Virus record (IMG/VR): IMGVR_UViG_3300003629_000001
Length of the DNA stretch: 64,000 nucleotides
Direction: 5' to 3' (one strand)
From: a virus
Shown: one piece after another, positions 1 through 64,000 of the stretch
Numbering within the stretch: the stretch's first letter is position 1
How the letters are laid out: each line of letters starts with the position of its first letter
The notes under the pieces: generated by a model
Seen by the model: only the letters and a program-made list of their open reading frames with translations
Told to the model about the DNA's origin: nothing
Databases searched by the model: none
Translations under genes and position numbers: made by a program

Positions 1-2
1 CG

Positions 3-1652
3 GAAGAGACGGTCGCTCGTCTCGGCATGACCATGAGCGAGGAAGAGAAGGAAGACCCCGAAGCGTGGATTCGGGCGTTTGGTGATAGCGTTACTGAAGA
101 AGCCAACCAGAACTTCCAAGACGCTCTGGACGAGCGGATTCGTGAACGGACGGTTTCGACTGACAAGTACCGGGGTGGTGTCGTTGTTCCGAACGAGGTG
201 ACGACGGAACAGGTGAGAGAGGCTATGGGAGCGACGATGGACGCCGAGACGGTAGAATGGCTGTCCGGGGCTATGGAAAACAGCCCCGCCGTAGACGGGA
301 ACGACCCCGACTCATGGGTACGGGCGGCTCTCACACAGATTGGTGACGATAGCGAACAACGTACCGAGTTCCAGAACCAGTTCGACGTTTCCGCCGCTGT
401 ATCCGAAGAGGGTGACGGCGACGTTGGGACTGTCACCATGTCGGGTGGCGGTGAGAGTATCGAAATGCCGACGAACACCAGCGCTGAAGAGGCACGGGCC
501 GCTGTCGAAGAGACGCTGGGTCAGGACTTTCTCACCCACACAGCGGGCTTCATGGAAGACCAAGGCGCGGACGTAGAAGACCCGAAGCAGTGGGTCATGA
601 ACGGGCTGACGCTCTCTCAAATCGCCAACCCGGAAGGCTTCGAGACGACTGTCAGCGAAATGCAAGACAGTCTGATTGAAACCAACGAGGAACCCGAAGA
701 GAGCCGGGCGACTCAAGTCGTGACGGAACACGACGCCGAGGGTGACTGGCAATCATTCGTAGACCCAGTGACCGACCTGCTGGAAGAGGGCGAGAGCGCT
801 GGCGACATTGTTCAGAGTCTCAAAGAAGACGCCGAAATCGACGGCCACCCGCTTCAAGACGAGCAAATTCGGACACTCGCGTTCGAGGCTCACAAGGAAG
901 CCAGCGAGCGGAATCCGCCCGGTGTAGACGAGACACCGGACACGCCGTCGCTCGCTATGGACTGGGGTAACGAGTTCCCTGAAGCCATGCGCGACCGTAT
1001 GCAAGAGAACCACCCCGAAGCCTACGAGCAACTGAACGAGTCCTTTGAACCGTGGTCAGACGACCCCCACAGCGAGGAAATGAACTCGTTCTGGAACTAC
1101 GCGGTTCAGCACAGTGGGAACGGGAACATTCCCGAAATGGAAGGCCGCCCGGAGAACGTCACGCAAGAAGAGGTAGAGGCCGTACAACGGCTACACGAAG
1201 TGACACAGGATACGCTCACCGAACTCTACGGGGACACCGTACCGCTCTTCCGTCCGGTGGGTGGAAGCGCCGCGAGTGAACTCAAAAACGCAAAGGAGAG
1301 CGACGAAGACGACGATATTCAGTTCACCCACCGCCCGGCTGAATCGTGGTCGGGCGACATTGAGCAAATCGCGCAACGGACAGACTTTGAAGACGGTGAA
1401 TCGGTTGTCATTCGACGCGAAGTACCTACGGAAGACGTACTGGCGTCGTCTGTTACCGGGTCGCCGGGACTGGACGCACAAGACAACGAGTTCGTCGTCT
1501 CGTCGCCAACAGAGACGGAGTACAAACGAGGTGACGTGTTGACTGGCGACGACCTGAAAGACCCACAGGCAACGATGGAACAGGCGGCGTGGGCGAATAA
1601 GACCACTGGCGGGACGGAGCAAACGGAAGCAAACGAGGAAGGTGGAGAGTAA
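3..1652 (+). CDS. Head-associated effector protein, 5'-truncated, with C-terminal ADP-ribosyltransferase-like domain
   Basis: Frame is open from position 3, so the gene probably starts upstream. The C-terminus shows the ART R-S-E pattern: VPLFRPVG ... PAESWSGD ... VVIRREVPTEDVL ... DNEFVV. It resembles the two ART-like domains in 4400..9226. Confidence 0.6.
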   Translation, partial: EETVARLGMTMSEEEKEDPEAWIRAFGDSVTEEANQNFQDALDERIRERTVSTDKYRGGVVVPNEVTTEQVREAMGATMDAETVEWLSGAMENSPAVDGNDPDSWVRAALTQIGDDSEQRTEFQNQFDVSAAVSEEGDGDVGTVTMSGGGESIEMPTNTSAEEARAAVEETLGQDFLTHTAGFMEDQGADVEDPKQWVMNGLTLSQIANPEGFETTVSEMQDSLIETNEEPEESRATQVVTEHDAEGDWQSFVDPVTDLLEEGESAGDIVQSLKEDAEIDGHPLQDEQIRTLAFEAHKEASERNPPGVDETPDTPSLAMDWGNEFPEAMRDRMQENHPEAYEQLNESFEPWSDDPHSEEMNSFWNYAVQHSGNGNIPEMEGRPENVTQEEVEAVQRLHEVTQDTLTELYGDTVPLFRPVGGSAASELKNAKESDEDDDIQFTHRPAESWSGDIEQIAQRTDFEDGESVVIRREVPTEDVLASSVTGSPGLDAQDNEFVVSSPTETEYKRGDVLTGDDLKDPQATMEQAAWANKTTGGTEQTEANEEGGE

Positions 1653-3394
1653 TGGTGAAAATCGACGCGTCGGAGTACGAGACGAACTGGCTCACTGACA
1701 GTCCCGAAAAGGAAGGTCAGCCGAACGACGACGAGGAAGTGGCGGAGTCTGACAGTACCCCTACTGAAGAAAATCAGGCCCAGCAAGCCACGAAGGCGCT
1801 CAAGTCCGCTTTGGATTCTACCTTCGAGAAAGACGAGTGGATTCCCTATGAAGGGCCGGAAGGTGGTGAGGGGTGGCAAAATACTCAAGACCCGGACGAT
1901 ATTCGATATGGACTTGACGAACCGCCGGGTGAAGTAGCCGATGGGTACGAAGAGCAAGCGGAAGACTGGGGTGAGAGCAACGAGGAAGACAACGAAGACG
2001 GCGGTTCAGAACTCGGGAACTTCCTTGACGAACTCAGTCATACAGAGGCCAAAGAACCAATTGAACAGGATATACACTCGGTAGCGTCGGATACCGATAC
2101 CAGCCCCGAAGAGGTTGCTGGTCGCCTTCACGACCGACTTGAGCAACGCCAAGACCGAATCGGGAATTTAGACCAAGCCAACACCGAGCAATTTTCCGGG
2201 TTGGCGAACTCTATGCTCGAAAACATCGGGGAAGAGATAATCGAAGAGCGTAACCGAGATGAGTTGACGGAAGCGGTCGAAGGATACGACGAACTCACCT
2301 CTACGAAGGTCACGAATCATTACATCGACAGTGCGGTCGAACAGGTTCAGGAATCGACTGACTGGGGACGTGACGAACTTCGCCAAGACCTACTATCGCA
2401 CCTCGGAGAAGAGGGCGTTGACCCCGAAATCGCGCTGGACGAAGAGGAAGGGTTGGAAGAGTGGGCTGAAGCCAAAATTCAAGAAGCCGAGGAAGGCGCT
2501 GACGCTCCGTCTGACGTTCCTGACGGCTGGGGGAAACCCGAGGAAGTGACGTTCGGAGAATGGACGGAGTTCGAGCAAGGTGACGCCCAGTTCCTCGAAC
2601 ACGGTGATAGGGTTACTGGTACTCGCAACGGCGACGAGTTCGAGGGAACGGTTCGACACACTCCCGAAGACGGACTGGTCGGTATCGAAATGGACGAAGG
2701 TCACGTTCAGACAGTCGAAACGTGGGATATAGACCAGTACCAGAGTCAAGACCGTGACTTGGACGAGACACGCGACGAACTCCGTGACCACTTCAGCAAT
2801 ATCAGCCAGCACAACCAGTCGCTACAAGAGTACACGGGCCAAGCCCACCGAGAAATCAACGGCCATATGCGAGATACCGCGAAAGAGGTAGAAGCGGACT
2901 CGAAGGGGAAACTCGAACACGCTATTATGGCTACTGCTGACGCTGATACCGCTCGGGTAATCAGCGACGTGCAAGCGGCGACAAAACAGACACTCCCCCG
3001 AGAAATGAACGTCGCTCGGGGTATCGACGTGGACGCTGGGTCGTTCATGGACAAGGCTGAAGAGGCTATGGAATCGGGCGGAGCGCTCATGGACGAAGGC
3101 TTCCAAAGCGCGACGATTGACCGAGACGTGGCGGAAGGCTTCGGCAACATCACACTGGACATTCAGACCGACCACGGCGTCTACGCACGGGCCGCCAGCG
3201 AGTTCGCTGGGGAAGACGAAGTGCTACTCCCCGCCGGGACGCAATACGAGGTGAAAGACGTTGACAGGGAGAACAACACCGTCAGCGTCGAAGCCTACGG
3301 CGGATTCAGTTTCAACGTGGACGTGGGCCACGTTCGGGAACTGATTCACGAAGAGGGAATGTCCTACGAAGAGGCAATGGAATATGTCAGATAG
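1652..3394 (+). CDS. Head-associated effector: WIPYxGP tag plus C-terminal VIP2/Alt-like ADP-ribosyltransferase
   Basis: LQEYTG..HREINGHMR, NVARGI, GFQSAT and GEDEVLLPAGTQYEV match VIP2-type ART motifs. The repeated tag lies at ~1830-1980. Confidence 0.8.
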   Translation: MVKIDASEYETNWLTDSPEKEGQPNDDEEVAESDSTPTEENQAQQATKALKSALDSTFEKDEWIPYEGPEGGEGWQNTQDPDDIRYGLDEPPGEVADGYEEQAEDWGESNEEDNEDGGSELGNFLDELSHTEAKEPIEQDIHSVASDTDTSPEEVAGRLHDRLEQRQDRIGNLDQANTEQFSGLANSMLENIGEEIIEERNRDELTEAVEGYDELTSTKVTNHYIDSAVEQVQESTDWGRDELRQDLLSHLGEEGVDPEIALDEEEGLEEWAEAKIQEAEEGADAPSDVPDGWGKPEEVTFGEWTEFEQGDAQFLEHGDRVTGTRNGDEFEGTVRHTPEDGLVGIEMDEGHVQTVETWDIDQYQSQDRDLDETRDELRDHFSNISQHNQSLQEYTGQAHREINGHMRDTAKEVEADSKGKLEHAIMATADADTARVISDVQAATKQTLPREMNVARGIDVDAGSFMDKAEEAMESGGALMDEGFQSATIDRDVAEGFGNITLDIQTDHGVYARAASEFAGEDEVLLPAGTQYEVKDVDRENNTVSVEAYGGFSFNVDVGHVRELIHEEGMSYEEAMEYVR

Positions 3395-4400
3395 TGAAAA
3401 ATACACAGCGGAAGGCGAAGACATTCGAGTCGTTGGCCCCGAGTGGGGCGAAGAAGACGAGGAAGTGACCACCGAGAAGAACTGGATTCCATATCGCGGC
3501 CCACAAGGCGGCGAAGGCTGGCAAGACACACAGAATCCTAACGACGTTCGGTACGACCTTGACGAACCACCGGGGACAGTGGCCGCTGGGTATAGCGAAG
3601 ACCACTGGGAAATGGACGACCGAAGCACCAGCGTCGAAGACAGTGAAATGGGCTACGTCTCTGAAGGTGCTGGTGGGCCGTCTCTGGACGTTGCCACTGC
3701 TGACCACGCACAGTCCTTACACGAAGCCGGAGCGTCAGAGGGCGCGTCCTCGCGCCATATGCACGTTGCTACGTGGGAGTCCGAAGACGGAGAGCCACGC
3801 CGAGCGTTCGTAACGAACTACGGGCCGGACATGAGACGGAACGAGACAGGCGAGAAACCGCTATTAGGTGAGCGTGCAATCGCCGCTGACGCGTTCTTCC
3901 GCAACATGGGATTCGACCCGCCAAAGCACTTCCTGAACCGCCAGCAACGCTATCTCGCGGTCGAAGGCAAGGACGGGAAGGAAGTACGACACGCTCCCGA
4001 CGAGTGGAAAGAGAACATCGACCGCGACGGAGTGCTGAATTTCGCCGCAACAGCGATTATTGCTGGCAACTCCGACCTTCACCCGAAGAACGTGCTGGTC
4101 AACGAGAACGGTGAGTTCTTCGCGGTGGACTTGGACAAGTCGGGTGGAGATTTCGCTAACGGCCCCGACCGGTTCCAACGCCGTGGATTCCAGTCGATTA
4201 CGTGGACAGCCCGAAACCTCGGTCATAGTCTCTCAAAGGAAGAAATCGACCAACGCGCACAGGAGTTGTGCCGAGATATGGATATTGACCGAATGACCGA
4301 GAACGTTCAAAACAGTACGTGGTCACGGAAAGGCCGACACCAGTTCCGTGATAACATTATTACCAACATTAAAGCACTACGCGAAGGAAGCCTACTGTAA
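3384..4400 (+). CDS. Head-associated effector: WIPYxGP tag plus HipA/PI3-4-kinase-like domain
   Basis: AIIAGNSDLHPKNVLV and FFAVDLD match the catalytic and Mg-binding loops of HipA/PI3K-like kinases. The tag lies at ~3475-3610. Confidence 0.7.
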   Translation: MSDSEKYTAEGEDIRVVGPEWGEEDEEVTTEKNWIPYRGPQGGEGWQDTQNPNDVRYDLDEPPGTVAAGYSEDHWEMDDRSTSVEDSEMGYVSEGAGGPSLDVATADHAQSLHEAGASEGASSRHMHVATWESEDGEPRRAFVTNYGPDMRRNETGEKPLLGERAIAADAFFRNMGFDPPKHFLNRQQRYLAVEGKDGKEVRHAPDEWKENIDRDGVLNFAATAIIAGNSDLHPKNVLVNENGEFFAVDLDKSGGDFANGPDRFQRRGFQSITWTARNLGHSLSKEEIDQRAQELCRDMDIDRMTENVQNSTWSRKGRHQFRDNIITNIKALREGSLL

Positions 4401-7400
4401 TGGCTGTCGTTATCGAAGAGTTCGACATAGGAGATATGTCGTGGTCTACCCTCGGTCGCATTGAAGATGGGGAAATTGTGGCCGACGGCGACGGGTTCCT
4501 TTCCGAACTCCTTTCTGACGACGAACTCGGTGACGAAGACGAACTACTGAATCGGTTCAACGGCCCGCGTCTTGTCGCCTATCGTGATAGGGGTACTCTC
4601 GGGAAAAACTGGATTCCGTATCAAGGGCCGATGGGTGGCGAGGGGTGGCAAAACGCGAACGACCCTGACGATATTCGCTACGTAGACGACCCACCCGGAG
4701 AAATCGAAGAGGGGTACGAGGAACAGGCGGAAGGGTGGGGTGAGAGTGACCAAGAGCGTTTTGTCAACGCTGTGGAAGAAGAATACGGAGTTTTCGCCAG
4801 TTCCCTCGCCAACGCGTTCACCGAAGAGACGGTTCTGAAAGACCCCTACGATTCGGGCTACGTAAAACTCGCCGCGAAGGTGGTCTTTGGTGAAAATTAC
4901 CCGGACGAGTCGGTTGCGGAATACTACGAAGAGTTTCGAGAACTCACGAATCTGGATACCATTCAGACGCCGCGAGAAGCGACGATGGACGTTATAGCGG
5001 CAATTGACGAACTCGAACCCACCAAGTCGCAAAAGAATCAGGCACTTGACGCGTTGCGTGACCGGTACAATATCATGCAATCCGCTGACGGGTTGCCTCA
5101 AGTACCGCTGGAAGACAAGGGGCCAAGGGACTGGAAAGAACACGTCCCCGGTCGTGGCGAAGATTACGACTGGGGGACAGTGAACACGCAAGACGCTGTT
5201 CTCTATCAAACCGAAGACGGCCTCATGAATGGCCGAATCTGGAAGTATGAGGGCGAAGACGACCAAGACGTACTCTACACACTGGAAAACGGCGAGACTC
5301 TGTATCACGAAGAGATTGAGGCGTTCTACCCCAACGAGAAAGAAGCGCTCCGGGTCGGTTCAAACGCTCGCGTTTCCGAGGGCAACTTCCTCACTTTCGA
5401 GATTGACGGAACCCCGTATCAAGGAGAAGTATCGACAATTGCGGCGCGTGACGGTCAAAGAGTCGAAGCACTGATTTCGACGCCGGGGGCTATGGTTCGA
5501 CTTTCATCTACTACTGAAGAAGGCCGTGACCCACAACTTGAGTCCGTTCAGGGTGACGACATAGAAATCATCGAACGACAACGAACCCTTCCTGACGATT
5601 TTGAGGGAATGGCGGAAGGCGTCAATCGGGAAGCGGACGCGGTTGCACGCGACATTACGGATAATCTCGGTGACGAGTGGCATAGAAGTATGTCGCTTGA
5701 GCGAGACGTGCAAAATGAGTTAGAGAAATACTTCTCTTCGACCGCTGTCAGTCAGTTTTACGAAGCCGTCAACGACTGGAAACAGGACGCTTCAAGTGGC
5801 CTCTCCGGCCTTCACGCGTCGTCTTTCCAAGAAGCGCTGGATATACACAGCCCCGCTCGCGGGTGGGACGAACCCAGCAAAGAGAACGTTCAGGTAGCGA
5901 AGGTCATGTACGAAGTGAGTCAGGAATACCTGAAAAAGACTCACGGAAGTAGCGTTCGCTTACACCGAGGAATGTCTAACACCGGATTCCGTCGGTTGAT
6001 GGACACATGGTTAGAGAACCCGAACGCTGACGAATACGACTTGAGTCAAATGGCGTTGAACAACTATACGCCACAGGTGGGTATTGCTGAAGGATTCGCA
6101 CACGATACGGCTGTCGTCACCAGTCGTGTCAGTACAGACAATATCGCGTTCGCTATGGACGCCCTCGCCGCTCGCTCAATGGACAACGAAGGCGAGGTTC
6201 ACGTCATGGGCGACGGTATGACGGTTGACCACAGCGATATTGCGTTCGGTGAACACCGAATCGAACTTGACGAGTTCCCCGACGGCTGGTCGCTTGAAGA
6301 GCATGAAGACATGGTGGAACAACTCAAGCACCACTACGCTGGTCGAATGCCGCTTCCGAAAGAAAGCCACGAAGAAATCTTCCAGAAGTGGGCGGAATCA
6401 GTCAAAGAGAACCACCCCGAACTGGTCGAAGGCCCGAATCCCAACCCCGAGATACAAGAACTCGTCAAGACAATCGAAACTGACGCATTCCTACAGTACG
6501 AGGTTCGACAAGGGCCACAGACCCAACTGGACGAGTTCGAGGATAAGCAGGACTCGAACCCAGTTATCGACCTAACTGACGACGCGTCCGCTCGGTGGTC
6601 GGCCTATGACCCCGCCGAGATTCCCGACACAGTGAAAGAGACGAAATGGAACCAGTACCGGAACTGGCAACAGAGTCTACAGGAGAAATCCAGTAGCCCC
6701 ATTGGAAAAGCGTGGATTCCCTACGAAGGCCCGCGAGGTGGGGAAGGTTGGCAAAGTGCGAACGACCCGAACAAAGTCGTCTACCAGCAAGAGCCGCCGG
6801 GGGAAGTGGCCGACGAGTACGACGCCGACCACTGGGAAGAGTATCCGAGTGACGGTAACTGGCCCGAATCGCCACACGGAACGCCGTGGGAACAGCCACA
6901 GGGCTTCGGACGAGACGCGGGTATGCAACTCACCGACGCGGTGGCGTTTATCAACTACGACGACGAGGTAGTGGCTGGCGAAATTGCGGAGTTCAACGAC
7001 GACGAGAAGACGTACAAACTCGAAAATGGCTACGTAATCAGCCACAGTCAGGTCGTCGGCTGGTCGCAACCGCCCGAAGGTGAGCGCGTCGAAACGTCTG
7101 TTGGTATGGTTACTGAAGGCGACTGGATTACCTACGACACGTCCTACAGCGAAGACCACGTTGCACAGATTTCCGACATAGAAATCAACGACGACAAAGA
7201 CATTATCTCGGTCGTTGGGGAACACGGTTATTACGAGATTGAGGTGTCCGGGCGTCCGAACAACCGCAACGAGTTCAACGCTAAAGTTCAGCGTATCCAC
7301 ACCGAGGAACCCGACCTGTTCGAGAACGTCGAACAGAATGGCATGGCTATGGAAACCGACGATATTGTCGGTGAAATGAGCGAGCGAATCGACCTGAAAG

Positions 7401-9226
7401 ACACCATGCACCAGAGCGACCAACTCAAGCAAGAGCAACGCGAGAATATCCGAAACACGCTTGAGACATACTTCCCTGAACAGTACGTCAACGCGTACTA
7501 CGGGTCTATAGAGTCGTGGAAGGTCAACAACGCGGCTGGAAGTGCTGAAGAACACGAAACGGCGTTCAAGGAAGCACTGGGTATCGAATCGCCGTCGCAC
7601 GCTGAAGCACTACACGACAAAGAGCCGTCTACAGCGGCGAAGGCACACCAGAAGATAGCGAAGGTCATGGCTGACCTCTCTGACGAATACTGGGAAGCAA
7701 ACTTCGGTGGCCGCGCCGAGGTACATCGTGGTATCTCGAACACGGCATTCGAGAATCTATTCCCCCAGTGGCTTGAGACACCCAACGCGACGAAGTACAA
7801 CGTCAAGCAACTCGCTCTGAACAACTTCAGCCGGAGTCGGCATACGGCCAACGGATTCGGGGAACGTACTGCTGTCGTAACGCTGGACGCCGACAAGGAC
7901 GACGTGGTGCTATGCACAGACGCGATTAGTAATATCGGTACTGTGCAAGACGAAGCCGAAATTCAGATTCATGGTGACGACCAATCGGTTGACGCACGCG
8001 GTATCGACCTGTTTGGGAAAGATGGGCCGACGCTGGGCGAACACCCTTCGGAGTGGGAGAAGGGCGAACACGTAGAGTTCGGTCAATTTCTGACCGGCTA
8101 CTATATGCGGAAAACAGACGACGTGGAAGAAGGCGAAGCGCCGATTCCCGAAAAGCACTACAAGACGCTTCTTGAGTGGACGCGAGCGCTGACCGAAACG
8201 TATCCTGACTTGGCACGTCGTCAGCCCACTCTCAATAGCCTTACCAGAGAGATTGAGCAAGACGCCGATACCTACTTCGGACTCGGCCCGCTCGGAAAGC
8301 AGTACACCGGTACGTTCACCGAAGAGACGACTGACAGCACGGAATATCCTACTATCGACTTGACTGACGAAGCGTCCGCGACATGGCTCTCTGACGCCAG
8401 TCAGAAACCCGAGCGAGAAGACATTTCACCCCAGCTATTCGAGCAACTGGTCGAAGCCAATCGCAAACGCCGAGAATCTATCAATACGGATACTGACGAA
8501 AGTGACACTGGCCCCATGCGGTTGAAGGGCCGTGTGGAAGTAGGGGCATTGAACAAACCGGACTGGAATCCGGTCAAGGACAGCACCCTTCAGAAAGCGA
8601 GTGACAACTTCCTGAAAGTTGACGACCTGCTACTGGACGCGTGGGAAAAACAAGTGTGCGCGGATTCGATTGAGAAAGCACCCGAAATGTGGCAACGGGG
8701 AGATAACGTCCCTCAATTCGTCCGCACGTTCGTCGCACAGGCCGCGACCAAACGAGACGCCCTGTGGGACGAATACAACGACGTGCCGCACATGGCGGCG
8801 CTGAAAGTCCATGAGATAATCAAGGACAACGTGACGAGCGACGGGTGGTCTATCAAAACCATAGCGGACGACCTGACTGACGAGTTCGAGGGTATCAGTA
8901 AGCGCCAAGCCGAAACAATTGCTCGCACCGAGGTAGCCGCTGTGCTAAACGACGCACGGGCTATGGCGTACAAGTCGTCGGATTACGACCTTCAATTTTA
9001 CTGGTCAGGGCCACAGGACGAACACACGACTGATATTTGCACCGAGGTAAAGCAAGAAATAGAGAATCGTGGTGGCTACGTCAGTATGGATACTCTGAAG
9101 AAAATTCTTCGAGAGAAAGCCCGGAAGCACCGCGACGACGGTGGGACGCCGGAGAGAGTGTCAAGTTATTTACCACATTTCAACTGTAGACACACGTTAG
9201 TTAGAAGCGAGTTCCGCTGGACGTAG
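4400..9226 (+). CDS. Large minor head protein: two tandem [tag + ART-like] units and a C-terminal MuF (SPP1 gp7-like) domain
   Basis: MuF motifs AETIARTE, FYWSGPQDEHTTDIC and PHFNCRH. The duplicated ART-like units read VRLHRG..ALNNYT..NEGEVHV and AEVHRG..ALNNFS..DEAEIQI. Tags start at ~4601 and ~6701. Confidence 0.8.
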   Translation: MAVVIEEFDIGDMSWSTLGRIEDGEIVADGDGFLSELLSDDELGDEDELLNRFNGPRLVAYRDRGTLGKNWIPYQGPMGGEGWQNANDPDDIRYVDDPPGEIEEGYEEQAEGWGESDQERFVNAVEEEYGVFASSLANAFTEETVLKDPYDSGYVKLAAKVVFGENYPDESVAEYYEEFRELTNLDTIQTPREATMDVIAAIDELEPTKSQKNQALDALRDRYNIMQSADGLPQVPLEDKGPRDWKEHVPGRGEDYDWGTVNTQDAVLYQTEDGLMNGRIWKYEGEDDQDVLYTLENGETLYHEEIEAFYPNEKEALRVGSNARVSEGNFLTFEIDGTPYQGEVSTIAARDGQRVEALISTPGAMVRLSSTTEEGRDPQLESVQGDDIEIIERQRTLPDDFEGMAEGVNREADAVARDITDNLGDEWHRSMSLERDVQNELEKYFSSTAVSQFYEAVNDWKQDASSGLSGLHASSFQEALDIHSPARGWDEPSKENVQVAKVMYEVSQEYLKKTHGSSVRLHRGMSNTGFRRLMDTWLENPNADEYDLSQMALNNYTPQVGIAEGFAHDTAVVTSRVSTDNIAFAMDALAARSMDNEGEVHVMGDGMTVDHSDIAFGEHRIELDEFPDGWSLEEHEDMVEQLKHHYAGRMPLPKESHEEIFQKWAESVKENHPELVEGPNPNPEIQELVKTIETDAFLQYEVRQGPQTQLDEFEDKQDSNPVIDLTDDASARWSAYDPAEIPDTVKETKWNQYRNWQQSLQEKSSSPIGKAWIPYEGPRGGEGWQSANDPNKVVYQQEPPGEVADEYDADHWEEYPSDGNWPESPHGTPWEQPQGFGRDAGMQLTDAVAFINYDDEVVAGEIAEFNDDEKTYKLENGYVISHSQVVGWSQPPEGERVETSVGMVTEGDWITYDTSYSEDHVAQISDIEINDDKDIISVVGEHGYYEIEVSGRPNNRNEFNAKVQRIHTEEPDLFENVEQNGMAMETDDIVGEMSERIDLKDTMHQSDQLKQEQRENIRNTLETYFPEQYVNAYYGSIESWKVNNAAGSAEEHETAFKEALGIESPSHAEALHDKEPSTAAKAHQKIAKVMADLSDEYWEANFGGRAEVHRGISNTAFENLFPQWLETPNATKYNVKQLALNNFSRSRHTANGFGERTAVVTLDADKDDVVLCTDAISNIGTVQDEAEIQIHGDDQSVDARGIDLFGKDGPTLGEHPSEWEKGEHVEFGQFLTGYYMRKTDDVEEGEAPIPEKHYKTLLEWTRALTETYPDLARRQPTLNSLTREIEQDADTYFGLGPLGKQYTGTFTEETTDSTEYPTIDLTDEASATWLSDASQKPEREDISPQLFEQLVEANRKRRESINTDTDESDTGPMRLKGRVEVGALNKPDWNPVKDSTLQKASDNFLKVDDLLLDAWEKQVCADSIEKAPEMWQRGDNVPQFVRTFVAQAATKRDALWDEYNDVPHMAALKVHEIIKDNVTSDGWSIKTIADDLTDEFEGISKRQAETIARTEVAAVLNDARAMAYKSSDYDLQFYWSGPQDEHTTDICTEVKQEIENRGGYVSMDTLKKILREKARKHRDDGGTPERVSSYLPHFNCRHTLVRSEFRWT

Positions 9227-9267
9227 CCAACCAAATCTTCTTGACTGTCGCCATACTGTTGTACGGT

Positions 9268-9987
9268 ATGAAGTATCAAGATGAGGATTGGCTACGAAAG
9301 AAATACCATGAAGAGGGAAACAGTACGTCTGAAATAGCCGATTTGACGGAAGTAACACGCTCTACTATTCTTCGATGGATGGACAAATTCGATATAGAAA
9401 GAAGGGGTCATGGAACACCTCAAAAAGAAGGCCGTTACAAAATCGAAGCATGGCTACGAGAACAGTATATAGAACGAAGGCGTTCGATTAGGGATATTGC
9501 TGAAGAGTGTGGTGTCTCAAAAGCAACACCGAGACACTGGTTGCACAAGTTCGATATAAAAATTCGTCAAGGGTCTGAAGCAATTGAGACTCAATGGGAA
9601 GACAACGAAGAAAGACGTGAGAAACAAGCCGAGTTCATGCGGAATCTGGAAAAACCACACGTCAAACGCGGACACCATACACAGGAAACGAAAGAGAAAA
9701 TGTCGGAAGGCAATAGTGGTGAATCTAACGGAATGTTCGGAGTAACCGGTGAAGAAAACCCGGCATGGAAAGAAAACACCCCTTCACACAGATTTTATCA
9801 GAGAAAACGTTGGAAGCAGGCACGTCAGAAAGCACTCGAACGTGACGGATACGAGTGTACGAAATGCGGTTCAAAAGACGACTTACTCGTTCACCATATT
9901 GAACCACTTCCTGACGGAGCGGAGTTTGATTTAGAGAACCTATCAACATTATGCATTTCTTGCCACGGGTCAATCCACCCTCTTTAA
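9268..9987 (+). mobile_element. Free-standing HNH homing endonuclease (two HTH repeats, NUMOD3-like segment, HNH)
   Basis: CTKCG...VHHIEP...NLSTLCISCHGSIH, HTQETKEKMS and two WLR..Y...S..EIA HTH repeats. The protein is basic and AT-richer than its neighbours. ATG at 9268 is preferred over TTG at 9241. Confidence 0.85.
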
Positions 9988-10040
9988 TCCGATTCAAGAA
10001 CACGCCGAAACTTTAATAGGATTATAGATTCCATGTCTAC

Positions 10041-10694
10041 ATGGAAATGAGCGAAATCACGATTACTGTAGACGAAGACGATGGGTCGGATTTGTTCGTA
10101 GAGACGCAAAAACGGCTCAATAGAATGGGACTTGAAGTTGCTGACGCTACCTCTCTCACGATTCAGGTGGACGGCGATTTAGACAACTTCGAGAGTGGAA
10201 CGTTCCGTGAAGTTCAGGAAGAAACCAAAGCCGCTGAAGTTACCGGCAACCCGGTCGAACTCGCTACTGAAGCGGCACGGGAAAACAACGAAGACGAAAA
10301 CAAAAACGTTCACAACGCTGGAACAAAGAACTCGAAGCGACCTGACGTTGACGAGATAGAGGAAGTGCTGGGGTCTACCGAATACGTCACGAAAGAACGA
10401 ATCATGCGAGACAATGGTGACAACCCGTACTTTCCGGTACTCGAAGTATTGTTCTCGTCGCGTGACCCGCTTCGTTCCGACCAGATATTCAAGTTGACCG
10501 AAGGTCGTGGTGAAGGCAACCTCAAACGGATGTGGAAAAACCACCTCGTAGACCGCCAAGAGAACGACGACGATACCCAGCACTGGCACAAATACACGCT
10601 CGCTCCGCGTGGCAAGGAACTCATTCTCGAAATCCGAAAGAAATGGTCACGAAGTGGACAACTCGAAGATAATATGGCCTCAATAATGGGGTAA
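10041..10694 (+). CDS. Putative winged-HTH DNA-binding protein
   Basis: The C-terminus VLEVL...SDQI...NLKRMWKNHLVDR...YTLAPRG follows a MarR-like wHTH pattern. TATA-like TTTAATA lies at ~10012. Confidence 0.55.
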   Translation: MEMSEITITVDEDDGSDLFVETQKRLNRMGLEVADATSLTIQVDGDLDNFESGTFREVQEETKAAEVTGNPVELATEAARENNEDENKNVHNAGTKNSKRPDVDEIEEVLGSTEYVTKERIMRDNGDNPYFPVLEVLFSSRDPLRSDQIFKLTEGRGEGNLKRMWKNHLVDRQENDDDTQHWHKYTLAPRGKELILEIRKKWSRSGQLEDNMASIMG

Positions 10695-10826
10695 GTGGCT
10701 TGTTAATAGCCGCCTAAAATGTTGAATCGGCTTCTCGAAATCTGAACTATGGGCACTTTTATAAGATACTAATTCTATAATGTAGGCTGTGGCAATGAGC
10801 GTATTGCCAAGAAGGTTCAAACAAGA

Positions 10827-11453
10827 ATGGCCGAAATAATCAACGAACTCCGCGAACGAGTCAAAGGAGAAAGTGACGAGGAGAAAAACGAGATTTACTA
10901 CACGCCGAAGCAGAAGAAGGTTCTCAAAACCATAGCCCAAAACCCGCACGCAAACGCGAGCGAAATTGCTGACATGGCTGGCGTTCATCCATCGTACATT
11001 CCGTACATCATTGAACGCGTTGACGAGGGTGTTGTGAATAACCTACATAGACTGGACGAATACCTCTCCGAGCGAGAGGAAATGCAAGATACCGAAGGGA
11101 GTCCAGTTCAACGAACCGAACCTGACGAAACGACTGCTGAACTTATGCAAACCTTCGGTGCTGGCGGTTCCAGTTCTGGACTGACCGCTTCCCAACGACC
11201 GACTATGGACGACCACAAGGTCGGCCCGGACGCAACCGAGTTCACGGTTACGAGAGAACTCCCTGTCCAAATCACAATCAAATTCCCCGAAGACGAAGAG
11301 ATTCAGAAACTCATTAAAGCAACCCCCGAACTTGCTGAAATCGACGCTTCCGAACTACAAGAAGCAGTCTCGAAACAAATCACCGAAGGCAAAATCGAAG
11401 AAGACGACAAATCCGAAGAAAGTGAGGAAAACGAAGAAGTTGCTTCTGCTTAG
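10827..11453 (+). CDS. HTH transcription regulator (AsnC/MarR-like N-terminal HTH)
   Basis: YTPKQKKVLKTIAQNPHANASEIADMAGVHPSYI; the gene is followed by a T-tract. Confidence 0.65.
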   Translation: MAEIINELRERVKGESDEEKNEIYYTPKQKKVLKTIAQNPHANASEIADMAGVHPSYIPYIIERVDEGVVNNLHRLDEYLSEREEMQDTEGSPVQRTEPDETTAELMQTFGAGGSSSGLTASQRPTMDDHKVGPDATEFTVTRELPVQITIKFPEDEEIQKLIKATPELAEIDASELQEAVSKQITEGKIEEDDKSEESEENEEVASA

Positions 11454-11519
11454 TTTTTCTTACCGCAACCATTTGCACCAATACGCCTAATAGCGGAAGC
11501 GCTATTCTGGTTGACTACC

Positions 11520-11560
11520 CATTCCCGTATAGGGGAAGACTTATGTTGATAGGGGTACTA
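11520..11560 (+). promoter_or_regulatory. Promoter with palindrome TTCCC-GTATAG-GGGAA, GACTTAT TATA-like box and a TGATA-GGGG-TACTA site
   Basis: A near-identical element lies at 59581-59605. It sits ~40 nt upstream of the ATG at 11584. Confidence 0.55.
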
Positions 11561-11583
11561 CTAATACATACGAGGTGCTTGAA

Positions 11584-12435
11584 ATGAGCCGAATTGAGAC
11601 AGACGCCGTAGAGGTACAAATTGTGAACAGCGCCGAAGATGTGGCCGAGGTAATGGGCCTCGACCTTGACGATGAATACGACGCCCAACGCGCCGCGCAC
11701 GTCTACACGGTCGTAGATGAGACAGACACCGTTGCCCTCGAACTCGAATCGTCGTGGTGGGGCAACGAAGCGTTCGGCGTATGGCAAGACTGGTTCGTCG
11801 TTCGCCCGGACAGTGTTTCCCCGAGCGGGAAAGCGCTATTCGTGGACGAGGGAACCAGCCTGAAAGACCCGGTAGACCACCTACGACGCGCTGACAGCCG
11901 GGCCGAGTCCGGTAACGGGTGGAACAGCAAAGCCGTCCGTCGCGCCCGTCACAAGGCGCTCAAGAACTGGGAAGACGCCTACGGCGTCGGCCCCGGACTC
12001 GGAGAAGGTCACGATGAACGCGACCGCTTCGCTGGCAAATCCGTCCCGCTCTCGGTCATTGAGACGGCGTTCGCCACTCCGGCGGACGAAGACAACCTCG
12101 TAATCGACAGCGAGAGTCAGCACGAAGGTACGATGGACGAAGGCGACGTGCGAGTCGTCGGCACGAAGGATACCCGCTACGGCCCGAAGTTCCGACTCGC
12201 GGGCGACACCTACGGCGCGTTCAAGGAAGACGAAATCGCGGACGAAATCGACTGGGATACCGCTCACCACACCTACGACGGAGACGAATGGGTGTGTGAC
12301 GTTGACGGCGTAGGTGCGGTAATCGAAGCCCTCGTCGCGGGCGGGTACACTGTCTCTGTCGATTCCGACCACGCGGCCCGTGTCGAAGAGACGCTGAACA
12401 AATCCAACACTATCGCGGATTCGTTCGGCGTGTAA
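11584..12435 (+). CDS. Hypothetical protein
   Basis: Acidic ORF with GC-rich codon usage and its own promoter. Confidence 0.7.
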   Translation: MSRIETDAVEVQIVNSAEDVAEVMGLDLDDEYDAQRAAHVYTVVDETDTVALELESSWWGNEAFGVWQDWFVVRPDSVSPSGKALFVDEGTSLKDPVDHLRRADSRAESGNGWNSKAVRRARHKALKNWEDAYGVGPGLGEGHDERDRFAGKSVPLSVIETAFATPADEDNLVIDSESQHEGTMDEGDVRVVGTKDTRYGPKFRLAGDTYGAFKEDEIADEIDWDTAHHTYDGDEWVCDVDGVGAVIEALVAGGYTVSVDSDHAARVEETLNKSNTIADSFGV

Positions 12436-12750
12436 TGCGGGTCGTTCTTTTCTATCGCACGCGTGGCTGTCTGTACCCCTATTGGTACGTACAGGATTTT
12501 GTAGACGGCTATGGTGTTGAAATGATTCGGTGCAAGAAATATGGGATTAAGAGCGAGGAAATTGAAGAGACGGCGACTCTCAAGAAGGATACGGAAGAAA
12601 TGTTCCTCGTTGCCACCGACGACGTGGAAAAGTCACTGTGTACGAAATATCTCTGGAAAGACTAATCATATTCTATTTTCCGATGATTTTATAACCCTAT
12701 AGAATCTGATTCAATTCAGGCGGAGCGCCCGCCACACCTACCACCCAACA

Positions 12751-13044
12751 ATGAACGACTTGACTGGATTCCAGCGTGACCTTCTCCGTGTTGCCGCTGG
12801 ACTTGACAAACCGAAAGGACTCGAAATCAAAGAGAAACTGGAATCGTACTACAATAGCGAAATCAACCACGGGCGTCTGTACCCGAATCTGGATACTCTG
12901 GTCGAAAAAGGGCTTCTTGAAAAAGGTCAGCACGACGAGCGGTCGAATGCGTACAAGGTGACGCGTCGGGGGAACCGCGAACTCAAAGACCGCGACGAGT
13001 GGAACGAGTCAGTGCGCGAAGTGACCGAAACCACCGCCGCGTAA
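12751..13044 (+). CDS. PadR-family transcription regulator (haloarchaeal type)
   Basis: MNDLTGFQRDLL...EINHGRLYPNLDTLVEKGLLEKG..D.RSNAY.VT.RG is the typical haloarchaeal PadR-like sequence. Confidence 0.9.
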   Translation: MNDLTGFQRDLLRVAAGLDKPKGLEIKEKLESYYNSEINHGRLYPNLDTLVEKGLLEKGQHDERSNAYKVTRRGNRELKDRDEWNESVREVTETTAA

Positions 13045-13208
13045 GACAACGATAGTCGATTTTTTGCCGCTTATTCTGAAATGGACGAGCGTCAGCCACA
13101 CCATTTTCCGTTAACCACCTCTCTCATTACCCATATTGGGCTTTGTAGTAGGGGTATTAGCAGAACCTTTTTAGTGAACACTATGAAACTATTGGACAGA
13201 GCCGACAT

Positions 13209-13373
13209 ATGGCCTGTCCCGAATGCGGAGAACCGGTTACACTAAGCAAGTCTCTCGTTCGAGGGAGCGAGGATACTGTTCAGAAGAACGAATCTCCTGA
13301 AGAGTGTTCCAATTGCGGCGCTGACCTTGACGACGAGGGAACCAGCGGCCACCGGCTTCGGAAGGGAATCTGA
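13209..13373 (+). CDS. Zn-finger microprotein (54 aa), not in ORF track
   Basis: MACPECGEPV...ECSNCGAD...RKGI*; first gene of the capsid operon, ending 2 nt before the next ATG. Confidence 0.6.
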   Translation: MACPECGEPVTLSKSLVRGSEDTVQKNESPEECSNCGADLDDEGTSGHRLRKGI

Positions 13374-13375
13374 CC

Positions 13376-15319
13376 ATGACCGGCCACAGTGAAGATTCGG
13401 TTGGCGATTTTGCTTCGTCGGTTCTTGAAGCAAACTCAAATATCGACAAGAGTACGGCAAAGGCGATTGCTCAAGCACAAGTAACAGGTGACAATACAGC
13501 ACTCGCACAGATACTCAAAGACGCCGGAGCGGAAGACTGGATTGGAACGGTTCAGAAAATCAGTTCTCAAGGCACTGACCCCGAAGTTCTCGTTAATATC
13601 GTCAGCAAGATTACGAGCGGTGGCTACGAAGACGAAGTGTCTACTCGTCAGTCATTCGCCAAGTCCGACACGATTGAGAAAGTCGGGTTCGACGCACAGG
13701 TTACGTCTCAAGCGACGGTCTTCAAAGCGGACGGAGATTTCGTTGTATGGGGGCCAGCCAGCGTTGAAGTGGTTGACAAGGAAGGCGACCGTATCAAGGC
13801 GAAAGCGCTTGAAAAAGCCCTTCCACAACTGCTGAAGCGTGCGCGTCTGTCTTTGGAACACTCCGACCAATTGGTTGGAAAGATTCTGGAACGGTTCGAT
13901 ACAGACGAACCCGTGACGGTAGAGGTAGGAGATAAGACCTTTGAACGGTCTGATTTCCCTACCGACGTACTCGAACTGGACGGCATGGAACCAGCACTTT
14001 TCGTTGCTGGTGAAATCTACGACGACACTCGTCAGGCTCAAGAAACGCGTAAGCGGATTGAGAATGGCGAATTGGATTCTTATTCCATTTCTGGTGAAGC
14101 ACTCGTAACCCGCAAGAAAATCTCCGACGGGGAAGCCCATGACGACATTGTTGACATGGACTTGTCCGCCGTGACGATTTGCGAACAGGGAATGAATCAG
14201 AAGGCGAAGTTCGGAGTAGTTTCTGATTCTGATACGGGTATTACCACCAGAAGCGCGGAAGCCGGAGTCAATGACGCGAACGGAAGTAGCAGAGGCCCTT
14301 CGGCGGACGCCGTTGGAACTGTAGCGGCCAAGGCAATCTCAAAAACAATGAGCAACAACAACGACGGCGACTCCTCCGGGGGCTTCAGCATGGAAGACCT
14401 TCAGGGTGAGTTCAAGTCCGTTCTGGACGACAAACTCCCCGACGGAGAACTCGCCACGAAAGAGAGTATGCGGGAAGTGGCCCGCGACGTGTATCAAGAG
14501 GAAAAGCAAGACGAGGAAGTTCCCCCGGAAATGCGGGAAGAGGAACCCGAAGAGGAAGAAGAGGAAGAGGTTCCCCCGGAAGAGGAAATGGAAGAGAAGC
14601 AGGTTCCTGAAGCGCTCGGTATGCTTCAGGACGAGTACCCGAACCTGACCGAAGAAAAACTCCGCTCTATGCTTGAGAGTCAAGCAGGCGGGAACGGTGG
14701 CGGCGGCGGGAACGGCGGTGGGGGCAACTCCGGCGGCGGTTCCGGCGGCGGCAACGGTGGCGGTGGCGGCGGTGGCGGCGGAAGCCAGCCCCCCGCTGGT
14801 CAGAAGGGCGAGTGTCCCGAGTGCGGCGCTCCCGAGGGCAAGTGCGACTGTCAGTCCAAGGAAGACCGCGCTGGCGACCAAGACATGACTGACGAGGGTC
14901 AGTCCGAAGAGTACGAAGACCGCGAAGACCCCATCGAAACCGACGACGAGGGTGTCCCCGAGACGCGAACCCATGAAGAAAAGCAGGGTTACGGGGCCGA
15001 CGAACTCGAAGAAGTGCTTCCCGGCGACGTGTGGGAAGTAGTTCGAGAGTACCTTGACGAAGGTGGCGACATGGGTGAAGAGGAAGAAATGGGTGGCCCG
15101 GCAATGGAAGAAGAGGGCGAACCCGCCGTTGACATTGAGGCCGCTGACGACGCGACTATCGAAGCCGCTGTCGAAAAGGTTCTCAATGGCAAAGGTCTGA
15201 ACAAGGCGGGCGGCGCGGAAGCCCCGTCCGGTGACGCCGAAAAGTCCTACGACGAGAGCCACGGCGACCAAGGGGCGCACGGTGGCAACCCCGCTCTCGC
15301 AAACTTCTACGAGGAATAA
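13376..15319 (+). CDS. Prohead protease (XkdF/HK97-like serine protease) fused to scaffold
   Basis: VVWGPASVEVVDKEGD, LEHSDQLVG, GELDSYSISG and LSAVTICEQGMN, followed by an acidic low-complexity C-terminal half. Immediately upstream of the MCP. Confidence 0.85.
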   Translation: MTGHSEDSVGDFASSVLEANSNIDKSTAKAIAQAQVTGDNTALAQILKDAGAEDWIGTVQKISSQGTDPEVLVNIVSKITSGGYEDEVSTRQSFAKSDTIEKVGFDAQVTSQATVFKADGDFVVWGPASVEVVDKEGDRIKAKALEKALPQLLKRARLSLEHSDQLVGKILERFDTDEPVTVEVGDKTFERSDFPTDVLELDGMEPALFVAGEIYDDTRQAQETRKRIENGELDSYSISGEALVTRKKISDGEAHDDIVDMDLSAVTICEQGMNQKAKFGVVSDSDTGITTRSAEAGVNDANGSSRGPSADAVGTVAAKAISKTMSNNNDGDSSGGFSMEDLQGEFKSVLDDKLPDGELATKESMREVARDVYQEEKQDEEVPPEMREEEPEEEEEEEVPPEEEMEEKQVPEALGMLQDEYPNLTEEKLRSMLESQAGGNGGGGGNGGGGNSGGGSGGGNGGGGGGGGGSQPPAGQKGECPECGAPEGKCDCQSKEDRAGDQDMTDEGQSEEYEDREDPIETDDEGVPETRTHEEKQGYGADELEEVLPGDVWEVVREYLDEGGDMGEEEEMGGPAMEEEGEPAVDIEAADDATIEAAVEKVLNGKGLNKAGGAEAPSGDAEKSYDESHGDQGAHGGNPALANFYEE

Positions 15320-15326
15320 CAACACA

Positions 15327-16667
15327 ATGAGCCAAGCATACGAACTCACGAAGGCACAGTTGACGAAGCAACAGAAACTCATGAAGTCGAAGCCCGCCCG
15401 GAAGTTCCTCAAGAAGCGGCAACTTGAGCGCTCGTCCGTGGGCAACGGCTACTACAAGACTCAAGCCCGTTCCCCGAACGGGTCGGAGCCGGGTGAAATC
15501 CAGAAGGCGGACGGATACATCCGAACGGTCAACGACATGATTGACTACTGGTACGGGTTCGTCCCCGAGTACCAGTCCGCGCAAAAGAGCGACCGACTGG
15601 GGAAGCAGGACGACCCCATGCTCACGACCGACAGCGGTGTGCGGAACGCCGTCTACGGGTCGGAAGTGTTCTCGCTCGTTAACTCCGAGCCGAACATCTT
15701 CGCGCTTCTCGAAAACCGTGCGTGGACGAAGAGTGGCGAGCGTATCGTCACCGACCACGGCCACGCCGACGGTTCCGGTGGCACGGCGGAGAACGCGACT
15801 CTCCCCGAAACCGACCACCCGGAACTCGACCAGTTCGAGACGGACGCCAAGACCGTCGCTCACAACTTCGACGTGAGTCAAGCCAAGCAACTGCTGGCTG
15901 ACACGGACGACGACGACCTTGACGACCCCTTCGACTGGCTTCGCCGCTGGTACGGTACTGGTACGGAACACCAGACCGGTATGGGTGAACACCCGAAGCA
16001 CATCAACGAGCAACTCGGTTCGCCCGTTGACTCCCCGGCTGGCGACGACATGGAGTCTATCGACCGCGCAATCTCGAACTCGGCGGAGTCCAGTATCCTC
16101 TCGGACGCTGGCGACAACGACATTTACGGGTTCGACCGCTCGTCCGGTGAGTTCGAGTCGAACGTCCTCGAAAACGGTGGGACGACCCGCACGTTCGTTC
16201 TGGACGACCTTGACGACATGATTCGTGAGGTCAAGGAGAACAGTGGTAAGCGGCCTGTCAGCGACGACAACTACTTCTTCCTGACCAACCACGACACCTA
16301 CCAGCGTATCGAAGACGAGGTGGGTGGCAAGGAACGTCTCGAACCCCAGCGCGTCAGCGTCGGTCTGAACGGCGTCGAAACCGTTCCCGGTGACGACGTT
16401 GGTATCACCGTCCAGTCCTACAAGCAGATTCCGATTTTCGAGTCGGAAGACGTGGCGAAGGACGGTATCGGTCGGGTCTACCTCATTGACTCGTCCACCA
16501 TGTATATCAAGACCCTGCTTCCGACCCAGTTCTACAGCACTGGTACGGAAGTTGACGGGAACCCGTTCGGAATTGACCGTCTCGGAAACGAGGGTATGTT
16601 CGTCACCATTGGCGAACTCGCTATGGTCAACCCGTCCGCGCACTGCAAACTCCGCGACTTGGAATAA
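15327..16667 (+). CDS. Major capsid protein (HK97 fold) with Lys-rich N-terminal propeptide
   Basis: Position after protease, 446 aa, strongly biased codons, and the C-terminal pattern YKQIPIF..D...VYLID ... GELAMVNPSAHCKLRDL. Confidence 0.85.
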   Translation: MSQAYELTKAQLTKQQKLMKSKPARKFLKKRQLERSSVGNGYYKTQARSPNGSEPGEIQKADGYIRTVNDMIDYWYGFVPEYQSAQKSDRLGKQDDPMLTTDSGVRNAVYGSEVFSLVNSEPNIFALLENRAWTKSGERIVTDHGHADGSGGTAENATLPETDHPELDQFETDAKTVAHNFDVSQAKQLLADTDDDDLDDPFDWLRRWYGTGTEHQTGMGEHPKHINEQLGSPVDSPAGDDMESIDRAISNSAESSILSDAGDNDIYGFDRSSGEFESNVLENGGTTRTFVLDDLDDMIREVKENSGKRPVSDDNYFFLTNHDTYQRIEDEVGGKERLEPQRVSVGLNGVETVPGDDVGITVQSYKQIPIFESEDVAKDGIGRVYLIDSSTMYIKTLLPTQFYSTGTEVDGNPFGIDRLGNEGMFVTIGELAMVNPSAHCKLRDLE

Positions 16668-16710
16668 TAGCCTTATTCCGAGTTAGGGGTCTGATACCCC
16701 AACTCTCAAA

Positions 16711-17091
16711 ATGAAAGTAGCAACCGCCCAATACACAGGCCGAAGCCGCTCCCATAACCGAACGGGGCCGAGTGGTAACGAATACCGCTTCACCCGCACG
16801 GTTGATGGGGAACCGAGAGCCACCGCTATTTACGCTGTTGAAGACGCCGAGCGATTCGCTTCGCTGGGTGTGTTCGAGGTGGAATGGACGGCTCAAGGCA
16901 AACTCGCTCGCATGGCGGGCGACTCCGTTCAGGAAGCGGGTTCGCTTCTGAAAGACCTGTCGTACCGCGAGAAACAGCGGCTCACCAGCGCTCTCAATCT
17001 GGAAGTGAAAGGGAACGCCCCCGAGGAAGAACTGACCGAAGCGCTGGCCCCTGCTGTGGAAGAAATGACGGATTCAATTGAGCAACCCTGA
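16711..17091 (+). CDS. Putative capsid-associated protein
   Basis: Directly follows the MCP; call rests on position. Confidence 0.5.
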   Translation: MKVATAQYTGRSRSHNRTGPSGNEYRFTRTVDGEPRATAIYAVEDAERFASLGVFEVEWTAQGKLARMAGDSVQEAGSLLKDLSYREKQRLTSALNLEVKGNAPEEELTEALAPAVEEMTDSIEQP

Positions 17092-17100
17092 CACACAACA

Positions 17101-17454
17101 ATGACCCGAGACATTAGCGTCACCTCTACCGAGTTCCTTGGTGCGGTCAAGACTCGCTTTGTGGACGTGGACATTACCAACTACGACGACGACGCGGGCG
17201 GCGACGGCGAGTCGTTCACCCCGTCTGACGTTGGTATGAACCGCTTCCAGAAAGTGAACGCCGAGGTAATCTACGGAAGCGGTGACGCAACGACTGTCGT
17301 GAATTGCGTAGCACAGTATGACGAAAGCACCGGAGCGATTCGGCTTCTGGTTCAGTCCGACAACAGTGGTTCGGACGCTAACACCGAACTGGTCGAACTC
17401 GCTGGAAACAACAACGAAGGCGCTCTCGTTCGCCTTGCGTGCATGGGTAGGTAA
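17101..17454 (+). CDS. Putative head decoration or minor structural protein
   Basis: Beta-rich 117-aa ORF in the head module. Confidence 0.5.
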   Translation: MTRDISVTSTEFLGAVKTRFVDVDITNYDDDAGGDGESFTPSDVGMNRFQKVNAEVIYGSGDATTVVNCVAQYDESTGAIRLLVQSDNSGSDANTELVELAGNNNEGALVRLACMGR

Positions 17455-17460
17455 CTATCC

Positions 17461-17889
17461 ATGAGTCGTCCCGGTAGCAAAAAGAGCAACGACGGGGCGA
17501 CCGCCACGGGGGCTGGTGAAGCACACTTCACCCGCGCCCACACAGCCGTAGGTGTATTCGTCGTAGCACAGAACCTTGACCCCAGTAACGACACGCTCGA
17601 AGTGTCGCTTGAGGGTGGGTTCAATTACGGCAATGACACGTACTTCACACCACTCTTCCGAAAAGACAATTCCGTTGTTCAGGTGACTGACAGCGAAATG
17701 TCCGACAAGGACGGTGACGGTACGTACACTGGATTCGTATGGGAATCGAACGTTCCCGTCGAACAGGTTCGAGCGCGAATCGACACGTTCACCGACAGCG
17801 CCAGTAGTGACTTGTCAGTCGATACCTACGTGCTAATGAGCAACAACGCGAGTGGTGGCGGACACTCCTTCGAGGAAGACTCGAATTAG
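17461..17889 (+). CDS. Putative minor structural protein
   Basis: Beta-rich, T/S/G-rich ORF in the head module. Confidence 0.5.
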   Translation: MSRPGSKKSNDGATATGAGEAHFTRAHTAVGVFVVAQNLDPSNDTLEVSLEGGFNYGNDTYFTPLFRKDNSVVQVTDSEMSDKDGDGTYTGFVWESNVPVEQVRARIDTFTDSASSDLSVDTYVLMSNNASGGGHSFEEDSN

Positions 17890-17893
17890 CCCT

Positions 17894-18274
17894 ATGGTGG
17901 GCATTTCGGACGTTATCTCATTCGTTTTCTCAAATCCCGAGTTCGGATGGATAATCGTCCTCGCCTACGTGGCTTACGAACTCCGTGGCGAACGGGGCCG
18001 TATCTACAAACTGGACAAGAAGATTACCAGTTCAATCGTTGTGATACGGGCGTTGTCACGTCAAGGCGCGGAAGGCGTAGACGAAGAAATCGTAGACGAG
18101 TATCTTGTCGAAAACGGAATGGAACCCGAGGATTTCATGAAAGGAGAGGAAGACGGAGATTCGCGGGCGGATTCGTCCAACGGTTCCTACCCAGCACGGA
18201 GTGACGGCGAAGGCCCATTCGACCTTGACGACGTGATAGGCGAAGAGGGCGACCGAGGAAAGGAAGGAACGTAG
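17894..18274 (+). CDS. Small membrane protein (possibly lysis-related)
   Basis: Hydrophobic N-terminus VISFVFSNPEFGWIIVLAYVAY followed by an acidic tail. Confidence 0.45.
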   Translation: MVGISDVISFVFSNPEFGWIIVLAYVAYELRGERGRIYKLDKKITSSIVVIRALSRQGAEGVDEEIVDEYLVENGMEPEDFMKGEEDGDSRADSSNGSYPARSDGEGPFDLDDVIGEEGDRGKEGT

Positions 18275-18321
18275 CCAACCGAGATTTTAGGCGGCGTGGC
18301 TGACAATAGGGATAATAACGC

Positions 18322-18999
18322 ATGGCAATCATACCAAACAACGAAGACGGCTATTGTGAGCCGAAGGACGTAGCACGCTATTTCAGGACTCTTGAGGATA
18401 GCGACGGCTTCGCTTTCGACTCGAACCCCAGCGAAGAGGAAGTGAAGGACTTTATTATTGAAAATTCCGCTCGAATCGACAAAGAGACGGGTCACGCATG
18501 GCGTGAGCGGAAGGTCGAAGAGGAATACCACGACCTTGAGGGCCTGTACTACTACTGGGCCGGGACGCCGATTCACCTACAGAAGCGAGAGGTTCGCACG
18601 CCGATGGACGCTTCCAAAGGCGACAAGGTAGAAGTGTTCGACGGCAACGAATGGGAAGAATGGGTCGGTAGCAGTACCTATACTGAAGGCCGTGGTGACA
18701 ACGGCGACTACTGGGTTCAGGAAACCGAGGGAACGCTTCACATCTATCGGCGGGCGCTCTGGTTCGAGAAGTACCGAGGGCTTCGGATTTCGTACCGGTA
18801 CGGGGCCGAGAAAATTCCGAAGGACGTGCAAATGGCCTGTGCGAAACTCACCGCCGCTGACCTGATTCGTACAGACCTGTTTGGCGACCTTCTCCCGGCT
18901 GGTAGTCAGAACTCCGTCAATCCCACTGAAGCCGCCCAGCAACTCGAAGAGGCCGCATGGAAAGGTCTTGACCGGCGGGCCGAGGTGCGTACCTTCTAA
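18322..18999 (+). CDS. Head-tail adaptor (gp6/gp15-like)
   Basis: YCEPKDVARY, ARIDKETGHAW and YRYGAEKIPKDVQMACAKL; position after the head genes. Confidence 0.75.
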   Translation: MAIIPNNEDGYCEPKDVARYFRTLEDSDGFAFDSNPSEEEVKDFIIENSARIDKETGHAWRERKVEEEYHDLEGLYYYWAGTPIHLQKREVRTPMDASKGDKVEVFDGNEWEEWVGSSTYTEGRGDNGDYWVQETEGTLHIYRRALWFEKYRGLRISYRYGAEKIPKDVQMACAKLTAADLIRTDLFGDLLPAGSQNSVNPTEAAQQLEEAAWKGLDRRAEVRTF

Positions 19000-19529
19000 T
19001 GCCAGTCAATTTCGAGAAGGAAGCCGAACTGGAAGATATTTTCGGCGGCCTGATAGGCTGGGAAGGTACGATTCAGTACGAAGCACCCTACGCGCTGTAC
19101 GTCGAATACGATACGGCCTACGGTGGGACAAAGCCACCGTTTGAACCGATTCACAAATGGGTACAACGAAACTGGTCAGATATTCACCCGGCGATTATCG
19201 ACATGACCAGCAACGAAAACAAGCCGCTCTCGCGGTCTGACCACGAAGAGCGGGTTGCGTGGTTCATCGTAGAGCAAATCGCTGAAAGTGGCATTGACGG
19301 CGTTCACTTCGCCCAGCGCTCACTTGACCACGGGAAAGACCAAGCCAACAAGATAGTCGGAAAATACGCTGACAGCGACGACACGGACGCTCACCGGAAG
19401 ATAGCCGAAGAGTTGACAGAAATGATGTTCGACTACTCACAGGACATTATTGACGAGGAAGCGAAAGACACCGAGACGCTGAAAGATAGTGGGTCGTGGG
19501 AGATTCGGAAAGGCGAGGGTGAATCATGA
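18999..19529 (+). CDS. Neck protein (HK97 gp10-like)
   Basis: YEAPYALYVEYDT..KPPFEPI..W motif. Confidence 0.65.
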   Translation: MPVNFEKEAELEDIFGGLIGWEGTIQYEAPYALYVEYDTAYGGTKPPFEPIHKWVQRNWSDIHPAIIDMTSNENKPLSRSDHEERVAWFIVEQIAESGIDGVHFAQRSLDHGKDQANKIVGKYADSDDTDAHRKIAEELTEMMFDYSQDIIDEEAKDTETLKDSGSWEIRKGEGES

Positions 19530-19984
19530 GTACCCCTACCCGCGACGTTGCGAAACTGACGCGTGACCTGATTGATGAACAGTGGGGAGAAGGCGATACT
19601 GACCCGCGCAAGCCGGAGTATATCGAACTGGTCACGGAAGACGAGCAAGGGAACGCTCGCAAGCGAGTTCGTCGGACGAACGAGTACATCCACGTCGCTG
19701 AAGAGCAAGAGCGTGGCAACGAGTACACGGACTTTCAACGCAATACCCGTAATCTCACCGGGTACTGCTACGTAGAGTTCTCTACGAACGAGTCCCGTTC
19801 CCGCCGAGAAGAAATCTACGACGAGATTGACCGAATCGCTGTGGCACACCGGAAGCGTCCTGACACCCCCGGCGGGTGGGACGACCTGAAGTTCAGTGCC
19901 AAAATCGTAGACGACGAGAACTTCGGTTGGTGGGTCGGAGAACTGAATTTCGAGTACACCAAGCGCAAGGACTTAATTGACTGA
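19526..19984 (+). CDS. Putative tail terminator
   Basis: 152 aa, immediately before the tail tube gene. Confidence 0.55.
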   Translation: MSTPTRDVAKLTRDLIDEQWGEGDTDPRKPEYIELVTEDEQGNARKRVRRTNEYIHVAEEQERGNEYTDFQRNTRNLTGYCYVEFSTNESRSRREEIYDEIDRIAVAHRKRPDTPGGWDDLKFSAKIVDDENFGWWVGELNFEYTKRKDLID

Positions 19985-20030
19985 ATAATCTACTTAACAG
20001 TAGAACGGCTAATACCCCTAATATCAAACT

Positions 20031-21044
20031 ATGCCCGGAAACGCACCATACAAACCGGAGCAAGCCACTCTTTCCGTCGCCACGGAGTCTTCACAGGCTT
20101 CGACGGTGACGACAGGGAGTGAGTTTGACTCCTTCGGACTCGTACAGGAAGCAACGTCGCTCCCTGACCCCTCTATCCAGTGGATTGAAGAGCGGGTCAT
20201 TGGTGGCGACCGAAAGATTTTCCAGAAGATTGACGGCCAGCGGGCCTACGAAGGTGGGTCGATTCCCGTTGTCCCTTACGACGGCGCTCCGCTCGCCTAC
20301 CTCTTCGGAACCGAATCGGTGAACACTGATACGGATATTGATGGGAGTTCGGAAACGGGTACTGATACCCACGTCCTGACTATCAATACCGCCGACCTTC
20401 CACCGACTCAAACTATCGAAGCCGCCTACAAGGGCTTCGACACCGGTCAAGACAATTTCGTTCGGACGTTCAGCGGGTGTGCTGTCAACTCCGGCGAAAT
20501 CAGCATGAACAACGAGAGCGAACTTCAGGTTTCGCTTGACTATATCGCTATGGACGTGGACACCGGTACGTCAATTACGTCCACCACGACGACGCCCTCT
20601 GACCGCGACCCGTGGATTTTCGCGGACACGAAAGCTGACCTGACGATGTTCGGTACGCCGTTCGCACGCGTCGAACAGTTCTCGTTCTCGCTCACCAACA
20701 ATCTCGAACAGGGTCGGTACATCCAGTCTGACGACCCGGAGAACCCGTTCGAGTTGACCTACGCGAGCGCTGAAATCGAAATGTCGGCCACGATTACGAT
20801 AGACGACGATACGCTCTATCAAGAACTTATTGGCCCGACTGAAGGTGGCTTCACAGGCGAGATTGAGTTCGAGAAGCCGAGCGGTGAATCACTCCGCATT
20901 ACGGCTTCCGACTGTAACTTCGCTGAAGCGCCCCACGAAATTCCGAGTGACGACAGCACGATTCAGGTTGACGTGACAATCATTCCTGAAGACCTTGAGA
21001 TTCGCGTTGAAGACGACCAGTCGGCTGGCGAAACGTATCTCTAA
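20031..21044 (+). CDS. Major tail tube protein
   Basis: PTQTIEA, RTFSGCAVNSGEIS and FSFSLTNNLE fit the siphovirus tail-tube pattern. No sheath gene is adjacent. Confidence 0.8.
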   Translation: MPGNAPYKPEQATLSVATESSQASTVTTGSEFDSFGLVQEATSLPDPSIQWIEERVIGGDRKIFQKIDGQRAYEGGSIPVVPYDGAPLAYLFGTESVNTDTDIDGSSETGTDTHVLTINTADLPPTQTIEAAYKGFDTGQDNFVRTFSGCAVNSGEISMNNESELQVSLDYIAMDVDTGTSITSTTTTPSDRDPWIFADTKADLTMFGTPFARVEQFSFSLTNNLEQGRYIQSDDPENPFELTYASAEIEMSATITIDDDTLYQELIGPTEGGFTGEIEFEKPSGESLRITASDCNFAEAPHEIPSDDSTIQVDVTIIPEDLEIRVEDDQSAGETYL

Positions 21045-21086
21045 AACACCAATAGCCCTATCAGGCTTCACAATAACCATAATAAC

Positions 21087-21509
21087 ATGACGGAAACTGA
21101 CCCCGACGACATTCCAGAGCGGTTCCTTGACGGAGATAACGACGTTCAAATGGGTAGCCGTGAATCGGCGCTCATTGACGAATCCAATACAACCCGTGAG
21201 TGGTTCAAGGTTCCCGGTGCGGACGGCGAACCTGACGAAGTGTATTGGGTCGAAATCAAGGAGATTTCGTGGGAGAAGAAGACCGACGTGCTGGACGACT
21301 CTCTGAAGACCGACAGTCGCACCGGCGACATTGAACTTGACCTGAAGGGGTACTACCGGAACATGATGGAAACCGTCATTGACGAAATTTCCGTCGAAGG
21401 GTCGCTTCCGGTCTTCCTCAAGGGAATGTCCCCGGAAGTGGGCGACCAACTTCAGGAAATCGTTCCTGACCCCGGTACGGTCATGGACGAGGTTGACGAG
21501 GGAAATTAA
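21087..21509 (+). CDS. Tail assembly chaperone (gpG-like)
   Basis: Lies between tail tube and tape measure and ends in slippery G GGA AAT TAA. Confidence 0.75.
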   Translation: MTETDPDDIPERFLDGDNDVQMGSRESALIDESNTTREWFKVPGADGEPDEVYWVEIKEISWEKKTDVLDDSLKTDSRTGDIELDLKGYYRNMMETVIDEISVEGSLPVFLKGMSPEVGDQLQEIVPDPGTVMDEVDEGN

Positions 21510-21898
21510 GGAAAGCAGTCAGGGGCGGACGGGAAACTGACGACCCGTCGTTGCTCCTATACCGCCGAGAGGTAATCGAAACCATGCTCGTAAAGGAAGC
21601 CGGATTCACGCTACGTGACATTAGGGGTACTACGAGTCGCAACACCGAGCGGCGACCGCGTACCGATTTCCTCGCTTCCGTCCGACGCTGGTGTCCGTAC
21701 CTCGAAGACCCGGAACCCATCGTTGTGGAAACCGTCGAAAAGGAACCCGGAATGAGCGAACAAGAGGTGCTTCGGTTCCTGACGTACCACGACGAAATGG
21801 AAGAAATCAAACAAGAAGAACAGGAAGACGCACAGCGAGAAGCCCGCCGGAAAAGTGGTAATCTCGGGGAGAACTCCCCGTCCCGAGGTAACTTCTAA
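21500..21898 (+). CDS. Tail chaperone extension (gpGT-like) reached by -1 frameshift at GGGAAAT (21500-21506)
   Basis: The -1 frame from 21500 is open and contiguous with track ORF 21551..21898, which lacks a good start. Confidence 0.7.
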   Translation, partial: GKLRKAVRGGRETDDPSLLLYRREVIETMLVKEAGFTLRDIRGTTSRNTERRPRTDFLASVRRWCPYLEDPEPIVVETVEKEPGMSEQEVLRFLTYHDEMEEIKQEEQEDAQREARRKSGNLGENSPSRGNF

Positions 21899-23733
21899 TG
21901 GTCAGTATCGGCACTCTCGAATGGAAGGTCAAAGTAGACAACGCTGGGAAGGCTAAAGAGCAAGCCCAGCAGGTCGAAGAGAAGGTCAACGACGCCAAAG
22001 ACGCCGCCGAGGGTGCTGACGAGAAGACACGCCAGTACAGCGAAGGCATGAGTCGCATGGCCGACGCGAAGCAACGCGCTGGCCGTGTCACTGACAAACT
22101 GAACGCGAAGATGGGATTCTTCGGGTCGGCCTTGTCGGGAGTCATTTCGACGCTCGCTGGCCTCATTGGCGGACTGACGGCGCTGAAGGCTCTGATTCTT
22201 GGGGCGGGTATAGCCGCCGCTGTCGTGGCTATGGCTATCGCCTTCAAGGAGAACTTCGGCGGTATGCGCGAACACGTCATGGGGTTTGTCAATTGGATTC
22301 AGGGAGCGCTGGAAACCCTGAAATCGACAGCCCTCGCCATATGGAATAATTTCGTAAGCGGATTTAAGGAAGGGGGCGGGTCTATCGCGGATTTAGAGAC
22401 TATCTTCGCCGGAGTCCTTGACGGTATCACACAGGGGCTTCAGGCGTTTTGGTCTATGTTCGGCCCCATTATCTCTTCCGTAGGCGGAGTTCTGGTCGAA
22501 CTCGCCGGAGTTGTGGGGAAGGTAGTAGGGGGTATCGTCAACTGGCTTGCTGAAATGGAACGCGAGTCGCAAATGATTACGAAGATTGTCGGTTGGGTGA
22601 CAGCCCTAATCGCTACCTTCGCCGCCGCATGGGCTATAGTTCAGGTACTCGCGGCTATTGCGTCCGGGGCTATTGCACTTGTGAGTGCCGCCGGTACGCT
22701 CTTGAGCGGACTCGCTACCCTAATCTCCGTATTTGGAACTGTCATTTCTGTAATCGGGACAGTTGTGAGTGCGGTCGGGACGATTATTGCCGCTCTGAAC
22801 CCAGTTTCACTCGCAATCCTCGCTATCGTTGCGGTGATAGTGGCGTTCTACGTCGCGTTCAAGACGAATTTCCTCGGAATCCGTGACATTACGATGAACG
22901 TCATTGACGCGATTAAGGGCGCGTTCAATGGGTTCATGAGTTGGTTGGGGAGTGTCGGAAACACTCTCTACAACTTGTTCGTTCAGCCCTTCGTTGACAT
23001 TTACAACAAAATCGTCGGTAACTCATTGATTCCCGACCTTGTGAACGGAATCAAGAGCGTCATTACCGGTGCTGTCGGTATGATTAAGGGAGCGATTCAA
23101 GCGGTTATCGACGTAATTCTCGCTCCGTTCAAAGCCCTGTTGAACGGTGGTCAGGCGATTGCTGGTATCGTCGGGGGAGCGATGGACGCCGCGAAAAACG
23201 CTATCAGTGGGGCCGTGGGGGCTGTCTCAAGTGCGGTTGGAAGTGTGACCGGGGCAATCACCAGTGGATTCCAAGGCGCTCTGGATACTGTGAGCGGAGT
23301 TGCGTCCAGTATTGGGGACGCGGCCTCTGACGCTGTAGGAGCGGCACAGGACGCCGCTGGGGCCGCCGCTGACGCCGCTGGGGGCGCTGTGGACACCGCC
23401 AGCAACGCCGCTTCGGGAGCGGTTGACACTGTTAGTAGCGGTTTGTCTTCGGCTGGTGATATGGTCGGACTTGACTCCGGTGGTATCGTTAAGAAAGAAG
23501 GAGTGGCGAAAATCCACAAAGGAGAGGCTGTTGTTCCGGCTGACGTGACGAAAGAGGTTATGCGAGAAGGCACAGGTCAAGGCGGCGGTCAGGAAATTGT
23601 CGTCAACGTGGGCGGTATCGAAGTTGGCGACCAGTCCCTTGACCTGTCAAAACTGACCCGGCGGGAAATGAAGGAACTGGCCGATATGCTGGCCGAGCGG
23701 CTGGGTGACGAGGTGAGGAACACAACAATATGA
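21898..23733 (+). CDS. Tape measure protein
   Basis: 611 aa, Ala/Gly/hydrophobic helical repeats; C-terminal LDSGGIV..EG.A.IHKGEAVVPA motif. Confidence 0.9.
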   Translation: MVSIGTLEWKVKVDNAGKAKEQAQQVEEKVNDAKDAAEGADEKTRQYSEGMSRMADAKQRAGRVTDKLNAKMGFFGSALSGVISTLAGLIGGLTALKALILGAGIAAAVVAMAIAFKENFGGMREHVMGFVNWIQGALETLKSTALAIWNNFVSGFKEGGGSIADLETIFAGVLDGITQGLQAFWSMFGPIISSVGGVLVELAGVVGKVVGGIVNWLAEMERESQMITKIVGWVTALIATFAAAWAIVQVLAAIASGAIALVSAAGTLLSGLATLISVFGTVISVIGTVVSAVGTIIAALNPVSLAILAIVAVIVAFYVAFKTNFLGIRDITMNVIDAIKGAFNGFMSWLGSVGNTLYNLFVQPFVDIYNKIVGNSLIPDLVNGIKSVITGAVGMIKGAIQAVIDVILAPFKALLNGGQAIAGIVGGAMDAAKNAISGAVGAVSSAVGSVTGAITSGFQGALDTVSGVASSIGDAASDAVGAAQDAAGAAADAAGGAVDTASNAASGAVDTVSSGLSSAGDMVGLDSGGIVKKEGVAKIHKGEAVVPADVTKEVMREGTGQGGGQEIVVNVGGIEVGDQSLDLSKLTRREMKELADMLAERLGDEVRNTTI

Positions 23734-24245
23734 GTGACATTTCAGACGCGACAGAGGTAATTATCGCAAAGGCGGGCGAATCGGAACCATTTGACACCAG
23801 TCAAACGGCGTTCTTCTTGAAGTGTGAGAACGTCGAAGTGAGCGTCGGAAACAATCTCATAGCCCGTGCAATCCTCTCCGCCGCTGGGGATATTGCCGGT
23901 GCTGACCCGGTACTGAACAGCGTTACCTATCAGTTGACCGGTGTCTACCTTCAGGCAATCGAAGACGAAGACTACCCTGACCAACCCATCAACGACGCTC
24001 CGAGCGGATACTACGCTGACGTAGCCGCTGACGACCACAATCAGCGAATGATGATTGCCCTCAAAGAAGCCACAAAGCAGTGGGGGCCGGACGCGAACGG
24101 CGATATTGACACCCTCGAATGGGACGGTCAGTACATCCCGGTCGTAATAACCTCATTCAGTGCGTCGGAGAGCGCGTCCAGTCCGAAGCCGGGTATCTAC
24201 CAAGCGGACATTGAAATGACGCATATCAGCGCCTACGTGGGGTGA
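23730..24245 (+). CDS. Putative distal tail protein
   Basis: First ORF after the TMP, beta-rich. Confidence 0.5.
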   Translation: MSDISDATEVIIAKAGESEPFDTSQTAFFLKCENVEVSVGNNLIARAILSAAGDIAGADPVLNSVTYQLTGVYLQAIEDEDYPDQPINDAPSGYYADVAADDHNQRMMIALKEATKQWGPDANGDIDTLEWDGQYIPVVITSFSASESASSPKPGIYQADIEMTHISAYVG

Positions 24246-24251
24246 TTAGAC

Positions 24252-25721
24252 ATGGTTCAATGGGATGTAACGGTCGGAAGCGTCACGCTGGATAGTATCT
24301 TCGACGTTTCCTACAACAACGGACGAACGGAAGGACTCGGTGAAGCAACCGTCGTCTGTGGAAACAACACGAATAATAGGGCTATCGAATCCGGCGACGA
24401 AATACAAATCTCGAAGAACGGTACGCTTGATTACCGAGGGTACATTATCGGGAAGCCGACCAAAGCCGGAGCGAGTCGAACAGAGTTAGAAGTTAAGGCT
24501 GTGGATAAGCGGATGGAACTCAAGCACCAGCAGGTCAACCGCGTCTTCTATGAAACCGACACCGGTGAAATCATCCGAAAAATCCTAAATGAGAAACTGG
24601 TTCCGTTCAGTTTCAGCAACGACCTTGGTGAGTTTATCCACAAAGGGGAATCGGCGTCAGAATGGGATACAAACATCCCAAAATCAAGCGAAGGGGGGAT
24701 TGTATCTCTCTCACTCGAAAACCAAGGGAGCGATTTCATGTTTTTCGGGTGGCCGAGTGGTTCCGGGTCGCAAGACTCCTATCACGCGACATACGACTCC
24801 GTTCCAACTGACGCAACTGTTGGGGACGGTCAAGTAGACACGTTCTATACCCGATTAGCAATCAACAACAACGGTGGGCCATTTTCCGCCGAGGTTGACC
24901 TACGAGACAACTTCGGAAACAACTATATTTGGTCGTTGGAACTCCCCGAGTCAGGGTTCACAGAATTTGAACTCAAGGCCGAAGACGCGGTTTCAGACGC
25001 CAATATCGGCTCTCCCGTGTCCACAGACCAAACGTTAGAATACCGATTCAGTATTGACGGAACACTCGCCGGAGCGCGAGGGGTGGCTATCGACTATGCG
25101 TCAGCCATTCCCTTTGAAGTAGATAGTCGTGATACTGATATTACCCCCGGTGGTGTGACAGACAGTGGAAATGTCATTACCCGACGAATTGAGCGAAGTG
25201 CATTTCAGACTCTCAAAGAGTTCGCTGTCGAAGACCAATTTATCTCTTACGTGGACATAGACGACGTTCTACACTACGAGAACGCTGGTCAGAACACCGC
25301 TCGGGAGATTGACTTTTCGAGTACGAATGTCGTTGACGCCGAGTTTAACCGGGATTACCAAGACGTGACGAACAAGGTTACAGTGCAAGGCGACGGTGAT
25401 ATTCGAGTTACGATTCCACAACCAGATTCGATTGAGTTCTACGGTGTTTCGTCCCGCGACGAACCCATTGTAGACACCGAAATCCAAACCGAGGAAGAGG
25501 CAATCCGTCGTGGTCGTGGATTCTTGTCGAACAAGGCATGGGACGACGAAGCGTTCAAATTCGTGATTGCTAACACCGAATATGAATCTGTTTCGCTCGG
25601 TGACGACATACTGGTAAATTGGCCGCCGGAAAATATCGCTGGTACGTTCCAAGTCAGTAACTCCGAGACTGACAAAGACGGACTGGTGACTATCAGTATC
25701 ACCAAACGGGGGACGCTCTAA
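24252..25721 (+). CDS. Baseplate hub / tail-tip protein
   Basis: VTNKVTVQG, SIEFYGV and LGDDILV motifs typical of hub proteins. Confidence 0.7.
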   Translation: MVQWDVTVGSVTLDSIFDVSYNNGRTEGLGEATVVCGNNTNNRAIESGDEIQISKNGTLDYRGYIIGKPTKAGASRTELEVKAVDKRMELKHQQVNRVFYETDTGEIIRKILNEKLVPFSFSNDLGEFIHKGESASEWDTNIPKSSEGGIVSLSLENQGSDFMFFGWPSGSGSQDSYHATYDSVPTDATVGDGQVDTFYTRLAINNNGGPFSAEVDLRDNFGNNYIWSLELPESGFTEFELKAEDAVSDANIGSPVSTDQTLEYRFSIDGTLAGARGVAIDYASAIPFEVDSRDTDITPGGVTDSGNVITRRIERSAFQTLKEFAVEDQFISYVDIDDVLHYENAGQNTAREIDFSSTNVVDAEFNRDYQDVTNKVTVQGDGDIRVTIPQPDSIEFYGVSSRDEPIVDTEIQTEEEAIRRGRGFLSNKAWDDEAFKFVIANTEYESVSLGDDILVNWPPENIAGTFQVSNSETDKDGLVTISITKRGTL

Positions 25722-26578
25722 TGCCGGGAGAAGAACTACAAGCCCAGCAGAAACTACAATGGCTGGGATTGAGTAGCGCCGCTGAAAGCCTGTCGGACGT
25801 ACAAGAAGAGGTAGAACTACTACAGCAAAATCTTCCTGATTTCAGTACGTTCCTTGACCACCTTCAGAACGGGTACGACTACAACGGTGACGGAACGAAA
25901 GAATCGTTGGATAGTTACCCCTCTTTTGACGATTATCTCGCTGAAGGGTCTGACTCAATCGGTTTCACCACCGACGAAGCCGACTCGTTCATAGAGAAAA
26001 TCAAGCAAAACTTTAGCGACGAGGATAGCAGTGGTACTTCCTTTGACGAGTTCAAAGAGTTTGTTATCAACGAAACTGTATCGTTCGAGTCGATAAAAAC
26101 CGGCTTCGGAACCAGCACAGAACTCACCAGTGACACAACCACATCCAGTGGTCAGGCGGCGGCGGGTGTTCGATTTCACGAAACTGCTGGTGTCACCCGA
26201 AATGGTGTGAGTGTTCCTGCTGGTACAACCGAAGTGTACGGCAAAGAGGTTCACTTCAGCCAAAGTTCCGCGCCAACTGAAGAGGAAGAAACTGGTTCTA
26301 TCGACTTTAAAAATATCTCTACCAGTGACGATTTCCCCTTTATTGACGAAACTGTCACTATCAGCGTGGATATTGAGAATACGCAAAACGAAAGTGCTGA
26401 CGTAGTAGCAACTTTCCTCGAAGACGGAACTCGAATTGACGCAAGAACGCTCCGTGTCGGAGCGAACTCTACTCGATTCATAAGTTTCGAGATTTCGTAT
26501 GGAACCATGCAATTCCACGAATACTCAATCAAAAATTCGGACACTGTAAGTGTCCAATGGCAATCGCAAATACTCTAA
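25721..26578 (+). CDS. Minor tail protein with C-terminal Ig/CARDB-like domain
   Basis: ETVTISVDIENT...FLEDGTRIDARTLRVGANSTRFISF. Confidence 0.55.
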   Translation: MPGEELQAQQKLQWLGLSSAAESLSDVQEEVELLQQNLPDFSTFLDHLQNGYDYNGDGTKESLDSYPSFDDYLAEGSDSIGFTTDEADSFIEKIKQNFSDEDSSGTSFDEFKEFVINETVSFESIKTGFGTSTELTSDTTTSSGQAAAGVRFHETAGVTRNGVSVPAGTTEVYGKEVHFSQSSAPTEEEETGSIDFKNISTSDDFPFIDETVTISVDIENTQNESADVVATFLEDGTRIDARTLRVGANSTRFISFEISYGTMQFHEYSIKNSDTVSVQWQSQIL

Positions 26579-26585
26579 TTCAACA

Positions 26586-27575
26586 ATGACTAAACGCATT
26601 GACCAATTCGTATCTGAAAACCGTGAAAGTGTCAAGCGGCTGGACTCCACATTCATTCCAATATCCGGTCAGCGGAGTTCCAACTACACGTTTAGCGGAA
26701 ATCAGTTCGAGATTGTCACCTCGGTCAGAGTCTACACCCGCGACCTAAACGAGTCGCTAATCAGCGGCCACCCCAATGGAAGCCGTCATGGGTCAGGTCA
26801 GGGAGATTCCGGCGACTTTCGGGGTTCTTGGACACTGGTGGAAGACGTAGAAAACAGCGAAAAATTCGTCACTGACGGACGAAATATCGTAGCAGAAGGG
26901 CTTGCGGGTCAATCCGAAGCAGTTATCGGAAAAATCTCTGTTGGAAGTGGTACAACAGACGCCACTATCAATGACTCGTCTTTAGAAACACCAAGTGCGA
27001 CTACGTTCGCATATCCGAATCCCGGTGATTCCAGCAACGAGTCAACTGCTGAAGGAATTTTCCTCTTCCAAGAATACGGAGATACTTTTTCGGAGTTCGG
27101 TGCTAAAAGTCGGGCTGGCGACCTATACAACCGTATTACGACGGATACGCTCAATCCGTCGAACGAAAAAGAACTCCGTGTCGAAATTGATTTCGAGGTG
27201 ACAAACGACACGACAGGCACTTCGGTCATAACAGACGTTGGTCAAAATCGGGTAGCCGACTCCCTACGCGCTCTTGATACGGCTATTGGGCTGAACTCTA
27301 TCGCATTTGGCACAGGAACAACCGAACCCACCGCGTCTGATACCGCACTGGAAAATGAAGTGTTTGAGAAAAACGCCCAACGACTACTCTCGTCTGAAAC
27401 AGTCACGGCCAACATGGTTGTTTTCCAACAACAGCCCTCTTCCCAGCCACACGATATTTCCGAGATAGGGGTATTCGACTCAAGTGGCAATATGCTTTGG
27501 CGAGCAACTGTAGACCCGTTCGAGAAAACCAGCAACGTAGAGTTTACGACGAACGTCTCGTTCCGAATTAGATAA
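26586..27575 (+). CDS. Minor tail / fibre-attachment protein with internal duplication
   Basis: Two copies of T..G.N.VA..L...I..G.GTT..T..D..LE ... SE.G.....G.[LM]..R. Confidence 0.6.
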   Translation: MTKRIDQFVSENRESVKRLDSTFIPISGQRSSNYTFSGNQFEIVTSVRVYTRDLNESLISGHPNGSRHGSGQGDSGDFRGSWTLVEDVENSEKFVTDGRNIVAEGLAGQSEAVIGKISVGSGTTDATINDSSLETPSATTFAYPNPGDSSNESTAEGIFLFQEYGDTFSEFGAKSRAGDLYNRITTDTLNPSNEKELRVEIDFEVTNDTTGTSVITDVGQNRVADSLRALDTAIGLNSIAFGTGTTEPTASDTALENEVFEKNAQRLLSSETVTANMVVFQQQPSSQPHDISEIGVFDSSGNMLWRATVDPFEKTSNVEFTTNVSFRIR

Positions 27576-27583
27576 GAAAGCGG

Positions 27584-28489
27584 CTACCCTTCGAGGTCAA
27601 CGTCGCCTTCGAGGTTCACGTCTTCACTGTCGCCTTCCGTCTTCGGAGAGTCCGTGTCACCGCCGTCAGACCCTTCCTCGGCGTCGGTCGCGTCTTCGCC
27701 ACCTTCCTCGGGGTTGTAACCGTCAGCGTCCGTCGTCACACCGTCTTCGTTCGCCTTCCGAGCGACCATAGCACGTCGGGCCGCGTCAGTCGCAATCTTC
27801 TCCCGAACCGTGTTCAGCACGTCTCGGTCGATTGCCGACTCGCTGTAGATAGTGCGAACGAACTTCGTAATGTCACCGTAGACCTTCTCGAAGACCTGTT
27901 CTCGCACCGCGCTCGGACTCTTCGGGAGTTCACTTGCCTCTTCGACCAGCGAATCAACGCCAACGTCGTCAGAGGCTTCCTTGGCGAGCGTAGACGCTTG
28001 CTTACCGGGAGCGAGTTCCGACATGGGAACGTCGCGCTCGAAGCGCTCGCGGACGCCTTCAGTCCCCTTCTGAATGGCGTCGTGGGTACGGTCGCCGCTG
28101 GACTCTTCGCGGAGTCCAACTTCAACGTCGCCATGACGAGCGTCCTTGATTAGTTCGCGCATGGCTTCGTCGTCTTCGTCTTCAAGGTCGATACCGAGAC
28201 GTGCGATACCAGTTCGCTTGATTACCTCGCCGTCAGTCGTGGGGTCGTCCACCGTCACGCCTTCCACAGAGCCGTCAGATTCGTCCGTGTCGGATTTCTC
28301 CACCTCGTCGGACTCACCGCCCTCGCCAGTAACTCCGACTGACTCACGGTACTGCTGGACAGCCTCATTGGTACTTTCCTTGCGTTGCTTGACCAGTTCA
28401 TCGAAGGACGCTTCGTCTACTTCCACGTCTTCGAGTTCAACGTCTTCAATCCCGTCAGTGGTATTGAAGTGTGTTTTGTCGCTACTCAT
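27584..28489 (-). CDS. Hypothetical acidic protein
   Basis: Typical acidic composition on the minus strand. Confidence 0.75.
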   Translation of the reverse strand: MSSDKTHFNTTDGIEDVELEDVEVDEASFDELVKQRKESTNEAVQQYRESVGVTGEGGESDEVEKSDTDESDGSVEGVTVDDPTTDGEVIKRTGIARLGIDLEDEDDEAMRELIKDARHGDVEVGLREESSGDRTHDAIQKGTEGVRERFERDVPMSELAPGKQASTLAKEASDDVGVDSLVEEASELPKSPSAVREQVFEKVYGDITKFVRTIYSESAIDRDVLNTVREKIATDAARRAMVARKANEDGVTTDADGYNPEEGGEDATDAEEGSDGGDTDSPKTEGDSEDVNLEGDVDLEG

Positions 28490-28543
28490 ACTCTATGATA
28501 AGGTTATTGTGAGCGCCATATAATTCTTCGCTCGTAAAACGGC

Positions 28544-28876
28544 TTAAGTCGCCTCTTCAGCCCACGAAAGGTAGTCCTGAAACCACGGTCTGACAACGAG
28601 TACAGGACATTTCTTTGGCGGATTGCTGATACGTAATTCTTCGATTTCCGACCGTGGCAACCCCAGCACGCCAATAGGGGTATTACTTGACGCGGCTACC
28701 TCGAAGTGATACTCGTCCACCTTGACCATTATATCGTCTTCCTGCTCCCCGGTCGGATACAGTTCCCACTGTAGTTCGAGGAACGTTTGTTCGTTGACAA
28801 CTGGTTCGTTCTCTCTCACTGTTTCAACCTGAAACTCGGATAACAGGTAGCCGTTATTCCACGGTTCGAGGTGCAT
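28544..28876 (-). CDS. Hypothetical protein
   Basis: Acidic ORF on the minus strand. Confidence 0.6.
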   Translation of the reverse strand: MHLEPWNNGYLLSEFQVETVRENEPVVNEQTFLELQWELYPTGEQEDDIMVKVDEYHFEVAASSNTPIGVLGLPRSEIEELRISNPPKKCPVLVVRPWFQDYLSWAEEAT

Positions 28877-28934
28877 TCGTTATTACCCATACTGTGAGAG
28901 GCACTATGCCACTATGTACCTTGGGTCGCCTGTC

Positions 28935-29150
28935 CCTTATCATAATAACTTTATAGTAGTATAGTATAATTGCTGTTGCTGTAGCGGGGCGGTTCTAATA
29001 TACAGTAGGCCCTATAGTATATACTATATTATATATTATATACGATAATACAACCAATAACAGTTGATACTACGATATACAACCACTATAGGTTGAACAG
29101 CACAGCAACCGCTACCGCAAGAGTACAAACGATAATTATGGCTAAAAACA
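28935..29150. other. AT-rich non-coding region, candidate replication origin
   Basis: Most AT-rich stretch seen in the window, with a 16-bp palindrome TATAGTATATACTATA (29013-29028) and flanking inverted elements. Confidence 0.5.
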
Positions 29151-29154
29151 GAGC

Positions 29155-30060
29155 CTATACGTCTTTCATGGACTCAAGGCCAGTTCCAGTGATATTGACG
29201 TGGAACTCAATATCACCCACTTCCGGGTGGTTGGTGATATTAGCCTTACTGAACGAACCTTGGGCGTTCTTCATTTTCAGGAAGTAGTTGACCGAGTGGT
29301 GGAACAGCGACCCGCCGTAGGTATTGTTCGCGCCACCGTAGGCCGAAGGGTTCCCGTAGACCTGTGCGGTCATGAGAACCGGCACTTCCAGATACTCGGC
29401 CATTTGCTCAATCTTCTGTAGGTGACGACCCATAATCTTCGAGCGGGTCTGTAGGTCGCCACGGTTCTCGAACTCGTCCGATAGGCGGAAGCGTGCGGTG
29501 AACGAGTCGATAACGACGAGGGCGCAATCCTCGAAGTGTTCGCTCACCTTGCCGTAGGCCATTTCTTGCTGTTCAAGGTCGTATGCCTTGACACGATGAA
29601 TCAGGTTTAACGTATTTTCGTCATTCGCCATACTCTGTAACCGAGACGGGCTGTATCGGTTTCGCTCCGTTTCAATGTAGACAACGGGCTGTCCAGTGGC
29701 TTCGGCGGCGGCGACGAGAGCCTGAAACGTGACCTGTGTCTTCCCCGCACCGGACTCACCAGAGATAGCGACGACGTTGCCCTGTTGCCAGCCACCGTCA
29801 ATCGTTTCGTCCAGCACGTCCATGCCCGTGGTGATATTGTCTTTTGATTCGTACTCTTCGACTACTTCGTCCCCAGTCTGGACGATTACGGCGTTCTGTT
29901 TCGCACGCCGGATGATTTTGTCAGCCTTGTTGTCCGACATACCCTCGTCCGACAGGTGTTCGACTGTCGTCTGTGCGAGTTCGTCTACGCTGGATATGCC
30001 AGCCGATTCGAGTCGTTCTTCGGTGACGCCGCCGACACCTTTCAAATCTCCGAGTTCCAT
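29155..30060 (-). CDS. radA: RadA recombinase
   Basis: N-terminal HhH LKGVGGVT, ITTG...LD....GG, Walker A GESGAGKTQ, YIETE and Walker B LVVIDS. Confidence 0.9.
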   Translation of the reverse strand: MELGDLKGVGGVTEERLESAGISSVDELAQTTVEHLSDEGMSDNKADKIIRRAKQNAVIVQTGDEVVEEYESKDNITTGMDVLDETIDGGWQQGNVVAISGESGAGKTQVTFQALVAAAEATGQPVVYIETERNRYSPSRLQSMANDENTLNLIHRVKAYDLEQQEMAYGKVSEHFEDCALVVIDSFTARFRLSDEFENRGDLQTRSKIMGRHLQKIEQMAEYLEVPVLMTAQVYGNPSAYGGANNTYGGSLFHHSVNYFLKMKNAQGSFSKANITNHPEVGDIEFHVNITGTGLESMKDV

Positions 30061-30233
30061 ACATCCGTGATTCGGCTTCGAGCGGGTTAGTTCTTTGGAT
30101 GAAATCACGACAGTAGGGATAATGATAGCGAGAGACGGGTAAACTCGGGTTTACGAACTGGCGTCGATTGAATCTATGAATAATCCCATCCGAAAACACT
30201 ATATGCCTACGTGGAATACATGGAAACGCGACA

Positions 30234-31211
30234 ATGGACGAAGACCAAATTGAAGAACGGCTCGCGGCTTTCGTAGAGGGAACGAACAACGACTTGGACT
30301 GGGCGTGGGAAGTGTACCACAACAAACTCGAACTCGCCAAAGAGCGAGCGGGAGAAGGCGTGGGCGAAGAGACGCTGGCCCCGGCGGCTATCCAAATGGT
30401 TCGCGGCGAACTCGTCAAGGGTTCCCGCACGGGTGGCCCCGTGGAAGAGGTGAACATCCTCTCTATCGGTCAGAGTGGTGTTCAGTCGTGGAACGACGGC
30501 GACGGTGGCAAGAAGGACGTGCTGATTGCCTACGGCGTCGTGAACCCGGAAGACGACCCAGCAGGACTCGGCGTCTTCATTTGCGATTCGGCTGACGGCG
30601 TGGACGTTTACAACTGGAAGGACAAGTTCGGCACGCTTGACACCCTGACGGGGTACTTCCAAGTGGACGAGAGTGACGAACTCTCGAACGTCTACGTTCT
30701 CCGCACGTCGGACGACGCACGCGTGGAAGTTGACGAAGACGACGACATGAGTATGGCGGACAAGCGAGACTACCTTCACAACTTCGTGGACGACAAAGCG
30801 GAAATCGCCACGATTGCGAACTCGCTGTCTGTCACCAACTCTGACGGCTACGCCGCCGAGTTCGGTGCGGACGTGAAGCGTATGGTCGTGACTGTCGTGG
30901 ACTGGTACGCGGGTGACGGGTTCAACACCTACACGGTGCTGGACGACTCCGTTGTGGACGCCGCTGAACTCGGTGACGACGTGGTATCCGACCGTGGCCG
31001 CACGCCGGGTATGACTATCTGGTGTCCTGACGAGTTCTTCAAGTACGGGAACGACTCGCAACTCGAAATCTACGGGACGATTACCCGTGGCGACGACGGT
31101 CAGATTTCGATGAACGCGTGCGGCGTCTTCCCGCTCATTCCGTTCGACCAAGACGAACAGACCAGCGGTGACAGTACCACCGAGAGCAACGTCAGCGAAC
31201 AGAGTATCTAA
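30234..31211 (+). CDS. Putative single-stranded DNA-binding protein (RPA-like OB folds)
   Basis: Helical N-terminus, then OB-like strands (VVTVVDWY...YTVLDDS...LEIYGTITRG..GQISMNACGV) and an acidic tail. First gene of the replication module. Confidence 0.55.
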   Translation: MDEDQIEERLAAFVEGTNNDLDWAWEVYHNKLELAKERAGEGVGEETLAPAAIQMVRGELVKGSRTGGPVEEVNILSIGQSGVQSWNDGDGGKKDVLIAYGVVNPEDDPAGLGVFICDSADGVDVYNWKDKFGTLDTLTGYFQVDESDELSNVYVLRTSDDARVEVDEDDDMSMADKRDYLHNFVDDKAEIATIANSLSVTNSDGYAAEFGADVKRMVVTVVDWYAGDGFNTYTVLDDSVVDAAELGDDVVSDRGRTPGMTIWCPDEFFKYGNDSQLEIYGTITRGDDGQISMNACGVFPLIPFDQDEQTSGDSTTESNVSEQSI

Positions 31212-31213
31212 TC

Positions 31214-32683
31214 ATGGCGGACTGGATGGAACAACAGATTTCCGACGCGGACGACTCGGACGACGCTGACGATACCAGCGTCGAAGCGAAAGGTAACGAA
31301 GAGTTCGCCAGTCAGATTCGGACGATGGTAGCGACCGGGAGTGTCGAAAAACTCTCCGTCTCGCTCCTTCGTGACCGACTGGACGAGGTGGACGACGTGG
31401 AAGCCCTCGAAGCAGGGCTGGAAAACGACACGCGAGAAGAGGCACAGGAAGAGTACGAAGACCGACTGGTCGAAATCGGTGAATACGACTACACCGACCC
31501 GGACGAACCCGAGGAAGAGTCCGAAGCGGCTGACGCCGATACCGAGGAAGACGAGTCCACCGACGCATTCCCCGGTAGCGACGACTCCGAGGAAGACGAA
31601 GAGGAACCGACGCCCGGAGTGGACGAGTGTGTTCACTGTGGCGCGTCCATCGAAGACGGTCACTGTCCCGAGTGCGACGGGGACGAGGATTCGGAAGAAT
31701 CTGCTGATAACCCTATCGACACCGAGGGAGAACCCGAACCGGAACCCGAGACGCCGGAAACGACCGAGACGCCTGACCCCGAACCCGAGACGGGTGACGC
31801 GGTGGGTGACGGTGGCTCTTCGGCTGTCGAAGTGGACGTGAAGAGTATCGCGCCCGACGTGATTACGGCTGACGACGCCGCCGAGCGCGACCCGCGATAC
31901 ACCATGCTGGTGTGGGCCGACCCCGGTCAGGGGAAGACGCACTTCGCGTGTACCAGCCCGGAACCGGTCGTTATCATCGACACCGAGGGGAAGGCTGACC
32001 AAGTGGCCCGGAAGTTCAAGGGCGAGGGTGAAGTGCCGCAATCGCCGTTCATCTTCCAGCCGACGAACTACGACGAAGCCGTTGAAGCGCTGGACTCCGC
32101 GCTGGACATTCTGGACGAGTACCGCAACAAGGCCGGTCTGACCGGCACGCTCGTCGTGGACAGTATGTCCGTCATGTGGGGCTGGTCGCAACAGAAATAC
32201 GTCGAAAAGTTCTACCCCGGCAAGGACGCGAGCGAGGTAGAGTTCAGTTCGGCGTTCGGTGGCGGCCAGTCTGACTGGAAGCAAATCAAGCGCTACCACA
32301 ACGTCAAGTTCCGTCAGGTCATGCTGGACTCCCCGTACCACCTCGTATGGACGGCCATGCGAGAAGACGACTACGAGGAAGCCATGAAGGGCAATCAGGA
32401 CGCGGACAAGCCCGCTGGCGAGAAAGAGAACGCCTACAAGGTAGACGAAGTTCTCCGTATCGAAGAGGGTGAAGACGGCGCTCCGGTCGGCGTGCTGAAC
32501 AAGTCCGGCAAGGTCAAGCACCGGTACAGTGGACTCCGCTACCCGACGTTCGACAAGCACCAAGACCTTGTGAACGGCATTCTCGAAGCCGAGAATGGTG
32601 GTCGGTCTATGAGCGCCCTCGCCGGTGCGAAGGGTGTGAGTATCCACGAAGGGAACCCCAAGTTCCAGAAAGACGACGAGTGA
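31214..32683 (+). CDS. Sak4/AAA_24-like ATPase with long acidic N-terminus and Zn finger
   Basis: MLVWADPGQGKTHFA, VIIDTEG and TLVVDSMS; CVHC..CPEC in the N-terminal region. Confidence 0.7.
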   Translation: MADWMEQQISDADDSDDADDTSVEAKGNEEFASQIRTMVATGSVEKLSVSLLRDRLDEVDDVEALEAGLENDTREEAQEEYEDRLVEIGEYDYTDPDEPEEESEAADADTEEDESTDAFPGSDDSEEDEEEPTPGVDECVHCGASIEDGHCPECDGDEDSEESADNPIDTEGEPEPEPETPETTETPDPEPETGDAVGDGGSSAVEVDVKSIAPDVITADDAAERDPRYTMLVWADPGQGKTHFACTSPEPVVIIDTEGKADQVARKFKGEGEVPQSPFIFQPTNYDEAVEALDSALDILDEYRNKAGLTGTLVVDSMSVMWGWSQQKYVEKFYPGKDASEVEFSSAFGGGQSDWKQIKRYHNVKFRQVMLDSPYHLVWTAMREDDYEEAMKGNQDADKPAGEKENAYKVDEVLRIEEGEDGAPVGVLNKSGKVKHRYSGLRYPTFDKHQDLVNGILEAENGGRSMSALAGAKGVSIHEGNPKFQKDDE

Positions 32684-32687
32684 ACTC

Positions 32688-33038
32688 ATGGACGAAAGAG
32701 TTCGCGTAACGGAATCTTCCCGCTCTCGCTTGAACGAACTCAAGCAAGGGGGTCAGACCCACTCCGACGTGCTGGGTAGGATTCTCCCCGAAGAGGCCGA
32801 CGAACGGCTTGAGAACGAAGAGAAGGTTTCGATTGGCGTCACCCCGGAAATCCATGACCGGATTTTCGCACTGGCTGGCGACGGCGTTCCGGCGTATAGA
32901 GTAGTCGAATACTACCTCTACCGAGAGCAAATGAAGCAGGTCGTCTCGGCTGACGAGTTGCTTGACACGCTCTACAATAGGGGTACTGGCATGGTCGAAG
33001 AGCGGTACATCGAAGACACGGAAACTGAAAATGAGTGA
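32688..33038 (+). CDS. Tandem ribbon-helix-helix DNA-binding protein
   Basis: RVRVTESSRSRLNELKQGGQTHSDVLGRIL, then VSIGVTPEIHDRI. Confidence 0.6.
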   Translation: MDERVRVTESSRSRLNELKQGGQTHSDVLGRILPEEADERLENEEKVSIGVTPEIHDRIFALAGDGVPAYRVVEYYLYREQMKQVVSADELLDTLYNRGTGMVEERYIEDTETENE

Positions 33039-33939
33039 ACAAGAACTCGGTACGATTCGCGGCCCCTCGCAACGCATTCGGGAGATTATCACGCACACGG
33101 CGCTGGCTGGTCGGGGCGACCCCTTCCACAGCGACGTATATCTCTCCGTCACGCCCGGTCAGGTGGACACGGTTGTTGCCAGCGACGGTAACACTCTGTT
33201 GACCTACTGTACGTTCACCGACGACGCGCTGTCGGAGATTGACGTAACTGAAGACGACGCGGACTCGGCACAGGCAATCGTCAACGTGGCGGATTTCCTG
33301 AACTACCTCGATTTCGCGTCTGACGGCGGTGAAGTGGAACTCGCCTTCCGGGGCGAACCCGACAGTAAACTCGCGTCCGTGCTGGAAGTGACCGGGGCGC
33401 TGAACACCCGCGTCATGCTCCCGGCCAGCGAGTCGATTCTGGACGACGTACCGGTCAACGCCATGTTCGACCGGTTTGACGACGAGAACAATTTCCAAGG
33501 CAAGAGCGGGGCGTTGGAAACGAACATCGAAACCGACGTGGAACAGATTCAGCGGCTAATCGAAATCGTCAACTACGACTCCGAGACAGAGTTCTTCCCG
33601 ATTACGGTCGAAGAGGTAGATTCGGCTACTGTTGAAGGGGAGAATGTCGAAGCGGAAGTAGAAGGTGAAGGTGAAGAGTTCGACGGGAGTGGCGAGTACG
33701 AGTTCGCGCTGGACATTGGCCGTGACACCGGTCGGAACGCTGTGTGGGGTGAAATGAGCGCCACGTCAGTTACGTCCGACTCCGAGGTTCACAACAACTA
33801 CCACCAAGGATTCGAGCCTGTCTTCGACACGCTCGGCGGCGACGTTCGACTACAGACCGCTTCCGGGGGCGCTCCCCTTGCTGTGGTTCAGGAACGTGAC
33901 GGAGTAACCCTTCGCCACGTTATCGCCAACGTGTCGTAG
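33031..33939 (+). CDS. pcn: Divergent PCNA sliding clamp
   Basis: The secondary-structure pattern fits PCNA (VYLSVTPGQV, AIVNVADFLNYL, C-terminal APLAVVQ..GVTLRHVIA). RFC and PolB are encoded nearby. Confidence 0.65.
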   Translation: MSEQELGTIRGPSQRIREIITHTALAGRGDPFHSDVYLSVTPGQVDTVVASDGNTLLTYCTFTDDALSEIDVTEDDADSAQAIVNVADFLNYLDFASDGGEVELAFRGEPDSKLASVLEVTGALNTRVMLPASESILDDVPVNAMFDRFDDENNFQGKSGALETNIETDVEQIQRLIEIVNYDSETEFFPITVEEVDSATVEGENVEAEVEGEGEEFDGSGEYEFALDIGRDTGRNAVWGEMSATSVTSDSEVHNNYHQGFEPVFDTLGGDVRLQTASGGAPLAVVQERDGVTLRHVIANVS

Positions 33940-34011
33940 AACTGACTCTCACACTTTAATAAGGTGATACGCAATATTCACATACGATTAAACTGACCGA
34001 ATTGACACACA

Positions 34012-35211
34012 ATGGACAAAGCAACTAACGCGCTCTTCGGAACGTTCCCGAGAGCGGTCGGTGTAACGCAAGATTTCGGGGGGCTACGACAGTTCGTTGT
34101 TCACTCCGCCGGAGAGTTCGACGTGTTCACCGACGCCGTAAACGGTTCGAGAAATGCCTACGCGTCCGTGTCATGGCGTCCAATCGGGGGTAACATCAAA
34201 CTGGACAAAGTGACGCTTGATTTTGACACGCCAGCGAAACCGGACTGGCCTATGTTCGAGGGCGAGAAGCCCCCGGACGACGAGATTGTGGCGCGTATGC
34301 GGAGTGACGACCGAATAGCCAACGACGTGCTGGGAGAGGTGTTTCAGGACGCCAGCGAGTTGGCCCAACGTGCGATAGAAGACGAGGTTCCCCTGATAGG
34401 GGTATTCTCGGGAATGGGTATGCACGTTCACCTACTGTACGAAGAGACGAACGAAGACCTGAAAAAGAAACTCGGCACGACCGCCCGGAAGTACGTGGGC
34501 GACCTGAACCTCGGGACGGCTGACCCGAAAGTCGGGCTGAACGGCGACCAGAAGAAAATCGTCCGTATCCCGAACATCGAACGAATCGAAATCACCAACG
34601 GCGGTGCGAACGTGCGGCCATGCTCGGTGTTTACGATTCCGCTGACGCGGAAAGAGTTAGCGGACGGTATCTCCCCGAGTGAAGCGCTCGAAATGGCGCG
34701 GACGGAGCGAGATATAGACCCGGACATAGGTGAAGACGAGCGCCCGGAAATGGAAATCCACGACCACTACGTTACGGATTTCTCGGAAGAACAGCAGGCG
34801 GAACAGCAGGAAGTGGGCGACTCCGTACTTGGTGACGGTGACGACGACACCCTGCTTGAGTTCTTCCTACAGGAATGGCTGAAAATGCCCTGTATGTACG
34901 AGCGCGTTCAGCAACCGGAACCCGACCACCGGATTCGACAGAACTTCGCCGTGTTGATGTTCAATCTCGGGTTCTCGAAAGAGGAACTACACGAAATCAT
35001 TCAGCGAATCGGCTGGGTTGATTACGACTATGAGACAAGCAAGCACCAAATCGACCAAATCTACCGCCGGGGGTACTCCGACATGACGTGCGCGAGCATT
35101 CGTCGGAAGGGCCTCTGTACGGTGGACGAAGACGGTAAAGACCCACAAGTAGACGACGCGGAACAGTGTCCGACGTTCGGTTGGTCGGGGGGAAAGGTGG
35201 AATGGAAATGA
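34012..35211 (+). CDS. priS: Archaeo-eukaryotic primase, PriS catalytic domain fused to PriL C-terminal Fe-S domain
   Basis: LDFD, FSGMGMHV and IVRIPN, then MPCM..HRIR...YSDMTCASIRRKGLC...CP. Confidence 0.85.
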   Translation: MDKATNALFGTFPRAVGVTQDFGGLRQFVVHSAGEFDVFTDAVNGSRNAYASVSWRPIGGNIKLDKVTLDFDTPAKPDWPMFEGEKPPDDEIVARMRSDDRIANDVLGEVFQDASELAQRAIEDEVPLIGVFSGMGMHVHLLYEETNEDLKKKLGTTARKYVGDLNLGTADPKVGLNGDQKKIVRIPNIERIEITNGGANVRPCSVFTIPLTRKELADGISPSEALEMARTERDIDPDIGEDERPEMEIHDHYVTDFSEEQQAEQQEVGDSVLGDGDDDTLLEFFLQEWLKMPCMYERVQQPEPDHRIRQNFAVLMFNLGFSKEELHEIIQRIGWVDYDYETSKHQIDQIYRRGYSDMTCASIRRKGLCTVDEDGKDPQVDDAEQCPTFGWSGGKVEWK

Positions 35212-35567
35212 GTTCGACCGCCTGTCCCTGCTGTGGACGCCCGGCGAAGACGGGTCAAGCAACCTTGACCGACCACGAAATCGACCGACTCCCGATGGGG
35301 AATCAGAACACGAAGTGGAACGTCGTCCGCTGGCAAGCGGTCAAGGGCGCGGCCATGTACTACGAGGTTCCCGACTGGACGAGTAAAGTGGACGCGTCTC
35401 TGGACTACACAGAGAATATCGCTCTCATGGCGGAGTACGGAACCAACGTCGAAGCGAACGGCGGGAAGACCATGCGAGAAATGGAACCGCACCGCTGATA
35501 TGGGTACTGGCGAACTATCACCCGAAGACATTAAGTCAGTAGACTATAAAACTATAATCGGATTCAA

Positions 35568-36551
35568 ATGACTGTTTCAGACGCGATTTGGGTAGAGAAG
35601 TACCGCCCCTCGAACCTTGACCAGATAGTCGGCAATGAGGATATTGTCGCCCGCATGAAGGATTTCAGTTCCGACGCTGAAATGCCGAATATCATGCTTG
35701 CTGGCCCACAGGGAACCGGGAAGACCGCCATGACTACCGCACTCGCCAAAGAGATTTACGGTGACGACTGGCGGAGCAATATGCTGTCGCTGAACGCCAG
35801 TGACGAGCGTGGTATCGACACGGTTCGTGACCGAATCAAGTCGTTCGCTCGCACTGACACCGTTGGGGGCTACGATTTCAAAATCGTGTTCCTTGACGAA
35901 GTTGACAGCACCACGAAAGACGCCCAGTCAGCAATGCGGCGGGTCATGGAAGACTACAGCGACAAGACGCGGTTCATCCTGTCCTGTAACTACCCCAACA
36001 AGATTATCGCCCCGATTCAGTCACGGTGTGCCATGTATCGCATGGACAGACTCGGGGACGACGGCATTCGTCAGGTCGTTGCGAACGTAATCGCACAGGA
36101 AGGTATTGAGGCGTCTGACGAAGCCATAGACGCACTCGTTCAGGAAGCGGGCGGTGACGCCCGGAAGGCAATCAACACGCTTCAGTCGTGCGTGTTGGAC
36201 GGAGAACTCACTGCTGAAGGCGTACAGTCGATTGCCGGAGCGGTCGGGTACGACGAGGTTCGCGCAATCCTCGAAGACGCGATTGCTGGCAATCTGGACG
36301 ACGCTATGCGGACGCTGGACGTGGACGTACTGAAGGCGGGTGTCTCGGAACAGAAGTTCATCGACACCGCTCTTCGCGTCGTCAAGACGCTGGATATGCC
36401 CGCTGACGCCCGTGCGAAGTGTATCGACAAGATAGCCGAGTGCGACTGGCGAGTCATGCAAGGAGCGAACCCGCACGTCCAACTTCACTCCCTGCTGTCC
36501 GACGTACATATCGCGTACCACCTGTCGCTTCCAAACTACAGCGAGGAATAA
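35568..36551 (+). CDS. rfcS: Replication factor C small subunit
   Basis: WVEKYRP, GPQGTGKT, LNASDERGIDTVR, FLDEVD and IQSRC. Confidence 0.95.
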   Translation: MTVSDAIWVEKYRPSNLDQIVGNEDIVARMKDFSSDAEMPNIMLAGPQGTGKTAMTTALAKEIYGDDWRSNMLSLNASDERGIDTVRDRIKSFARTDTVGGYDFKIVFLDEVDSTTKDAQSAMRRVMEDYSDKTRFILSCNYPNKIIAPIQSRCAMYRMDRLGDDGIRQVVANVIAQEGIEASDEAIDALVQEAGGDARKAINTLQSCVLDGELTAEGVQSIAGAVGYDEVRAILEDAIAGNLDDAMRTLDVDVLKAGVSEQKFIDTALRVVKTLDMPADARAKCIDKIAECDWRVMQGANPHVQLHSLLSDVHIAYHLSLPNYSEE

Positions 36552-37009
36552 TGTCGGACGAAGACGACGAGGTGTGCGAAGAACCCAGCCAAATGGAAAT
36601 GGCCGCTGGTGAACTTCACGTCTTCGCACAGGCCGAAGAGAGCGACGACGCGCTCGAAGCCGTACAGGAAATGTGGAGTCAGGCCCTCGAAGACCTGAAA
36701 GAAATGCCAGCCGAAGAACGAGAGCGAATAGGTCTAAAATGAGTCAAGACGACGCCTACGTACTGACCGACCTTGAGTTGATAGCGGTATCACTGGTCGA
36801 AGAGCCTGTTAACCCGGACTGTCGTTTCGCGGGGTCAGACTCATGATAGCGACCGCTGTCATGTGGTATTCAATCTCGCAAATCTTCGCCGCCGAAGCCG
36901 AGTTCGAGGAACTGGAACCGGACGATGCCCTTCCACTGTACTTGACCCTCGGCCCGCTTCTACTGGACGGAGCGGCGTTCTACTGGCTGTCTCAAGCGGT
37001 GATAGCATA

Positions 37010-37690
37010 ATGGAATACACCCCACCACCGGAAGACTACCAGATAAAAGAACGAGAGTGGCCCGAACCGGACAGAGAGAAGTGTTCGGTAGAGATAGCGG
37101 AATCTACGCCTGTAGTCGAATTTGACGAGTCCGACATGGGGTTGATTGCGAAGTGGGGGCTGTTCCGAACCCGAGCGAAGAACGACAACGAAGACTTGTC
37201 GGATATGGATAATGCACGGCAATCGACGGTCGCGGTCAACAGCGACCTATACGACGAAGTGCAAGAAGTTCACGAAGCGGGTGTCGCTGGCGAATTAGCC
37301 TTCGCACAATACTACGATTTCGATTTCCCGTATAGCGAAGAAGGTGAGTTGGACGACGGATACGATTTCGTTATTCGACTCGGTGATACGGGTGACTGGC
37401 TTACCGTTGATGTGAAGGCTACCCAAATGACTGACGGCGGCCCGTTGCTCATTCAGCAAATGAAGGGCATTCGGGCTGACCTGTACTTCTTGGTGGACTA
37501 CTACCAAGACGAGGAACGGGCTGAACTGGTCGGATTCACCACGGGTGCGATTCTCGGTGATTGTCCGATTATCAGCGGGAACTACAAGGAACCGAACTTC
37601 CAATGCAATCGGAAGCGATTGATTCCTGTTCCTGACCCCGAGGAAGTTGAACTGATTCCGTGGGAGCGGTACGTAGAGGTGTACCAATGA
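37010..37690 (+). CDS. PD-(D/E)XK restriction-endonuclease-like protein
   Basis: GVAGELAF...DDGYDF...TVDVKAT. Confidence 0.6.
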   Translation: MEYTPPPEDYQIKEREWPEPDREKCSVEIAESTPVVEFDESDMGLIAKWGLFRTRAKNDNEDLSDMDNARQSTVAVNSDLYDEVQEVHEAGVAGELAFAQYYDFDFPYSEEGELDDGYDFVIRLGDTGDWLTVDVKATQMTDGGPLLIQQMKGIRADLYFLVDYYQDEERAELVGFTTGAILGDCPIISGNYKEPNFQCNRKRLIPVPDPEEVELIPWERYVEVYQ

Positions 37691-38379
37691 GCGACGACGA
37701 TTCGCTGTACGGGAATTTCGACCCCGGACGTGGGATTGGTAGTATCCCCACGAAAGAGGTGCTAATCTCGAACGACGAAGCGTTCAACATGAACGGGAGA
37801 GTTCCCCCGAGACAGAGTATCGGGTTCAACACCCAGCAGGTGACGGTTCCCGACTTGGAACAACTCGGACTGGAAGATTTGGCTACCGAGTCCCTGCTGA
37901 AGAGCGCTACCCAGCGTCGTCGGGAGAAGATAGAACACAAGACGTGGGAAGCGCTCTTCGACGTGGCCGAGGCTTCGGAAAACAAGCAACTGGACGCCGC
38001 TGGCACTGGCTGTTTCGTGGATACGCTCATGGACGGGTGTAGACAGTTGCACGAACAGGGTGGCGACCCCGAAGACGCCTACCTGTTCATGAATCAGAAA
38101 ACGAAGGGTCATGTCCACGACTGGATTCAAGACGAAGTTCGTTTCAATAGCCCTACTGGCGACGACGGTCAGTATGACCCAGCCACTATTCGGGTTAACG
38201 GAATCAAGTACCAGTGTCTCGTCTCGCCACACCCCGAACCCGACCAGTTGGTTATGGTCTGTGATACGATGTACGCCGCACCCGAGTCCGTCCCGTGCGT
38301 CGTAATCGACAATCTCCCTATCGGGGTAGAGATTCGGATTGAGGTTGACGGTGAAGATAACAACATAGTGATAGACTAA
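37687..38379 (+). CDS. Hypothetical protein
   Basis: Acidic ORF coupled to its neighbours by overlapping start/stop codons. Confidence 0.65.
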   Translation: MSDDDSLYGNFDPGRGIGSIPTKEVLISNDEAFNMNGRVPPRQSIGFNTQQVTVPDLEQLGLEDLATESLLKSATQRRREKIEHKTWEALFDVAEASENKQLDAAGTGCFVDTLMDGCRQLHEQGGDPEDAYLFMNQKTKGHVHDWIQDEVRFNSPTGDDGQYDPATIRVNGIKYQCLVSPHPEPDQLVMVCDTMYAAPESVPCVVIDNLPIGVEIRIEVDGEDNNIVID

Positions 38380-39185
38380 TGCCTTGGAAAGACTACGACA
38401 TTAGCGCGTCTCGAATCAAAAAGCACGCGTCCTGTCCCGAGAAGTACCGACTCCGCTACAAGGCGGACAAACAGCCGACGAAAATGCGACAGGGCTACGG
38501 TGAAATCGGTTCCCTCGTCCACGAAGCGATTGAAAACGTCCTGACCGAGCGCCCGGACGAAAAGAACCAGAGCGCCCTGACCAGCCGTCTCAAGCAAGAG
38601 TTCTACGAACTCGAAGACAGCGGCGAGTACGACATGGACTTGATAGACGACCGGCAACGGTCGGACGGACTGGACTGTCTCGAAATGGCCGCCAAGTGGC
38701 TGGCGAAGCCCGACAACGACGTAGAGTTCCGAGATATAGAGGCTGTCTGTCACTACAATCTGGACGGTATTGACCGGACGGCTATCGGGTTCATGGACGT
38801 TGCCACGATGGACGGCATTTGGGACTGGAAGACCGGCACGATTCGGGGCGACGAAACCGAGCGTGACGAAATCATTCAGGGGGCCGTCTACATGGGCGGC
38901 TACCACAACGAGTACGGTGAACTCCCGAAGTACATCAAGTTCATCTATCTCAAAGAAGAGAAGGTTCGCACCGTCACGCCCGGCGAGGAAGCGTGGAACG
39001 AAATGCTGGGCTACGCCCGCGAACTCGTCAAGAGCGAACAGACGGACACCTATGAAGCCGACCCCGAGGAAGGAAAGTGCTACTTCTGTGGGTTTGAAAT
39101 GTGGTGTTCGGAATCCGCTGTCTCGCCCGGTCAGATTCAAGCGGAAATTGACTCCGGTCAGACTGAAATGTGGGACGCAATCTGA
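38379..39185 (+). CDS. Cas4/AddB-like PD-(D/E)XK exonuclease with Fe-S cysteines
   Basis: ISASRI....SCP..Y, GFMD, DWKTG, Q...Y and CYFC.....C. Confidence 0.85.
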   Translation: MPWKDYDISASRIKKHASCPEKYRLRYKADKQPTKMRQGYGEIGSLVHEAIENVLTERPDEKNQSALTSRLKQEFYELEDSGEYDMDLIDDRQRSDGLDCLEMAAKWLAKPDNDVEFRDIEAVCHYNLDGIDRTAIGFMDVATMDGIWDWKTGTIRGDETERDEIIQGAVYMGGYHNEYGELPKYIKFIYLKEEKVRTVTPGEEAWNEMLGYARELVKSEQTDTYEADPEEGKCYFCGFEMWCSESAVSPGQIQAEIDSGQTEMWDAI

Positions 39186-39186
39186 T

Positions 39187-39642
39187 ATGGATACTGAAGA
39201 CAAATACCTCGAAACGGAGTTCTACGTGGTCATGGCTGGCGGAACGCCACCCCATCACATTCAGGACTACCAAGACGAGCGGATAGCCGACCCTGACGAC
39301 AGCACTGTCGGCGTAGACCGGAGCGGACTCCGCGACCACCGCGCGCTGAACGAAGATGTGCCTATCGACGGTCAAATCCGATTCTACTGGCCTGACCGGA
39401 TGGAACCCGACTGTGAAGAGGGCTGGAAATCGTTCGAGTTCCCGTTCCGGTCGGTCGAAAAGGACGACGCGCCGTGGGCGGCGTACCCGGACAAGGAGAA
39501 CTTCAGCCAGCACCCGGTGTGGGAGTGGCAAAACCCGAACGAAGACCCACATGAGAAACTGACGCTCAAGCCGAGTATCGGTGTGGGGTCGCCGCTGACG
39601 TTCCACTGCTTCGTTCGAGACGGCGAGGTGGAATGGATATAA
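39187..39642 (+). CDS. Hypothetical protein with DUF6527-like C-terminus
   Basis: WEW...LTLKPSI......HCFVRDGEVEW. Confidence 0.45.
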   Translation: MDTEDKYLETEFYVVMAGGTPPHHIQDYQDERIADPDDSTVGVDRSGLRDHRALNEDVPIDGQIRFYWPDRMEPDCEEGWKSFEFPFRSVEKDDAPWAAYPDKENFSQHPVWEWQNPNEDPHEKLTLKPSIGVGSPLTFHCFVRDGEVEWI

Positions 39643-39926
39643 TGGGCGACCCCGAGTCTCTGAAAGCCGAGAGCGATATTACTCACAGTAGGGGTAATAG
39701 ACACGGCTGTCCTCAATGCGATTGGGACGGCGAAGTGGCTGTAACTCACGACTACGACCACGTTTACTATACCCACGTAATCGTCCGCAACAGGGAGTTA
39801 TTCGTCGGAAACAAGTGTTCTCGTCGGACGAAGGAACGGCGCGAAGGCCCCCTGACTCGGTTGTTCCGACTGTTAGGATTATAGGGCGATAGTTTTATAG
39901 GATTATGCGAAAGACTCTATAATGGA

Positions 39927-40115
39927 ATGTCCCAATCTGACGAGACTGACGAACAGCCTATCAAGACGGTTGTTATTGATAACGGTCTTCACACTGCTGT
40001 CAAGCGTCTTTCTGACCTTGAAGATATGTCGATTCAGGACACGGTTGACGAAATCATCCGGTCTGACGACGACATTCAGGAAGAACTTGACATTATCGAA
40101 GAGCGGCGTAACTGA
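39927..40115 (+). CDS. Small RHH-like DNA-binding protein
   Basis: IKTVVIDNGLHTAVKRLSDLEDMSIQDTVDEII; TATA box TTTTATA at ~39893. Confidence 0.55.
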   Translation: MSQSDETDEQPIKTVVIDNGLHTAVKRLSDLEDMSIQDTVDEIIRSDDDIQEELDIIEERRN

Positions 40116-40232
40116 CGGAGAGAGGCTTGGGACACCAACGGGACTGACGGGCGGTTTCACACAAGGTGATACTTTCGACGTAAGCACACACGCGACCGAG
40201 AACCGAGCGCTGACCGAGACGCCCCTGAACCA

Positions 40233-43157
40233 ATGAGTATGACACTAATCCGCGTTACCGACCTGATATACCGCGACTCCGACGAACACGGAGTGCTGGT
40301 AATCGTATCTGGTCGGGCGCGAAACGAGAACCCCGACGAACAGGACAAGCGGGTCGCGTGCCACATTACGGGTACGACTCCCTACGCCTTCGTCCCCGAC
40401 CACGACAACGTGGAACTGGATATAGGCGGTCACGTAGACCTAACGAACGAGATACCCGACGAAGACTGGGTGACGCACGTCGAACCCGGTTATCAGGGCT
40501 ACGACGGCGTGCCGCTCCGACGTGTAGAGGTAGCCGAACCCGGCAACGTCAACGACCTGAAAGAACACTTCGACGTTGTGTATGAGGCTGACGTTCCCTA
40601 CGTTCGCCGCTCGTCAATCGACTACGGACTCTCTGGTTACATCCGTGTCCCCAGCGAGAAAGTGAGCGAGGTTGGCGGGAGTGAGATTCGGGAGTCGGAC
40701 GCCGTGACGGTAGACGTGGACGAACTCGAAACCGAAATCGACAGCGGAGAACTCGAAGAGCAAATCGAACCCCGAGTTCTCATGGCTGACATTGAGGTGA
40801 TTCCGCCGGGCGAAGGGGGGTCGTTCGAGACGTTCACCGAGAAGGCCGAGAAGGCGGTCACGGCGATTACGACCTACGACACCTACGCCGAGGAATATAT
40901 CGCGTTCGTGCTTGACCCCGAAGACGTGGTGGAAGGCCACCGCGTCAAACAGCACCTCGCTGACCATTGGGACGACGACGAAATCGGCCACGGTGCGAAC
41001 TACGAGAAGTACGTCGGTCAGGCTGACATTAGGCTTATCAAGAGTACGACAGAGAAAGATATGCTCTTGTCGTTCATTGACGAGGTGGAAGAATACCGTC
41101 CAGACCTTTTGAGCGGCTGGAATTGGGTAGATTTCGACCACGAATACCTACTCAATCGGTTCCGCAATCACTTCGACGGTATCAATGAGCATAGACTGTC
41201 TGACATAGGTACTGTCAGCGGCTTCAAGACCAGCGAGAAAATCGACGGCCTCCCCGGCTTCGACATGATGGACGCGTTCTGTGAGAAAATGACGTTCTCA
41301 CAGTGGCGCTCGAAGAGCCTTGACTACGTGTCCAAGGAAGAGTTGAACACGGGGAAGGTGGCGGACGTGTCTATCGGGGAAGCCTACCAGAACGACCGCA
41401 ATCGCTTCCTCGCGTACAACATAATCGACACGCAACTGCTGGTCGGCATGGACGAGAAGCACGGGATTCATGAGTTCTTCTACGAACTCGCTGACCTGTC
41501 GTCCATCCAGATTTACGACACGTTCTCGGAAATGCGTCTCGTTGACGGCTTCCTCATGGCCCACCGAGACGACGACGAGATACTTCCCACCCAGTCCAAG
41601 AAGGACTTGGAAAGTATTCCCGGTGGGCTGGTTCTCTCCCCGAGTGACGGCGTGGAAGAGTGGGTCGCGGTGCTTGACCTGAAGAGCCTGTACCCGTCCA
41701 TCTTCATTACGCTGAACGTTTCGGAAGAGACGCTGACGAAGAACCCCGAGTACGCCGACTTGGTGTGTCCCGATATGCCAGCCAGCGAAGACGACGTTGG
41801 TGGCAAAATCGAAGACCACCACATCAAGTGGGACGTGGAAGAGGGCGCTGTCGGTATGCGTACTGACGAAGTGGGTGTAGGCGAAGGCGTTCTCCCGAAG
41901 TACCTCGCTCTGCTGTTCGAGGAACGTGCTGATAAGAAGGAGATTCGGAACCAGTACGAACACGGCGACCCGCGCTACACGGTTTGGGACAACAAGCAGA
42001 ACGCGGTGAAGGTTATCATGAACTCGTTCTACGGAGTGTCACAAAACAAATACTACCGCCTGTCTACGCCCATTCAGGGGAGTCAGGGTATCGGTAGTAC
42101 GATTACCGCTGGCGGACGGTACACTCTGTGGCGAGGGGCCGAAATCGCGGAGAAGATGGGCTATACTGTCAAATATGGAGATACTGACAGTATTATGATA
42201 AGTCTTGCTGACGCCGACGAAGACGTGACCGCACGGGAAGTAGTCGAACGTGGCAAGGAAGTGGAAGAAGAAATCAACGCGGCTATGGACGACGTAGCCG
42301 ACGAGTTCGGAGTCCCCGAGGAACACCCGTTCCTGAAGGACAAAGACCTACACGGGACTGACCGCCACTGTCTTCACTGGGAGTTCGAGAAACTGTATCG
42401 CCGCTTCCTACAGACCGGCAAGAAAAAGCGTTATGCTGGAAACAAAGCGTGGGAAGAGGGTGAGTGGCTTATCGACCCCGACGCCGTTGACCCCGATTTC
42501 CCGAAGCCGGACATTACCGGACTCGAAGCCAATCGGGCCGACGTACCGCCCATTACCGCCGAGACGCAACGTCGGGTAATCAAAATGGTACTCGCCGGTG
42601 CGGAGTTCGAGGAAGTGAGCGACTACCTCTCCGGTATCGTTCAGACGGTGAAGCACAACGAGAAGGAACTGTCGGAACTCGGGACGCCGGGCGTAATCAA
42701 CAAACCGCTCGAAGAGTACCCGAACCGTCCGACGAAGCGGGCGTGTCTCTACAGCAACGACCACCTCGGGTACTCGTTCCGCGAGGGCGACGACCCGTGG
42801 ATATACAAGATTCAGGACACTCCGGCCATGAAGCCCGCGACTGACGTGATAGCCCTCGAATGGTCGGACGAGGAACTACCCGACGGATACGGACTGGATA
42901 TTGAGGGTATCATCGAAAAGAAGATTCAAGACCCAATCGACCCCGTGGTTCCGTGGTCGTTCGAGGAACTTCGGTCGGGCCGTCAGGTCGAAGCAATCGA
43001 CTTGGGTGGCGGCGGCGATTCAAGCGACAATCCGTTCGCTTCCGCTTCCACCAGTAACGACGACGCTGATACCGATACTGACGACACCGAGGAAGAGTCC
43101 GAAGAGGAAGAAGAGAGCGACGACGAGGAAGCCACGAACAACCCCTTAGAATGGTAG
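40233..43157 (+). CDS. polB: Family B DNA polymerase, no intein
   Basis: Exonuclease motifs ADIEV, GWN..DFD and YNIID; polymerase motifs DLKSLYPS, KVIMNSFYG, YGDTDS and KKRYAG. Confidence 0.97.
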   Translation: MSMTLIRVTDLIYRDSDEHGVLVIVSGRARNENPDEQDKRVACHITGTTPYAFVPDHDNVELDIGGHVDLTNEIPDEDWVTHVEPGYQGYDGVPLRRVEVAEPGNVNDLKEHFDVVYEADVPYVRRSSIDYGLSGYIRVPSEKVSEVGGSEIRESDAVTVDVDELETEIDSGELEEQIEPRVLMADIEVIPPGEGGSFETFTEKAEKAVTAITTYDTYAEEYIAFVLDPEDVVEGHRVKQHLADHWDDDEIGHGANYEKYVGQADIRLIKSTTEKDMLLSFIDEVEEYRPDLLSGWNWVDFDHEYLLNRFRNHFDGINEHRLSDIGTVSGFKTSEKIDGLPGFDMMDAFCEKMTFSQWRSKSLDYVSKEELNTGKVADVSIGEAYQNDRNRFLAYNIIDTQLLVGMDEKHGIHEFFYELADLSSIQIYDTFSEMRLVDGFLMAHRDDDEILPTQSKKDLESIPGGLVLSPSDGVEEWVAVLDLKSLYPSIFITLNVSEETLTKNPEYADLVCPDMPASEDDVGGKIEDHHIKWDVEEGAVGMRTDEVGVGEGVLPKYLALLFEERADKKEIRNQYEHGDPRYTVWDNKQNAVKVIMNSFYGVSQNKYYRLSTPIQGSQGIGSTITAGGRYTLWRGAEIAEKMGYTVKYGDTDSIMISLADADEDVTAREVVERGKEVEEEINAAMDDVADEFGVPEEHPFLKDKDLHGTDRHCLHWEFEKLYRRFLQTGKKKRYAGNKAWEEGEWLIDPDAVDPDFPKPDITGLEANRADVPPITAETQRRVIKMVLAGAEFEEVSDYLSGIVQTVKHNEKELSELGTPGVINKPLEEYPNRPTKRACLYSNDHLGYSFREGDDPWIYKIQDTPAMKPATDVIALEWSDEELPDGYGLDIEGIIEKKIQDPIDPVVPWSFEELRSGRQVEAIDLGGGGDSSDNPFASASTSNDDADTDTDDTEEESEEEEESDDEEATNNPLEW

Positions 43158-43347
43158 AATTTCAAGAAAAAGCCGAAGCAATGGTCGGCAAAGTCGGAGA
43201 GGGAGAACCGCCCGGTAGTGACGAGACTTGCACGCTGTACGTCAAAGGCTGGTGTGGCGGTGGCAAAATCATGGTCACGACCAGTGGTACGAAGTACGCG
43301 TGGGAAATGGACGCTGAAGACCTTCGGAACGTCAGAGAGCCAAAACT

Positions 43348-43641
43348 ATGAGCGACGACAAGAACATTCTCGAACAGGCGAACGACACGGTTGCACAGCG
43401 GGCTGAAGAGTATGGCCCACCGGACGAGAACTTCCAGAAAGCCGCTGACCTGTGGTCAGCCTATCTCGGTGTGCCTATCTCGAAGTACGACTACGCTCAA
43501 ATGATGTTGCTCGCCAAGGTTGCACGGACGAAAACCGGCGACCCCGGAGAAGACGAAGAACTGGACAAGGTGGGGTACGCGTTCACTGGCGACCTTGTTC
43601 GGCGGAGCATGATGGAAGACGGGGTGTGGAATGACGAGTAA
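43348..43641 (+). CDS. DUF6378-like phage protein
   Basis: ILEQA...V..R...YGPP.ENF...A.LWSAYL...M.L.KVAR. Confidence 0.7.
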   Translation: MSDDKNILEQANDTVAQRAEEYGPPDENFQKAADLWSAYLGVPISKYDYAQMMLLAKVARTKTGDPGEDEELDKVGYAFTGDLVRRSMMEDGVWNDE

Positions 43642-44197
43642 GGTTGCTGTCGATATGGACAGCACTCTCGCCGCAACGTGGGAAATGGCCTTCGAGTTGC
43701 TGGAAGGCCCCGACCATGACAAGTCCTACGACGACTTAGCATATTGGGACTGGGGAGTTGACGAATACGGACACCCCCGGTTCCTGAACGCTCTGTGGGG
43801 CGCGTGGACGATTCGAGGGGCCGACATACCCCCGATGGAAAGTGGCCTCTCGAACGTCATTACGCGTCTGAACGAGGAACATGAGGTACACGTTGTTACC
43901 GCCCACCCGAATCGTCTCGGCCTTGACGAAGCCAAAGAAGAGTGGTTGGACGCGCAAGAGATTCCCTACGACAACTTCGTCTCACTCCCACCTCGGTTTA
44001 GCAAGGGGAAGTTCGAGCAATATCGGTGGTACATAGACGACAACCCCGGATTCGTAGACGAAGTGCCGGAACACGCTACGCTGTACTTGAGGAATCAGCG
44101 CTACAATAGGCATATCGACACAGACTCGTATGTTAGCGTGGAACGCGTAAGAACTGTAGCCGAGGGCGTGAATAGGATTCTTAATGACACTCAATGA
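43631..44197 (+). CDS. HAD-family 5'(3')-deoxyribonucleotidase
   Basis: VAVDMDSTLA, VVTA and YIDDNP. Confidence 0.75.
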   Translation: MTSKVAVDMDSTLAATWEMAFELLEGPDHDKSYDDLAYWDWGVDEYGHPRFLNALWGAWTIRGADIPPMESGLSNVITRLNEEHEVHVVTAHPNRLGLDEAKEEWLDAQEIPYDNFVSLPPRFSKGKFEQYRWYIDDNPGFVDEVPEHATLYLRNQRYNRHIDTDSYVSVERVRTVAEGVNRILNDTQ

Positions 44198-44311
44198 GTG
44201 TACGTGTGAGAATCCAGAGATAGAAGAGCGAGAAATGCTGTCCAGTGCGATTGAAAAGATAATCAAGTGCGTGTCGTGCGGCGCGTCGAAAATCGAATGG
44301 AAACAAGTCCC

Positions 44312-44920
44312 ATGACAGATTCAAACGGAACCTTCGTCACACTCGAAGGTATCGACGGTAGCGGGAAGACCAGTGCGGCAAAAGTGATTCAGGAAGAGTA
44401 CAAGGCAACGGTTCAGACGCAAGAGCCGAGCGACCTGTGGACTGGCAAGCAGGTCAGGCGGGCTATCAGTAACGACGAAGCCGACGTACACCCACTCACG
44501 ACGTTCTTCCTGTTCATGGCGGATAGGAACCACCACATCAACGAACGTATTCAGGACGCACTTGACGACGATATGCTGGTGGTCAGTGACCGGTATTCCG
44601 ACAGCACGTTGGCGTATCAGCCGGTCGCCCTTGAAGACCACCTCGAAGACGCTCCGACGTTTATGCGCGACGTTATGGCGGAATGGAACCTCGAACCTGA
44701 CCTGACTATCTATCTGGACGTATCCGTTGATACGGCTATCGAGCGTTCTGTTGGTGACGAGGAATACGAGAACCGCGAGTTTCTTGAGGGTGTCAAGGCC
44801 AACTACGACGAGATTCGTGACGAGTTCGACCACCGGTACGTCACACTGAACGCCGAGAAACCGATTGACCACGTTCAGAAAGAAGTGCTACAGATAGTCG
44901 AAGCCTACTACGATAACTAA
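44312..44920 (+). CDS. tmk: Thymidylate kinase
   Basis: FVTLEGIDGSGKTS, LFMADR, VVSDRYSDSTLAYQ and PDLTIYLDV. Confidence 0.95.
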   Translation: MTDSNGTFVTLEGIDGSGKTSAAKVIQEEYKATVQTQEPSDLWTGKQVRRAISNDEADVHPLTTFFLFMADRNHHINERIQDALDDDMLVVSDRYSDSTLAYQPVALEDHLEDAPTFMRDVMAEWNLEPDLTIYLDVSVDTAIERSVGDEEYENREFLEGVKANYDEIRDEFDHRYVTLNAEKPIDHVQKEVLQIVEAYYDN

Positions 44921-44922
44921 CC

Positions 44923-45237
44923 ATGCCTGAACCACAGAGAATTGCTGTCGATTTCGACAAGACGCTCACTGACCCGGACGGCGGGACGTACTTCACAGAC
45001 GAACCGACGCTCCCGAACAACAACATGATAATGTGGGTCAACGAGCGTTACAAGGAAGGTCACACTATCATTATCCATACCGCTCGCCCGTGGTCGGAAG
45101 CCATGAAGACAGTCGGGAAACTGACCGAGTGGGGCGTCCGCTGGCACGGGATTCGGATGGATAAAGGGGCCGCTGACGTGTACGTTGACGACAAAGCGCT
45201 ACAGCCTGAAGAAGCCCGGAGTGATAATCATGTCTGA
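44923..45237 (+). CDS. Minimal HAD phosphatase
   Basis: IAVDFDKTLT, IHTAR and K..ADVYVDDKA. Confidence 0.75.
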   Translation: MPEPQRIAVDFDKTLTDPDGGTYFTDEPTLPNNNMIMWVNERYKEGHTIIIHTARPWSEAMKTVGKLTEWGVRWHGIRMDKGAADVYVDDKALQPEEARSDNHV

Positions 45238-45433
45238 ATGTCCAAACTGTAAGTCTGAACAGATTCGAGAGCGAGGGGCTAATCTCCTTCGTAACGTCAA
45301 GCGCCGCGAGCGGGGAGAGAAATTAGACCCGTTCGTGTGTGACGCCTGTGAGTGGTCGGGAACCGAGGAAATGCTGGTCATGGACGAAGACGACGAAGTT
45401 CAGGTTGATACACTGAACCCGATGGAATACTAA
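45230..45433 (+). CDS. Zn-ribbon microprotein with C-terminal NPMEY motif
   Basis: CPNC...CDAC. Confidence 0.65.
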   Translation: MSECPNCKSEQIRERGANLLRNVKRRERGEKLDPFVCDACEWSGTEEMLVMDEDDEVQVDTLNPMEY

Positions 45434-46657
45434 TGGATAGGTCAAGCGACGGCGACCCGAACGGAAATCCTCGCATTACAGGCGGGAGTCATCCGAAGTG
45501 CGAGGAATGCGGGTCGAAAATAGTTCCACACTTCACGTCGTTCGGTTTCTGGTATCACTGTAAAAACTGTGGTCACAATGGCGGCGACGGTTCAGTCGAA
45601 CAGGTGGCCGAGTTATGAGTCACCGTCAGCACCCCAGTTGGATTGTTCGTCACACACTCTTCGTCGCGTGTACGATTATCGTGACGTTCCTGCTACTGGG
45701 TTTCGCAATCATACACTTCGCATGAAAGAGAAAATGGAAGCGTACCTCGACCCGTTCGACGGTGACGGCATACTTCACAATAGGGATAATATGGACGAAG
45801 ACGACGAAACAGAGTACGAATGTAGCGAGTGCGGGGCGGATTGGGAAGGAGAATCGTGCTTCGGGTACGTCAACCCGGTTTGTAGCGAATGCGGAACCGT
45901 AGCGCCACAGGCGAAGGTAGAGAAATGATAGAACCGATTTACCAGAACTATCAGGTCGAACACAACAACGAGGAAGAGGGAATGGCAATGCAAATGTACC
46001 AAGACGAAACTGTTCTTGGCGGGTTTCGGATAGTCAAATGAGAGCCAAAGTCCGGTGTGGCGCTCCGAAAGCGCGTGGTCATGAAGGAGTATGTGACCGT
46101 CTCGCCGCTACTCCGTACTGTCCCGAGCATATGTTCTACGCCGACGAGGGTGGATTGTTCAAGGTCGTTCTCGAAGACGACCGGGTGCTGGTCGTTCGCG
46201 CCCGAAGACTCGGTGACGTGTGCGATTTCATCAAACCCGGAGTAGAGATAGAGAGGGTAATCTAATGCCAGCCGACCCCAGCAACATCAAAGAACGACTT
46301 GTAATCAGCGACGACTATCAGGACGATAAAGTGTGGATTGAGTTCTACACCAATACTTCAGTAGCGATTGGCCGTGGCGAGGAAGGGCCAAATCAAGACC
46401 GTGTGTGGTTGGACGGGAAAGAGAAGCATGGCATATTTGAGGCGCTGTCTGACCACCTCGGAGAGGTAGAAGAGATAACTGTCGAAATAACGAAATGACC
46501 GTCGAACCTGTTTGGGTGGAAAAGCATGGTGAGCGGTTTCATCCTCGCATTGGTGGTGGTTGTAGACAGAAAACACGAAGATTGGTGCTTCGGGGATTTC
46601 AAGTTCAAAGATGAACCCACCCAGCGGCTTTTGTTTGTCTGATAGGGATAATACTGT

Positions 46658-47041
46658 ATGGACTTTCCAAACGAAGACGAACCTGACGGCGACCGCTTTC
46701 TCCCACACCACTATCTACATGGGGCTTGGGCGCTCTTGCTGATAGCCCTGATTCACGACGCGACATTCGTTTTGGTTCCGATATTCCTGTCGCTCTTCGG
46801 CTGGTATCACGTATGGTTCCACTACCACGCGTTCGGGGCCAGCCTGACGCTGATAGGCTTGAGCGCCGCGCTGGGTGGGGCAATCATGAGTCCCGCACTT
46901 TCACCCACAATGAAGTTTTTCGCTACTGTGGCCTTCCTGTGGGCGCTTGACGACGCCTACGAACACGCGACCGGAGTATGGACGCCATTGGACTGGCTCT
47001 GGAACAACCACCTTCGGAAGTACGTCAAACGGCTGGATTAA
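46658..47041 (+). CDS. Multi-pass membrane protein
   Basis: HHYLHG, several hydrophobic segments and DDAYEH. Confidence 0.6.
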   Translation: MDFPNEDEPDGDRFLPHHYLHGAWALLLIALIHDATFVLVPIFLSLFGWYHVWFHYHAFGASLTLIGLSAALGGAIMSPALSPTMKFFATVAFLWALDDAYEHATGVWTPLDWLWNNHLRKYVKRLD

Positions 47042-47097
47042 TCCCCTTCAAGAAGTTTTATAATCCTATAGACTGAAGCGTAGGTAGAGGGATAGAA

Positions 47098-48495
47098 ATG
47101 CCCAAGCAAACGATAGAGGGTGAGTCAACGACCGCGACGGTCATGACTGACCAATACGACGACAATTGTGGTGAGCAAATTCAGACGATTGCTGACCACG
47201 AAGCCTTCGAGAATCCGATAGCCATTATGCCGGACTGTCACTACGGAAGTGGCGCTGTCATTGGCTTTACCATGTCTATCGGAGAGCGTGTCGTCCCGAA
47301 CACGGTGGGAGTTGACATTGGCTGTGGCATGACCGCACGCCACCTTGGCGACGACCTATTCGCTGACGCTCCCGAGTATATCGGAATGCCGGAGATAGAC
47401 GAACTCATTCGGAGCAACATTCCGTTCGGGAGAGAGGTGTACGACTACGAGGAACAGAACTACCACATTGTAGACGATTTCCCGTGGGACGAATGTCAGG
47501 ACACCTTCGAGAAGTTCGTAGAGGCTGTTGACTGGCTTGACCAGTCCGACGTAGACGAGTTCATGGGGTACGGAAAAGCATACTTCATGGACGTGTGCCA
47601 GCGGGTACACTACGACCAGAGTCGGGCTATCAACAGTCTCGGGACGCTTGGTGGCGGGAATCACTTCGTAGAGATTGCCGAGTCTGAAAAGAACGGTGAC
47701 TACTGGGTTGTCGTCCACTCGGGGAGTCGGGGTATCGGCCTCTCAATCGCCCAGCACTGGCAAGATAAGGCGACCCAGTTCACGACCGCTCGGAAGAACA
47801 TCGAAGACGTTCCCGACGACCTTCGGCCCTACCTCAAGGAGAACTGGAAGCCGGACGCTGACGCGATTCGCTCGGATTTCGAGGGCGAAGAGATTCAGCG
47901 TATGTTCGACCGTATTAGCGGTGCAATTCAGGAATACGGCCCGAACGCTGACAATCGCAACAACGACCTTGACTGGCTGGAAGGCGACGAAGCACTCGGC
48001 TACTGTATCGACATGATTTTTGCCCAACGCTACGCGAGCGAGTCACGGCGGATTATGGTCGATACCGTTGCTGACCTGATTGGAAACGCTACTGAAGTCG
48101 AGTACGTGGAATCCACGCACAATTATATCGACTTTCAGGACGGCATGATTCGCAAGGGCGCGACGAAGGCCAACGAGGGCGAGCGTCTGATTATCCCGTT
48201 CAACATGAGAGACGGTACTATCGTTTGTCGTGGGAAGGGCAACGACGACTGGAATATGTCGGCCCCACACGGCGCTGGACGCCGTATGAGTCGAACGCGT
48301 GCGTTTTCGGAACTGGACGTAGACGAGTTCCACGACACCATGAGCGACGTGTTCAGCACTTCGGTCAACGAAGAGACGCTGGACGAAGCCCCCGCCGCCT
48401 ACAAGGACACCGCTGTCATTGAGTCGGTAATCGAAGAGACAGCGGAAATCGAAGACCGCTGGACTCCGGTCATGAACCTCAAGGCCGAAGAGTGA
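47098..48495 (+). CDS. rtcB: RtcB RNA ligase
   Basis: MPDCH, VGVDIGCGM, GTLGGGNHFVE, HSGSRG, HNY, RKGAT and SAPHGAGRRMSR. Confidence 0.96.
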   Translation: MPKQTIEGESTTATVMTDQYDDNCGEQIQTIADHEAFENPIAIMPDCHYGSGAVIGFTMSIGERVVPNTVGVDIGCGMTARHLGDDLFADAPEYIGMPEIDELIRSNIPFGREVYDYEEQNYHIVDDFPWDECQDTFEKFVEAVDWLDQSDVDEFMGYGKAYFMDVCQRVHYDQSRAINSLGTLGGGNHFVEIAESEKNGDYWVVVHSGSRGIGLSIAQHWQDKATQFTTARKNIEDVPDDLRPYLKENWKPDADAIRSDFEGEEIQRMFDRISGAIQEYGPNADNRNNDLDWLEGDEALGYCIDMIFAQRYASESRRIMVDTVADLIGNATEVEYVESTHNYIDFQDGMIRKGATKANEGERLIIPFNMRDGTIVCRGKGNDDWNMSAPHGAGRRMSRTRAFSELDVDEFHDTMSDVFSTSVNEETLDEAPAAYKDTAVIESVIEETAEIEDRWTPVMNLKAEE

Positions 48496-48628
48496 CGGGG
48501 TTAATCCTCGTCATGCCGGGTGGCGGGGAACAGAGGATTCCCGACGCGGATGAACTAATCGAACAACTTCGAGACGGAAACGGACACCACGTCACTGACG
48601 ACGGTGCGTGGGTGCGGGCAACAGCAAA

Positions 48629-48940
48629 ATGACTGAACTACGAGACTTACAACACGAAGCGTGGATGATAGCCGAAGAGAGTGGTTTCCATGAAGGCGAC
48701 GAAGCCGGGGAAGACGCTCGGAGTCGGGCGAAGATACTCGCTCTGATTCACTCCGAAATCTCCGAAGCACTCGAAGCGGACAGGGAAGGCGACGACGAGA
48801 ACTACCGGGAAGAACTTGCTGATACGGTTATCAGGATTCTTGACCACGCCGAGACGGAAGGTATCGACCTGACCGAAGAGATAGAAGCAAAGTTCGAGGT
48901 GAACCGCGACCGGGAGTTCAAGCACGGGAAGCAATACTAA
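48629..48940 (+). CDS. MazG-like NTP pyrophosphohydrolase
   Basis: LIHSEISEALEA...EELADTVIRILD...K...N..R..KHGK. Confidence 0.85.
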   Translation: MTELRDLQHEAWMIAEESGFHEGDEAGEDARSRAKILALIHSEISEALEADREGDDENYREELADTVIRILDHAETEGIDLTEEIEAKFEVNRDREFKHGKQY

Positions 48941-50039
48941 TGGACGAACTCTCAATCACGGAACTGGACGACAAGGAAGGCGTCGTCTACGTTCTCGGTA
49001 TCGCTCACAAAGCCCCCGAGTCCGTTCGGAAGTGGTTCTACGGCGACGAGTTCCGAAATGCCTTCCTCAAGCGATTCGACCATGCTGAAATGCTTCGTGT
49101 TCCGGGCGCGGTTGGAACAGTCGAAGTGACTGAAACGTCGAAGCAAGAACTCGAAGAGTTGTTAGACCTATGAGCGTTCGTCCGAACTACGGTCAGCGAC
49201 GGATTCACGTCACGCCCGAAGTGATAGAAGCGTGGCTGGTCAACGAGAACCGGGTGACGGCTAACTTACCGGACGACGCCCGTTTCGTTCGGATGTACGC
49301 TCGTGACCGTGGTGGGTACTACCTCGTCTTCGAGAGTACCGAGTGGGACGAACTCGCTGAAGGCGAGAATATCCCGAAGGAGAGCGTCACGGTCGAACGA
49401 GCGAATACGAGAGTCACAATTCAAAAATGACTGATACGGATAATCTGACGACAGTTCCGTGTGGCTGTGGCGATTTCAGTATAGAGGTGTCGAATACCTC
49501 TGTCGTCAACAAGTTCGACGTGGTGTGTCCCGAGTGCGACAACCACTTTGGGTGGCGAGAGAAATCGGGGAAATACAACTTCCTCGAAGAACTGTCCGCC
49601 CTCGAACACCGTCAGTGGATTCACTGGACGAAAGCGCTGGCGAAGCGCGAAGACCTTCCTGACGGACTCGTAGAGCGCTGGGAAGAGAACTGGATTCCCT
49701 ACGGGGAACTCGAAGACGACGTGAAAGAGCAAGACCGCGAGTGGGCGCGTAAAGCCCTCAAAATCATGAAAGGTAATCACGAATGAGAGGTTTCGGTGAC
49801 GCTATTCAGTTGGCACAGAAAGAAGCGGAACGGCGTTTCCCCGAGGGGGAGTACACCCTTCAAACGCTACAGTGGTGCGACGGCGACTACCGAATCACTG
49901 TCCGAAACGGGTTTAGCATGACCGAGGAAGAGAACTCACTACAGAAAGAAATCGTCGTGACGCCGCACCAAGCGAAGGTGCAACTTCGAGAGACTACCCA
50001 GTCGGAAGAGTATAGCGTCCACGACGAAGAGGTGCTACA

Positions 50040-51290
50040 ATGAGCGAAGAGTCGTGGGTAGAGAAGTACAGACCCGAGGTGTGGGGTGACATTCAGGGGA
50101 ACAATAGTGACCTTGACGACCTGAAAGACTGGTGTCGTAATTTCACTCCCGGCGATACGCCGCAATTGTTAGTCGGGACGCAAGGCACTGGGAAGACCAG
50201 CACAGCGAACGTAATCGCCAACAAGATGGATTGGCCGATGAATCAGACCAACGCCAGTGACAAGCGCTCTTCGGAAGATATAGCGCGACTGGCGGCGTCT
50301 ATCTACACCACGCCACCGGACGCGGAGTTCCAACTGGTGCTGATTGACGAGATAGACAGTCAGTCGTCTCGCACTAACAAGCGTCCGTTGTACGACGCGC
50401 TGGACTCTCCGAATAACCCTGTTATCATTACGGCGAACGACGAGTACGATATTCCACAGGGTATCAAGAGTCGCTGTAAGATTCGGGAGTTTAAACTGTC
50501 GAAGGCGTCGAAGGCGGCTAAACTGAAAGACATAGCCGAAGCCGAGGGCATTCGAGACGAAATGTCCGACGCTGACCTTGAAGACCTATCCGAGCGGGCT
50601 GACCTTCGCTCCGCGATTCAGGATATGCAAACGTGGGCGAAGCAGGATATTCCGCCGGGTCAGGACGAACGTGACGTGGAAATCGGTGAGTTCGAGGTTA
50701 TGGATAATATCATGCGAGGGACGAAGGAAGCGGGTCAGGTCAGCCCGCCCGATTTGGTCATGTGGCTTGACGAGAACCTTCGCAAAGAGTTCCGGGGCGT
50801 CGAAGCGCTCACCGCCTACGACACGCTCGCCAACGCCGACAAGTGGCTCGCACGCGCCCAGCAGGAAGACTATCGGTTCTGGAAGTACGCTGGGGAATTG
50901 GCCGAACAGACGGCGACACAGCGCGTGACAGAGCCTTACGACGGCTGGATGGACAAGGACTTTCCCGAGTGGTTCCGGCACAAGCAACCCAACGCGCACG
51001 GGGAGAAGCCCGAAGCGCGGCTGTACCGGAAACTTAAGGACTGGGAAGGCGGTTCTTTCCAGTTCGCCGGGGACTACACCCACTTCCTGAACGTGGTGCT
51101 ACCCCTACTCGAAGACCTACCGCTGGACGAGCGCCGTCAAATGGTGTTAGAATTGAGCCTTGACGACGGCGAAATGGAAGCGCTGGGTGTCAGTCCGAAG
51201 CGCTATAAGAAGTGGGCACAGTCGGACGTACCAGCCGAGCGCCAGCAGAACGAAGCGGAACTACAGACGACGGACGTGCTGGACTACTAA
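50040..51290 (+). CDS. rfcL: Replication factor C large subunit
   Basis: WVEKYRP, GTQGTGKTS, NASDKR, LIDEID, DLRSAI.D and WLDEN. Confidence 0.9.
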   Translation: MSEESWVEKYRPEVWGDIQGNNSDLDDLKDWCRNFTPGDTPQLLVGTQGTGKTSTANVIANKMDWPMNQTNASDKRSSEDIARLAASIYTTPPDAEFQLVLIDEIDSQSSRTNKRPLYDALDSPNNPVIITANDEYDIPQGIKSRCKIREFKLSKASKAAKLKDIAEAEGIRDEMSDADLEDLSERADLRSAIQDMQTWAKQDIPPGQDERDVEIGEFEVMDNIMRGTKEAGQVSPPDLVMWLDENLRKEFRGVEALTAYDTLANADKWLARAQQEDYRFWKYAGELAEQTATQRVTEPYDGWMDKDFPEWFRHKQPNAHGEKPEARLYRKLKDWEGGSFQFAGDYTHFLNVVLPLLEDLPLDERRQMVLELSLDDGEMEALGVSPKRYKKWAQSDVPAERQQNEAELQTTDVLDY

Positions 51291-53271
51291 CAATGCAAGG
51301 AATCAGCGGAACACTCCGATTCGAGTCGCACGAAGAGTTAGAAGAATACTTCGACTGGGCCGAAGGCTTCCTCATGACGAAGCAGGACGTGGAACAGGGT
51401 CTACAGGGCGTACCAGACGACGAAGTGCCGTATCCGCTCGAACTCGAAATCGACTTGGCGAAGCAAACTGTGAAGAATCTCGCCAAGAAGAACCCCGAGA
51501 AGACAGTCGAACTACAGAACAAGTGGCTGGAATCGGAGTAAGACTTATACCAGTTCATCCCCTATCAAGGAATGAAGACAATGTGGAAAGGCAAACTCAA
51601 AATTGAAGACGAGGAGAGCATGACCGAGTTCTTCGTTAACACCTCGGACGCGCTCATTACGCAAGATGAAAAGAACCGGATTGCCGAGGTAGTCCAAGAG
51701 GCTGACACCGTGTCGTGGCCTATGGAAATCGTGTTCGAGATTCAGGAAGATACGTGGGAAGCGTTCTCGAACAACCACCCGGACGAAGCCAAGGTAATCG
51801 AAAACCACCTCGAACAGCAACCCACCCAAGCATGAGCGGAGAAATGCAAGACGCTCACGGGTACTACTGTAAGACGTGCGGGGACGAGATAGCAGATATA
51901 ATCGAACTCGTCCAGCACGGGTGCGAGGAACCGCTGGCCGCGCCGTCGCTCTCGAAGGGTGAGCGGGCGACCCTCATGTATATTGAGAGTCGCGTTGTGG
52001 AACACCGGGGCGAGTTAGACCACGAGCAAATGAACTACGACGACCAACAGAACATCAAGGTCTTTCAGGCGGCTGGACTCCTTGAGATAGACGAGTTCAC
52101 CGTGAAGGTGTTCTCTGACGCGGCGTGGAATCTCACCCGCGACTGTCGGCAAATGCGTGCTGACAGTTGGATTGAGGGCGACACGGACATAGGCGACGTG
52201 CCGGGTGACTTGAAGTGAGCGACGAAGTTCGTCTTCGCTTTGCTGGGTCGTTCGGTGACGGGTTAGAGTTCGTGGAAGCCGAAGACGGTGACGGTAACAG
52301 TATCGACGTGGGGACGTGGGAGCGCGACGGCGACTACCACATTCTGACGTTCGACCCCGAGGATTCGGTATAGCGCTATGTGGTTTATTTTCGGGATTGT
52401 GACGCAAGCGGGGCCAGTGACCCTATATTCACAGATAAAGTTTTTTATCCTGCTGAATGGGGTCAAACAGCCCACCACCGCCTTCGGGCGAATAGCAAAA
52501 CTCGCCGGTTTATATCCGCAAATCTGATACCATGAAACAGAAACTCAAATCCAAAATCAGTAGCCTACTTGAGAGGTATGGTTACAAACCAATCGAAGTA
52601 ATTCCTCATTGTTGCGAATGCGAGAATGAGGCTGACCACGCCACACAGCAAGCACCCGGTCGCGGGCTTGACTACTGGTGCGAAGACCACTGTCCCGTCT
52701 GTAATCCGAGGGTGAACATTGACTGACCAACCTGACCCCAACGACCGAGACGCGTTCCTTGAGTGGATGGTCGGACGACAGTTCCGATACGACGTTGCCA
52801 CGACGCAAATCCACTTCGAGGGAATCGAACCGATTGTCGAAGAGAGCGAAGTAGAAACCGAGTCCGGTAACGAACTCACCGAGAGCGTCAAAGCCGACTC
52901 CGTGTACCTACTCGCTGAAGAACTCACCACGACCGACGAGACAGTCGAAGGCGAAGTGACCGAAACCACTGTCCCGACTGTTGACCCAGCCGACGGAACC
53001 GGCGAGGAACACAAGATTCCCTTCGACACTGTGCGGGTCGCGTGGCTACAAGGAAGGATAGAAGAGATATGAACGGCTCAAGAGATAATCAAGGTGGGCG
53101 TACTAATCTCCGTGGAGAAACACCGACTCAAGCATTCGGAACAGCAGTGGTAGAAGCTTTTGCTCCACTTCTCCGAGACGCGCTTCAAGGACGTGAGATT
53201 AACGAGAAGAAAGCACGAGAACGGTTGGAACACCAACTGGAAGGCCGAGGCTTCGAGGTTGAAAAGAAAGA

Positions 53272-53580
53272 ATGACCGTCGTTAGTATCCGCTGTCAAGA
53301 GTGCGACGAGGTGAAGCGTGAAGAGAAAATGGCTGGTATTCAGGTGTGCAAGGAGTGTTCGGGCGGCGACACCCCGGACTCACCCGAGGAAGACGACGAC
53401 GCTAACTCCGAAGACGGGTCAGTTAGCAATGGAGGTGGCGTCAGCGAGGAAGAAATCACCGAGGAATCTGACAGTACCCCTACTGACGACGCTGACACCG
53501 ACGAAACGACGGACAGCGCCGAAAGAGACAAGAAGCCGCTTGAAGAATCATTTAACGAGCAAGACCCGCTCGAATGGTAA
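53272..53580 (+). CDS. Zn-finger protein with acidic linker and C-terminal DPLEW motif
   Basis: CQEC...CKEC. Confidence 0.7.
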   Translation: MTVVSIRCQECDEVKREEKMAGIQVCKECSGGDTPDSPEEDDDANSEDGSVSNGGGVSEEEITEESDSTPTDDADTDETTDSAERDKKPLEESFNEQDPLEW

Positions 53581-53858
53581 TCCAACAATGCCAACCATGA
53601 TAGTCGAATTTGAAGACGTGAGTGCGACAATGGAAGGAACCGTAATCAAGGTCGAACGGAACACGGGTGGCCGCGAAGGCTACTTCTACTTCGGCCCCGA
53701 GTACATGGAAGAGTTCGACGGCGGGTCGTTTGCACTCTCGGCTGGGCGAGAACTCCCAGCGGAAATCGGCCTGCTACCGGACGGTGAGCGGGAAGCCCTT
53801 CGGGAGAATCTTTTTCCGAAGGACGACGACGAAGACTCCGGTGAGTCTGAAGAATGAC

Positions 53859-54161
53859 ATGGTAAAACCTGTACTCAACGTTCATACTGAATGGGTGGAG
53901 AACAAGTACGGGAAGCACCTCGAATTTCACTGTAGCAATTGCGGGAACATCGAACGCATGGTTCGTCGGAACGCGACGAAATTCTGTTCGTCGTGTGACC
54001 GTCTCATGCAAGCCGAGAACTACAGTTGTTCGGGGGAAGCGCCTGACCCACAGAATCCAAAGCGATTCCTTCGCAAGACAGCGAAGCGGCGTGGACTCCC
54101 CTACGATTACTACTACCCCGAGGAAGACGAACCGACGACAGACGACCCTTTGGACTTTTAG
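53859..54161 (+). CDS. Zn-finger protein with C-terminal DPLDF motif
   Basis: CSNC...CSSC. Confidence 0.65.
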   Translation: MVKPVLNVHTEWVENKYGKHLEFHCSNCGNIERMVRRNATKFCSSCDRLMQAENYSCSGEAPDPQNPKRFLRKTAKRRGLPYDYYYPEEDEPTTDDPLDF

Positions 54162-54807
54162 ACCCCAAACGCTTTGCGCGTCGGAATAAGATTATACAAC
54201 TATGGTAGACGTTGGGTCGTTCGACATTTCAGTACACGCGCTCCTTCTCAAGTCTGACCAGTACGAAATACTGGTCGAAGCGAGAGAAGTGATGTACGGT
54301 GACAGGGCCAGTGAAGTGTCGCTGGCTTCTGTGATAGCCCTACTGGCACAGGAAGAGGTAGCGCGAAACAAGGACACGGACACTGACGCACTCATGGACG
54401 GCGTAACCGAGAGCGACGTTCCCTACGACGTAGACGAGGAATACCCACGATGATTACTACAGCCATGTATATGTACGGTGTCATTGTTGGTTACAGTCAA
54501 CCCGGCCCGGAGATAGGAATGTTTCTTTTCTTCGATATGAGTATGGCCGCTGTTCTTTCCTCATCGTAATGATTACGCTCTCAATCGACATGACCGAGGA
54601 ACAGGCCGAGGAAATGGTTGCGTCGATTCAGGACGCACTCGAAGAAGACGAACCGTGGACACCGGAACTCACGTTCCAACCCGAAGACGCCGAAAACATC
54701 CAAAAGAACCTGAAGTTTCAGGTTCGCCACAGCGACCACTACTACGAGAATTTATAGTAGCAGAGGTTTTATAACCTTCTACAACCAATTTCTTCCCGAG
54801 ATAAGAA

Positions 54808-55407
54808 ATGATTGAACTCGGGGACGTGCTTCAGGGCAAACGAGGTGAGCGTTTCGTAGGCTTAGTGACGGAAGCCGACTTGGAAGAGGTTCGAGTAGCG
54901 AAGTTCGACCGTCTCTACAACAACTACCAAGGGAGCGAACAGTTCGAGCAAGGCTTCATTCGCGCTCGAATCCGTGACGGTGTGTTCCACAAAAATGGAC
55001 ACGCCGACGAACTTTCGGAAGCGGTTGCTACGAGGCAAATGGAATCGGAGTCCGGTGAGTTCAGTGGTTCTACCGCGTACAAGTTCGACTCTACGGGGAC
55101 GGAGAGTGTGTATCGCCACCTTAAGGCTGGGGAGAATCCGAAGGCGCTGGACAGCAACGCGGTTCTGTTCGACGCACACAGTAGCCAGTGGCGGACAGTT
55201 GTAGAGGCTGGCTGGCGCTCTGACGGGCTTGCTGACGACCTACTTCGGATGGGTGACGACTCAATAGAATCCGTCTCTACGGTCGTACAGGCCATGCGAG
55301 AAGGGCTGTGGTTGCTCATGACCGCGAACAATGCGACCGTCGCTGATAATCCGAACGTGAACATAGACGGTGAGATTGACCCCGAGACGGGGAACATACT
55401 CGAATGA
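54808..55407 (+). CDS. Hypothetical protein
   Basis: First gene after the TTTTATAA promoter at ~54767. Confidence 0.7.
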   Translation: MIELGDVLQGKRGERFVGLVTEADLEEVRVAKFDRLYNNYQGSEQFEQGFIRARIRDGVFHKNGHADELSEAVATRQMESESGEFSGSTAYKFDSTGTESVYRHLKAGENPKALDSNAVLFDAHSSQWRTVVEAGWRSDGLADDLLRMGDDSIESVSTVVQAMREGLWLLMTANNATVADNPNVNIDGEIDPETGNILE

Positions 55408-55787
55408 GTCTACCAGTCGGGTTGGGTGGACTCGTTGATACTGACGAACTCAAGCCCCCACAGGGTCGCAATACGCAAGGCCCGACTGGTTCGAGAGAGT
55501 TCACGACGCTCATGAACCAAATCAACGGAGAAGGGAAGAGCGAGCGCGTGGACTTGAGCATAGGTGGCTACGTCACAATATCCCTATCACCGTACAACTG
55601 GACGCTTTACGATTGCGAGTATCAGCACGACCCGACTATTGAAGAGAATATCGCTCGCGCCGAGTTCGTTGACGCCGGTGGTCACTCCGAAGCGGTTCTT
55701 CTAATTGACATAGAGAGCGGGGAAGTGGTGTCCGTACAGGTAAATCGTCGGGGCGAACACATGGTCGGTACATATAGTGGCCCATGA
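55404..55787 (+). CDS. IGG-motif protein 1
   Basis: VDLSIGGYVTISL; ATGA-coupled. Confidence 0.65.
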   Translation: MSLPVGLGGLVDTDELKPPQGRNTQGPTGSREFTTLMNQINGEGKSERVDLSIGGYVTISLSPYNWTLYDCEYQHDPTIEENIARAEFVDAGGHSEAVLLIDIESGEVVSVQVNRRGEHMVGTYSGP

Positions 55788-56128
55788 ACGAGAACCAAAT
55801 CATCATACTGTGGGTCTTCGGTGTTGCTGTGATATACGCACTCGACTGGATTCCGGGGATAGTTTATCTCGCCGCTGTCGCTCCCCCAATATTATATCAC
55901 GCCCGAACCACGTACCCTCGAAAGACGAGCGTGGAAGAAATGGAACACGCGGACTCACACTCGGAGATTGAAAATGACGAGGTGACGGTCGATAGCGAGT
56001 ACACGGAGCGAATCGAACTGGAAATCGGTGGCTACGTCGAACTCGAATGCTGGAAGGAAGTGCCGTTCAGCGAAGCCAGCGAGGAAGAGAAAGACCAGAA
56101 GCCACCTCTTGAGAAGTTCTACGAATGA
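55784..56128 (+). CDS. IGG-motif protein 2, membrane-anchored
   Basis: Hydrophobic N-terminus; IELEIGGYVELE. Confidence 0.65.
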   Translation: MNENQIIILWVFGVAVIYALDWIPGIVYLAAVAPPILYHARTTYPRKTSVEEMEHADSHSEIENDEVTVDSEYTERIELEIGGYVELECWKEVPFSEASEEEKDQKPPLEKFYE

Positions 56129-56250
56129 CCTACACGTACAAGTCAGAAATCGCAATCGGCGGGTACGTTCGCTTCGAGTACGAACACTCGGGGAAGGAAG
56201 CGCGTGACAGAATGGGTCAATCGCTGGCGAACACGATGGACGAACTATGA
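56125..56250 (+). CDS. IGG-motif microprotein 3 (41 aa), not in ORF track
   Basis: MTYTYKSEIAIGGYVRFEY...LANTMDEL*; ATGA overlaps at both ends. Confidence 0.7.
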   Translation: MTYTYKSEIAIGGYVRFEYEHSGKEARDRMGQSLANTMDEL

Positions 56251-56369
56251 GGGAAGCAGAAATCGAATTACAAATAGGCGGCTGTGTTCAGTTCGAGTAC
56301 GCGTTGACAGCCGGTGAAGCGCTATCCGGTAAGGGGCAAGAACTGGCGGACGTAATGAACGAACTATGA
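56247..56369 (+). CDS. IGG-motif microprotein 4 (40 aa), not in ORF track
   Basis: MREAEIELQIGGCVQFEY...LADVMNEL*. Confidence 0.7.
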   Translation: MREAEIELQIGGCVQFEYALTAGEALSGKGQELADVMNEL

Positions 56370-56512
56370 AAACAAAGCACGAAACTGTTAACATAAATAT
56401 CGGCGGATTCATTCGAGTGACCACGAAGCACTACGAACCGGGAGACACAGGAAAGCAGGTGAGTGAAGCACAGGACACGGCGGCGGATGTGCTGGAAGAG
56501 TTCGACCTGTAA
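56366..56512 (+). CDS. IGG-motif microprotein 5 (48 aa), not in ORF track
   Basis: MKTKHETVNINIGGFIRVT...AADVLEEFDL*, followed by a T-rich terminator-like tract. Confidence 0.65.
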   Translation: MKTKHETVNINIGGFIRVTTKHYEPGDTGKQVSEAQDTAADVLEEFDL

Positions 56513-56630
56513 ATTTGAATCCAGTTCTCTTTTTCGTACCCATAGTTTTATAGGATTATGGTGAGAAGCGTAGGACGCGCCCCGACGCTCCCAACCCCCC
56601 ATAACCGGGGCGCGTCACACGCTTCAGAGT

Positions 56631-56764
56631 AGTCCCGTAGGGTAGTTCGGCCAATCCTACTGGCCTTTGGACGGACGAAGGAGTGAAGAGGGTTCCAACC
56701 ACCTGACGTAACACCTTCGCCCGGAAGAGAGCCAGTGACCCGAGTTCAAGTCTCGGCGGGACAA
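56631..56764 (+). tRNA. tRNA-Gln(UUG) with 59-nt intron (56671-56729) at position 37/38
   Basis: The cloverleaf folds by hand: anticodon stem CTGGC/GCCAG and T-arm CCGAG-TTCAAGT-CTCGG. The BHB is canonical: CUUU/GAAG central helix, bulges GG^A and AG^A. Confidence 0.9.
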
Positions 56765-56911
56765 TAGCGCACGAAGGTCTGACCCGCTGTAAAGCGCGTC
56801 GTGCTACAAAATCCCGAAAACCCAATCGGGAGAAACAAGCACTGAAGAAAACGAGAATTGCGCGGCGGTGAGAAATCCGTTCGTAGCATTCTCCGACCGG
56901 ATGGGTCATAT

Positions 56912-56984
56912 GCCGGGTTGGTTTAGCGGTCTATAATCCCGCTCTGTCACGGCGGGGACGTGGGTTCAAATCCCACATCCGGCG
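56912..56984 (+). tRNA. tRNA-Asp(GUC)
   Basis: Acceptor GCCGGGT/ATCCGGC, anticodon loop CTGTCAC, T-arm GTGGG-TTCAAAT-CCCAC. Confidence 0.93.
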
Positions 56985-57008
56985 TGGGTTTCGCACCTTC
57001 CCCAATTC

Positions 57009-57081
57009 GCTCCGTTGGTGTAGGGGCCAATCATGGTTGCCTTTCGAGCAACCGACGAGGGTTCAAATCCCTCACGGAGCA
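57009..57081 (+). tRNA. tRNA-Glu(UUC)
   Basis: Acceptor GCTCCGT/ACGGAGC, anticodon loop CTTTCGA, T-arm GAGGG-TTCAAAT-CCCTC. Confidence 0.93.
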
Positions 57082-57137
57082 TTTTCTAATACGGGTATCA
57101 GCCAACTTATTTAGCCTCGGCGCTACCAGTATGGGTA

Positions 57138-57641
57138 ATGACAAGGTACGAAGTGGCCGGTGACTCCTTCCGAAGTACCTCGTCTGTCATTCGGAAGACG
57201 AAGCCACCGTTCTTCGAGGAAGCCGACACAGACTCCGAGTTCGGGGTCGATTTCGGTATCACGCCGGACTACGCCAACGACCAGTTCGACGTAGACGGTG
57301 GGTACGCTCGAATGTATGATGGGTCGGCGGCGTGGCACGGCTTCTACGAAGCAACCAATACCCTTACTCTCGAAGCCCCGTCCGGGGTCAACTACCTCTA
57401 CGCTGTGTACGACAATACACAGAACAGTCTCGAATACGAGGTGCTGTCTTCGGATTCGCCCACTGGGTCGATTACTGTTAAACTGGCTGAAATCGACGCG
57501 GGCGCTCAAGAAGTAACGAAGGTCAACACCGACCCCAACGTCTCGGTTCCCTCTCAAGGATTCCGTGATAGTTCGGGTGTTCGACAACAGACGATTCAGT
57601 ACGACGAAGAACTCCGTTCTCTGGTTGTGATTAAAGAATGA
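57138..57641 (+). CDS. Putative virion fibre/adaptor protein
   Basis: Beta-rich; ITPDY..DQFDVDGGYA, VNYLYAVYD and LAEID resemble tail-fibre N-terminal domains. Confidence 0.4.
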   Translation: MTRYEVAGDSFRSTSSVIRKTKPPFFEEADTDSEFGVDFGITPDYANDQFDVDGGYARMYDGSAAWHGFYEATNTLTLEAPSGVNYLYAVYDNTQNSLEYEVLSSDSPTGSITVKLAEIDAGAQEVTKVNTDPNVSVPSQGFRDSSGVRQQTIQYDEELRSLVVIKE

Positions 57642-59002
57642 GTGACGCATACGAACTCGGTACAGCAGAAACGTTCGACAAATACAGTACCCCATACAAT
57701 GTTCTGAAGACGGGGAAACAGACGGTTCAGTTTTCCCACGACCCGTCCAAGTCTCTCACAAAGCGTCGGTATGGGTATTACTCGAATAACGCGTTTTTCG
57801 ACGCAACGAATATAGCGTCGAACGAACCAAGTGGAACAATCACAATCTCTACAACAGCGACCGGGACAGATACCGCACGCATTCGTTCTGCTATTGCTGG
57901 ACAGTACGTCAGTCAAACGCTGGCGAAGCCGGGTGTCGGTCTTGACGTAGATAGTGCGAATATCAATTACGACGCTGACGGATACGTGTCTACCTCGCAC
58001 GGCCAAATCGCTGTTGGGGCTGGTTGGCACGACGGGTCTTCGGGTGGCTGGGGTGCGGCTGAAAACGGCGGCCCGATTCAGACGTTCCTTGGTCGGGTTT
58101 ACACTCCCACAGGCGCGGAAGCGGTCTGTATTTCGGACGGGAATCACGTTCACGGGAGTCCGGTTCCGCAACCCCAGTGGAATCTGGACGACTTGAGTGG
58201 GCAAGACGACGCTGATAACCCCAGCGGTGTCCAACTCCGTCCTGACGACGGTGTAATCAACAACTTCCCCTATACATGGTATGCGTTCGGAGCGCTCTTC
58301 GACGGGATTGTCCCACCCGAGGAAGACGAAGAGGTTCTGTCCCACAAGTTCGTTCCTGACAGTTCCAGTCTTGACCGATCGAATCTGACCCCTATGGTCA
58401 TTCTGGACAATGACGGAACGGCGACCGCTATGAGCGCTGAACTCGGTGGAATGCAATTCTCGGTCTACGGAGCGGACATTAAAGGCGGCGAAGGCGGCGA
58501 AGACCGTGGCACTGAAATGACTCGTCTGACTGGTACGAACGCCAATGGGTTCATTTCCGATACTGTCGTGGTCAACAACGAATCAATCGACGTGAATGCC
58601 GAACCCGGTAAGCCAGCACTGGCTGTCAAGCGAGAAACTGGTGTCCGTGACGTTGCGTTCCGCATTGAAGAACTGGGTGTCGAACCCGATACTAACGTCT
58701 ATATCATTGCGTGGGACGAGTACGACCCGGCTACAGCACTTGACGGGACGTTCCGACAGCCGAACAAGCCGAGGAATACTGAAGAATCGCTTCTGGAAGT
58801 GAACACGACCTGTACGACCTATACGCCAACGCAAGCAGTTCAGCGTGGGTGGGACAAGGTGAAGGGTGCTAACGACGCTGATATTGCGCCAGTGTCTACG
58901 ACTGACGAGATTCCGATTGACGCTACTCGGGTCTACACGCTGGTCAACGACGGTTCGGCTGGTGACGCCGAGATACTTGTTCGGGGTATTGAAGGGTACT
59001 GA
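57638..59002 (+). CDS. Putative virion structural / receptor-binding protein
   Basis: 454 aa, T/G/S/N-rich beta-sandwich-like composition. Confidence 0.45.
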   Translation: MSDAYELGTAETFDKYSTPYNVLKTGKQTVQFSHDPSKSLTKRRYGYYSNNAFFDATNIASNEPSGTITISTTATGTDTARIRSAIAGQYVSQTLAKPGVGLDVDSANINYDADGYVSTSHGQIAVGAGWHDGSSGGWGAAENGGPIQTFLGRVYTPTGAEAVCISDGNHVHGSPVPQPQWNLDDLSGQDDADNPSGVQLRPDDGVINNFPYTWYAFGALFDGIVPPEEDEEVLSHKFVPDSSSLDRSNLTPMVILDNDGTATAMSAELGGMQFSVYGADIKGGEGGEDRGTEMTRLTGTNANGFISDTVVVNNESIDVNAEPGKPALAVKRETGVRDVAFRIEELGVEPDTNVYIIAWDEYDPATALDGTFRQPNKPRNTEESLLEVNTTCTTYTPTQAVQRGWDKVKGANDADIAPVSTTDEIPIDATRVYTLVNDGSAGDAEILVRGIEGY

Positions 59003-59053
59003 CTCGTTCCCCTTTTCGGAAAGACTGAAGTAGTGGCATAATAAAGTTATAAT

Positions 59054-59389
59054 ATGCCCGCCGAGTACGGCTTCGTTGGCGATAGCCGCGAAGAGACGTT
59101 ACGAACCGAGAAAGTCCAACGCACCGAACTCGAATCTGTCACCATACCCCTATCAGTTGGTGGTTCAGTAACCCTACAGATTCTCGAAGACGTGGAAGAG
59201 TACGTCGGTTCAATTGCCCCAAACAATCACTTCAACGTCAGTGACAGGGGCGGGTATTTCCGGGTTCGTGTCTACCGCAAGAAGAAGGTCTGTACGGTCG
59301 GTGACTGTGCGACGACGGCGGAACAGAAGTTCGACGGAAATTGGCTATGCCCACAGCACCTTGATTCATATACAGCGAGGAACTTCTAA
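59054..59389 (+). CDS. IGG-motif protein with C-terminal Zn finger
   Basis: VTIPLSVGGSVTLQI; CTVGDC...LCPQH. Confidence 0.55.
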   Translation: MPAEYGFVGDSREETLRTEKVQRTELESVTIPLSVGGSVTLQILEDVEEYVGSIAPNNHFNVSDRGGYFRVRVYRKKKVCTVGDCATTAEQKFDGNWLCPQHLDSYTARNF

Positions 59390-59580
59390 CATATGTGTCG
59401 GTTCGTGGGATTACCGCACACGTCACAAAGTGCGGACAAGCGGAGATACACTACGAGAACGAAATTCTAATACCCCTATCAGTCGGTGGCCGGGCTGAAA
59501 TCCAGTTCGAGAACATCGACCACAAAAACCTATGAAACAACACTATCTTCCGACACCACACGTCGCTTAACTGACGTAGC

Positions 59581-59610
59581 CATTCCCCATACGGGGAAGA
59601 CTTAATACCC
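59581..59610 (+). promoter_or_regulatory. Promoter with TTCCCC-ATAC-GGGGAA palindrome and GACTTAATA box
   Basis: Repeat of the 11520 element, upstream of a new gene run starting at 59646. Confidence 0.55.
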
Positions 59611-59926
59611 CGGAGACGCTACTATAGGGTAGAGAGGTAAATTAAATGCCTATCAACAAACCCGAGCGCGACCGCTCTCTGTCGTACCACCAGCAGGTGA
59701 CGAAGGAGATTCTGTGCGACGAATGCGGCGAGGTTATCGTTCGGTTCTACATGACCGGCCCGCGCCAGTCCACGGATATAGCACCCGCTCGCTGGATTAC
59801 GCGTCAGCGTCAGGTCGCGTCCAGTCAGCCCGGAACCTACGAGACGTATATGTGTACGCCGTGCGTGAACGAACTGGTTCCCGAAGAGAATCAGGCGTAC
59901 AACGTCGTCAGCCGGAGTGAGCGGGA

Positions 59927-60427
59927 ATGATTTCCGACAGGGAAGAACTCACGCACGTCGAAATATCGGATGTACGGGAAGGTGAGCGCGTCCAAATCGT
60001 CTACACCAGCCAGCAGTCCAGCAACAAGGTCGAACACGAAGGAGTCGTCCAGTCGGCCCAGCGCTACGGACAAGAGACGAAACGGTTCGTCTTGCTGGGT
60101 GACAACGACATTGAGTACAAGTGCGAGAAGTGGGAAGAAGTGTACTCTACGGGCGAGAACCAGCGTCAACTGTCGTCTGACCGGCCTGACGTGTATCTGG
60201 TCGAAGGGCTGGACGACGAAGAGTGGGAGCGCGAGGAACGCCACGGAGCGCTTCACATTCGCTTCCAGAAGAACGAGGTGTTCCGCTGTCCCCAGTGCCG
60301 TGAGAAACAGGCCAGCATAGCCACGGAGAACTCGAACGGGACTGTCACCGTGTCGTGTGGGAGTTGCCGGAGTACCACCGTGTGCGACGAACAGCCACTC
60401 GAAGTGTCGTTGAAAATCACGCGCTGA
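59927..60427 (+). CDS. Hypothetical protein with C-terminal Zn ribbon
   Basis: CPQC...CGSC. Confidence 0.6.
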   Translation: MISDREELTHVEISDVREGERVQIVYTSQQSSNKVEHEGVVQSAQRYGQETKRFVLLGDNDIEYKCEKWEEVYSTGENQRQLSSDRPDVYLVEGLDDEEWEREERHGALHIRFQKNEVFRCPQCREKQASIATENSNGTVTVSCGSCRSTTVCDEQPLEVSLKITR

Positions 60428-60891
60428 CCATGCTGGATTTCGAGTGGGAAGTGGGCAAAGGCGACAGTCCGTTCACGGAGATTTGTATTCAGTGTCCCAA
60501 CTGTGAGAAGCAGGGCGTTTACTACGAAACGAAGATTCAGGGACAGGTCTGTTGCGAGTGCAATAAAGAGTTCGAGGGTGTCGTAACTATGAAACTCGTC
60601 GTGACGGTGAAACGATGAACGATATGCCTGATTGGTGGGAACCCGGAATCAAAATCTATCACGAAACGAGGTGTCGAAACTGTGGGAAGGGTGACGGCAT
60701 GAAGAACCCGTTCGACCGAGAGGGTCGCTGTAGCGGCTGTAATTCTATGGCACGCGGCACGTTTCCCCGCGTTGTCGTGCGAAAATAGCGTGTGTTGAAG
60801 ATTGGCACGGGCGGAGTCATTATTAGGGCTACTGACAAAGAATTAGATGGATGGATTCACACCCAGCCGGTTCTTGCTTCGGTGGTAAAGA

Positions 60892-61290
60892 GTGATAATC
60901 CACACCGACGCTTCCTGTAAGGGCAACGTCGTCGGTATTGGATATGTGATACGAGACAACAACCAGAGCCATGAGAACGCCACGTTCGAGAAGGGTGACT
61001 ACACCTCAATGGACGGCGAATACATGGCTATCCGAGAGGCCGCAAAAGTGGTTCAGCAACATTTTGAGGCCGAAATGCCGGTGTATTTCTACACCGACTG
61101 TCAGGCTGTTGCTCAAAAACTATCTGACCCCCAGTCAACGAAGTGGGAGAAGCGAGCGCACGAACTTTCACTGATTGTCGAATACGAGTTTCAGGTGAAG
61201 TGGATTCCCCGAGAACGTAATCGGAAAGCCGACAGTCTCGCCGGGACAGGCCGACGCCGAGGGGCTACGAATCCTGTTGCGGCGGACTAA
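60892..61290 (+). CDS. rnhA: Ribonuclease HI
   Basis: IHTDAS, GEYMAI, YTDCQAV and WIPRERNRKADSLA. Confidence 0.9.
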   Translation: MIIHTDASCKGNVVGIGYVIRDNNQSHENATFEKGDYTSMDGEYMAIREAAKVVQQHFEAEMPVYFYTDCQAVAQKLSDPQSTKWEKRAHELSLIVEYEFQVKWIPRERNRKADSLAGTGRRRGATNPVAAD

Positions 61291-62760
61291 TTGGTAAGTA
61301 TCGGGGAAGCATTTATTACGGTTCATCCCCTATCTCGAAACGGAATGAGCGAACCAATCTTCAACTACGGCGACCGGATTCAGTACGGGGGAAAGACTGT
61401 GGGTTCCTACGCCACCACGCTTCGGGGTGGCCGGGTGGCCGTACTCTGGAAGGTCATGCACGAGTATCAGGACTCGTATTCCACGTCAGTCGGCCTTCTG
61501 GACAAGATTGACGACGATGTGGAATACCTGTTCATGTACGACAAGGACAAGAAGGAGTTGTTCAAGTTCAAGCGCGACACCTACGAGAAGCACGAAACCA
61601 ACGTCCACCTCGAAGACCAGCCACAGAAAAGCCCGCACGTCGCCCACGCTATCGGTCACTGGACGAACGGCGACGAGATTGTGAACAACTTCACGATAGC
61701 ATAATGGCCTTATTAACAGCCGAGGAAGAGCCAGTGTGGGTCGTCAACTCCCGCACGGGCGAGACGATAGAAGCGCGAATCGACAAAGATGGGTTCGTTC
61801 GGGAGAAGGACGGCGCTGGGGCCTTCTCCGAAGGCACTTACGAACTACTCGTCGTCAACTGACGAGCGTTCTTTTCGCTGTCGTCGGGCGTAGGGGACAG
61901 ACTTAAGTCAGTTCATCCCCTATCTTGGAACGAAGATGGAACAGAAAGAACTTCCGCCAGTTGGCGCGACCGTTGAAGTGTCCTACGACGTTGCACAGCC
62001 CGGTCGTACTTTCGGCAACCGAACGTCGTTCAAGTTCACGGTAGACGAGCATACCGCTGACGGCTTCGTTGGTGGTGCTGGTATCGGAACGAAGTACGTC
62101 ACTCACAGCGACCAAGTGTTCGCTCCTACGTCCAGCGACGGATACCACGCTGACGGCGACCAGCGGATTCGTGTTGGAATGGACGCGGAATGGGAAGTGG
62201 TGGAAGAATGAGCGAGTTCGAGGAACTTCGGTCGGAAATCGAAGCGCTACACAGCGAGTATCAGGACGAAGCCAGCGAAACGCTCGGTGACGACATGACT
62301 CGCTACGGGGAAACGCAAGGCGCTCTCGAAGCGCTTCAGGAACTCCGAGAGAAGGCGAGGGAGATAGAAGAGTGAGTCCACAGTGTGTCACCTGTAAGGG
62401 TGACGGCTACCAAGAGGATGAAAACGGGGAGTACATTCACCGAATCAGCGAGGGTGAGACGTGCGATTCGTGTGGTAGACCCCACGGCTTTCAACAAGTC
62501 AGAATCTCATATTCGGTCGTGAACGAGTCGGGGAATCGAAGCCGTAGACACAAGACGGTAGACAAAGGTGATACCCCGATGGAAGCGGTCAATTCCGTAT
62601 TGGAAGACCACAGCGGCCCGCGTGGAGAACGGGTTTGCGAAATCCGTCAAATCAAGGTGAATCGGACGCCACTGATAACAGAAGAGGAAATGGGCGAGCG
62701 GTCTGTCCAATTCGAGGAAGCAGGTATAATCGCCCATACCCTTACCTTCGAGTTAGAGAA

Positions 62761-63375
62761 ATGACCCGACTCACACTTCACTGGCACTTACGAGGAATCG
62801 TAGAAGGGACGACTGTAGCCGAGTGCGTCCGCGTCGATTTAGACCACTACAGCGAGTGGTCAGAGCGCTGGTGGCCCGGACAGCGGTACTACACCGACCC
62901 CAACGTCGAAGGCTACGAGCAACACGAATCGCAATCCGCCGCTAACAGTTACACCACCGGCTTTCGTCAGGACTGTGGGGAGTTTTGTGACGCGTTCAGT
63001 ATCCGCGCTCACGAAGCGCTTCACGCTGACGACACGGTGAAGTATCTGGACGCGGTGGCCCACGACCCGACGAAGCGACACCAAGAGCGGTACGACGCCG
63101 CGCAACTCTTGGACTATCACATTTGGCCTGACTCGCCCGACGCTGGCTCTCTCGGTCGGGGGCTTCAGGCTGACCGTGACGACATAGATGTTCGAGAGTT
63201 CCTTGACGCTGGTATGGGACGCCGCTCGGTCGGGCCGACGTACATGGCTATGCGGTGTGTCAATCCCGAGTGTTCCGAAGGCGAGTGCCTGTGCGATTGG
63301 GATACGCTTCGAGACGAAAATCGGGCCGAGTGCATGGTCTGTGGCACGGAGCAACCACGACCACAGTATCCCTAA
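62761..63375 (+). CDS. Hypothetical protein with C-terminal Cys cluster
   Basis: CVNPEC...CMVC. Confidence 0.6.
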   Translation: MTRLTLHWHLRGIVEGTTVAECVRVDLDHYSEWSERWWPGQRYYTDPNVEGYEQHESQSAANSYTTGFRQDCGEFCDAFSIRAHEALHADDTVKYLDAVAHDPTKRHQERYDAAQLLDYHIWPDSPDAGSLGRGLQADRDDIDVREFLDAGMGRRSVGPTYMAMRCVNPECSEGECLCDWDTLRDENRAECMVCGTEQPRPQYP

Positions 63376-63644
63376 TGGAAATCGACACCAGTTGGTCGTA
63401 CACACAGGAAGCCTTCGCTTGTGCCTGTGTGGACGCCGGAGTGACGTTGGTTGATACTGGCGTCACGAATCCAGAAGGACACCGCCTCAAGCGTACCGTA
63501 GAAGACGTGTGTCCGTCCTGTGAGATACCATTCACTAAAATCTCGGAACACGACTATACGAAGGTTCTCGTCACGGTTCGTCGCTAACTCGCTTCTTCCA
63601 ATAACTTTATTAAACTATAGCCAAATCCTTTAATCGCATTCAAA

Positions 63645-64000
63645 ATGGCAAACGATACTGAACTAACGGGGAAGACGACCGCCGCTGTCGCTATGGTGGC
63701 GACGGTACTCGGCGTCGTTCTCCCCACGGCACTGACGGGAAGCATTCTCCCGCTCGTACTCGGCCTTGTCGGCATGGCCGCGTGTACGTATGCACTACTC
63801 GGAAAGGACTACGGAGTCTACGCGGCCCTCGCTGGCGTCCTACTGTTCTTCGTCGGCGGGTTCGCCTTCTGGTATCCGTGGTGGCAAGGAATCGCTTACG
63901 CGCTGGCGTTCAAGAATCCCGGTGGTCTTCAGTGGCTTGTCGTCGGTGTGCTGGCCGCTGTCGTGATAGCCCTACTGAAGCTCATGACTCGCACGGACGA
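63645..64000 (+). CDS. Multi-pass membrane protein, 3'-truncated, not in ORF track
   Basis: MANDTELTGKTTAAVAMVATVLGVVLP...; hydrophobic and open to the window end. Confidence 0.6.
   Translation, partial: MANDTELTGKTTAAVAMVATVLGVVLPTALTGSILPLVLGLVGMAACTYALLGKDYGVYAALAGVLLFFVGGFAFWYPWWQGIAYALAFKNPGGLQWLVVGVLAAVVIALLKLMTRTD

Follow-up and report, generated by a model that had tools for sequence, protein, structure and literature searches.

Likenesses to the system reported here come from phages and plasmids. In Cluster A mycobacteriophages a single repressor can act at dozens of genomic sites, the stoperators (PMC9283540). We propose KorB of plasmid RK2 and omega of pSM19035 as models for a single network with two jobs. 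No description of such a docking-site network in an archaeal virus was found in the literature. The genome studied here is that of a halovirus (a virus of salt-loving archaea), 110,711 bp long and rated 100% complete; the window is the whole stretch of 64,000 nucleotides presented above.

The window is scattered with a palindrome, YRRTANNNNTAYYR (YRRTA-N4-TAYYR), which occurs 40 times, against 1.34 expected from 100 dinucleotide-preserving shuffles (largest count 4) and 1.1–3.1 from Markov nulls of order 1, 3 and 5. The whole genome holds 77 exact copies, while the other spacer lengths between 0 and 11 yield 0–11 copies in the window and at most 13 genome-wide. A refined 20-bp model, Y-NN-YRRTA-N-SS-N-TAYYR-NN-R with GG or CC at its centre, finds 105 sites in the genome, about one per kb (those in the window are detailed in Table 1); of these, 94 have GG or CC as the two central spacer bases and 11 have GC or CG. 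Spacing between sites is more even than chance would give (KS p 0.01), with a CV of 0.69 and no gap longer than 4.1 kb, and the TA dinucleotide is depleted (observed/expected 0.71). The first-pass annotation had claimed an enriched, dispersed palindrome, a scarcity of TA and a spacer usually containing a G or C run; the first two are confirmed and the third is sharpened to the central GG/CC. Its list of 60 coordinates comprises 32 exact matches, 22 with one mismatch and six with two or three; under the refined model 51 of them reach 12 bits or more. It missed eight exact matches (18672, 36779, 41852, 42095, 43067, 44104, 52292 and 63599).

Three quarters of the sites lie deep within long ORFs. 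When synonymous codons were shuffled in all ORFs and intergenic DNA was left untouched, the number of PWM sites fell from 105 to 31, and 27 of these were the untouched intergenic ones. The intragenic sites, roughly one per 1.2 kb, number 78 against about 4 after shuffling. Among sites in plus-strand ORFs, 57 of 71 begin at codon position 3 (phase 2), so that both TA steps straddle codon boundaries. The encoded peptides are variable, and the codons at the sites have a mean synonymous-usage fraction of 0.29, compared with 0.42 genome-wide; the earlier remark on unusual codons holds for AGG (13 uses; 4% of Arg codons genome-wide), GAT, ACT, CCT and AGT. Compared with relatives 87–92% identical, the TA cores have diverged least (3.0%), followed by the YRR positions (7.9%), the spacer (10.7%) and the flanking bases (13.6%), and the motif class is kept in 29 of 43 changes at sites. 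In L039 three changed spacer bases have turned 63964..63977 from the CC to the GG form with the motif kept. The codon shuffle, the minor-codon use and the comparison with relatives show that selection at the DNA level maintains the sites.

Strong enrichment of the motif is also seen in the related loci L018, L038 and L039. A 72% lineage has a site at the same gene start as 18304..18317. The distant virus L037, which has only five genes in common with ours within 20 kb, carries 18 sites against 0.2 expected; the phase-2 rule also holds there (9/10), and a non-coding array is present as well. A partial third lineage (L005, L009, L019) has 4–6 sites against 0.07–0.6 expected, and the complete relative G002 has two in 104 kb.

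Outside ORFs, 17 of 42 sites end at most 30 bp upstream of a start codon, and several adjoin BRE/TATA-like boxes. Sites also form tandem pairs 21 bp apart (13125/13146 and 21050/21071) and phased arrays with a spacing of 24–26 bp. The arrays occupy two non-coding stretches beyond the window, close to the right end of the genome, where AT-rich stretches, C-strings and another family of repeats are also present. Watson-Crick pairs between the half-sites number 37, 58 and 40, against 47.5, 60.6 and 38.4 expected; the half-sites vary independently and show no covariation, and the motif is therefore not a hairpin. Such variation fits read-out by a protein rather than base pairing. The motif's two degenerate half-sites, mutually independent and separated by one turn of the helix, support the dimer-binding anatomy suggested at first pass.

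Table 1. Motif sites in the window, with their location and score, and (last three rows) genes discussed in the text
Location or feature	Coordinates	Strand	Score or match
In ORF, phase 2	83..96		17.9 bits
ORF of ART-domain gene, phase 2	1753..1766		21.9 bits
In ORF, phase 2	2605..2618		14.7 bits
In ORF, phase 2	2923..2936		15.8 bits
1608-aa MuF-fusion ORF, phase 2	4585..4598		14.5 bits
1608-aa MuF-fusion ORF, phase 2	5653..5666		14.0 bits
1608-aa MuF-fusion ORF, phase 2	7102..7115		17.0 bits
1608-aa MuF-fusion ORF, phase 2	7930..7943		17.0 bits
1608-aa MuF-fusion ORF, phase 2	8233..8246		16.2 bits
1608-aa MuF-fusion ORF, phase 2	8482..8495		21.1 bits
1608-aa MuF-fusion ORF, phase 2	9082..9095		16.0 bits
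Intergenic	11479..11492		18.2 bits
Intergenic, adjoins promoter-like block; ends 15 bp before start 11575	11547..11560		16.6 bits
Small ORF 12435-12665, phase 0; identical in L018	12471..12484		14.3 bits
Tandem pair (21 bp), site 1, between PadR gene and capsid operon; identical in L018	13125..13138		16.7 bits
Tandem pair (21 bp), site 2, adjoins BRE/TATA-like box	13146..13159		20.0 bits
In ORF, phase 2; kept in L018 with pyrimidine-to-pyrimidine change	14230..14243		15.1 bits
Ends 5 bp before start 18322; identical in L003, L018	18304..18317		19.5 bits
Ends 8 bp before tail-tube start 20031; identical in L003, L018	20010..20023		17.9 bits
Tail-tube ORF, phase 2; lost in L003, L018	20327..20340		16.0 bits
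Tandem pair (21 bp), site 1	21050..21063		15.9 bits
Tandem pair (21 bp), site 2, ends 3 bp before start 21087	21071..21084		16.3 bits
In ORF, phase 2	21619..21632		17.0 bits
In ORF, phase 2	24374..24387		13.4 bits
In ORF, phase 2	27275..27288		16.6 bits
7 bp from start of minus-strand gene 27584-28489	28496..28509		15.7 bits
In minus-strand ORF, phase 2	28672..28685		15.5 bits
5 bp from start of minus-strand gene 28544-28876	28881..28894		20.3 bits
Within RadA gene (minus strand), phase 2	29238..29251		15.4 bits
Divergent intergenic gap, 3 bp from RadA start	30111..30124		17.5 bits
AAA_24 ORF 31214-32683, phase 2	31705..31718		17.3 bits
ORF boundary	32975..32988		20.9 bits
In ORF, phase 1	34394..34407		16.1 bits
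Upstream of RFC-like gene	35496..35509		17.3 bits
In ORF, phase 2	38145..38158		21.7 bits
Stop of PD-(D/E)XK nuclease gene	39183..39196		12.4 bits
Small ORF	39686..39699		16.8 bits
PolB gene, phase 2	41027..41040		15.9 bits
PolB gene, phase 2	41852..41865		19.2 bits
PolB gene, phase 2	43067..43080		18.6 bits
In ORF, phase 2	44104..44117		18.4 bits
Thymidylate kinase gene, phase 2	44728..44741		16.6 bits
In ORF, phase 2	45778..45791		19.1 bits
MazG-like ORF, phase 2	48820..48833		16.3 bits
AAA+ gene, phase 2	50696..50709		12.7 bits
In ORF	53472..53485		22.1 bits
Small ORF; identical in L038	54332..54345		18.0 bits
In ORF; identical in L038, L039	55576..55589		16.2 bits
6 bp after tRNA-Glu; four changes in L039, motif still fits	57087..57100		18.0 bits
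Overlaps start 57138	57127..57140		18.5 bits
In ORF, phase 2	57356..57369		12.5 bits
In ORF, phase 0	57767..57780		12.0 bits
Identical in L038, L039	59468..59481		13.4 bits
Kept in L038, L039	60821..60834		20.1 bits
ORF boundary; identical in L038, L039	63364..63377		17.1 bits
585-aa ORF upstream of ParA	63964..63977		15.4 bits
PadR-family winged-helix gene, candidate binder, 80 bp upstream of tandem pair	12751..13044	+	Pfam PadR 1.6e-13
86-aa gene, fold model uninformative	49170..49430	+	L037 homologue 61% identity/72 aa; absent from G002
HNH endonuclease with HTH and NUMOD3 modules	9241-9987

We infer that the motif is recognised by a DNA-binding protein of the virus itself, which would act as a dimer, each subunit reading one degenerate YRRTA half-site, and that the DNA is probably shaped by the two TA steps together with the rigid GG/CC centre. 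The site may be used in three ways, namely in the phased arrays, as single or 21-bp-paired sites by start codons and promoter boxes, and as the roughly 78 coding sites. Such a network could have two jobs, as a centromere for the viral ParA ATPase and as a set of genome-wide operators or roadblocks, by which, taken together, a large viral genome that does not integrate would stay silent and be inherited in a carrier or plasmid-like state. One network of this kind, with a 128-aa protein as the leading candidate for its putative dimeric binder, is our tentative preference, held with slightly less than even confidence.

The genome encodes a ParA ATPase and, overlapping the end of parA, the gene for this 128-aa protein (genome 95281–95667, window-relative 66368–66754). 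In every locus found, the small gene follows and overlaps the ParA gene. The motif tracks this pair in the very divergent L037, whose genes in common with our virus include ParA and the 128-aa gene (60–62% identity), the 86-aa gene, an AAA+ protein and an RFC-like protein; both motif and pair are absent from G002, in which a search for ParA and 128-aa homologues found none. The evidence linking motif and genes comes from two lineages with the motif and one complete genome without it. Wherever a 128-aa homologue of 55% identity or more was found (seven loci), a site lies within its gene or immediately ahead of it, although the persistence of the site inside the small gene is partly explained by the moderately conserved peptide with which it coincides. 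The N-terminal tail of the protein is disordered and acidic, and a strand-helix-helix pattern comes after it. Its fold is poorly predicted (pLDDT 60); the nearest neighbour of the Atlas model is a CopG ribbon-helix-helix cluster (TM 0.52/0.67), no solved structure matched above Z 3.6, and there was no Pfam family match. This ParA-coupled protein is the leading candidate reader of the sites.

The segregation role proposed at first pass thereby gains circumstantial support from the ParA pair and its co-occurrence with the motif, while nothing specific speaks for the packaging and self-marking roles. Type Ib centromeres usually lie upstream of parA; the region upstream of parA examined here does not contain the YRRTA-N4-TAYYR motif and holds a different 22-bp palindrome. 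We know of no partition system that needs about 100 sites. More distant relatives of the small protein (39–46% identity) also follow a ParA gene, and their loci show neither the motif nor an obvious replacement.

A less probable reading is that an ordinary viral repressor, unconnected with ParA, uses the sites across the genome as operators or roadblocks, much like the stoperators. Many of them lie between a TATA-like box and a start codon or immediately precede a BRE/TATA-like box, and the motif is not in the par promoter. The reader might then be the PadR protein, an unrecognised regulator or the 86-aa protein. PadR proteins are dimers that read palindromes, and the gene lies next to a tandem pair (Table 1); the 86-aa gene is one of only five with an L037 homologue and is therefore a lesser candidate binder, its absence from G002 also being in line with such a role. 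However, a 57% identical PadR homologue occurs in the motif-less G002, the 86-aa protein has no recognisable DNA-binding fold, and three wHTH-like genes (10041–12435) are absent from the motif-bearing 72% lineage in the portion compared. Promoter control, moreover, needs neither sites deep in long ORFs nor even spacing. The first-pass interpretation stands as to DNA-level selection and dimer-site anatomy, but not as to its named binders: the PadR gene is real but has the G002 homologue just mentioned, and ORFs 32688 and 39922, taken for RHH proteins, match no RHH or other DNA-binding family, the product of 39922 looking like a non-coding frame.

We consider it very improbable that the sites are targets of a viral enzyme marking or cutting its own DNA, perhaps the HNH/HTH endonuclease, by modifying bases for self-recognition or by nicking specific sites, as happens in T5-like phages. 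In favour are the dispersed, even placement of the sites irrespective of genes, the presence of a possible enzyme and the heavy restriction pressure on the virus (CTAG 2, GATC 1 and AGCT 4 copies in 110 kb). However, six-frame searches found no N6/N4, D12 or C5 methyltransferase, G002 has a homologue of the HNH gene and lacks the motif, and the phased arrays and the sites fixed at gene starts better fit operators. The half-sites are also degenerate, unlike typical methylase or nickase sites.

Still less probable is a role as replication elements, in which viral replication proteins would load or initiate at the sites and the arrays would mark an origin. The company of the arrays (second repeat family, AT-rich stretches, C-strings), a similar non-coding region in L037 and the AAA+ and RFC-like proteins common to both viruses would agree with it, but G002 has homologues of the AAA+ (43% identity) and RFC-like (49%) proteins and no motif. 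To our knowledge, about 100 intragenic origins or loading sites would be without precedent, and the sites fixed 3–8 bp before start codons would be left unexplained.

That the sites form hairpins in RNA or DNA (as terminators, processing sites or REP-like elements) or are a by-product of codon or peptide repeats has next to no probability and is already contradicted by the sequences, since, although the motif is nominally an inverted repeat and one strand carries nearly all genes, its arms do not covary, full pairing is impossible for the commonest combination (TGATA with TACTG), the central bases are anti-palindromic, the peptides vary, codon-preserving shuffles remove the signal, and no insertion was seen where a new site arose. 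For example, an ungapped protein alignment with four relatives without the site indicates that 9082..9095 was made by substitutions, with no insertion.

The palindrome YRRTA-N4-TAYYR occurs 40 times in the window, against 1.3 copies expected from dinucleotide shuffles and 1–3 from Markov models of order up to 5, and spacer lengths other than 4 give 0–11 copies. The dispersed dyad noticed in the first-pass annotation is thus real. Of the 60 coordinates listed there, 54 match the motif with at most one mismatch, but 8 exact copies had been missed. The whole genome contains 77 exact copies, and each 5-kb bin is occupied. Iterating a symmetric weight matrix refined the motif to Y-NN-YRRTA-N-S-S-N-TAYYR-NN-R. 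At a threshold of at least 12 bits, this form gives 105 sites in the genome (56 of them in the window), with a bimodal score distribution. The strongest intergenic copies are 22-bp dyads of the form CTCACAGTA-N4-TACTGTGAG. The central two bases are GG/CC in 94 sites and GC/CG in 11. A GG/CC centre is anti-palindromic and therefore gives every site that carries it a polarity. Both arms are of the same YRRTA class, and this centre is the only polar element; the coding strand reads GG in 40 sites versus CC in 15, a bias that codon constraints could explain. In its layout, the motif fits a pair of protein subunits that read degenerate half-sites separated by about one turn of the helix.

When synonymous codons were shuffled within every ORF, about 4 intragenic sites remained, compared with 78 observed. 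The sites in coding sequence thus go well beyond a codon-preserving null, and it is the DNA itself that is under selection. Among the 71 sites in plus-strand ORFs, 57 begin at codon position 3, which means that both TA steps straddle codon boundaries (NNT followed by ANN). This frame is the one with the lowest cost to the protein. The unusual codons reported for intragenic sites are also borne out: the minor codons AGG (4% of Arg codons), GAT and ACT are used 13, 32 and 24 times, respectively, and the mean synonymous-usage fraction at sites is 0.29 versus 0.42. The peptides encoded at the sites vary. Wherever comparable relatives without the site exist, the protein alignments are ungapped, and the sites therefore arise by substitution (amino-acid changes included), not by insertion. 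One word per kilobase, mostly intragenic and against codon preference, amounts to a strong genome-wide constraint and points to a reader protein. We consider it likely that the sites are bound by a protein.

Sequence comparison with related viruses confirmed that the sites are conserved. Three close metagenomic relatives (L018, L038 and L039, 87–92% DNA identity) retain most of them. Over 42 site comparisons, the four TA bases diverge by 3.0%, the YRR/YYR positions by 7.9%, the spacer by 10.7% and the 14-bp flanks by 13.6%, and 29 of the 43 changes remain in the motif class. One site carries four changes and still fits the motif; at an intragenic site, the spacer has switched from the CC to the GG form by changes at three adjacent bases. 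A few intragenic sites, for example 20327, have been lost in relatives, which indicates some turnover. In the lineage with 72–75% capsid identity (L005, L009 and L019), the density is lower, with 4–6 sites versus 0.07–0.6 expected, one of them at the point where the orthologue of gene 18322 begins. The motif is absent from other lineages of the same capsid family, and the complete 104-kb relative G002 has 2 sites; the motif is therefore the trait of a sub-clade, not of the whole family. A search of G002 for an alternative dispersed palindrome found a promoter block of about 30 copies as the sole strong repeat.

A more distant locus, L037, which comes from a 113-kb contig and has a different restriction-avoidance profile, contains 18 sites versus 0.2 expected. 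Nine of ten intragenic sites are in phase 2, and a dozen or so sites form an array in non-coding DNA. Over its 20 kb, L037 shares with this virus five homologous genes only, encoding an RFC-like protein, an AAA+ protein, an 86-aa protein (window 49170-49430), a ParA and the small protein encoded next to it. G002 has neither ParA nor the small protein, and the motif is likewise missing.

According to a rough gene call, 93% of the record is ORF, and 27–42 sites lie outside substantial ORFs. Of the 42, 17 finish at most 30 bp upstream of a start codon. With the cluster at the right genome end excluded, the sites are distributed more evenly than expected at random (CV 0.69, largest gap 4.1 kb, KS p 0.01). 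A promoter-like block of the GGGGAAGACTTA type is found at 11520-11546 and upstream of 59646; a second promoter-like repeat, distinct from both this block and the palindrome, precedes several genes. Copies of another repeat family, GCTCTCTAYGG / TCTCTATCG, are interspersed among the palindromes of the arrays at the right genome end, giving a 52-bp unit (14170-14470 and 17640-17760 of L002, the right-hand stretch of this genome), and this family recurs in the array region of L037. C runs (CTACCCCCCG-like) occupy the extreme right end. This region may be a replication origin.

Coordinates of motif sites and other features (window positions unless marked otherwise)
Feature	Position	Remarks
Sites just upstream of start codons (examples)	18304, 20010, 21071, 28496, 28881, 30111	
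Site directly after promoter-like block	11547	
Sites directly before BRE/TATA-like box	13146, 57087	
Tandem pairs, spacing exactly 21 bp	13125/13146 and 21050/21071	
Five-core array, spacing exactly 26 bp	genome 107251-107355	outside window, near right genome end
Further groups, spacing 24-26 bp	genome 107634/107658, 110134/110160, 110353/110378/110402	outside window, near right genome end
TTTATA-GGATTATAG / CTATAG repeat (second promoter-like repeat)	~9990-10040, 12690-12720, 39860-39900, 47040-47070, 54740-54770; upstream of genome 94412 and 104616/104680	
Perfect 22-bp palindrome TTACTCGTA-AGCC-TACGAGTAA	L002 1412-1433 = genome 94325-94346	outside window, upstream of parA promoter; identical in L038
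580-aa protein with ADP-ribosyltransferase domain (Pfam ADPrib_exo_Tox, ART)	1652-3394	in long co-oriented gene array upstream of capsid genes
1608-aa protein, MuF-like domain at its end	4400-9226	
HNH endonuclease gene, two HTH modules and NUMOD3 motif	9241-9987	between MuF-fusion gene and capsid module
tRNA-Asp(GTC) and tRNA-Glu(TTC)	56911-56985 and 57009-57081	the two tRNAs of the genome

The gene at genome positions 94412-95284 encodes a ParA-type ATPase (Pfam AAA_31 at 6.8e-21, CbiA and MipZ; 1.8e-22 in a six-frame search), a Walker-type ParA as in type Ib partition systems. The gene for a 128-aa protein (genome 95281-95667) overlaps its end by 4 nt. At every locus found, down to 39% identity, the small gene lies directly 3' of a ParA gene, and this conserved synteny with a downstream small partner is again that of type Ib systems. 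The small-protein family is itself small: 1.8 billion representative proteins contain 7 clusters of it at the 50% identity level. A motif site is present in or just before the small gene at all seven loci whose homologue is at least 55% identical, and the site within the gene overlaps a conserved peptide. Family members at 39–46% identity are encoded at loci without the motif, and no replacement motif was seen at the loci of distant homologues. The small-protein alignment found no match in species genomes, and viral contigs searched with it and with the DUF6744 protein, ParA and PolB gave no relatives.

The model of the small protein (pLDDT 60) has an acidic disordered tail (residues 1–50), a strand (62–66) and two helices (70–86 and 93–103). 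Its Atlas model is closest to a CopG ribbon-helix-helix (RHH) cluster (TM 0.52/0.67). Compared with solved structures, the pLDDT 60 model reached a top Z of 3.6, with the RHH N-domain of TraM included, and Foldseek and VIA runs on two low-confidence models gave no match above this value. Pfam RHH_1 was not detected in the protein, and a profile search of solved structures returned chance-level matches only. A homodimer prediction for residues 48–128 scored 0.01, which counts neither for nor against binding. If the models hold, this build would be the one known from omega, ParG and other type Ib centromere-binding proteins (PMC9499535). No motif site is found in the 96 bp preceding parA, which carry a different, perfect 22-bp palindrome, probably the operator of the par operon itself; at the same place, L037 has a conserved direct repeat (AGTAAAC; AAGTAAAC). 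Centromere repeats at the par promoter, as in type Ib systems, are thus missing, and the motif arrays lie 12–15 kb downstream. We propose the 128-aa protein as the leading candidate for the reader, an identification that is tentative, subject to serious caveats and less likely than not.

The sites could instead be the operator network of a repressor unrelated to ParA, which we regard as possible, if on the unlikely side. The first-pass annotation had named wHTH/PadR proteins (10041-13044) as candidate binders. The PadR gene (12751-13044, plus strand) is genuine and adjoins a tandem pair of sites, but a 57% identical homologue is found in the motif-less G002. Among ten candidate small proteins, PadR was the sole one recognised by PHROGs and Pfam. 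The RHH ORFs, also put forward as binders, found no support in family searches. One of them (39922-40236) has a basic translation rich in Leu, Thr and Ser, unlike the acidic proteins of the virus, and is probably not a gene in that frame. ParB_N gave no six-frame match at E <= 0.01, nor did Pfam scans of the large proteins of the virion polyprotein array reveal any ParB-like domain. It is improbable that the palindrome is a marking or nicking target: six-frame searches for the methylase that a restriction-modification or self-marking system would use found none of the N6_N4, D12 and C5 families, although a modification enzyme of another kind may be encoded. We give very little credence to a role as replication elements. 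Hairpin repeats (terminators or REP-like elements) can practically be dismissed, since Watson-Crick combinations are at or below the independent-arm expectation at all three variable arm positions and the commonest arm pairing is incapable of a full stem, and such a lack of covariation argues against RNA and DNA hairpins alike.

We favour the reading that these are the sites of a dimeric virus-encoded reader and form a centromere and operator network, with the ParA-coupled protein as leading candidate; taken as a whole, this combination falls a little short of an even chance. A dimeric reader would dock on single sites and cooperatively on pairs and arrays. The arrays at the right end would act as centromere or master operator, those near promoters and start codons would hold transcription down or set its timing, and the evenly spaced intragenic sites would be roadblocks, nucleation points or extra ParA handles. 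Jointly, they would ensure both the silencing and the inheritance of a large non-integrated genome. In its boldest form, which we think doubtful, the whole 110-kb chromosome would be one distributed centromere and silencing platform (a 'holocentric' viral genome). A small DNA-binding protein coupled to ParA, from an archaeal family not yet described (distantly related to DUF7970), would dock at about 100 sites, which genes retain at the expense of rare codons and amino-acid changes, and would give a large non-integrating archaeal virus plasmid-like partition and quiescence.

Known systems share parts of this design. KorB of the IncP plasmid RK2 is a ParB-family CTPase clamp that works with a ParA-type ATPase; through 12 OB operators in about 60 kb, mostly near promoters, it acts in partition as well as in the silencing of genes at long range (PMC11790492). 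The virus likewise has a short palindrome spread over the whole replicon and, as candidate reader, the partner of a ParA-type ATPase. However, no ParB_N is found in six frames, the sites number about 105 in 111 kb with three quarters of them intra-ORF, and the replicon belongs to an archaeal virus instead of being a bacterial plasmid. In pSM19035, omega (an RHH ParB), which acts with delta (ParA), reads contiguous 7-bp parS heptads at six places, all of them promoters (PMC9499535). As with omega and ParG, the gene after the viral Walker ParA encodes a small protein, whose N-terminal tail is predicted to be flexible and whose RHH domain is putative; as with omega, site arrays occur, promoters are overlapped too, and one protein is proposed to be centromere binder and regulator. 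The viral site differs in being a dyad of 14–20 bp, mostly solitary and intragenic, and the par promoter has another palindrome. ParG/ParF/parH of TP228 belongs to the same comparison (see also PMC3130281).

Stoperators of Cluster A mycobacteriophages follow the direction of transcription and are found in short gaps between genes. They are asymmetric 13-bp sites read by a monomer, and dozens of these repressor sites along the genome silence it beyond the early promoters (PMC9283540, PMC6550527). Here, too, dozens of sites are spread over a viral genome, but they consist of two-fold half-sites instead of an asymmetric site, and the majority is inside genes. Noc-NBS, SlmA-SBS and MatP-matS are dimer-read palindromes of 12–16 bp that mark a replicon or macrodomain for positioning in tens of copies. 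They are cellular and far sparser (about one per 50–100 kb), and no homologue of their readers was detected in this genome. In the archaeal partition system AspA-ParB-ParA of the Sulfolobus plasmid pNOB8, a small winged-helix protein with site specificity uses a palindrome as its nucleation point and spreads from it, but this system has three components and a single centromere. The virus system belongs to none of KorB/OB, omega/parS and stoperators, because it has no ParB_N, its site is a dyad and its proposed centromere is away from the par promoter. The largest departures are the density of about one site per kb, the three-quarter intra-ORF share and the archaeal viral setting. This virus group has a motif of its own, as are the phase-locking and the proposed connection with ParA.

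To our knowledge, it is poorly understood by what means large archaeal viruses persist and segregate in host cells and control their gene expression. The literature searched describes neither a dispersed palindrome nor a ParA centromere in a halovirus. If the ParA-coupled protein is the reader, no earlier case of a dispersed centromere/operator network would be on record for archaeal viruses within that literature, and a small family of ParA-linked archaeal proteins would gain its first function. In practice, the motif can also serve to recognise members of this virus group in metagenomes from brines, and recoding or engineering of these genomes would need to respect it.

The source is a tailed haloarchaeal virus. 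Its single record of 110,711 bp (window, bases 28914-92913) has 54.4% G+C and is rated 100% complete and linear by CheckV. The scaffold L038 (97%-related) extends beyond the match to the last base of the record (L038 19484-20387), and this extension leads into an HNH_3/HTH gene and has no match to the start of the record. The virus codes for a capsid protein of the HK97 type and for a tail tube protein, together with RadA, an RFC-like protein, a PD-(D/E)XK nuclease, PolB, thymidylate kinase and RtcB. The MuF/portal-associated domain of the 1608-aa protein matches HCTV-1 and HVTV-1 with 46–49% identity. The remaining giant array proteins (up to 2193 aa) matched no Pfam family, and a megablast of 12 kb against a phage collection gave no match. 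The HNH gene at 9241-9987 looks like a homing endonuclease.

The two viral tRNAs match Asp and Glu, the amino acids most used in halophile proteins, and a motif site begins 6 bp past tRNA-Glu. Three words are nearly absent from the whole genome, namely CTAG (2 versus 182 expected), GATC (1 versus 288) and AGCT (4 versus 353). This profile varies among relatives: L037 retains GATC and AGCT, and a further relative, L020, retains GATC. Such differences in word avoidance suggest different hosts or restriction pressures.

Follow-up and report, generated by a model that had tools for sequence, protein, structure and literature searches.

Why should five proteins of one archaeal virus, two of them core replication enzymes and three of them small Zn-ribbon proteins, end in nearly the same five residues, and what reads this ending? 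The question is raised by a window of 64,000 nucleotides (the whole stretch of DNA analysed here) from an uncultured salt-lake archaeal virus, a Druskaviridae-like halovirus with a genome of 110.7 kb. A preliminary description had proposed that the family B DNA polymerase (PolB), the large subunit of the clamp loader (RFC-L) and three Zn-finger proteins share a private C-terminal motif read by a divergent viral PCNA, possibly coupling late transcription to replication. We put at roughly 0.7 the probability that these tails represent a shortened, PIP-like motif particular to this viral lineage and recognised by the clamp that the virus itself encodes, a reading that draws in part on structural modelling.

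Five proteins share a C-terminal tail

The motif [DN][PV][LM][ED][WFY], followed directly by a stop codon, is found on exactly five real genes, those encoding PolB, RFC-L and three small Zn-ribbon proteins (Table 1), all of them as the preliminary description had placed them. The tails read NNPLEW in PolB, TDVLDY in RFC-L and LNPMEY, QDPLEW and DDPLDF, respectively, in the 67-, 102- and 100-aa Zn-ribbon proteins. An acidic stretch precedes the tail in four of the five, PolB included, in keeping with the earlier wording that the tails mostly follow an acidic linker. No further terminal motif was found among 1013 six-frame ORFs from the whole 110.7-kb genome, internal copies in the ORFs of this virus numbered zero, and looser patterns run over this genome yielded no additional bearers.

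Over about 122 C-termini, the virus's own amino-acid frequencies predict 0.0026 chance matches, vs. 5 observed, and 0.2 terminal matches to the loose core [PVI][LMI]x[WFY]; these enrichment figures are inflated because the motif was defined post hoc, and conservation in relatives offers an independent test, one that the tail passes. A chance origin is rejected by the enrichment together with the permutation test of within-genome covariation described below. We also reject the idea that some of the five are spurious ORFs, all having either coding-type composition or conserved homologues.

PolB matches the Pfam families DNA_pol_B and exo1 and is 47-49% identical to the PolB of Druskaviridae; a megablast search with it against phages gave no match. 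RFC-L matches Pfam AAA and, weakly, Rad17, and is 47% identical to HCTV-1 gp82; a search of IMG/VR for related loci based on RFC-L gave no match. All three small proteins contain CxxC...CxxC pairs. Their bodies have weak generic Zn-ribbon matches only in Pfam, zero matches in PHROGs and, in an Atlas feature search, only a weak FYDLN_acid-like lead (Zn ribbon plus acidic tail). The longest ORFs overstate two of their starts, and the coordinates of the 67- and 100-aa proteins refer to the likely ATG codons. For the 100-aa protein, a search of the PDB with its AF2 model (pLDDT 69) gave nothing at E<0.001. The three genes sit within a replication and nucleotide-metabolism module.

Two other endings were rejected as tails. 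The ORF at 38770-39642 has a conserved end, GEVEWI, that looks structural, and the conserved end of the primase-like protein, GWSGGKVEWK, is internal in a related genome (L009) and thus looks structural as well. The C-terminus of the RFC small subunit is not motif-like. Several genes near the tail bearers have no assigned function.

Table 1. Tail-bearing genes, the viral clamp and neighbouring replication genes (positions in the window)
Feature	Position	Strand	Length (aa)	Tail (position)	Remarks
PCNA-like sliding clamp, divergent	33031..33939	+	302		phrog_25687; proposed receptor of the tails
Primase-like protein	34012..35211	+			phrog_9660; position matches HVTV-1 gp100
RFC small subunit	35568..36551	+			phrog_168 clamp loader, E 1.3e-68
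PolB, family B DNA polymerase	40233..43157	+	974	NPLEW (codons 43140-43154)	
Zn-ribbon protein	45230..45433	+	67	NPMEY (45416-45430)	
RFC-L, clamp-loader large subunit	50040..51290	+	416	DVLDY (51273-51287)	
Zn-ribbon protein	53272..53580	+	102	QDPLEW (53563-53577)	
Zn-ribbon protein	53859..54161	+	100	DPLDF (54144-54158)	basic helix

Conservation, dialects and the host-type PIP box

The preliminary description had looked to related viruses for a check on the tail, and the outcome is favorable, the tail being kept while the linkers vary. PolB and RFC-L always carry it in relatives, and the other bearers change: they are non-homologous proteins that include an HNH nuclease, a GNAT acetyltransferase, a Dam methylase, a DUF6610 protein, an N6/N4 methylase and small proteins. 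Alignments of the 100-aa (A2) and 102-aa (A3) proteins show invariant tails and linkers with indels; in the 102-aa protein the last 20 residues are conserved behind a variable acidic linker. This genome lacks orthologues of the accessory bearers GNAT, Dam, DUF6610 and gp94 of HCTV-1 and HVTV-1; HNH homologues are present but carry no tail.

The tail is uniform inside a genome and different between genomes; DALSW, for example, occurs four times in L015, and SA-x-[SD]-W four times in L016. Among hand-picked tails, identity was 3.02 of 5 residues within a genome vs. 1.87 of 5 between genomes (permutation p<=5e-5). Orthologues switch tail according to the genome in which they reside. Those of the 67-aa protein end in DPIEW in L008 and SATEW in L015, a conserved body with its tail in the local dialect, and the L015 orthologue of the 100-aa protein (43% identity, 81 aa) ends in QDALSW, as do PolB and RFC-L of that genome. 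Read by eye, about 22 of 25 representatives of the viral clade of RFC-L end in W or F after hydrophobic residues, and in more distant relatives (L013) hardly more than the terminal Trp is left of the motif.

Archaeal PolB and RFC-L bind PCNA via C-terminal PIP boxes (PMC7776575), represented by structure 1isq, by A. fulgidus PCNA with FEN-1 (1rxm) and by the H. volcanii consensus QxxLxxFx. The viral tail is likewise an extreme C-terminal peptide behind a flexible linker on these two clamp clients. It differs, however, in having no fixed Gln, in the Pro or Val before Leu and in its aromatic last residue, often Trp. Of the five, only the 102-aa protein places a Gln three positions ahead of its aliphatic anchor (Q-D-P-L), the same region reading N-N-P-L in PolB, T-D-V-L in RFC-L and L-N-P-M and D-D-P-L in the remaining two. 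In each of the five tails the aromatic residue follows Leu or Met at a distance of two, whereas the 3-10 helix plug of the PIP box has a spacing of three, as do cellular-type RFC-L and Hafunaviridae PolB.

Among distant, cellular-type RFC-L, at least 60 of 123 end in QxxLxxF(x) vs. 0 of 123 with the viral core; that of Natrinema, for instance, ends in QSGLSDFM. The PolB of Hafunaviridae ends in the canonical host-type QSGLGAFI or QTGLAAFC, and no host-type PIP box was found at the C-terminus of any real gene of this virus. These comparisons of RFC-L and PolB ends support the earlier claim that the motif is unlike QxxLxxFx. The word "private" calls for a qualification: the motif is a property of the whole viral lineage, with one dialect per genome.

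The viral PCNA and a model of the tail on the clamp

The AF2 monomer model of the proposed receptor (pLDDT 85.8, pTM 0.84) has two similar beta-alpha-beta-beta-beta domains and a connector loop, with an acidic insertion, modelled at low confidence, around residues 196-222. In a Foldseek search of the PDB the top matches were all PCNAs (or 9-1-1 clamps), with probability 1.0 and TM scores, by target, of 0.65-0.80, and among the matches was 1isq, P. furiosus PCNA with an RFC-L peptide. The PCNA fold on which the preliminary proposal had turned is therefore upheld by these matches. Identity to solved PCNAs is only 10-14%, and the protein had no match in Pfam, including the PCNA_N and PCNA_C profiles, or in a PDB sequence search with the profile of alignment A1. 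The clamp would presumably assemble as a trimeric ring.

The same gene set and order, and the same PCNA-like family, occur in the replication module of Druskaviridae. The module of HVTV-1 comprises gp87 (RFC-L), gp91 (PolB), gp96 (RFC-S), gp100 (fused small and large primase subunits) and gp101, the clamp orthologue, annotated as PCNA by HHpred (PMC8651126 table S3); the corresponding PCNA of HCTV-1 is gp96. Divergent PCNA was thus already annotated in a 2021 supplement. A PIP or tail motif is not mentioned in the main text or supplements of that paper (Liu et al. 2021), and we found no description of the tail in the searchable literature.

In a model of the complex between the 102-aa Zn-ribbon protein and the viral PCNA, run on alignments of our own making, the ipSAE was 0.79 (0.80, 0.79 and 0.77 in the individual runs) vs. 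0.00 for the best control. Scores at this mark were obtained for 58 of 80 solved complexes, compared with 2 of 110 mismatched pairs. The modelling proposed in the preliminary description thus gives one docked Zn-ribbon tail and controls at zero. Between runs at least 92% of the contacts agree, and the partner pLDDT is no lower than 49. The modelled contacts involve F94-L100 and W102 of the partner and residues 53-57, 141-158, 188, 258-259, 280-282 and 297-302 of the clamp; the tail lies against the N-domain, the interdomain region, the C-domain loop and the C-terminal tail of PCNA. At the interdomain connector, C-domain loop and clamp tail, the modelled placement would resemble that of the archaeal PIP box. 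In the 102-aa protein the conserved tail is extended and includes an additional Phe, which the model places in contact with the clamp. Because the PDB holds many complexes of PCNA with peptides, general likeness and not specificity may account for the passing score; that the alignments were our own is a further caveat. The modelled PCNA contact residues are not enriched in conservation (0.63 vs. 0.61 for the rest of the protein, p=0.34), and the Leu-aromatic spacing of two rather than three makes the docking geometry uncertain. A precedent for this spacing may be the PolD4 motif of C. thermophilum, a shortened hydrophobic plug described as two-forked and free of a 3-10 helix (PMC10087552); that motif is eukaryotic and N-terminal and retains the Gln pocket.

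We propose that a single short linear motif, D/N-[P/V]-[L/M]-[D/E]-[W/F/Y]-COOH, is the PCNA-interacting peptide of this viral lineage. Hung on a flexible, mostly acidic linker, it would seat its Pro or Val, its Leu and its terminal aromatic residue in a groove of the viral PCNA that the model builds from the N-domain, interdomain connector, C-domain loop and clamp C-terminal tail. The tail would make PolB processive and let RFC-L load the clamp, much as their counterparts in cellular archaea do. The three Zn-ribbon proteins would join these two as additional clients, held by their tails on a clamp already loaded.

Other receptors and possible roles of the Zn-ribbon proteins

The tails could instead be degenerate PIP boxes read mainly, or also, by host PCNA, their bearers riding on the cellular clamp or competing for it. 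Several tails keep a Gln three before Leu (QDPLEW, QSVLDF, QDILEW) and so resemble a PIP box shortened by one residue, and PCNA grooves are reported to tolerate divergent motifs (PMC6881253; for a compact plug, PMC10087552). Tails that are uniform within and different between genomes, however, fit a fast-evolving viral receptor, and the viral core is missing from the cellular-type RFC-L counted above. Moreover, the host-type ending in its canonical form persists in haloviruses with no listed PCNA of their own, such as Hafunaviridae, a family that the listing for the canonical PCNA cluster does not include. Host PCNA itself is well conserved across haloarchaea. We consider a host receptor improbable, and still more so a different hub of the replisome (the primase-like protein, for example, or an SSB or the AAA_24 ATPase). 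The latter would suit acidic tails with an aromatic end and the nearby genes of no assigned function, and in phage T7 the acidic, Phe-terminated tails of gp2.5 and gp4 bind the polymerase. Yet the established common partner of PolB and RFC-L is the clamp, and the complex model with PCNA passes, its controls scoring zero.

If the viral clamp reads the tails, the role of the three small proteins is a separate matter. The preliminary description had likened them to late transcription factors of T4. In that phage the hydrophobic-acidic C-termini of gp43, gp33 and gp55, each preceded by a variable linker, closely resemble one another and can be exchanged (PMC2988020); the precedent is verified in that source and serves here as an analogy. 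The two systems share a virus-encoded clamp and one tail on the polymerase and on small non-polymerase proteins, and the anchor-linker-tail architecture of gp33 and gp55 on gp45 matches that of the Zn-ribbon proteins. The T4 clients, however, are RNA polymerase-binding transcription factors, to which the Zn-ribbon proteins have no detectable homology, and the clamp here is PCNA-like. Searches of Pfam and of solved folds linked the Zn-ribbon bodies to no transcription factor family or fold, nor do these bodies resemble TFB, TFE, TFS, sigma factors or gp33/gp55. The module that holds their genes serves replication and nucleotide metabolism, and the other clients seen in relatives act on DNA as enzymes: a nuclease, methylases and an acetyltransferase. 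A coupling of late transcription to replication therefore finds no support, and we regard it as very unlikely.

A role as competitors, which presupposes a clamp-binding tail and concerns the three small proteins only, is conceivable though doubtful: instead of delivering a function as adaptors, they would regulate or occupy the clamp as rivals of PolB and RFC-L at the groove, e.g. in replication timing. Their size (67-102 aa), bodies of no recognisable enzymatic or DNA-binding family and the modelled clamp contact of the extra Phe in the 102-aa protein would fit, whereas the conserved Zn-ribbon bodies and the basic helix of the 100-aa protein suggest an additional binding target.

For the preferred reading, in which the viral PCNA is the receptor, orthogonality to the host clamp, or insulation from it, is plausible. 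A more tentative extension is an insulated clamp network, in which a fast-evolving PCNA and a matching genome-specific dialect would work in both directions, barring the viral replisome and its accessories from the host clamp and host PIP proteins from the viral one. Clients would be gained via a five-residue tail, and at least one Zn-ribbon client would perform a task other than synthesis (replication-coupled transcription or DNA modification). Dialects would provide natural clamp/peptide pairs for studying the co-evolution of a hub and its motif, and allow one to ask whether viruses insulate their replication from that of the host. HCTV-1 and HVTV-1 can be cultured on Haloarcula, which makes these ideas testable.

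Should the tail be the clamp-docking code of this lineage, a five-residue search would list the clamp clients of each virus, turning "hypothetical" genes into testable replisome accessories. In Druskaviridae the accessory bearers are GNAT, Dam, HNH and DUF6610 proteins, compared with three Zn-ribbon proteins here; clients listed in this way would include unannotated small proteins, Dam and N6/N4 methylases, GNAT, the HNH nuclease and DUF6610. The gene for the DUF6610 protein adjoins 7-deazaguanine genes in both HCTV-1 and HVTV-1.

A C-terminal tail on five proteins of a Druskaviridae-like virus

The source record (110.7 kb, complete according to CheckV), of which the window covers bases 28914-92913, has no near-identical DNA in the phage collection. 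Its PolB is 47-49% identical to those of HCTV-1, HCTV-5, HCTV-16 and HVTV-1, Druskaviridae isolates that are siphoviruses of Haloarcula, and the gene order of its replication module agrees with theirs. A six-frame scan found the terminus [DN][PV][LM][ED][WFY] in exactly five ORFs, all on the + strand, and the motif had no further terminal match and no internal match in the whole genome, confirming and strengthening the preliminary description, in which these five proteins were said to share an end. The number of terminal matches expected is 0.0026 with the genome's own amino-acid frequencies and 0.2 with a loose four-residue core; since the motif was defined after being seen, which affects these figures, the comparative evidence outweighs them. 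The bodies of the Zn-ribbon proteins gave no functional clue in Pfam, PHROGs, an Atlas feature search or a PDB search with an AlphaFold2 model of the 100-aa protein. The genes of the 67- and 100-aa proteins start, as read from the DNA, downstream of their longest-ORF starts. In the frame of the acidic 89-aa gene, the longest ORF (53318-53857) shares bases with the gene of the 102-aa protein (53272-53580), and naive gene calling is led astray by it.

Features discussed in the text (window coordinates unless a relative's genome is named)
Feature	Location	Strand	Remarks
PCNA-like protein	33031-33939	+	proposed receptor
Primase-like protein	34012-35211	+	conserved end Cys-x-T-[FY]-GWSGG-x-x-EW
PolB	40233-43157	+	tailed
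Cys-pair protein, 67 aa	ATG 45230, ends 45433	+	tailed
RFC-L	50040-51290	+	tailed
Zn-ribbon Cys-pair protein, 102 aa	ends 53580	+	tailed
Acidic gene, 89 aa	53590-53857		between the last two Zn-ribbon genes
Cys-pair protein, 100 aa	ATG 53859, ends 54161	+	tailed
Protein without Zn ribbon, 118 aa	L015:15011-15367		extended tail F-K-S-Q-D-A-L-S-W
DUF6610 protein, 387 aa (HCTV-1 gp64, HVTV-1 gp69)	L002:5643-6806, L004:33803-34963		ends DVLDF or NVLEF
HSTV-2 and HSTV-3 PolB	L010:1456-4107, L011:1501-4065		haloarchaeal-type PIP ends

Tails in related viruses

Conservation in relatives, which the preliminary description had proposed to look for, was found in HCTV-1, HVTV-1 and metagenomic contigs. 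Alignment of eight homologues of the 102-aa protein shows hardly any change in the Zn ribbon or the final 20 residues, and an acidic linker that differs in length and sequence; homologues of the 100-aa protein retain DPLDF or DPLDW. HCTV-1 and HVTV-1 carry SVLDF on RFC-L and GVLSW on PolB, and further tails on an HNH nuclease, a GNAT acetyltransferase, a Dam methylase, the DUF6610 protein and gp94/gp99. No tailed orthologue of these accessory bearers occurs in the present genome, and therefore PolB and RFC-L alone bear the tail constantly, the remaining clients turning over. Homologues of the HCTV-1 HNH nuclease gp86 (window 9241-9987; genome 4628-4858 and 7421-7663) are without its tail. The DUF6610 gene adjoins 7-deazaguanine (preQ0) genes in HCTV-1 and HVTV-1, and tailed DNA methylases are seen in HVTV-1 (Dam, DVLDF) and contig L016 (N6/N4 methylase, SALSW). 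The tails on these three kinds of protein suggest that DNA-modification enzymes may be tethered to the viral clamp.

Walking the metagenomic contigs revealed a tail version characteristic of each relative's genome: DPLAW, DPIEW and DILEW in L008; DPLSW, DPLNF, DVLSF and DPLSF in L009; GVARW, DASQW and DPSNW in L013; DALSW four times in L015 (PolB, RFC-L, the 118-aa protein and a 96-aa protein); and, in L016, SAFDW (PolB), SAMSW (RFC-L) and SATDW (a 70-aa protein) besides the methylase. The orthologue of the 100-aa protein in L015, the 96-aa protein (43% identity, 81 aa), ends QDALSW, as against DDPLDF here; the orthologue of the 67-aa protein (60% identity) ends SATEW. Identical tail residues averaged 3.02/5 within genomes vs. 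1.87/5 between genomes (permutation p<=5e-5), a result that is indicative only, the tails having been hand-picked. That unrelated proteins change their tails together points to a single receptor that differs between viruses. This fits the divergent viral PCNA; it fits the host clamp less well, because the latter is well conserved. The L015 118-aa protein and the 102-aa protein (S-F-N-E-Q-D-P-L-E-W) have only the extended tail in common, and thus the functional unit may span some ten residues, including a Phe placed eight positions before the terminal aromatic.

The PCNA-like protein and a model of its complex

The PCNA-like protein, assigned to phrog_25687, has no sequence match in Pfam or PDB. 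Its AlphaFold2 model, built with 31 homologues, has a pLDDT of 85.8 and a pTM of 0.84, and the best Foldseek matches listed from PDB are PCNAs or 9-1-1 clamps (probability 1.0; target-normalised TM 0.65-0.80; identity 10-14%). The PCNA fold, whose absence would have spoken against the preliminary description, is therefore present in the predicted structure. This identity is not new: Liu et al. 2021 (PMC8651126, table S3) list HVTV-1 gp101 as PCNA (HHpred 96.4%) and its gp100 as a primase fusion; PIP motifs are absent from the text and supplements of that paper. Compared with 285-aa homologues, the present virus's PCNA-like protein has about 17 extra residues in an acidic insertion (~196-222), modelled with low confidence (pLDDT <50 at 202-207).

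When the PCNA alignment was paired with residues 63-102 of the 102-aa protein, the complex scored 0.79 (runs 0.80, 0.79 and 0.77), compared to 0.00 for the best of three controls; this mark is reached by 58/80 solved complexes and 2/110 mismatched pairs. The runs had at least 92% of contacts in common, with a partner pLDDT of at least 49. Predicted contacts join F94-L100 and W102 to clamp residues 53-57 (N-domain), 141-158 (inter-domain connector region), 188, 258-259, 280-282 (G-A-P, nearly invariant) and the C-terminal 297-302. In solved PCNA complexes, PIP peptides are held by the same clamp elements, and the prediction may pass through the program's familiarity with such complexes. The model thus supports, rather than demonstrates, the suggested docking of the tail on the viral clamp, and does so for this one protein segment.

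The tail and the host-type PIP box

A phmmer search with RFC-L returned 25 full-length viral-clade representatives (E<=2e-69), about 22 of which end in Trp or Phe after hydrophobic residues (tails judged by eye) and none in QxxLxxF. More distant, cellular-type RFC-L begin at E ~6e-42; at least 60/123 end QxxLxxF(x), e.g. QSGLSDFM in Natrinema ejinorense, and none has the viral tail core. These ends agree with the published H. volcanii consensus QxxLxxFx and with the Phe-Met termini of that species' polymerases (PMC7776575). The tail differs from the canonical box in that its Leu and aromatic are two apart, the Leu follows a Pro or Val, and the chain ends with the aromatic. None of this virus's real genes has a host-type PIP at its end. 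The Hafunaviridae, which the 2021 tables (PMC8651126) do not list for the canonical PCNA cluster, have canonical PolB ends (QSGLGAFI or QTGLAAFC), consistent with use of host PCNA. Together, the dialects and this contrast suggest, at the level of sequence, that the tail may be orthogonal to the host clamp.

We propose that the tail, carried by a flexible acidic linker, is probably a shortened PIP-like plug that the viral PCNA recognises. It would serve PolB and RFC-L as PIP boxes serve their cellular counterparts, and the Zn-ribbon proteins would be extra clients tethered to the clamp, where they could supply some function, obstruct the groove or have a part in transcription. The last of these roles had been put forward as a coupling of late transcription to replication, as in T4. 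The likeness to the T4 tail-sharing system (PMC2988020) is accurate as architecture, but nothing ties the Zn-ribbon proteins to RNA polymerase. The earlier interpretation as a whole is partly supported. The tail motif, the client lists and the per-genome dialects are undescribed in the literature searched. The GWSGG-x-x-EW end of the primase-like protein is followed by eight further residues in L009, which makes it a probable piece of a folded module rather than a clamp tail.
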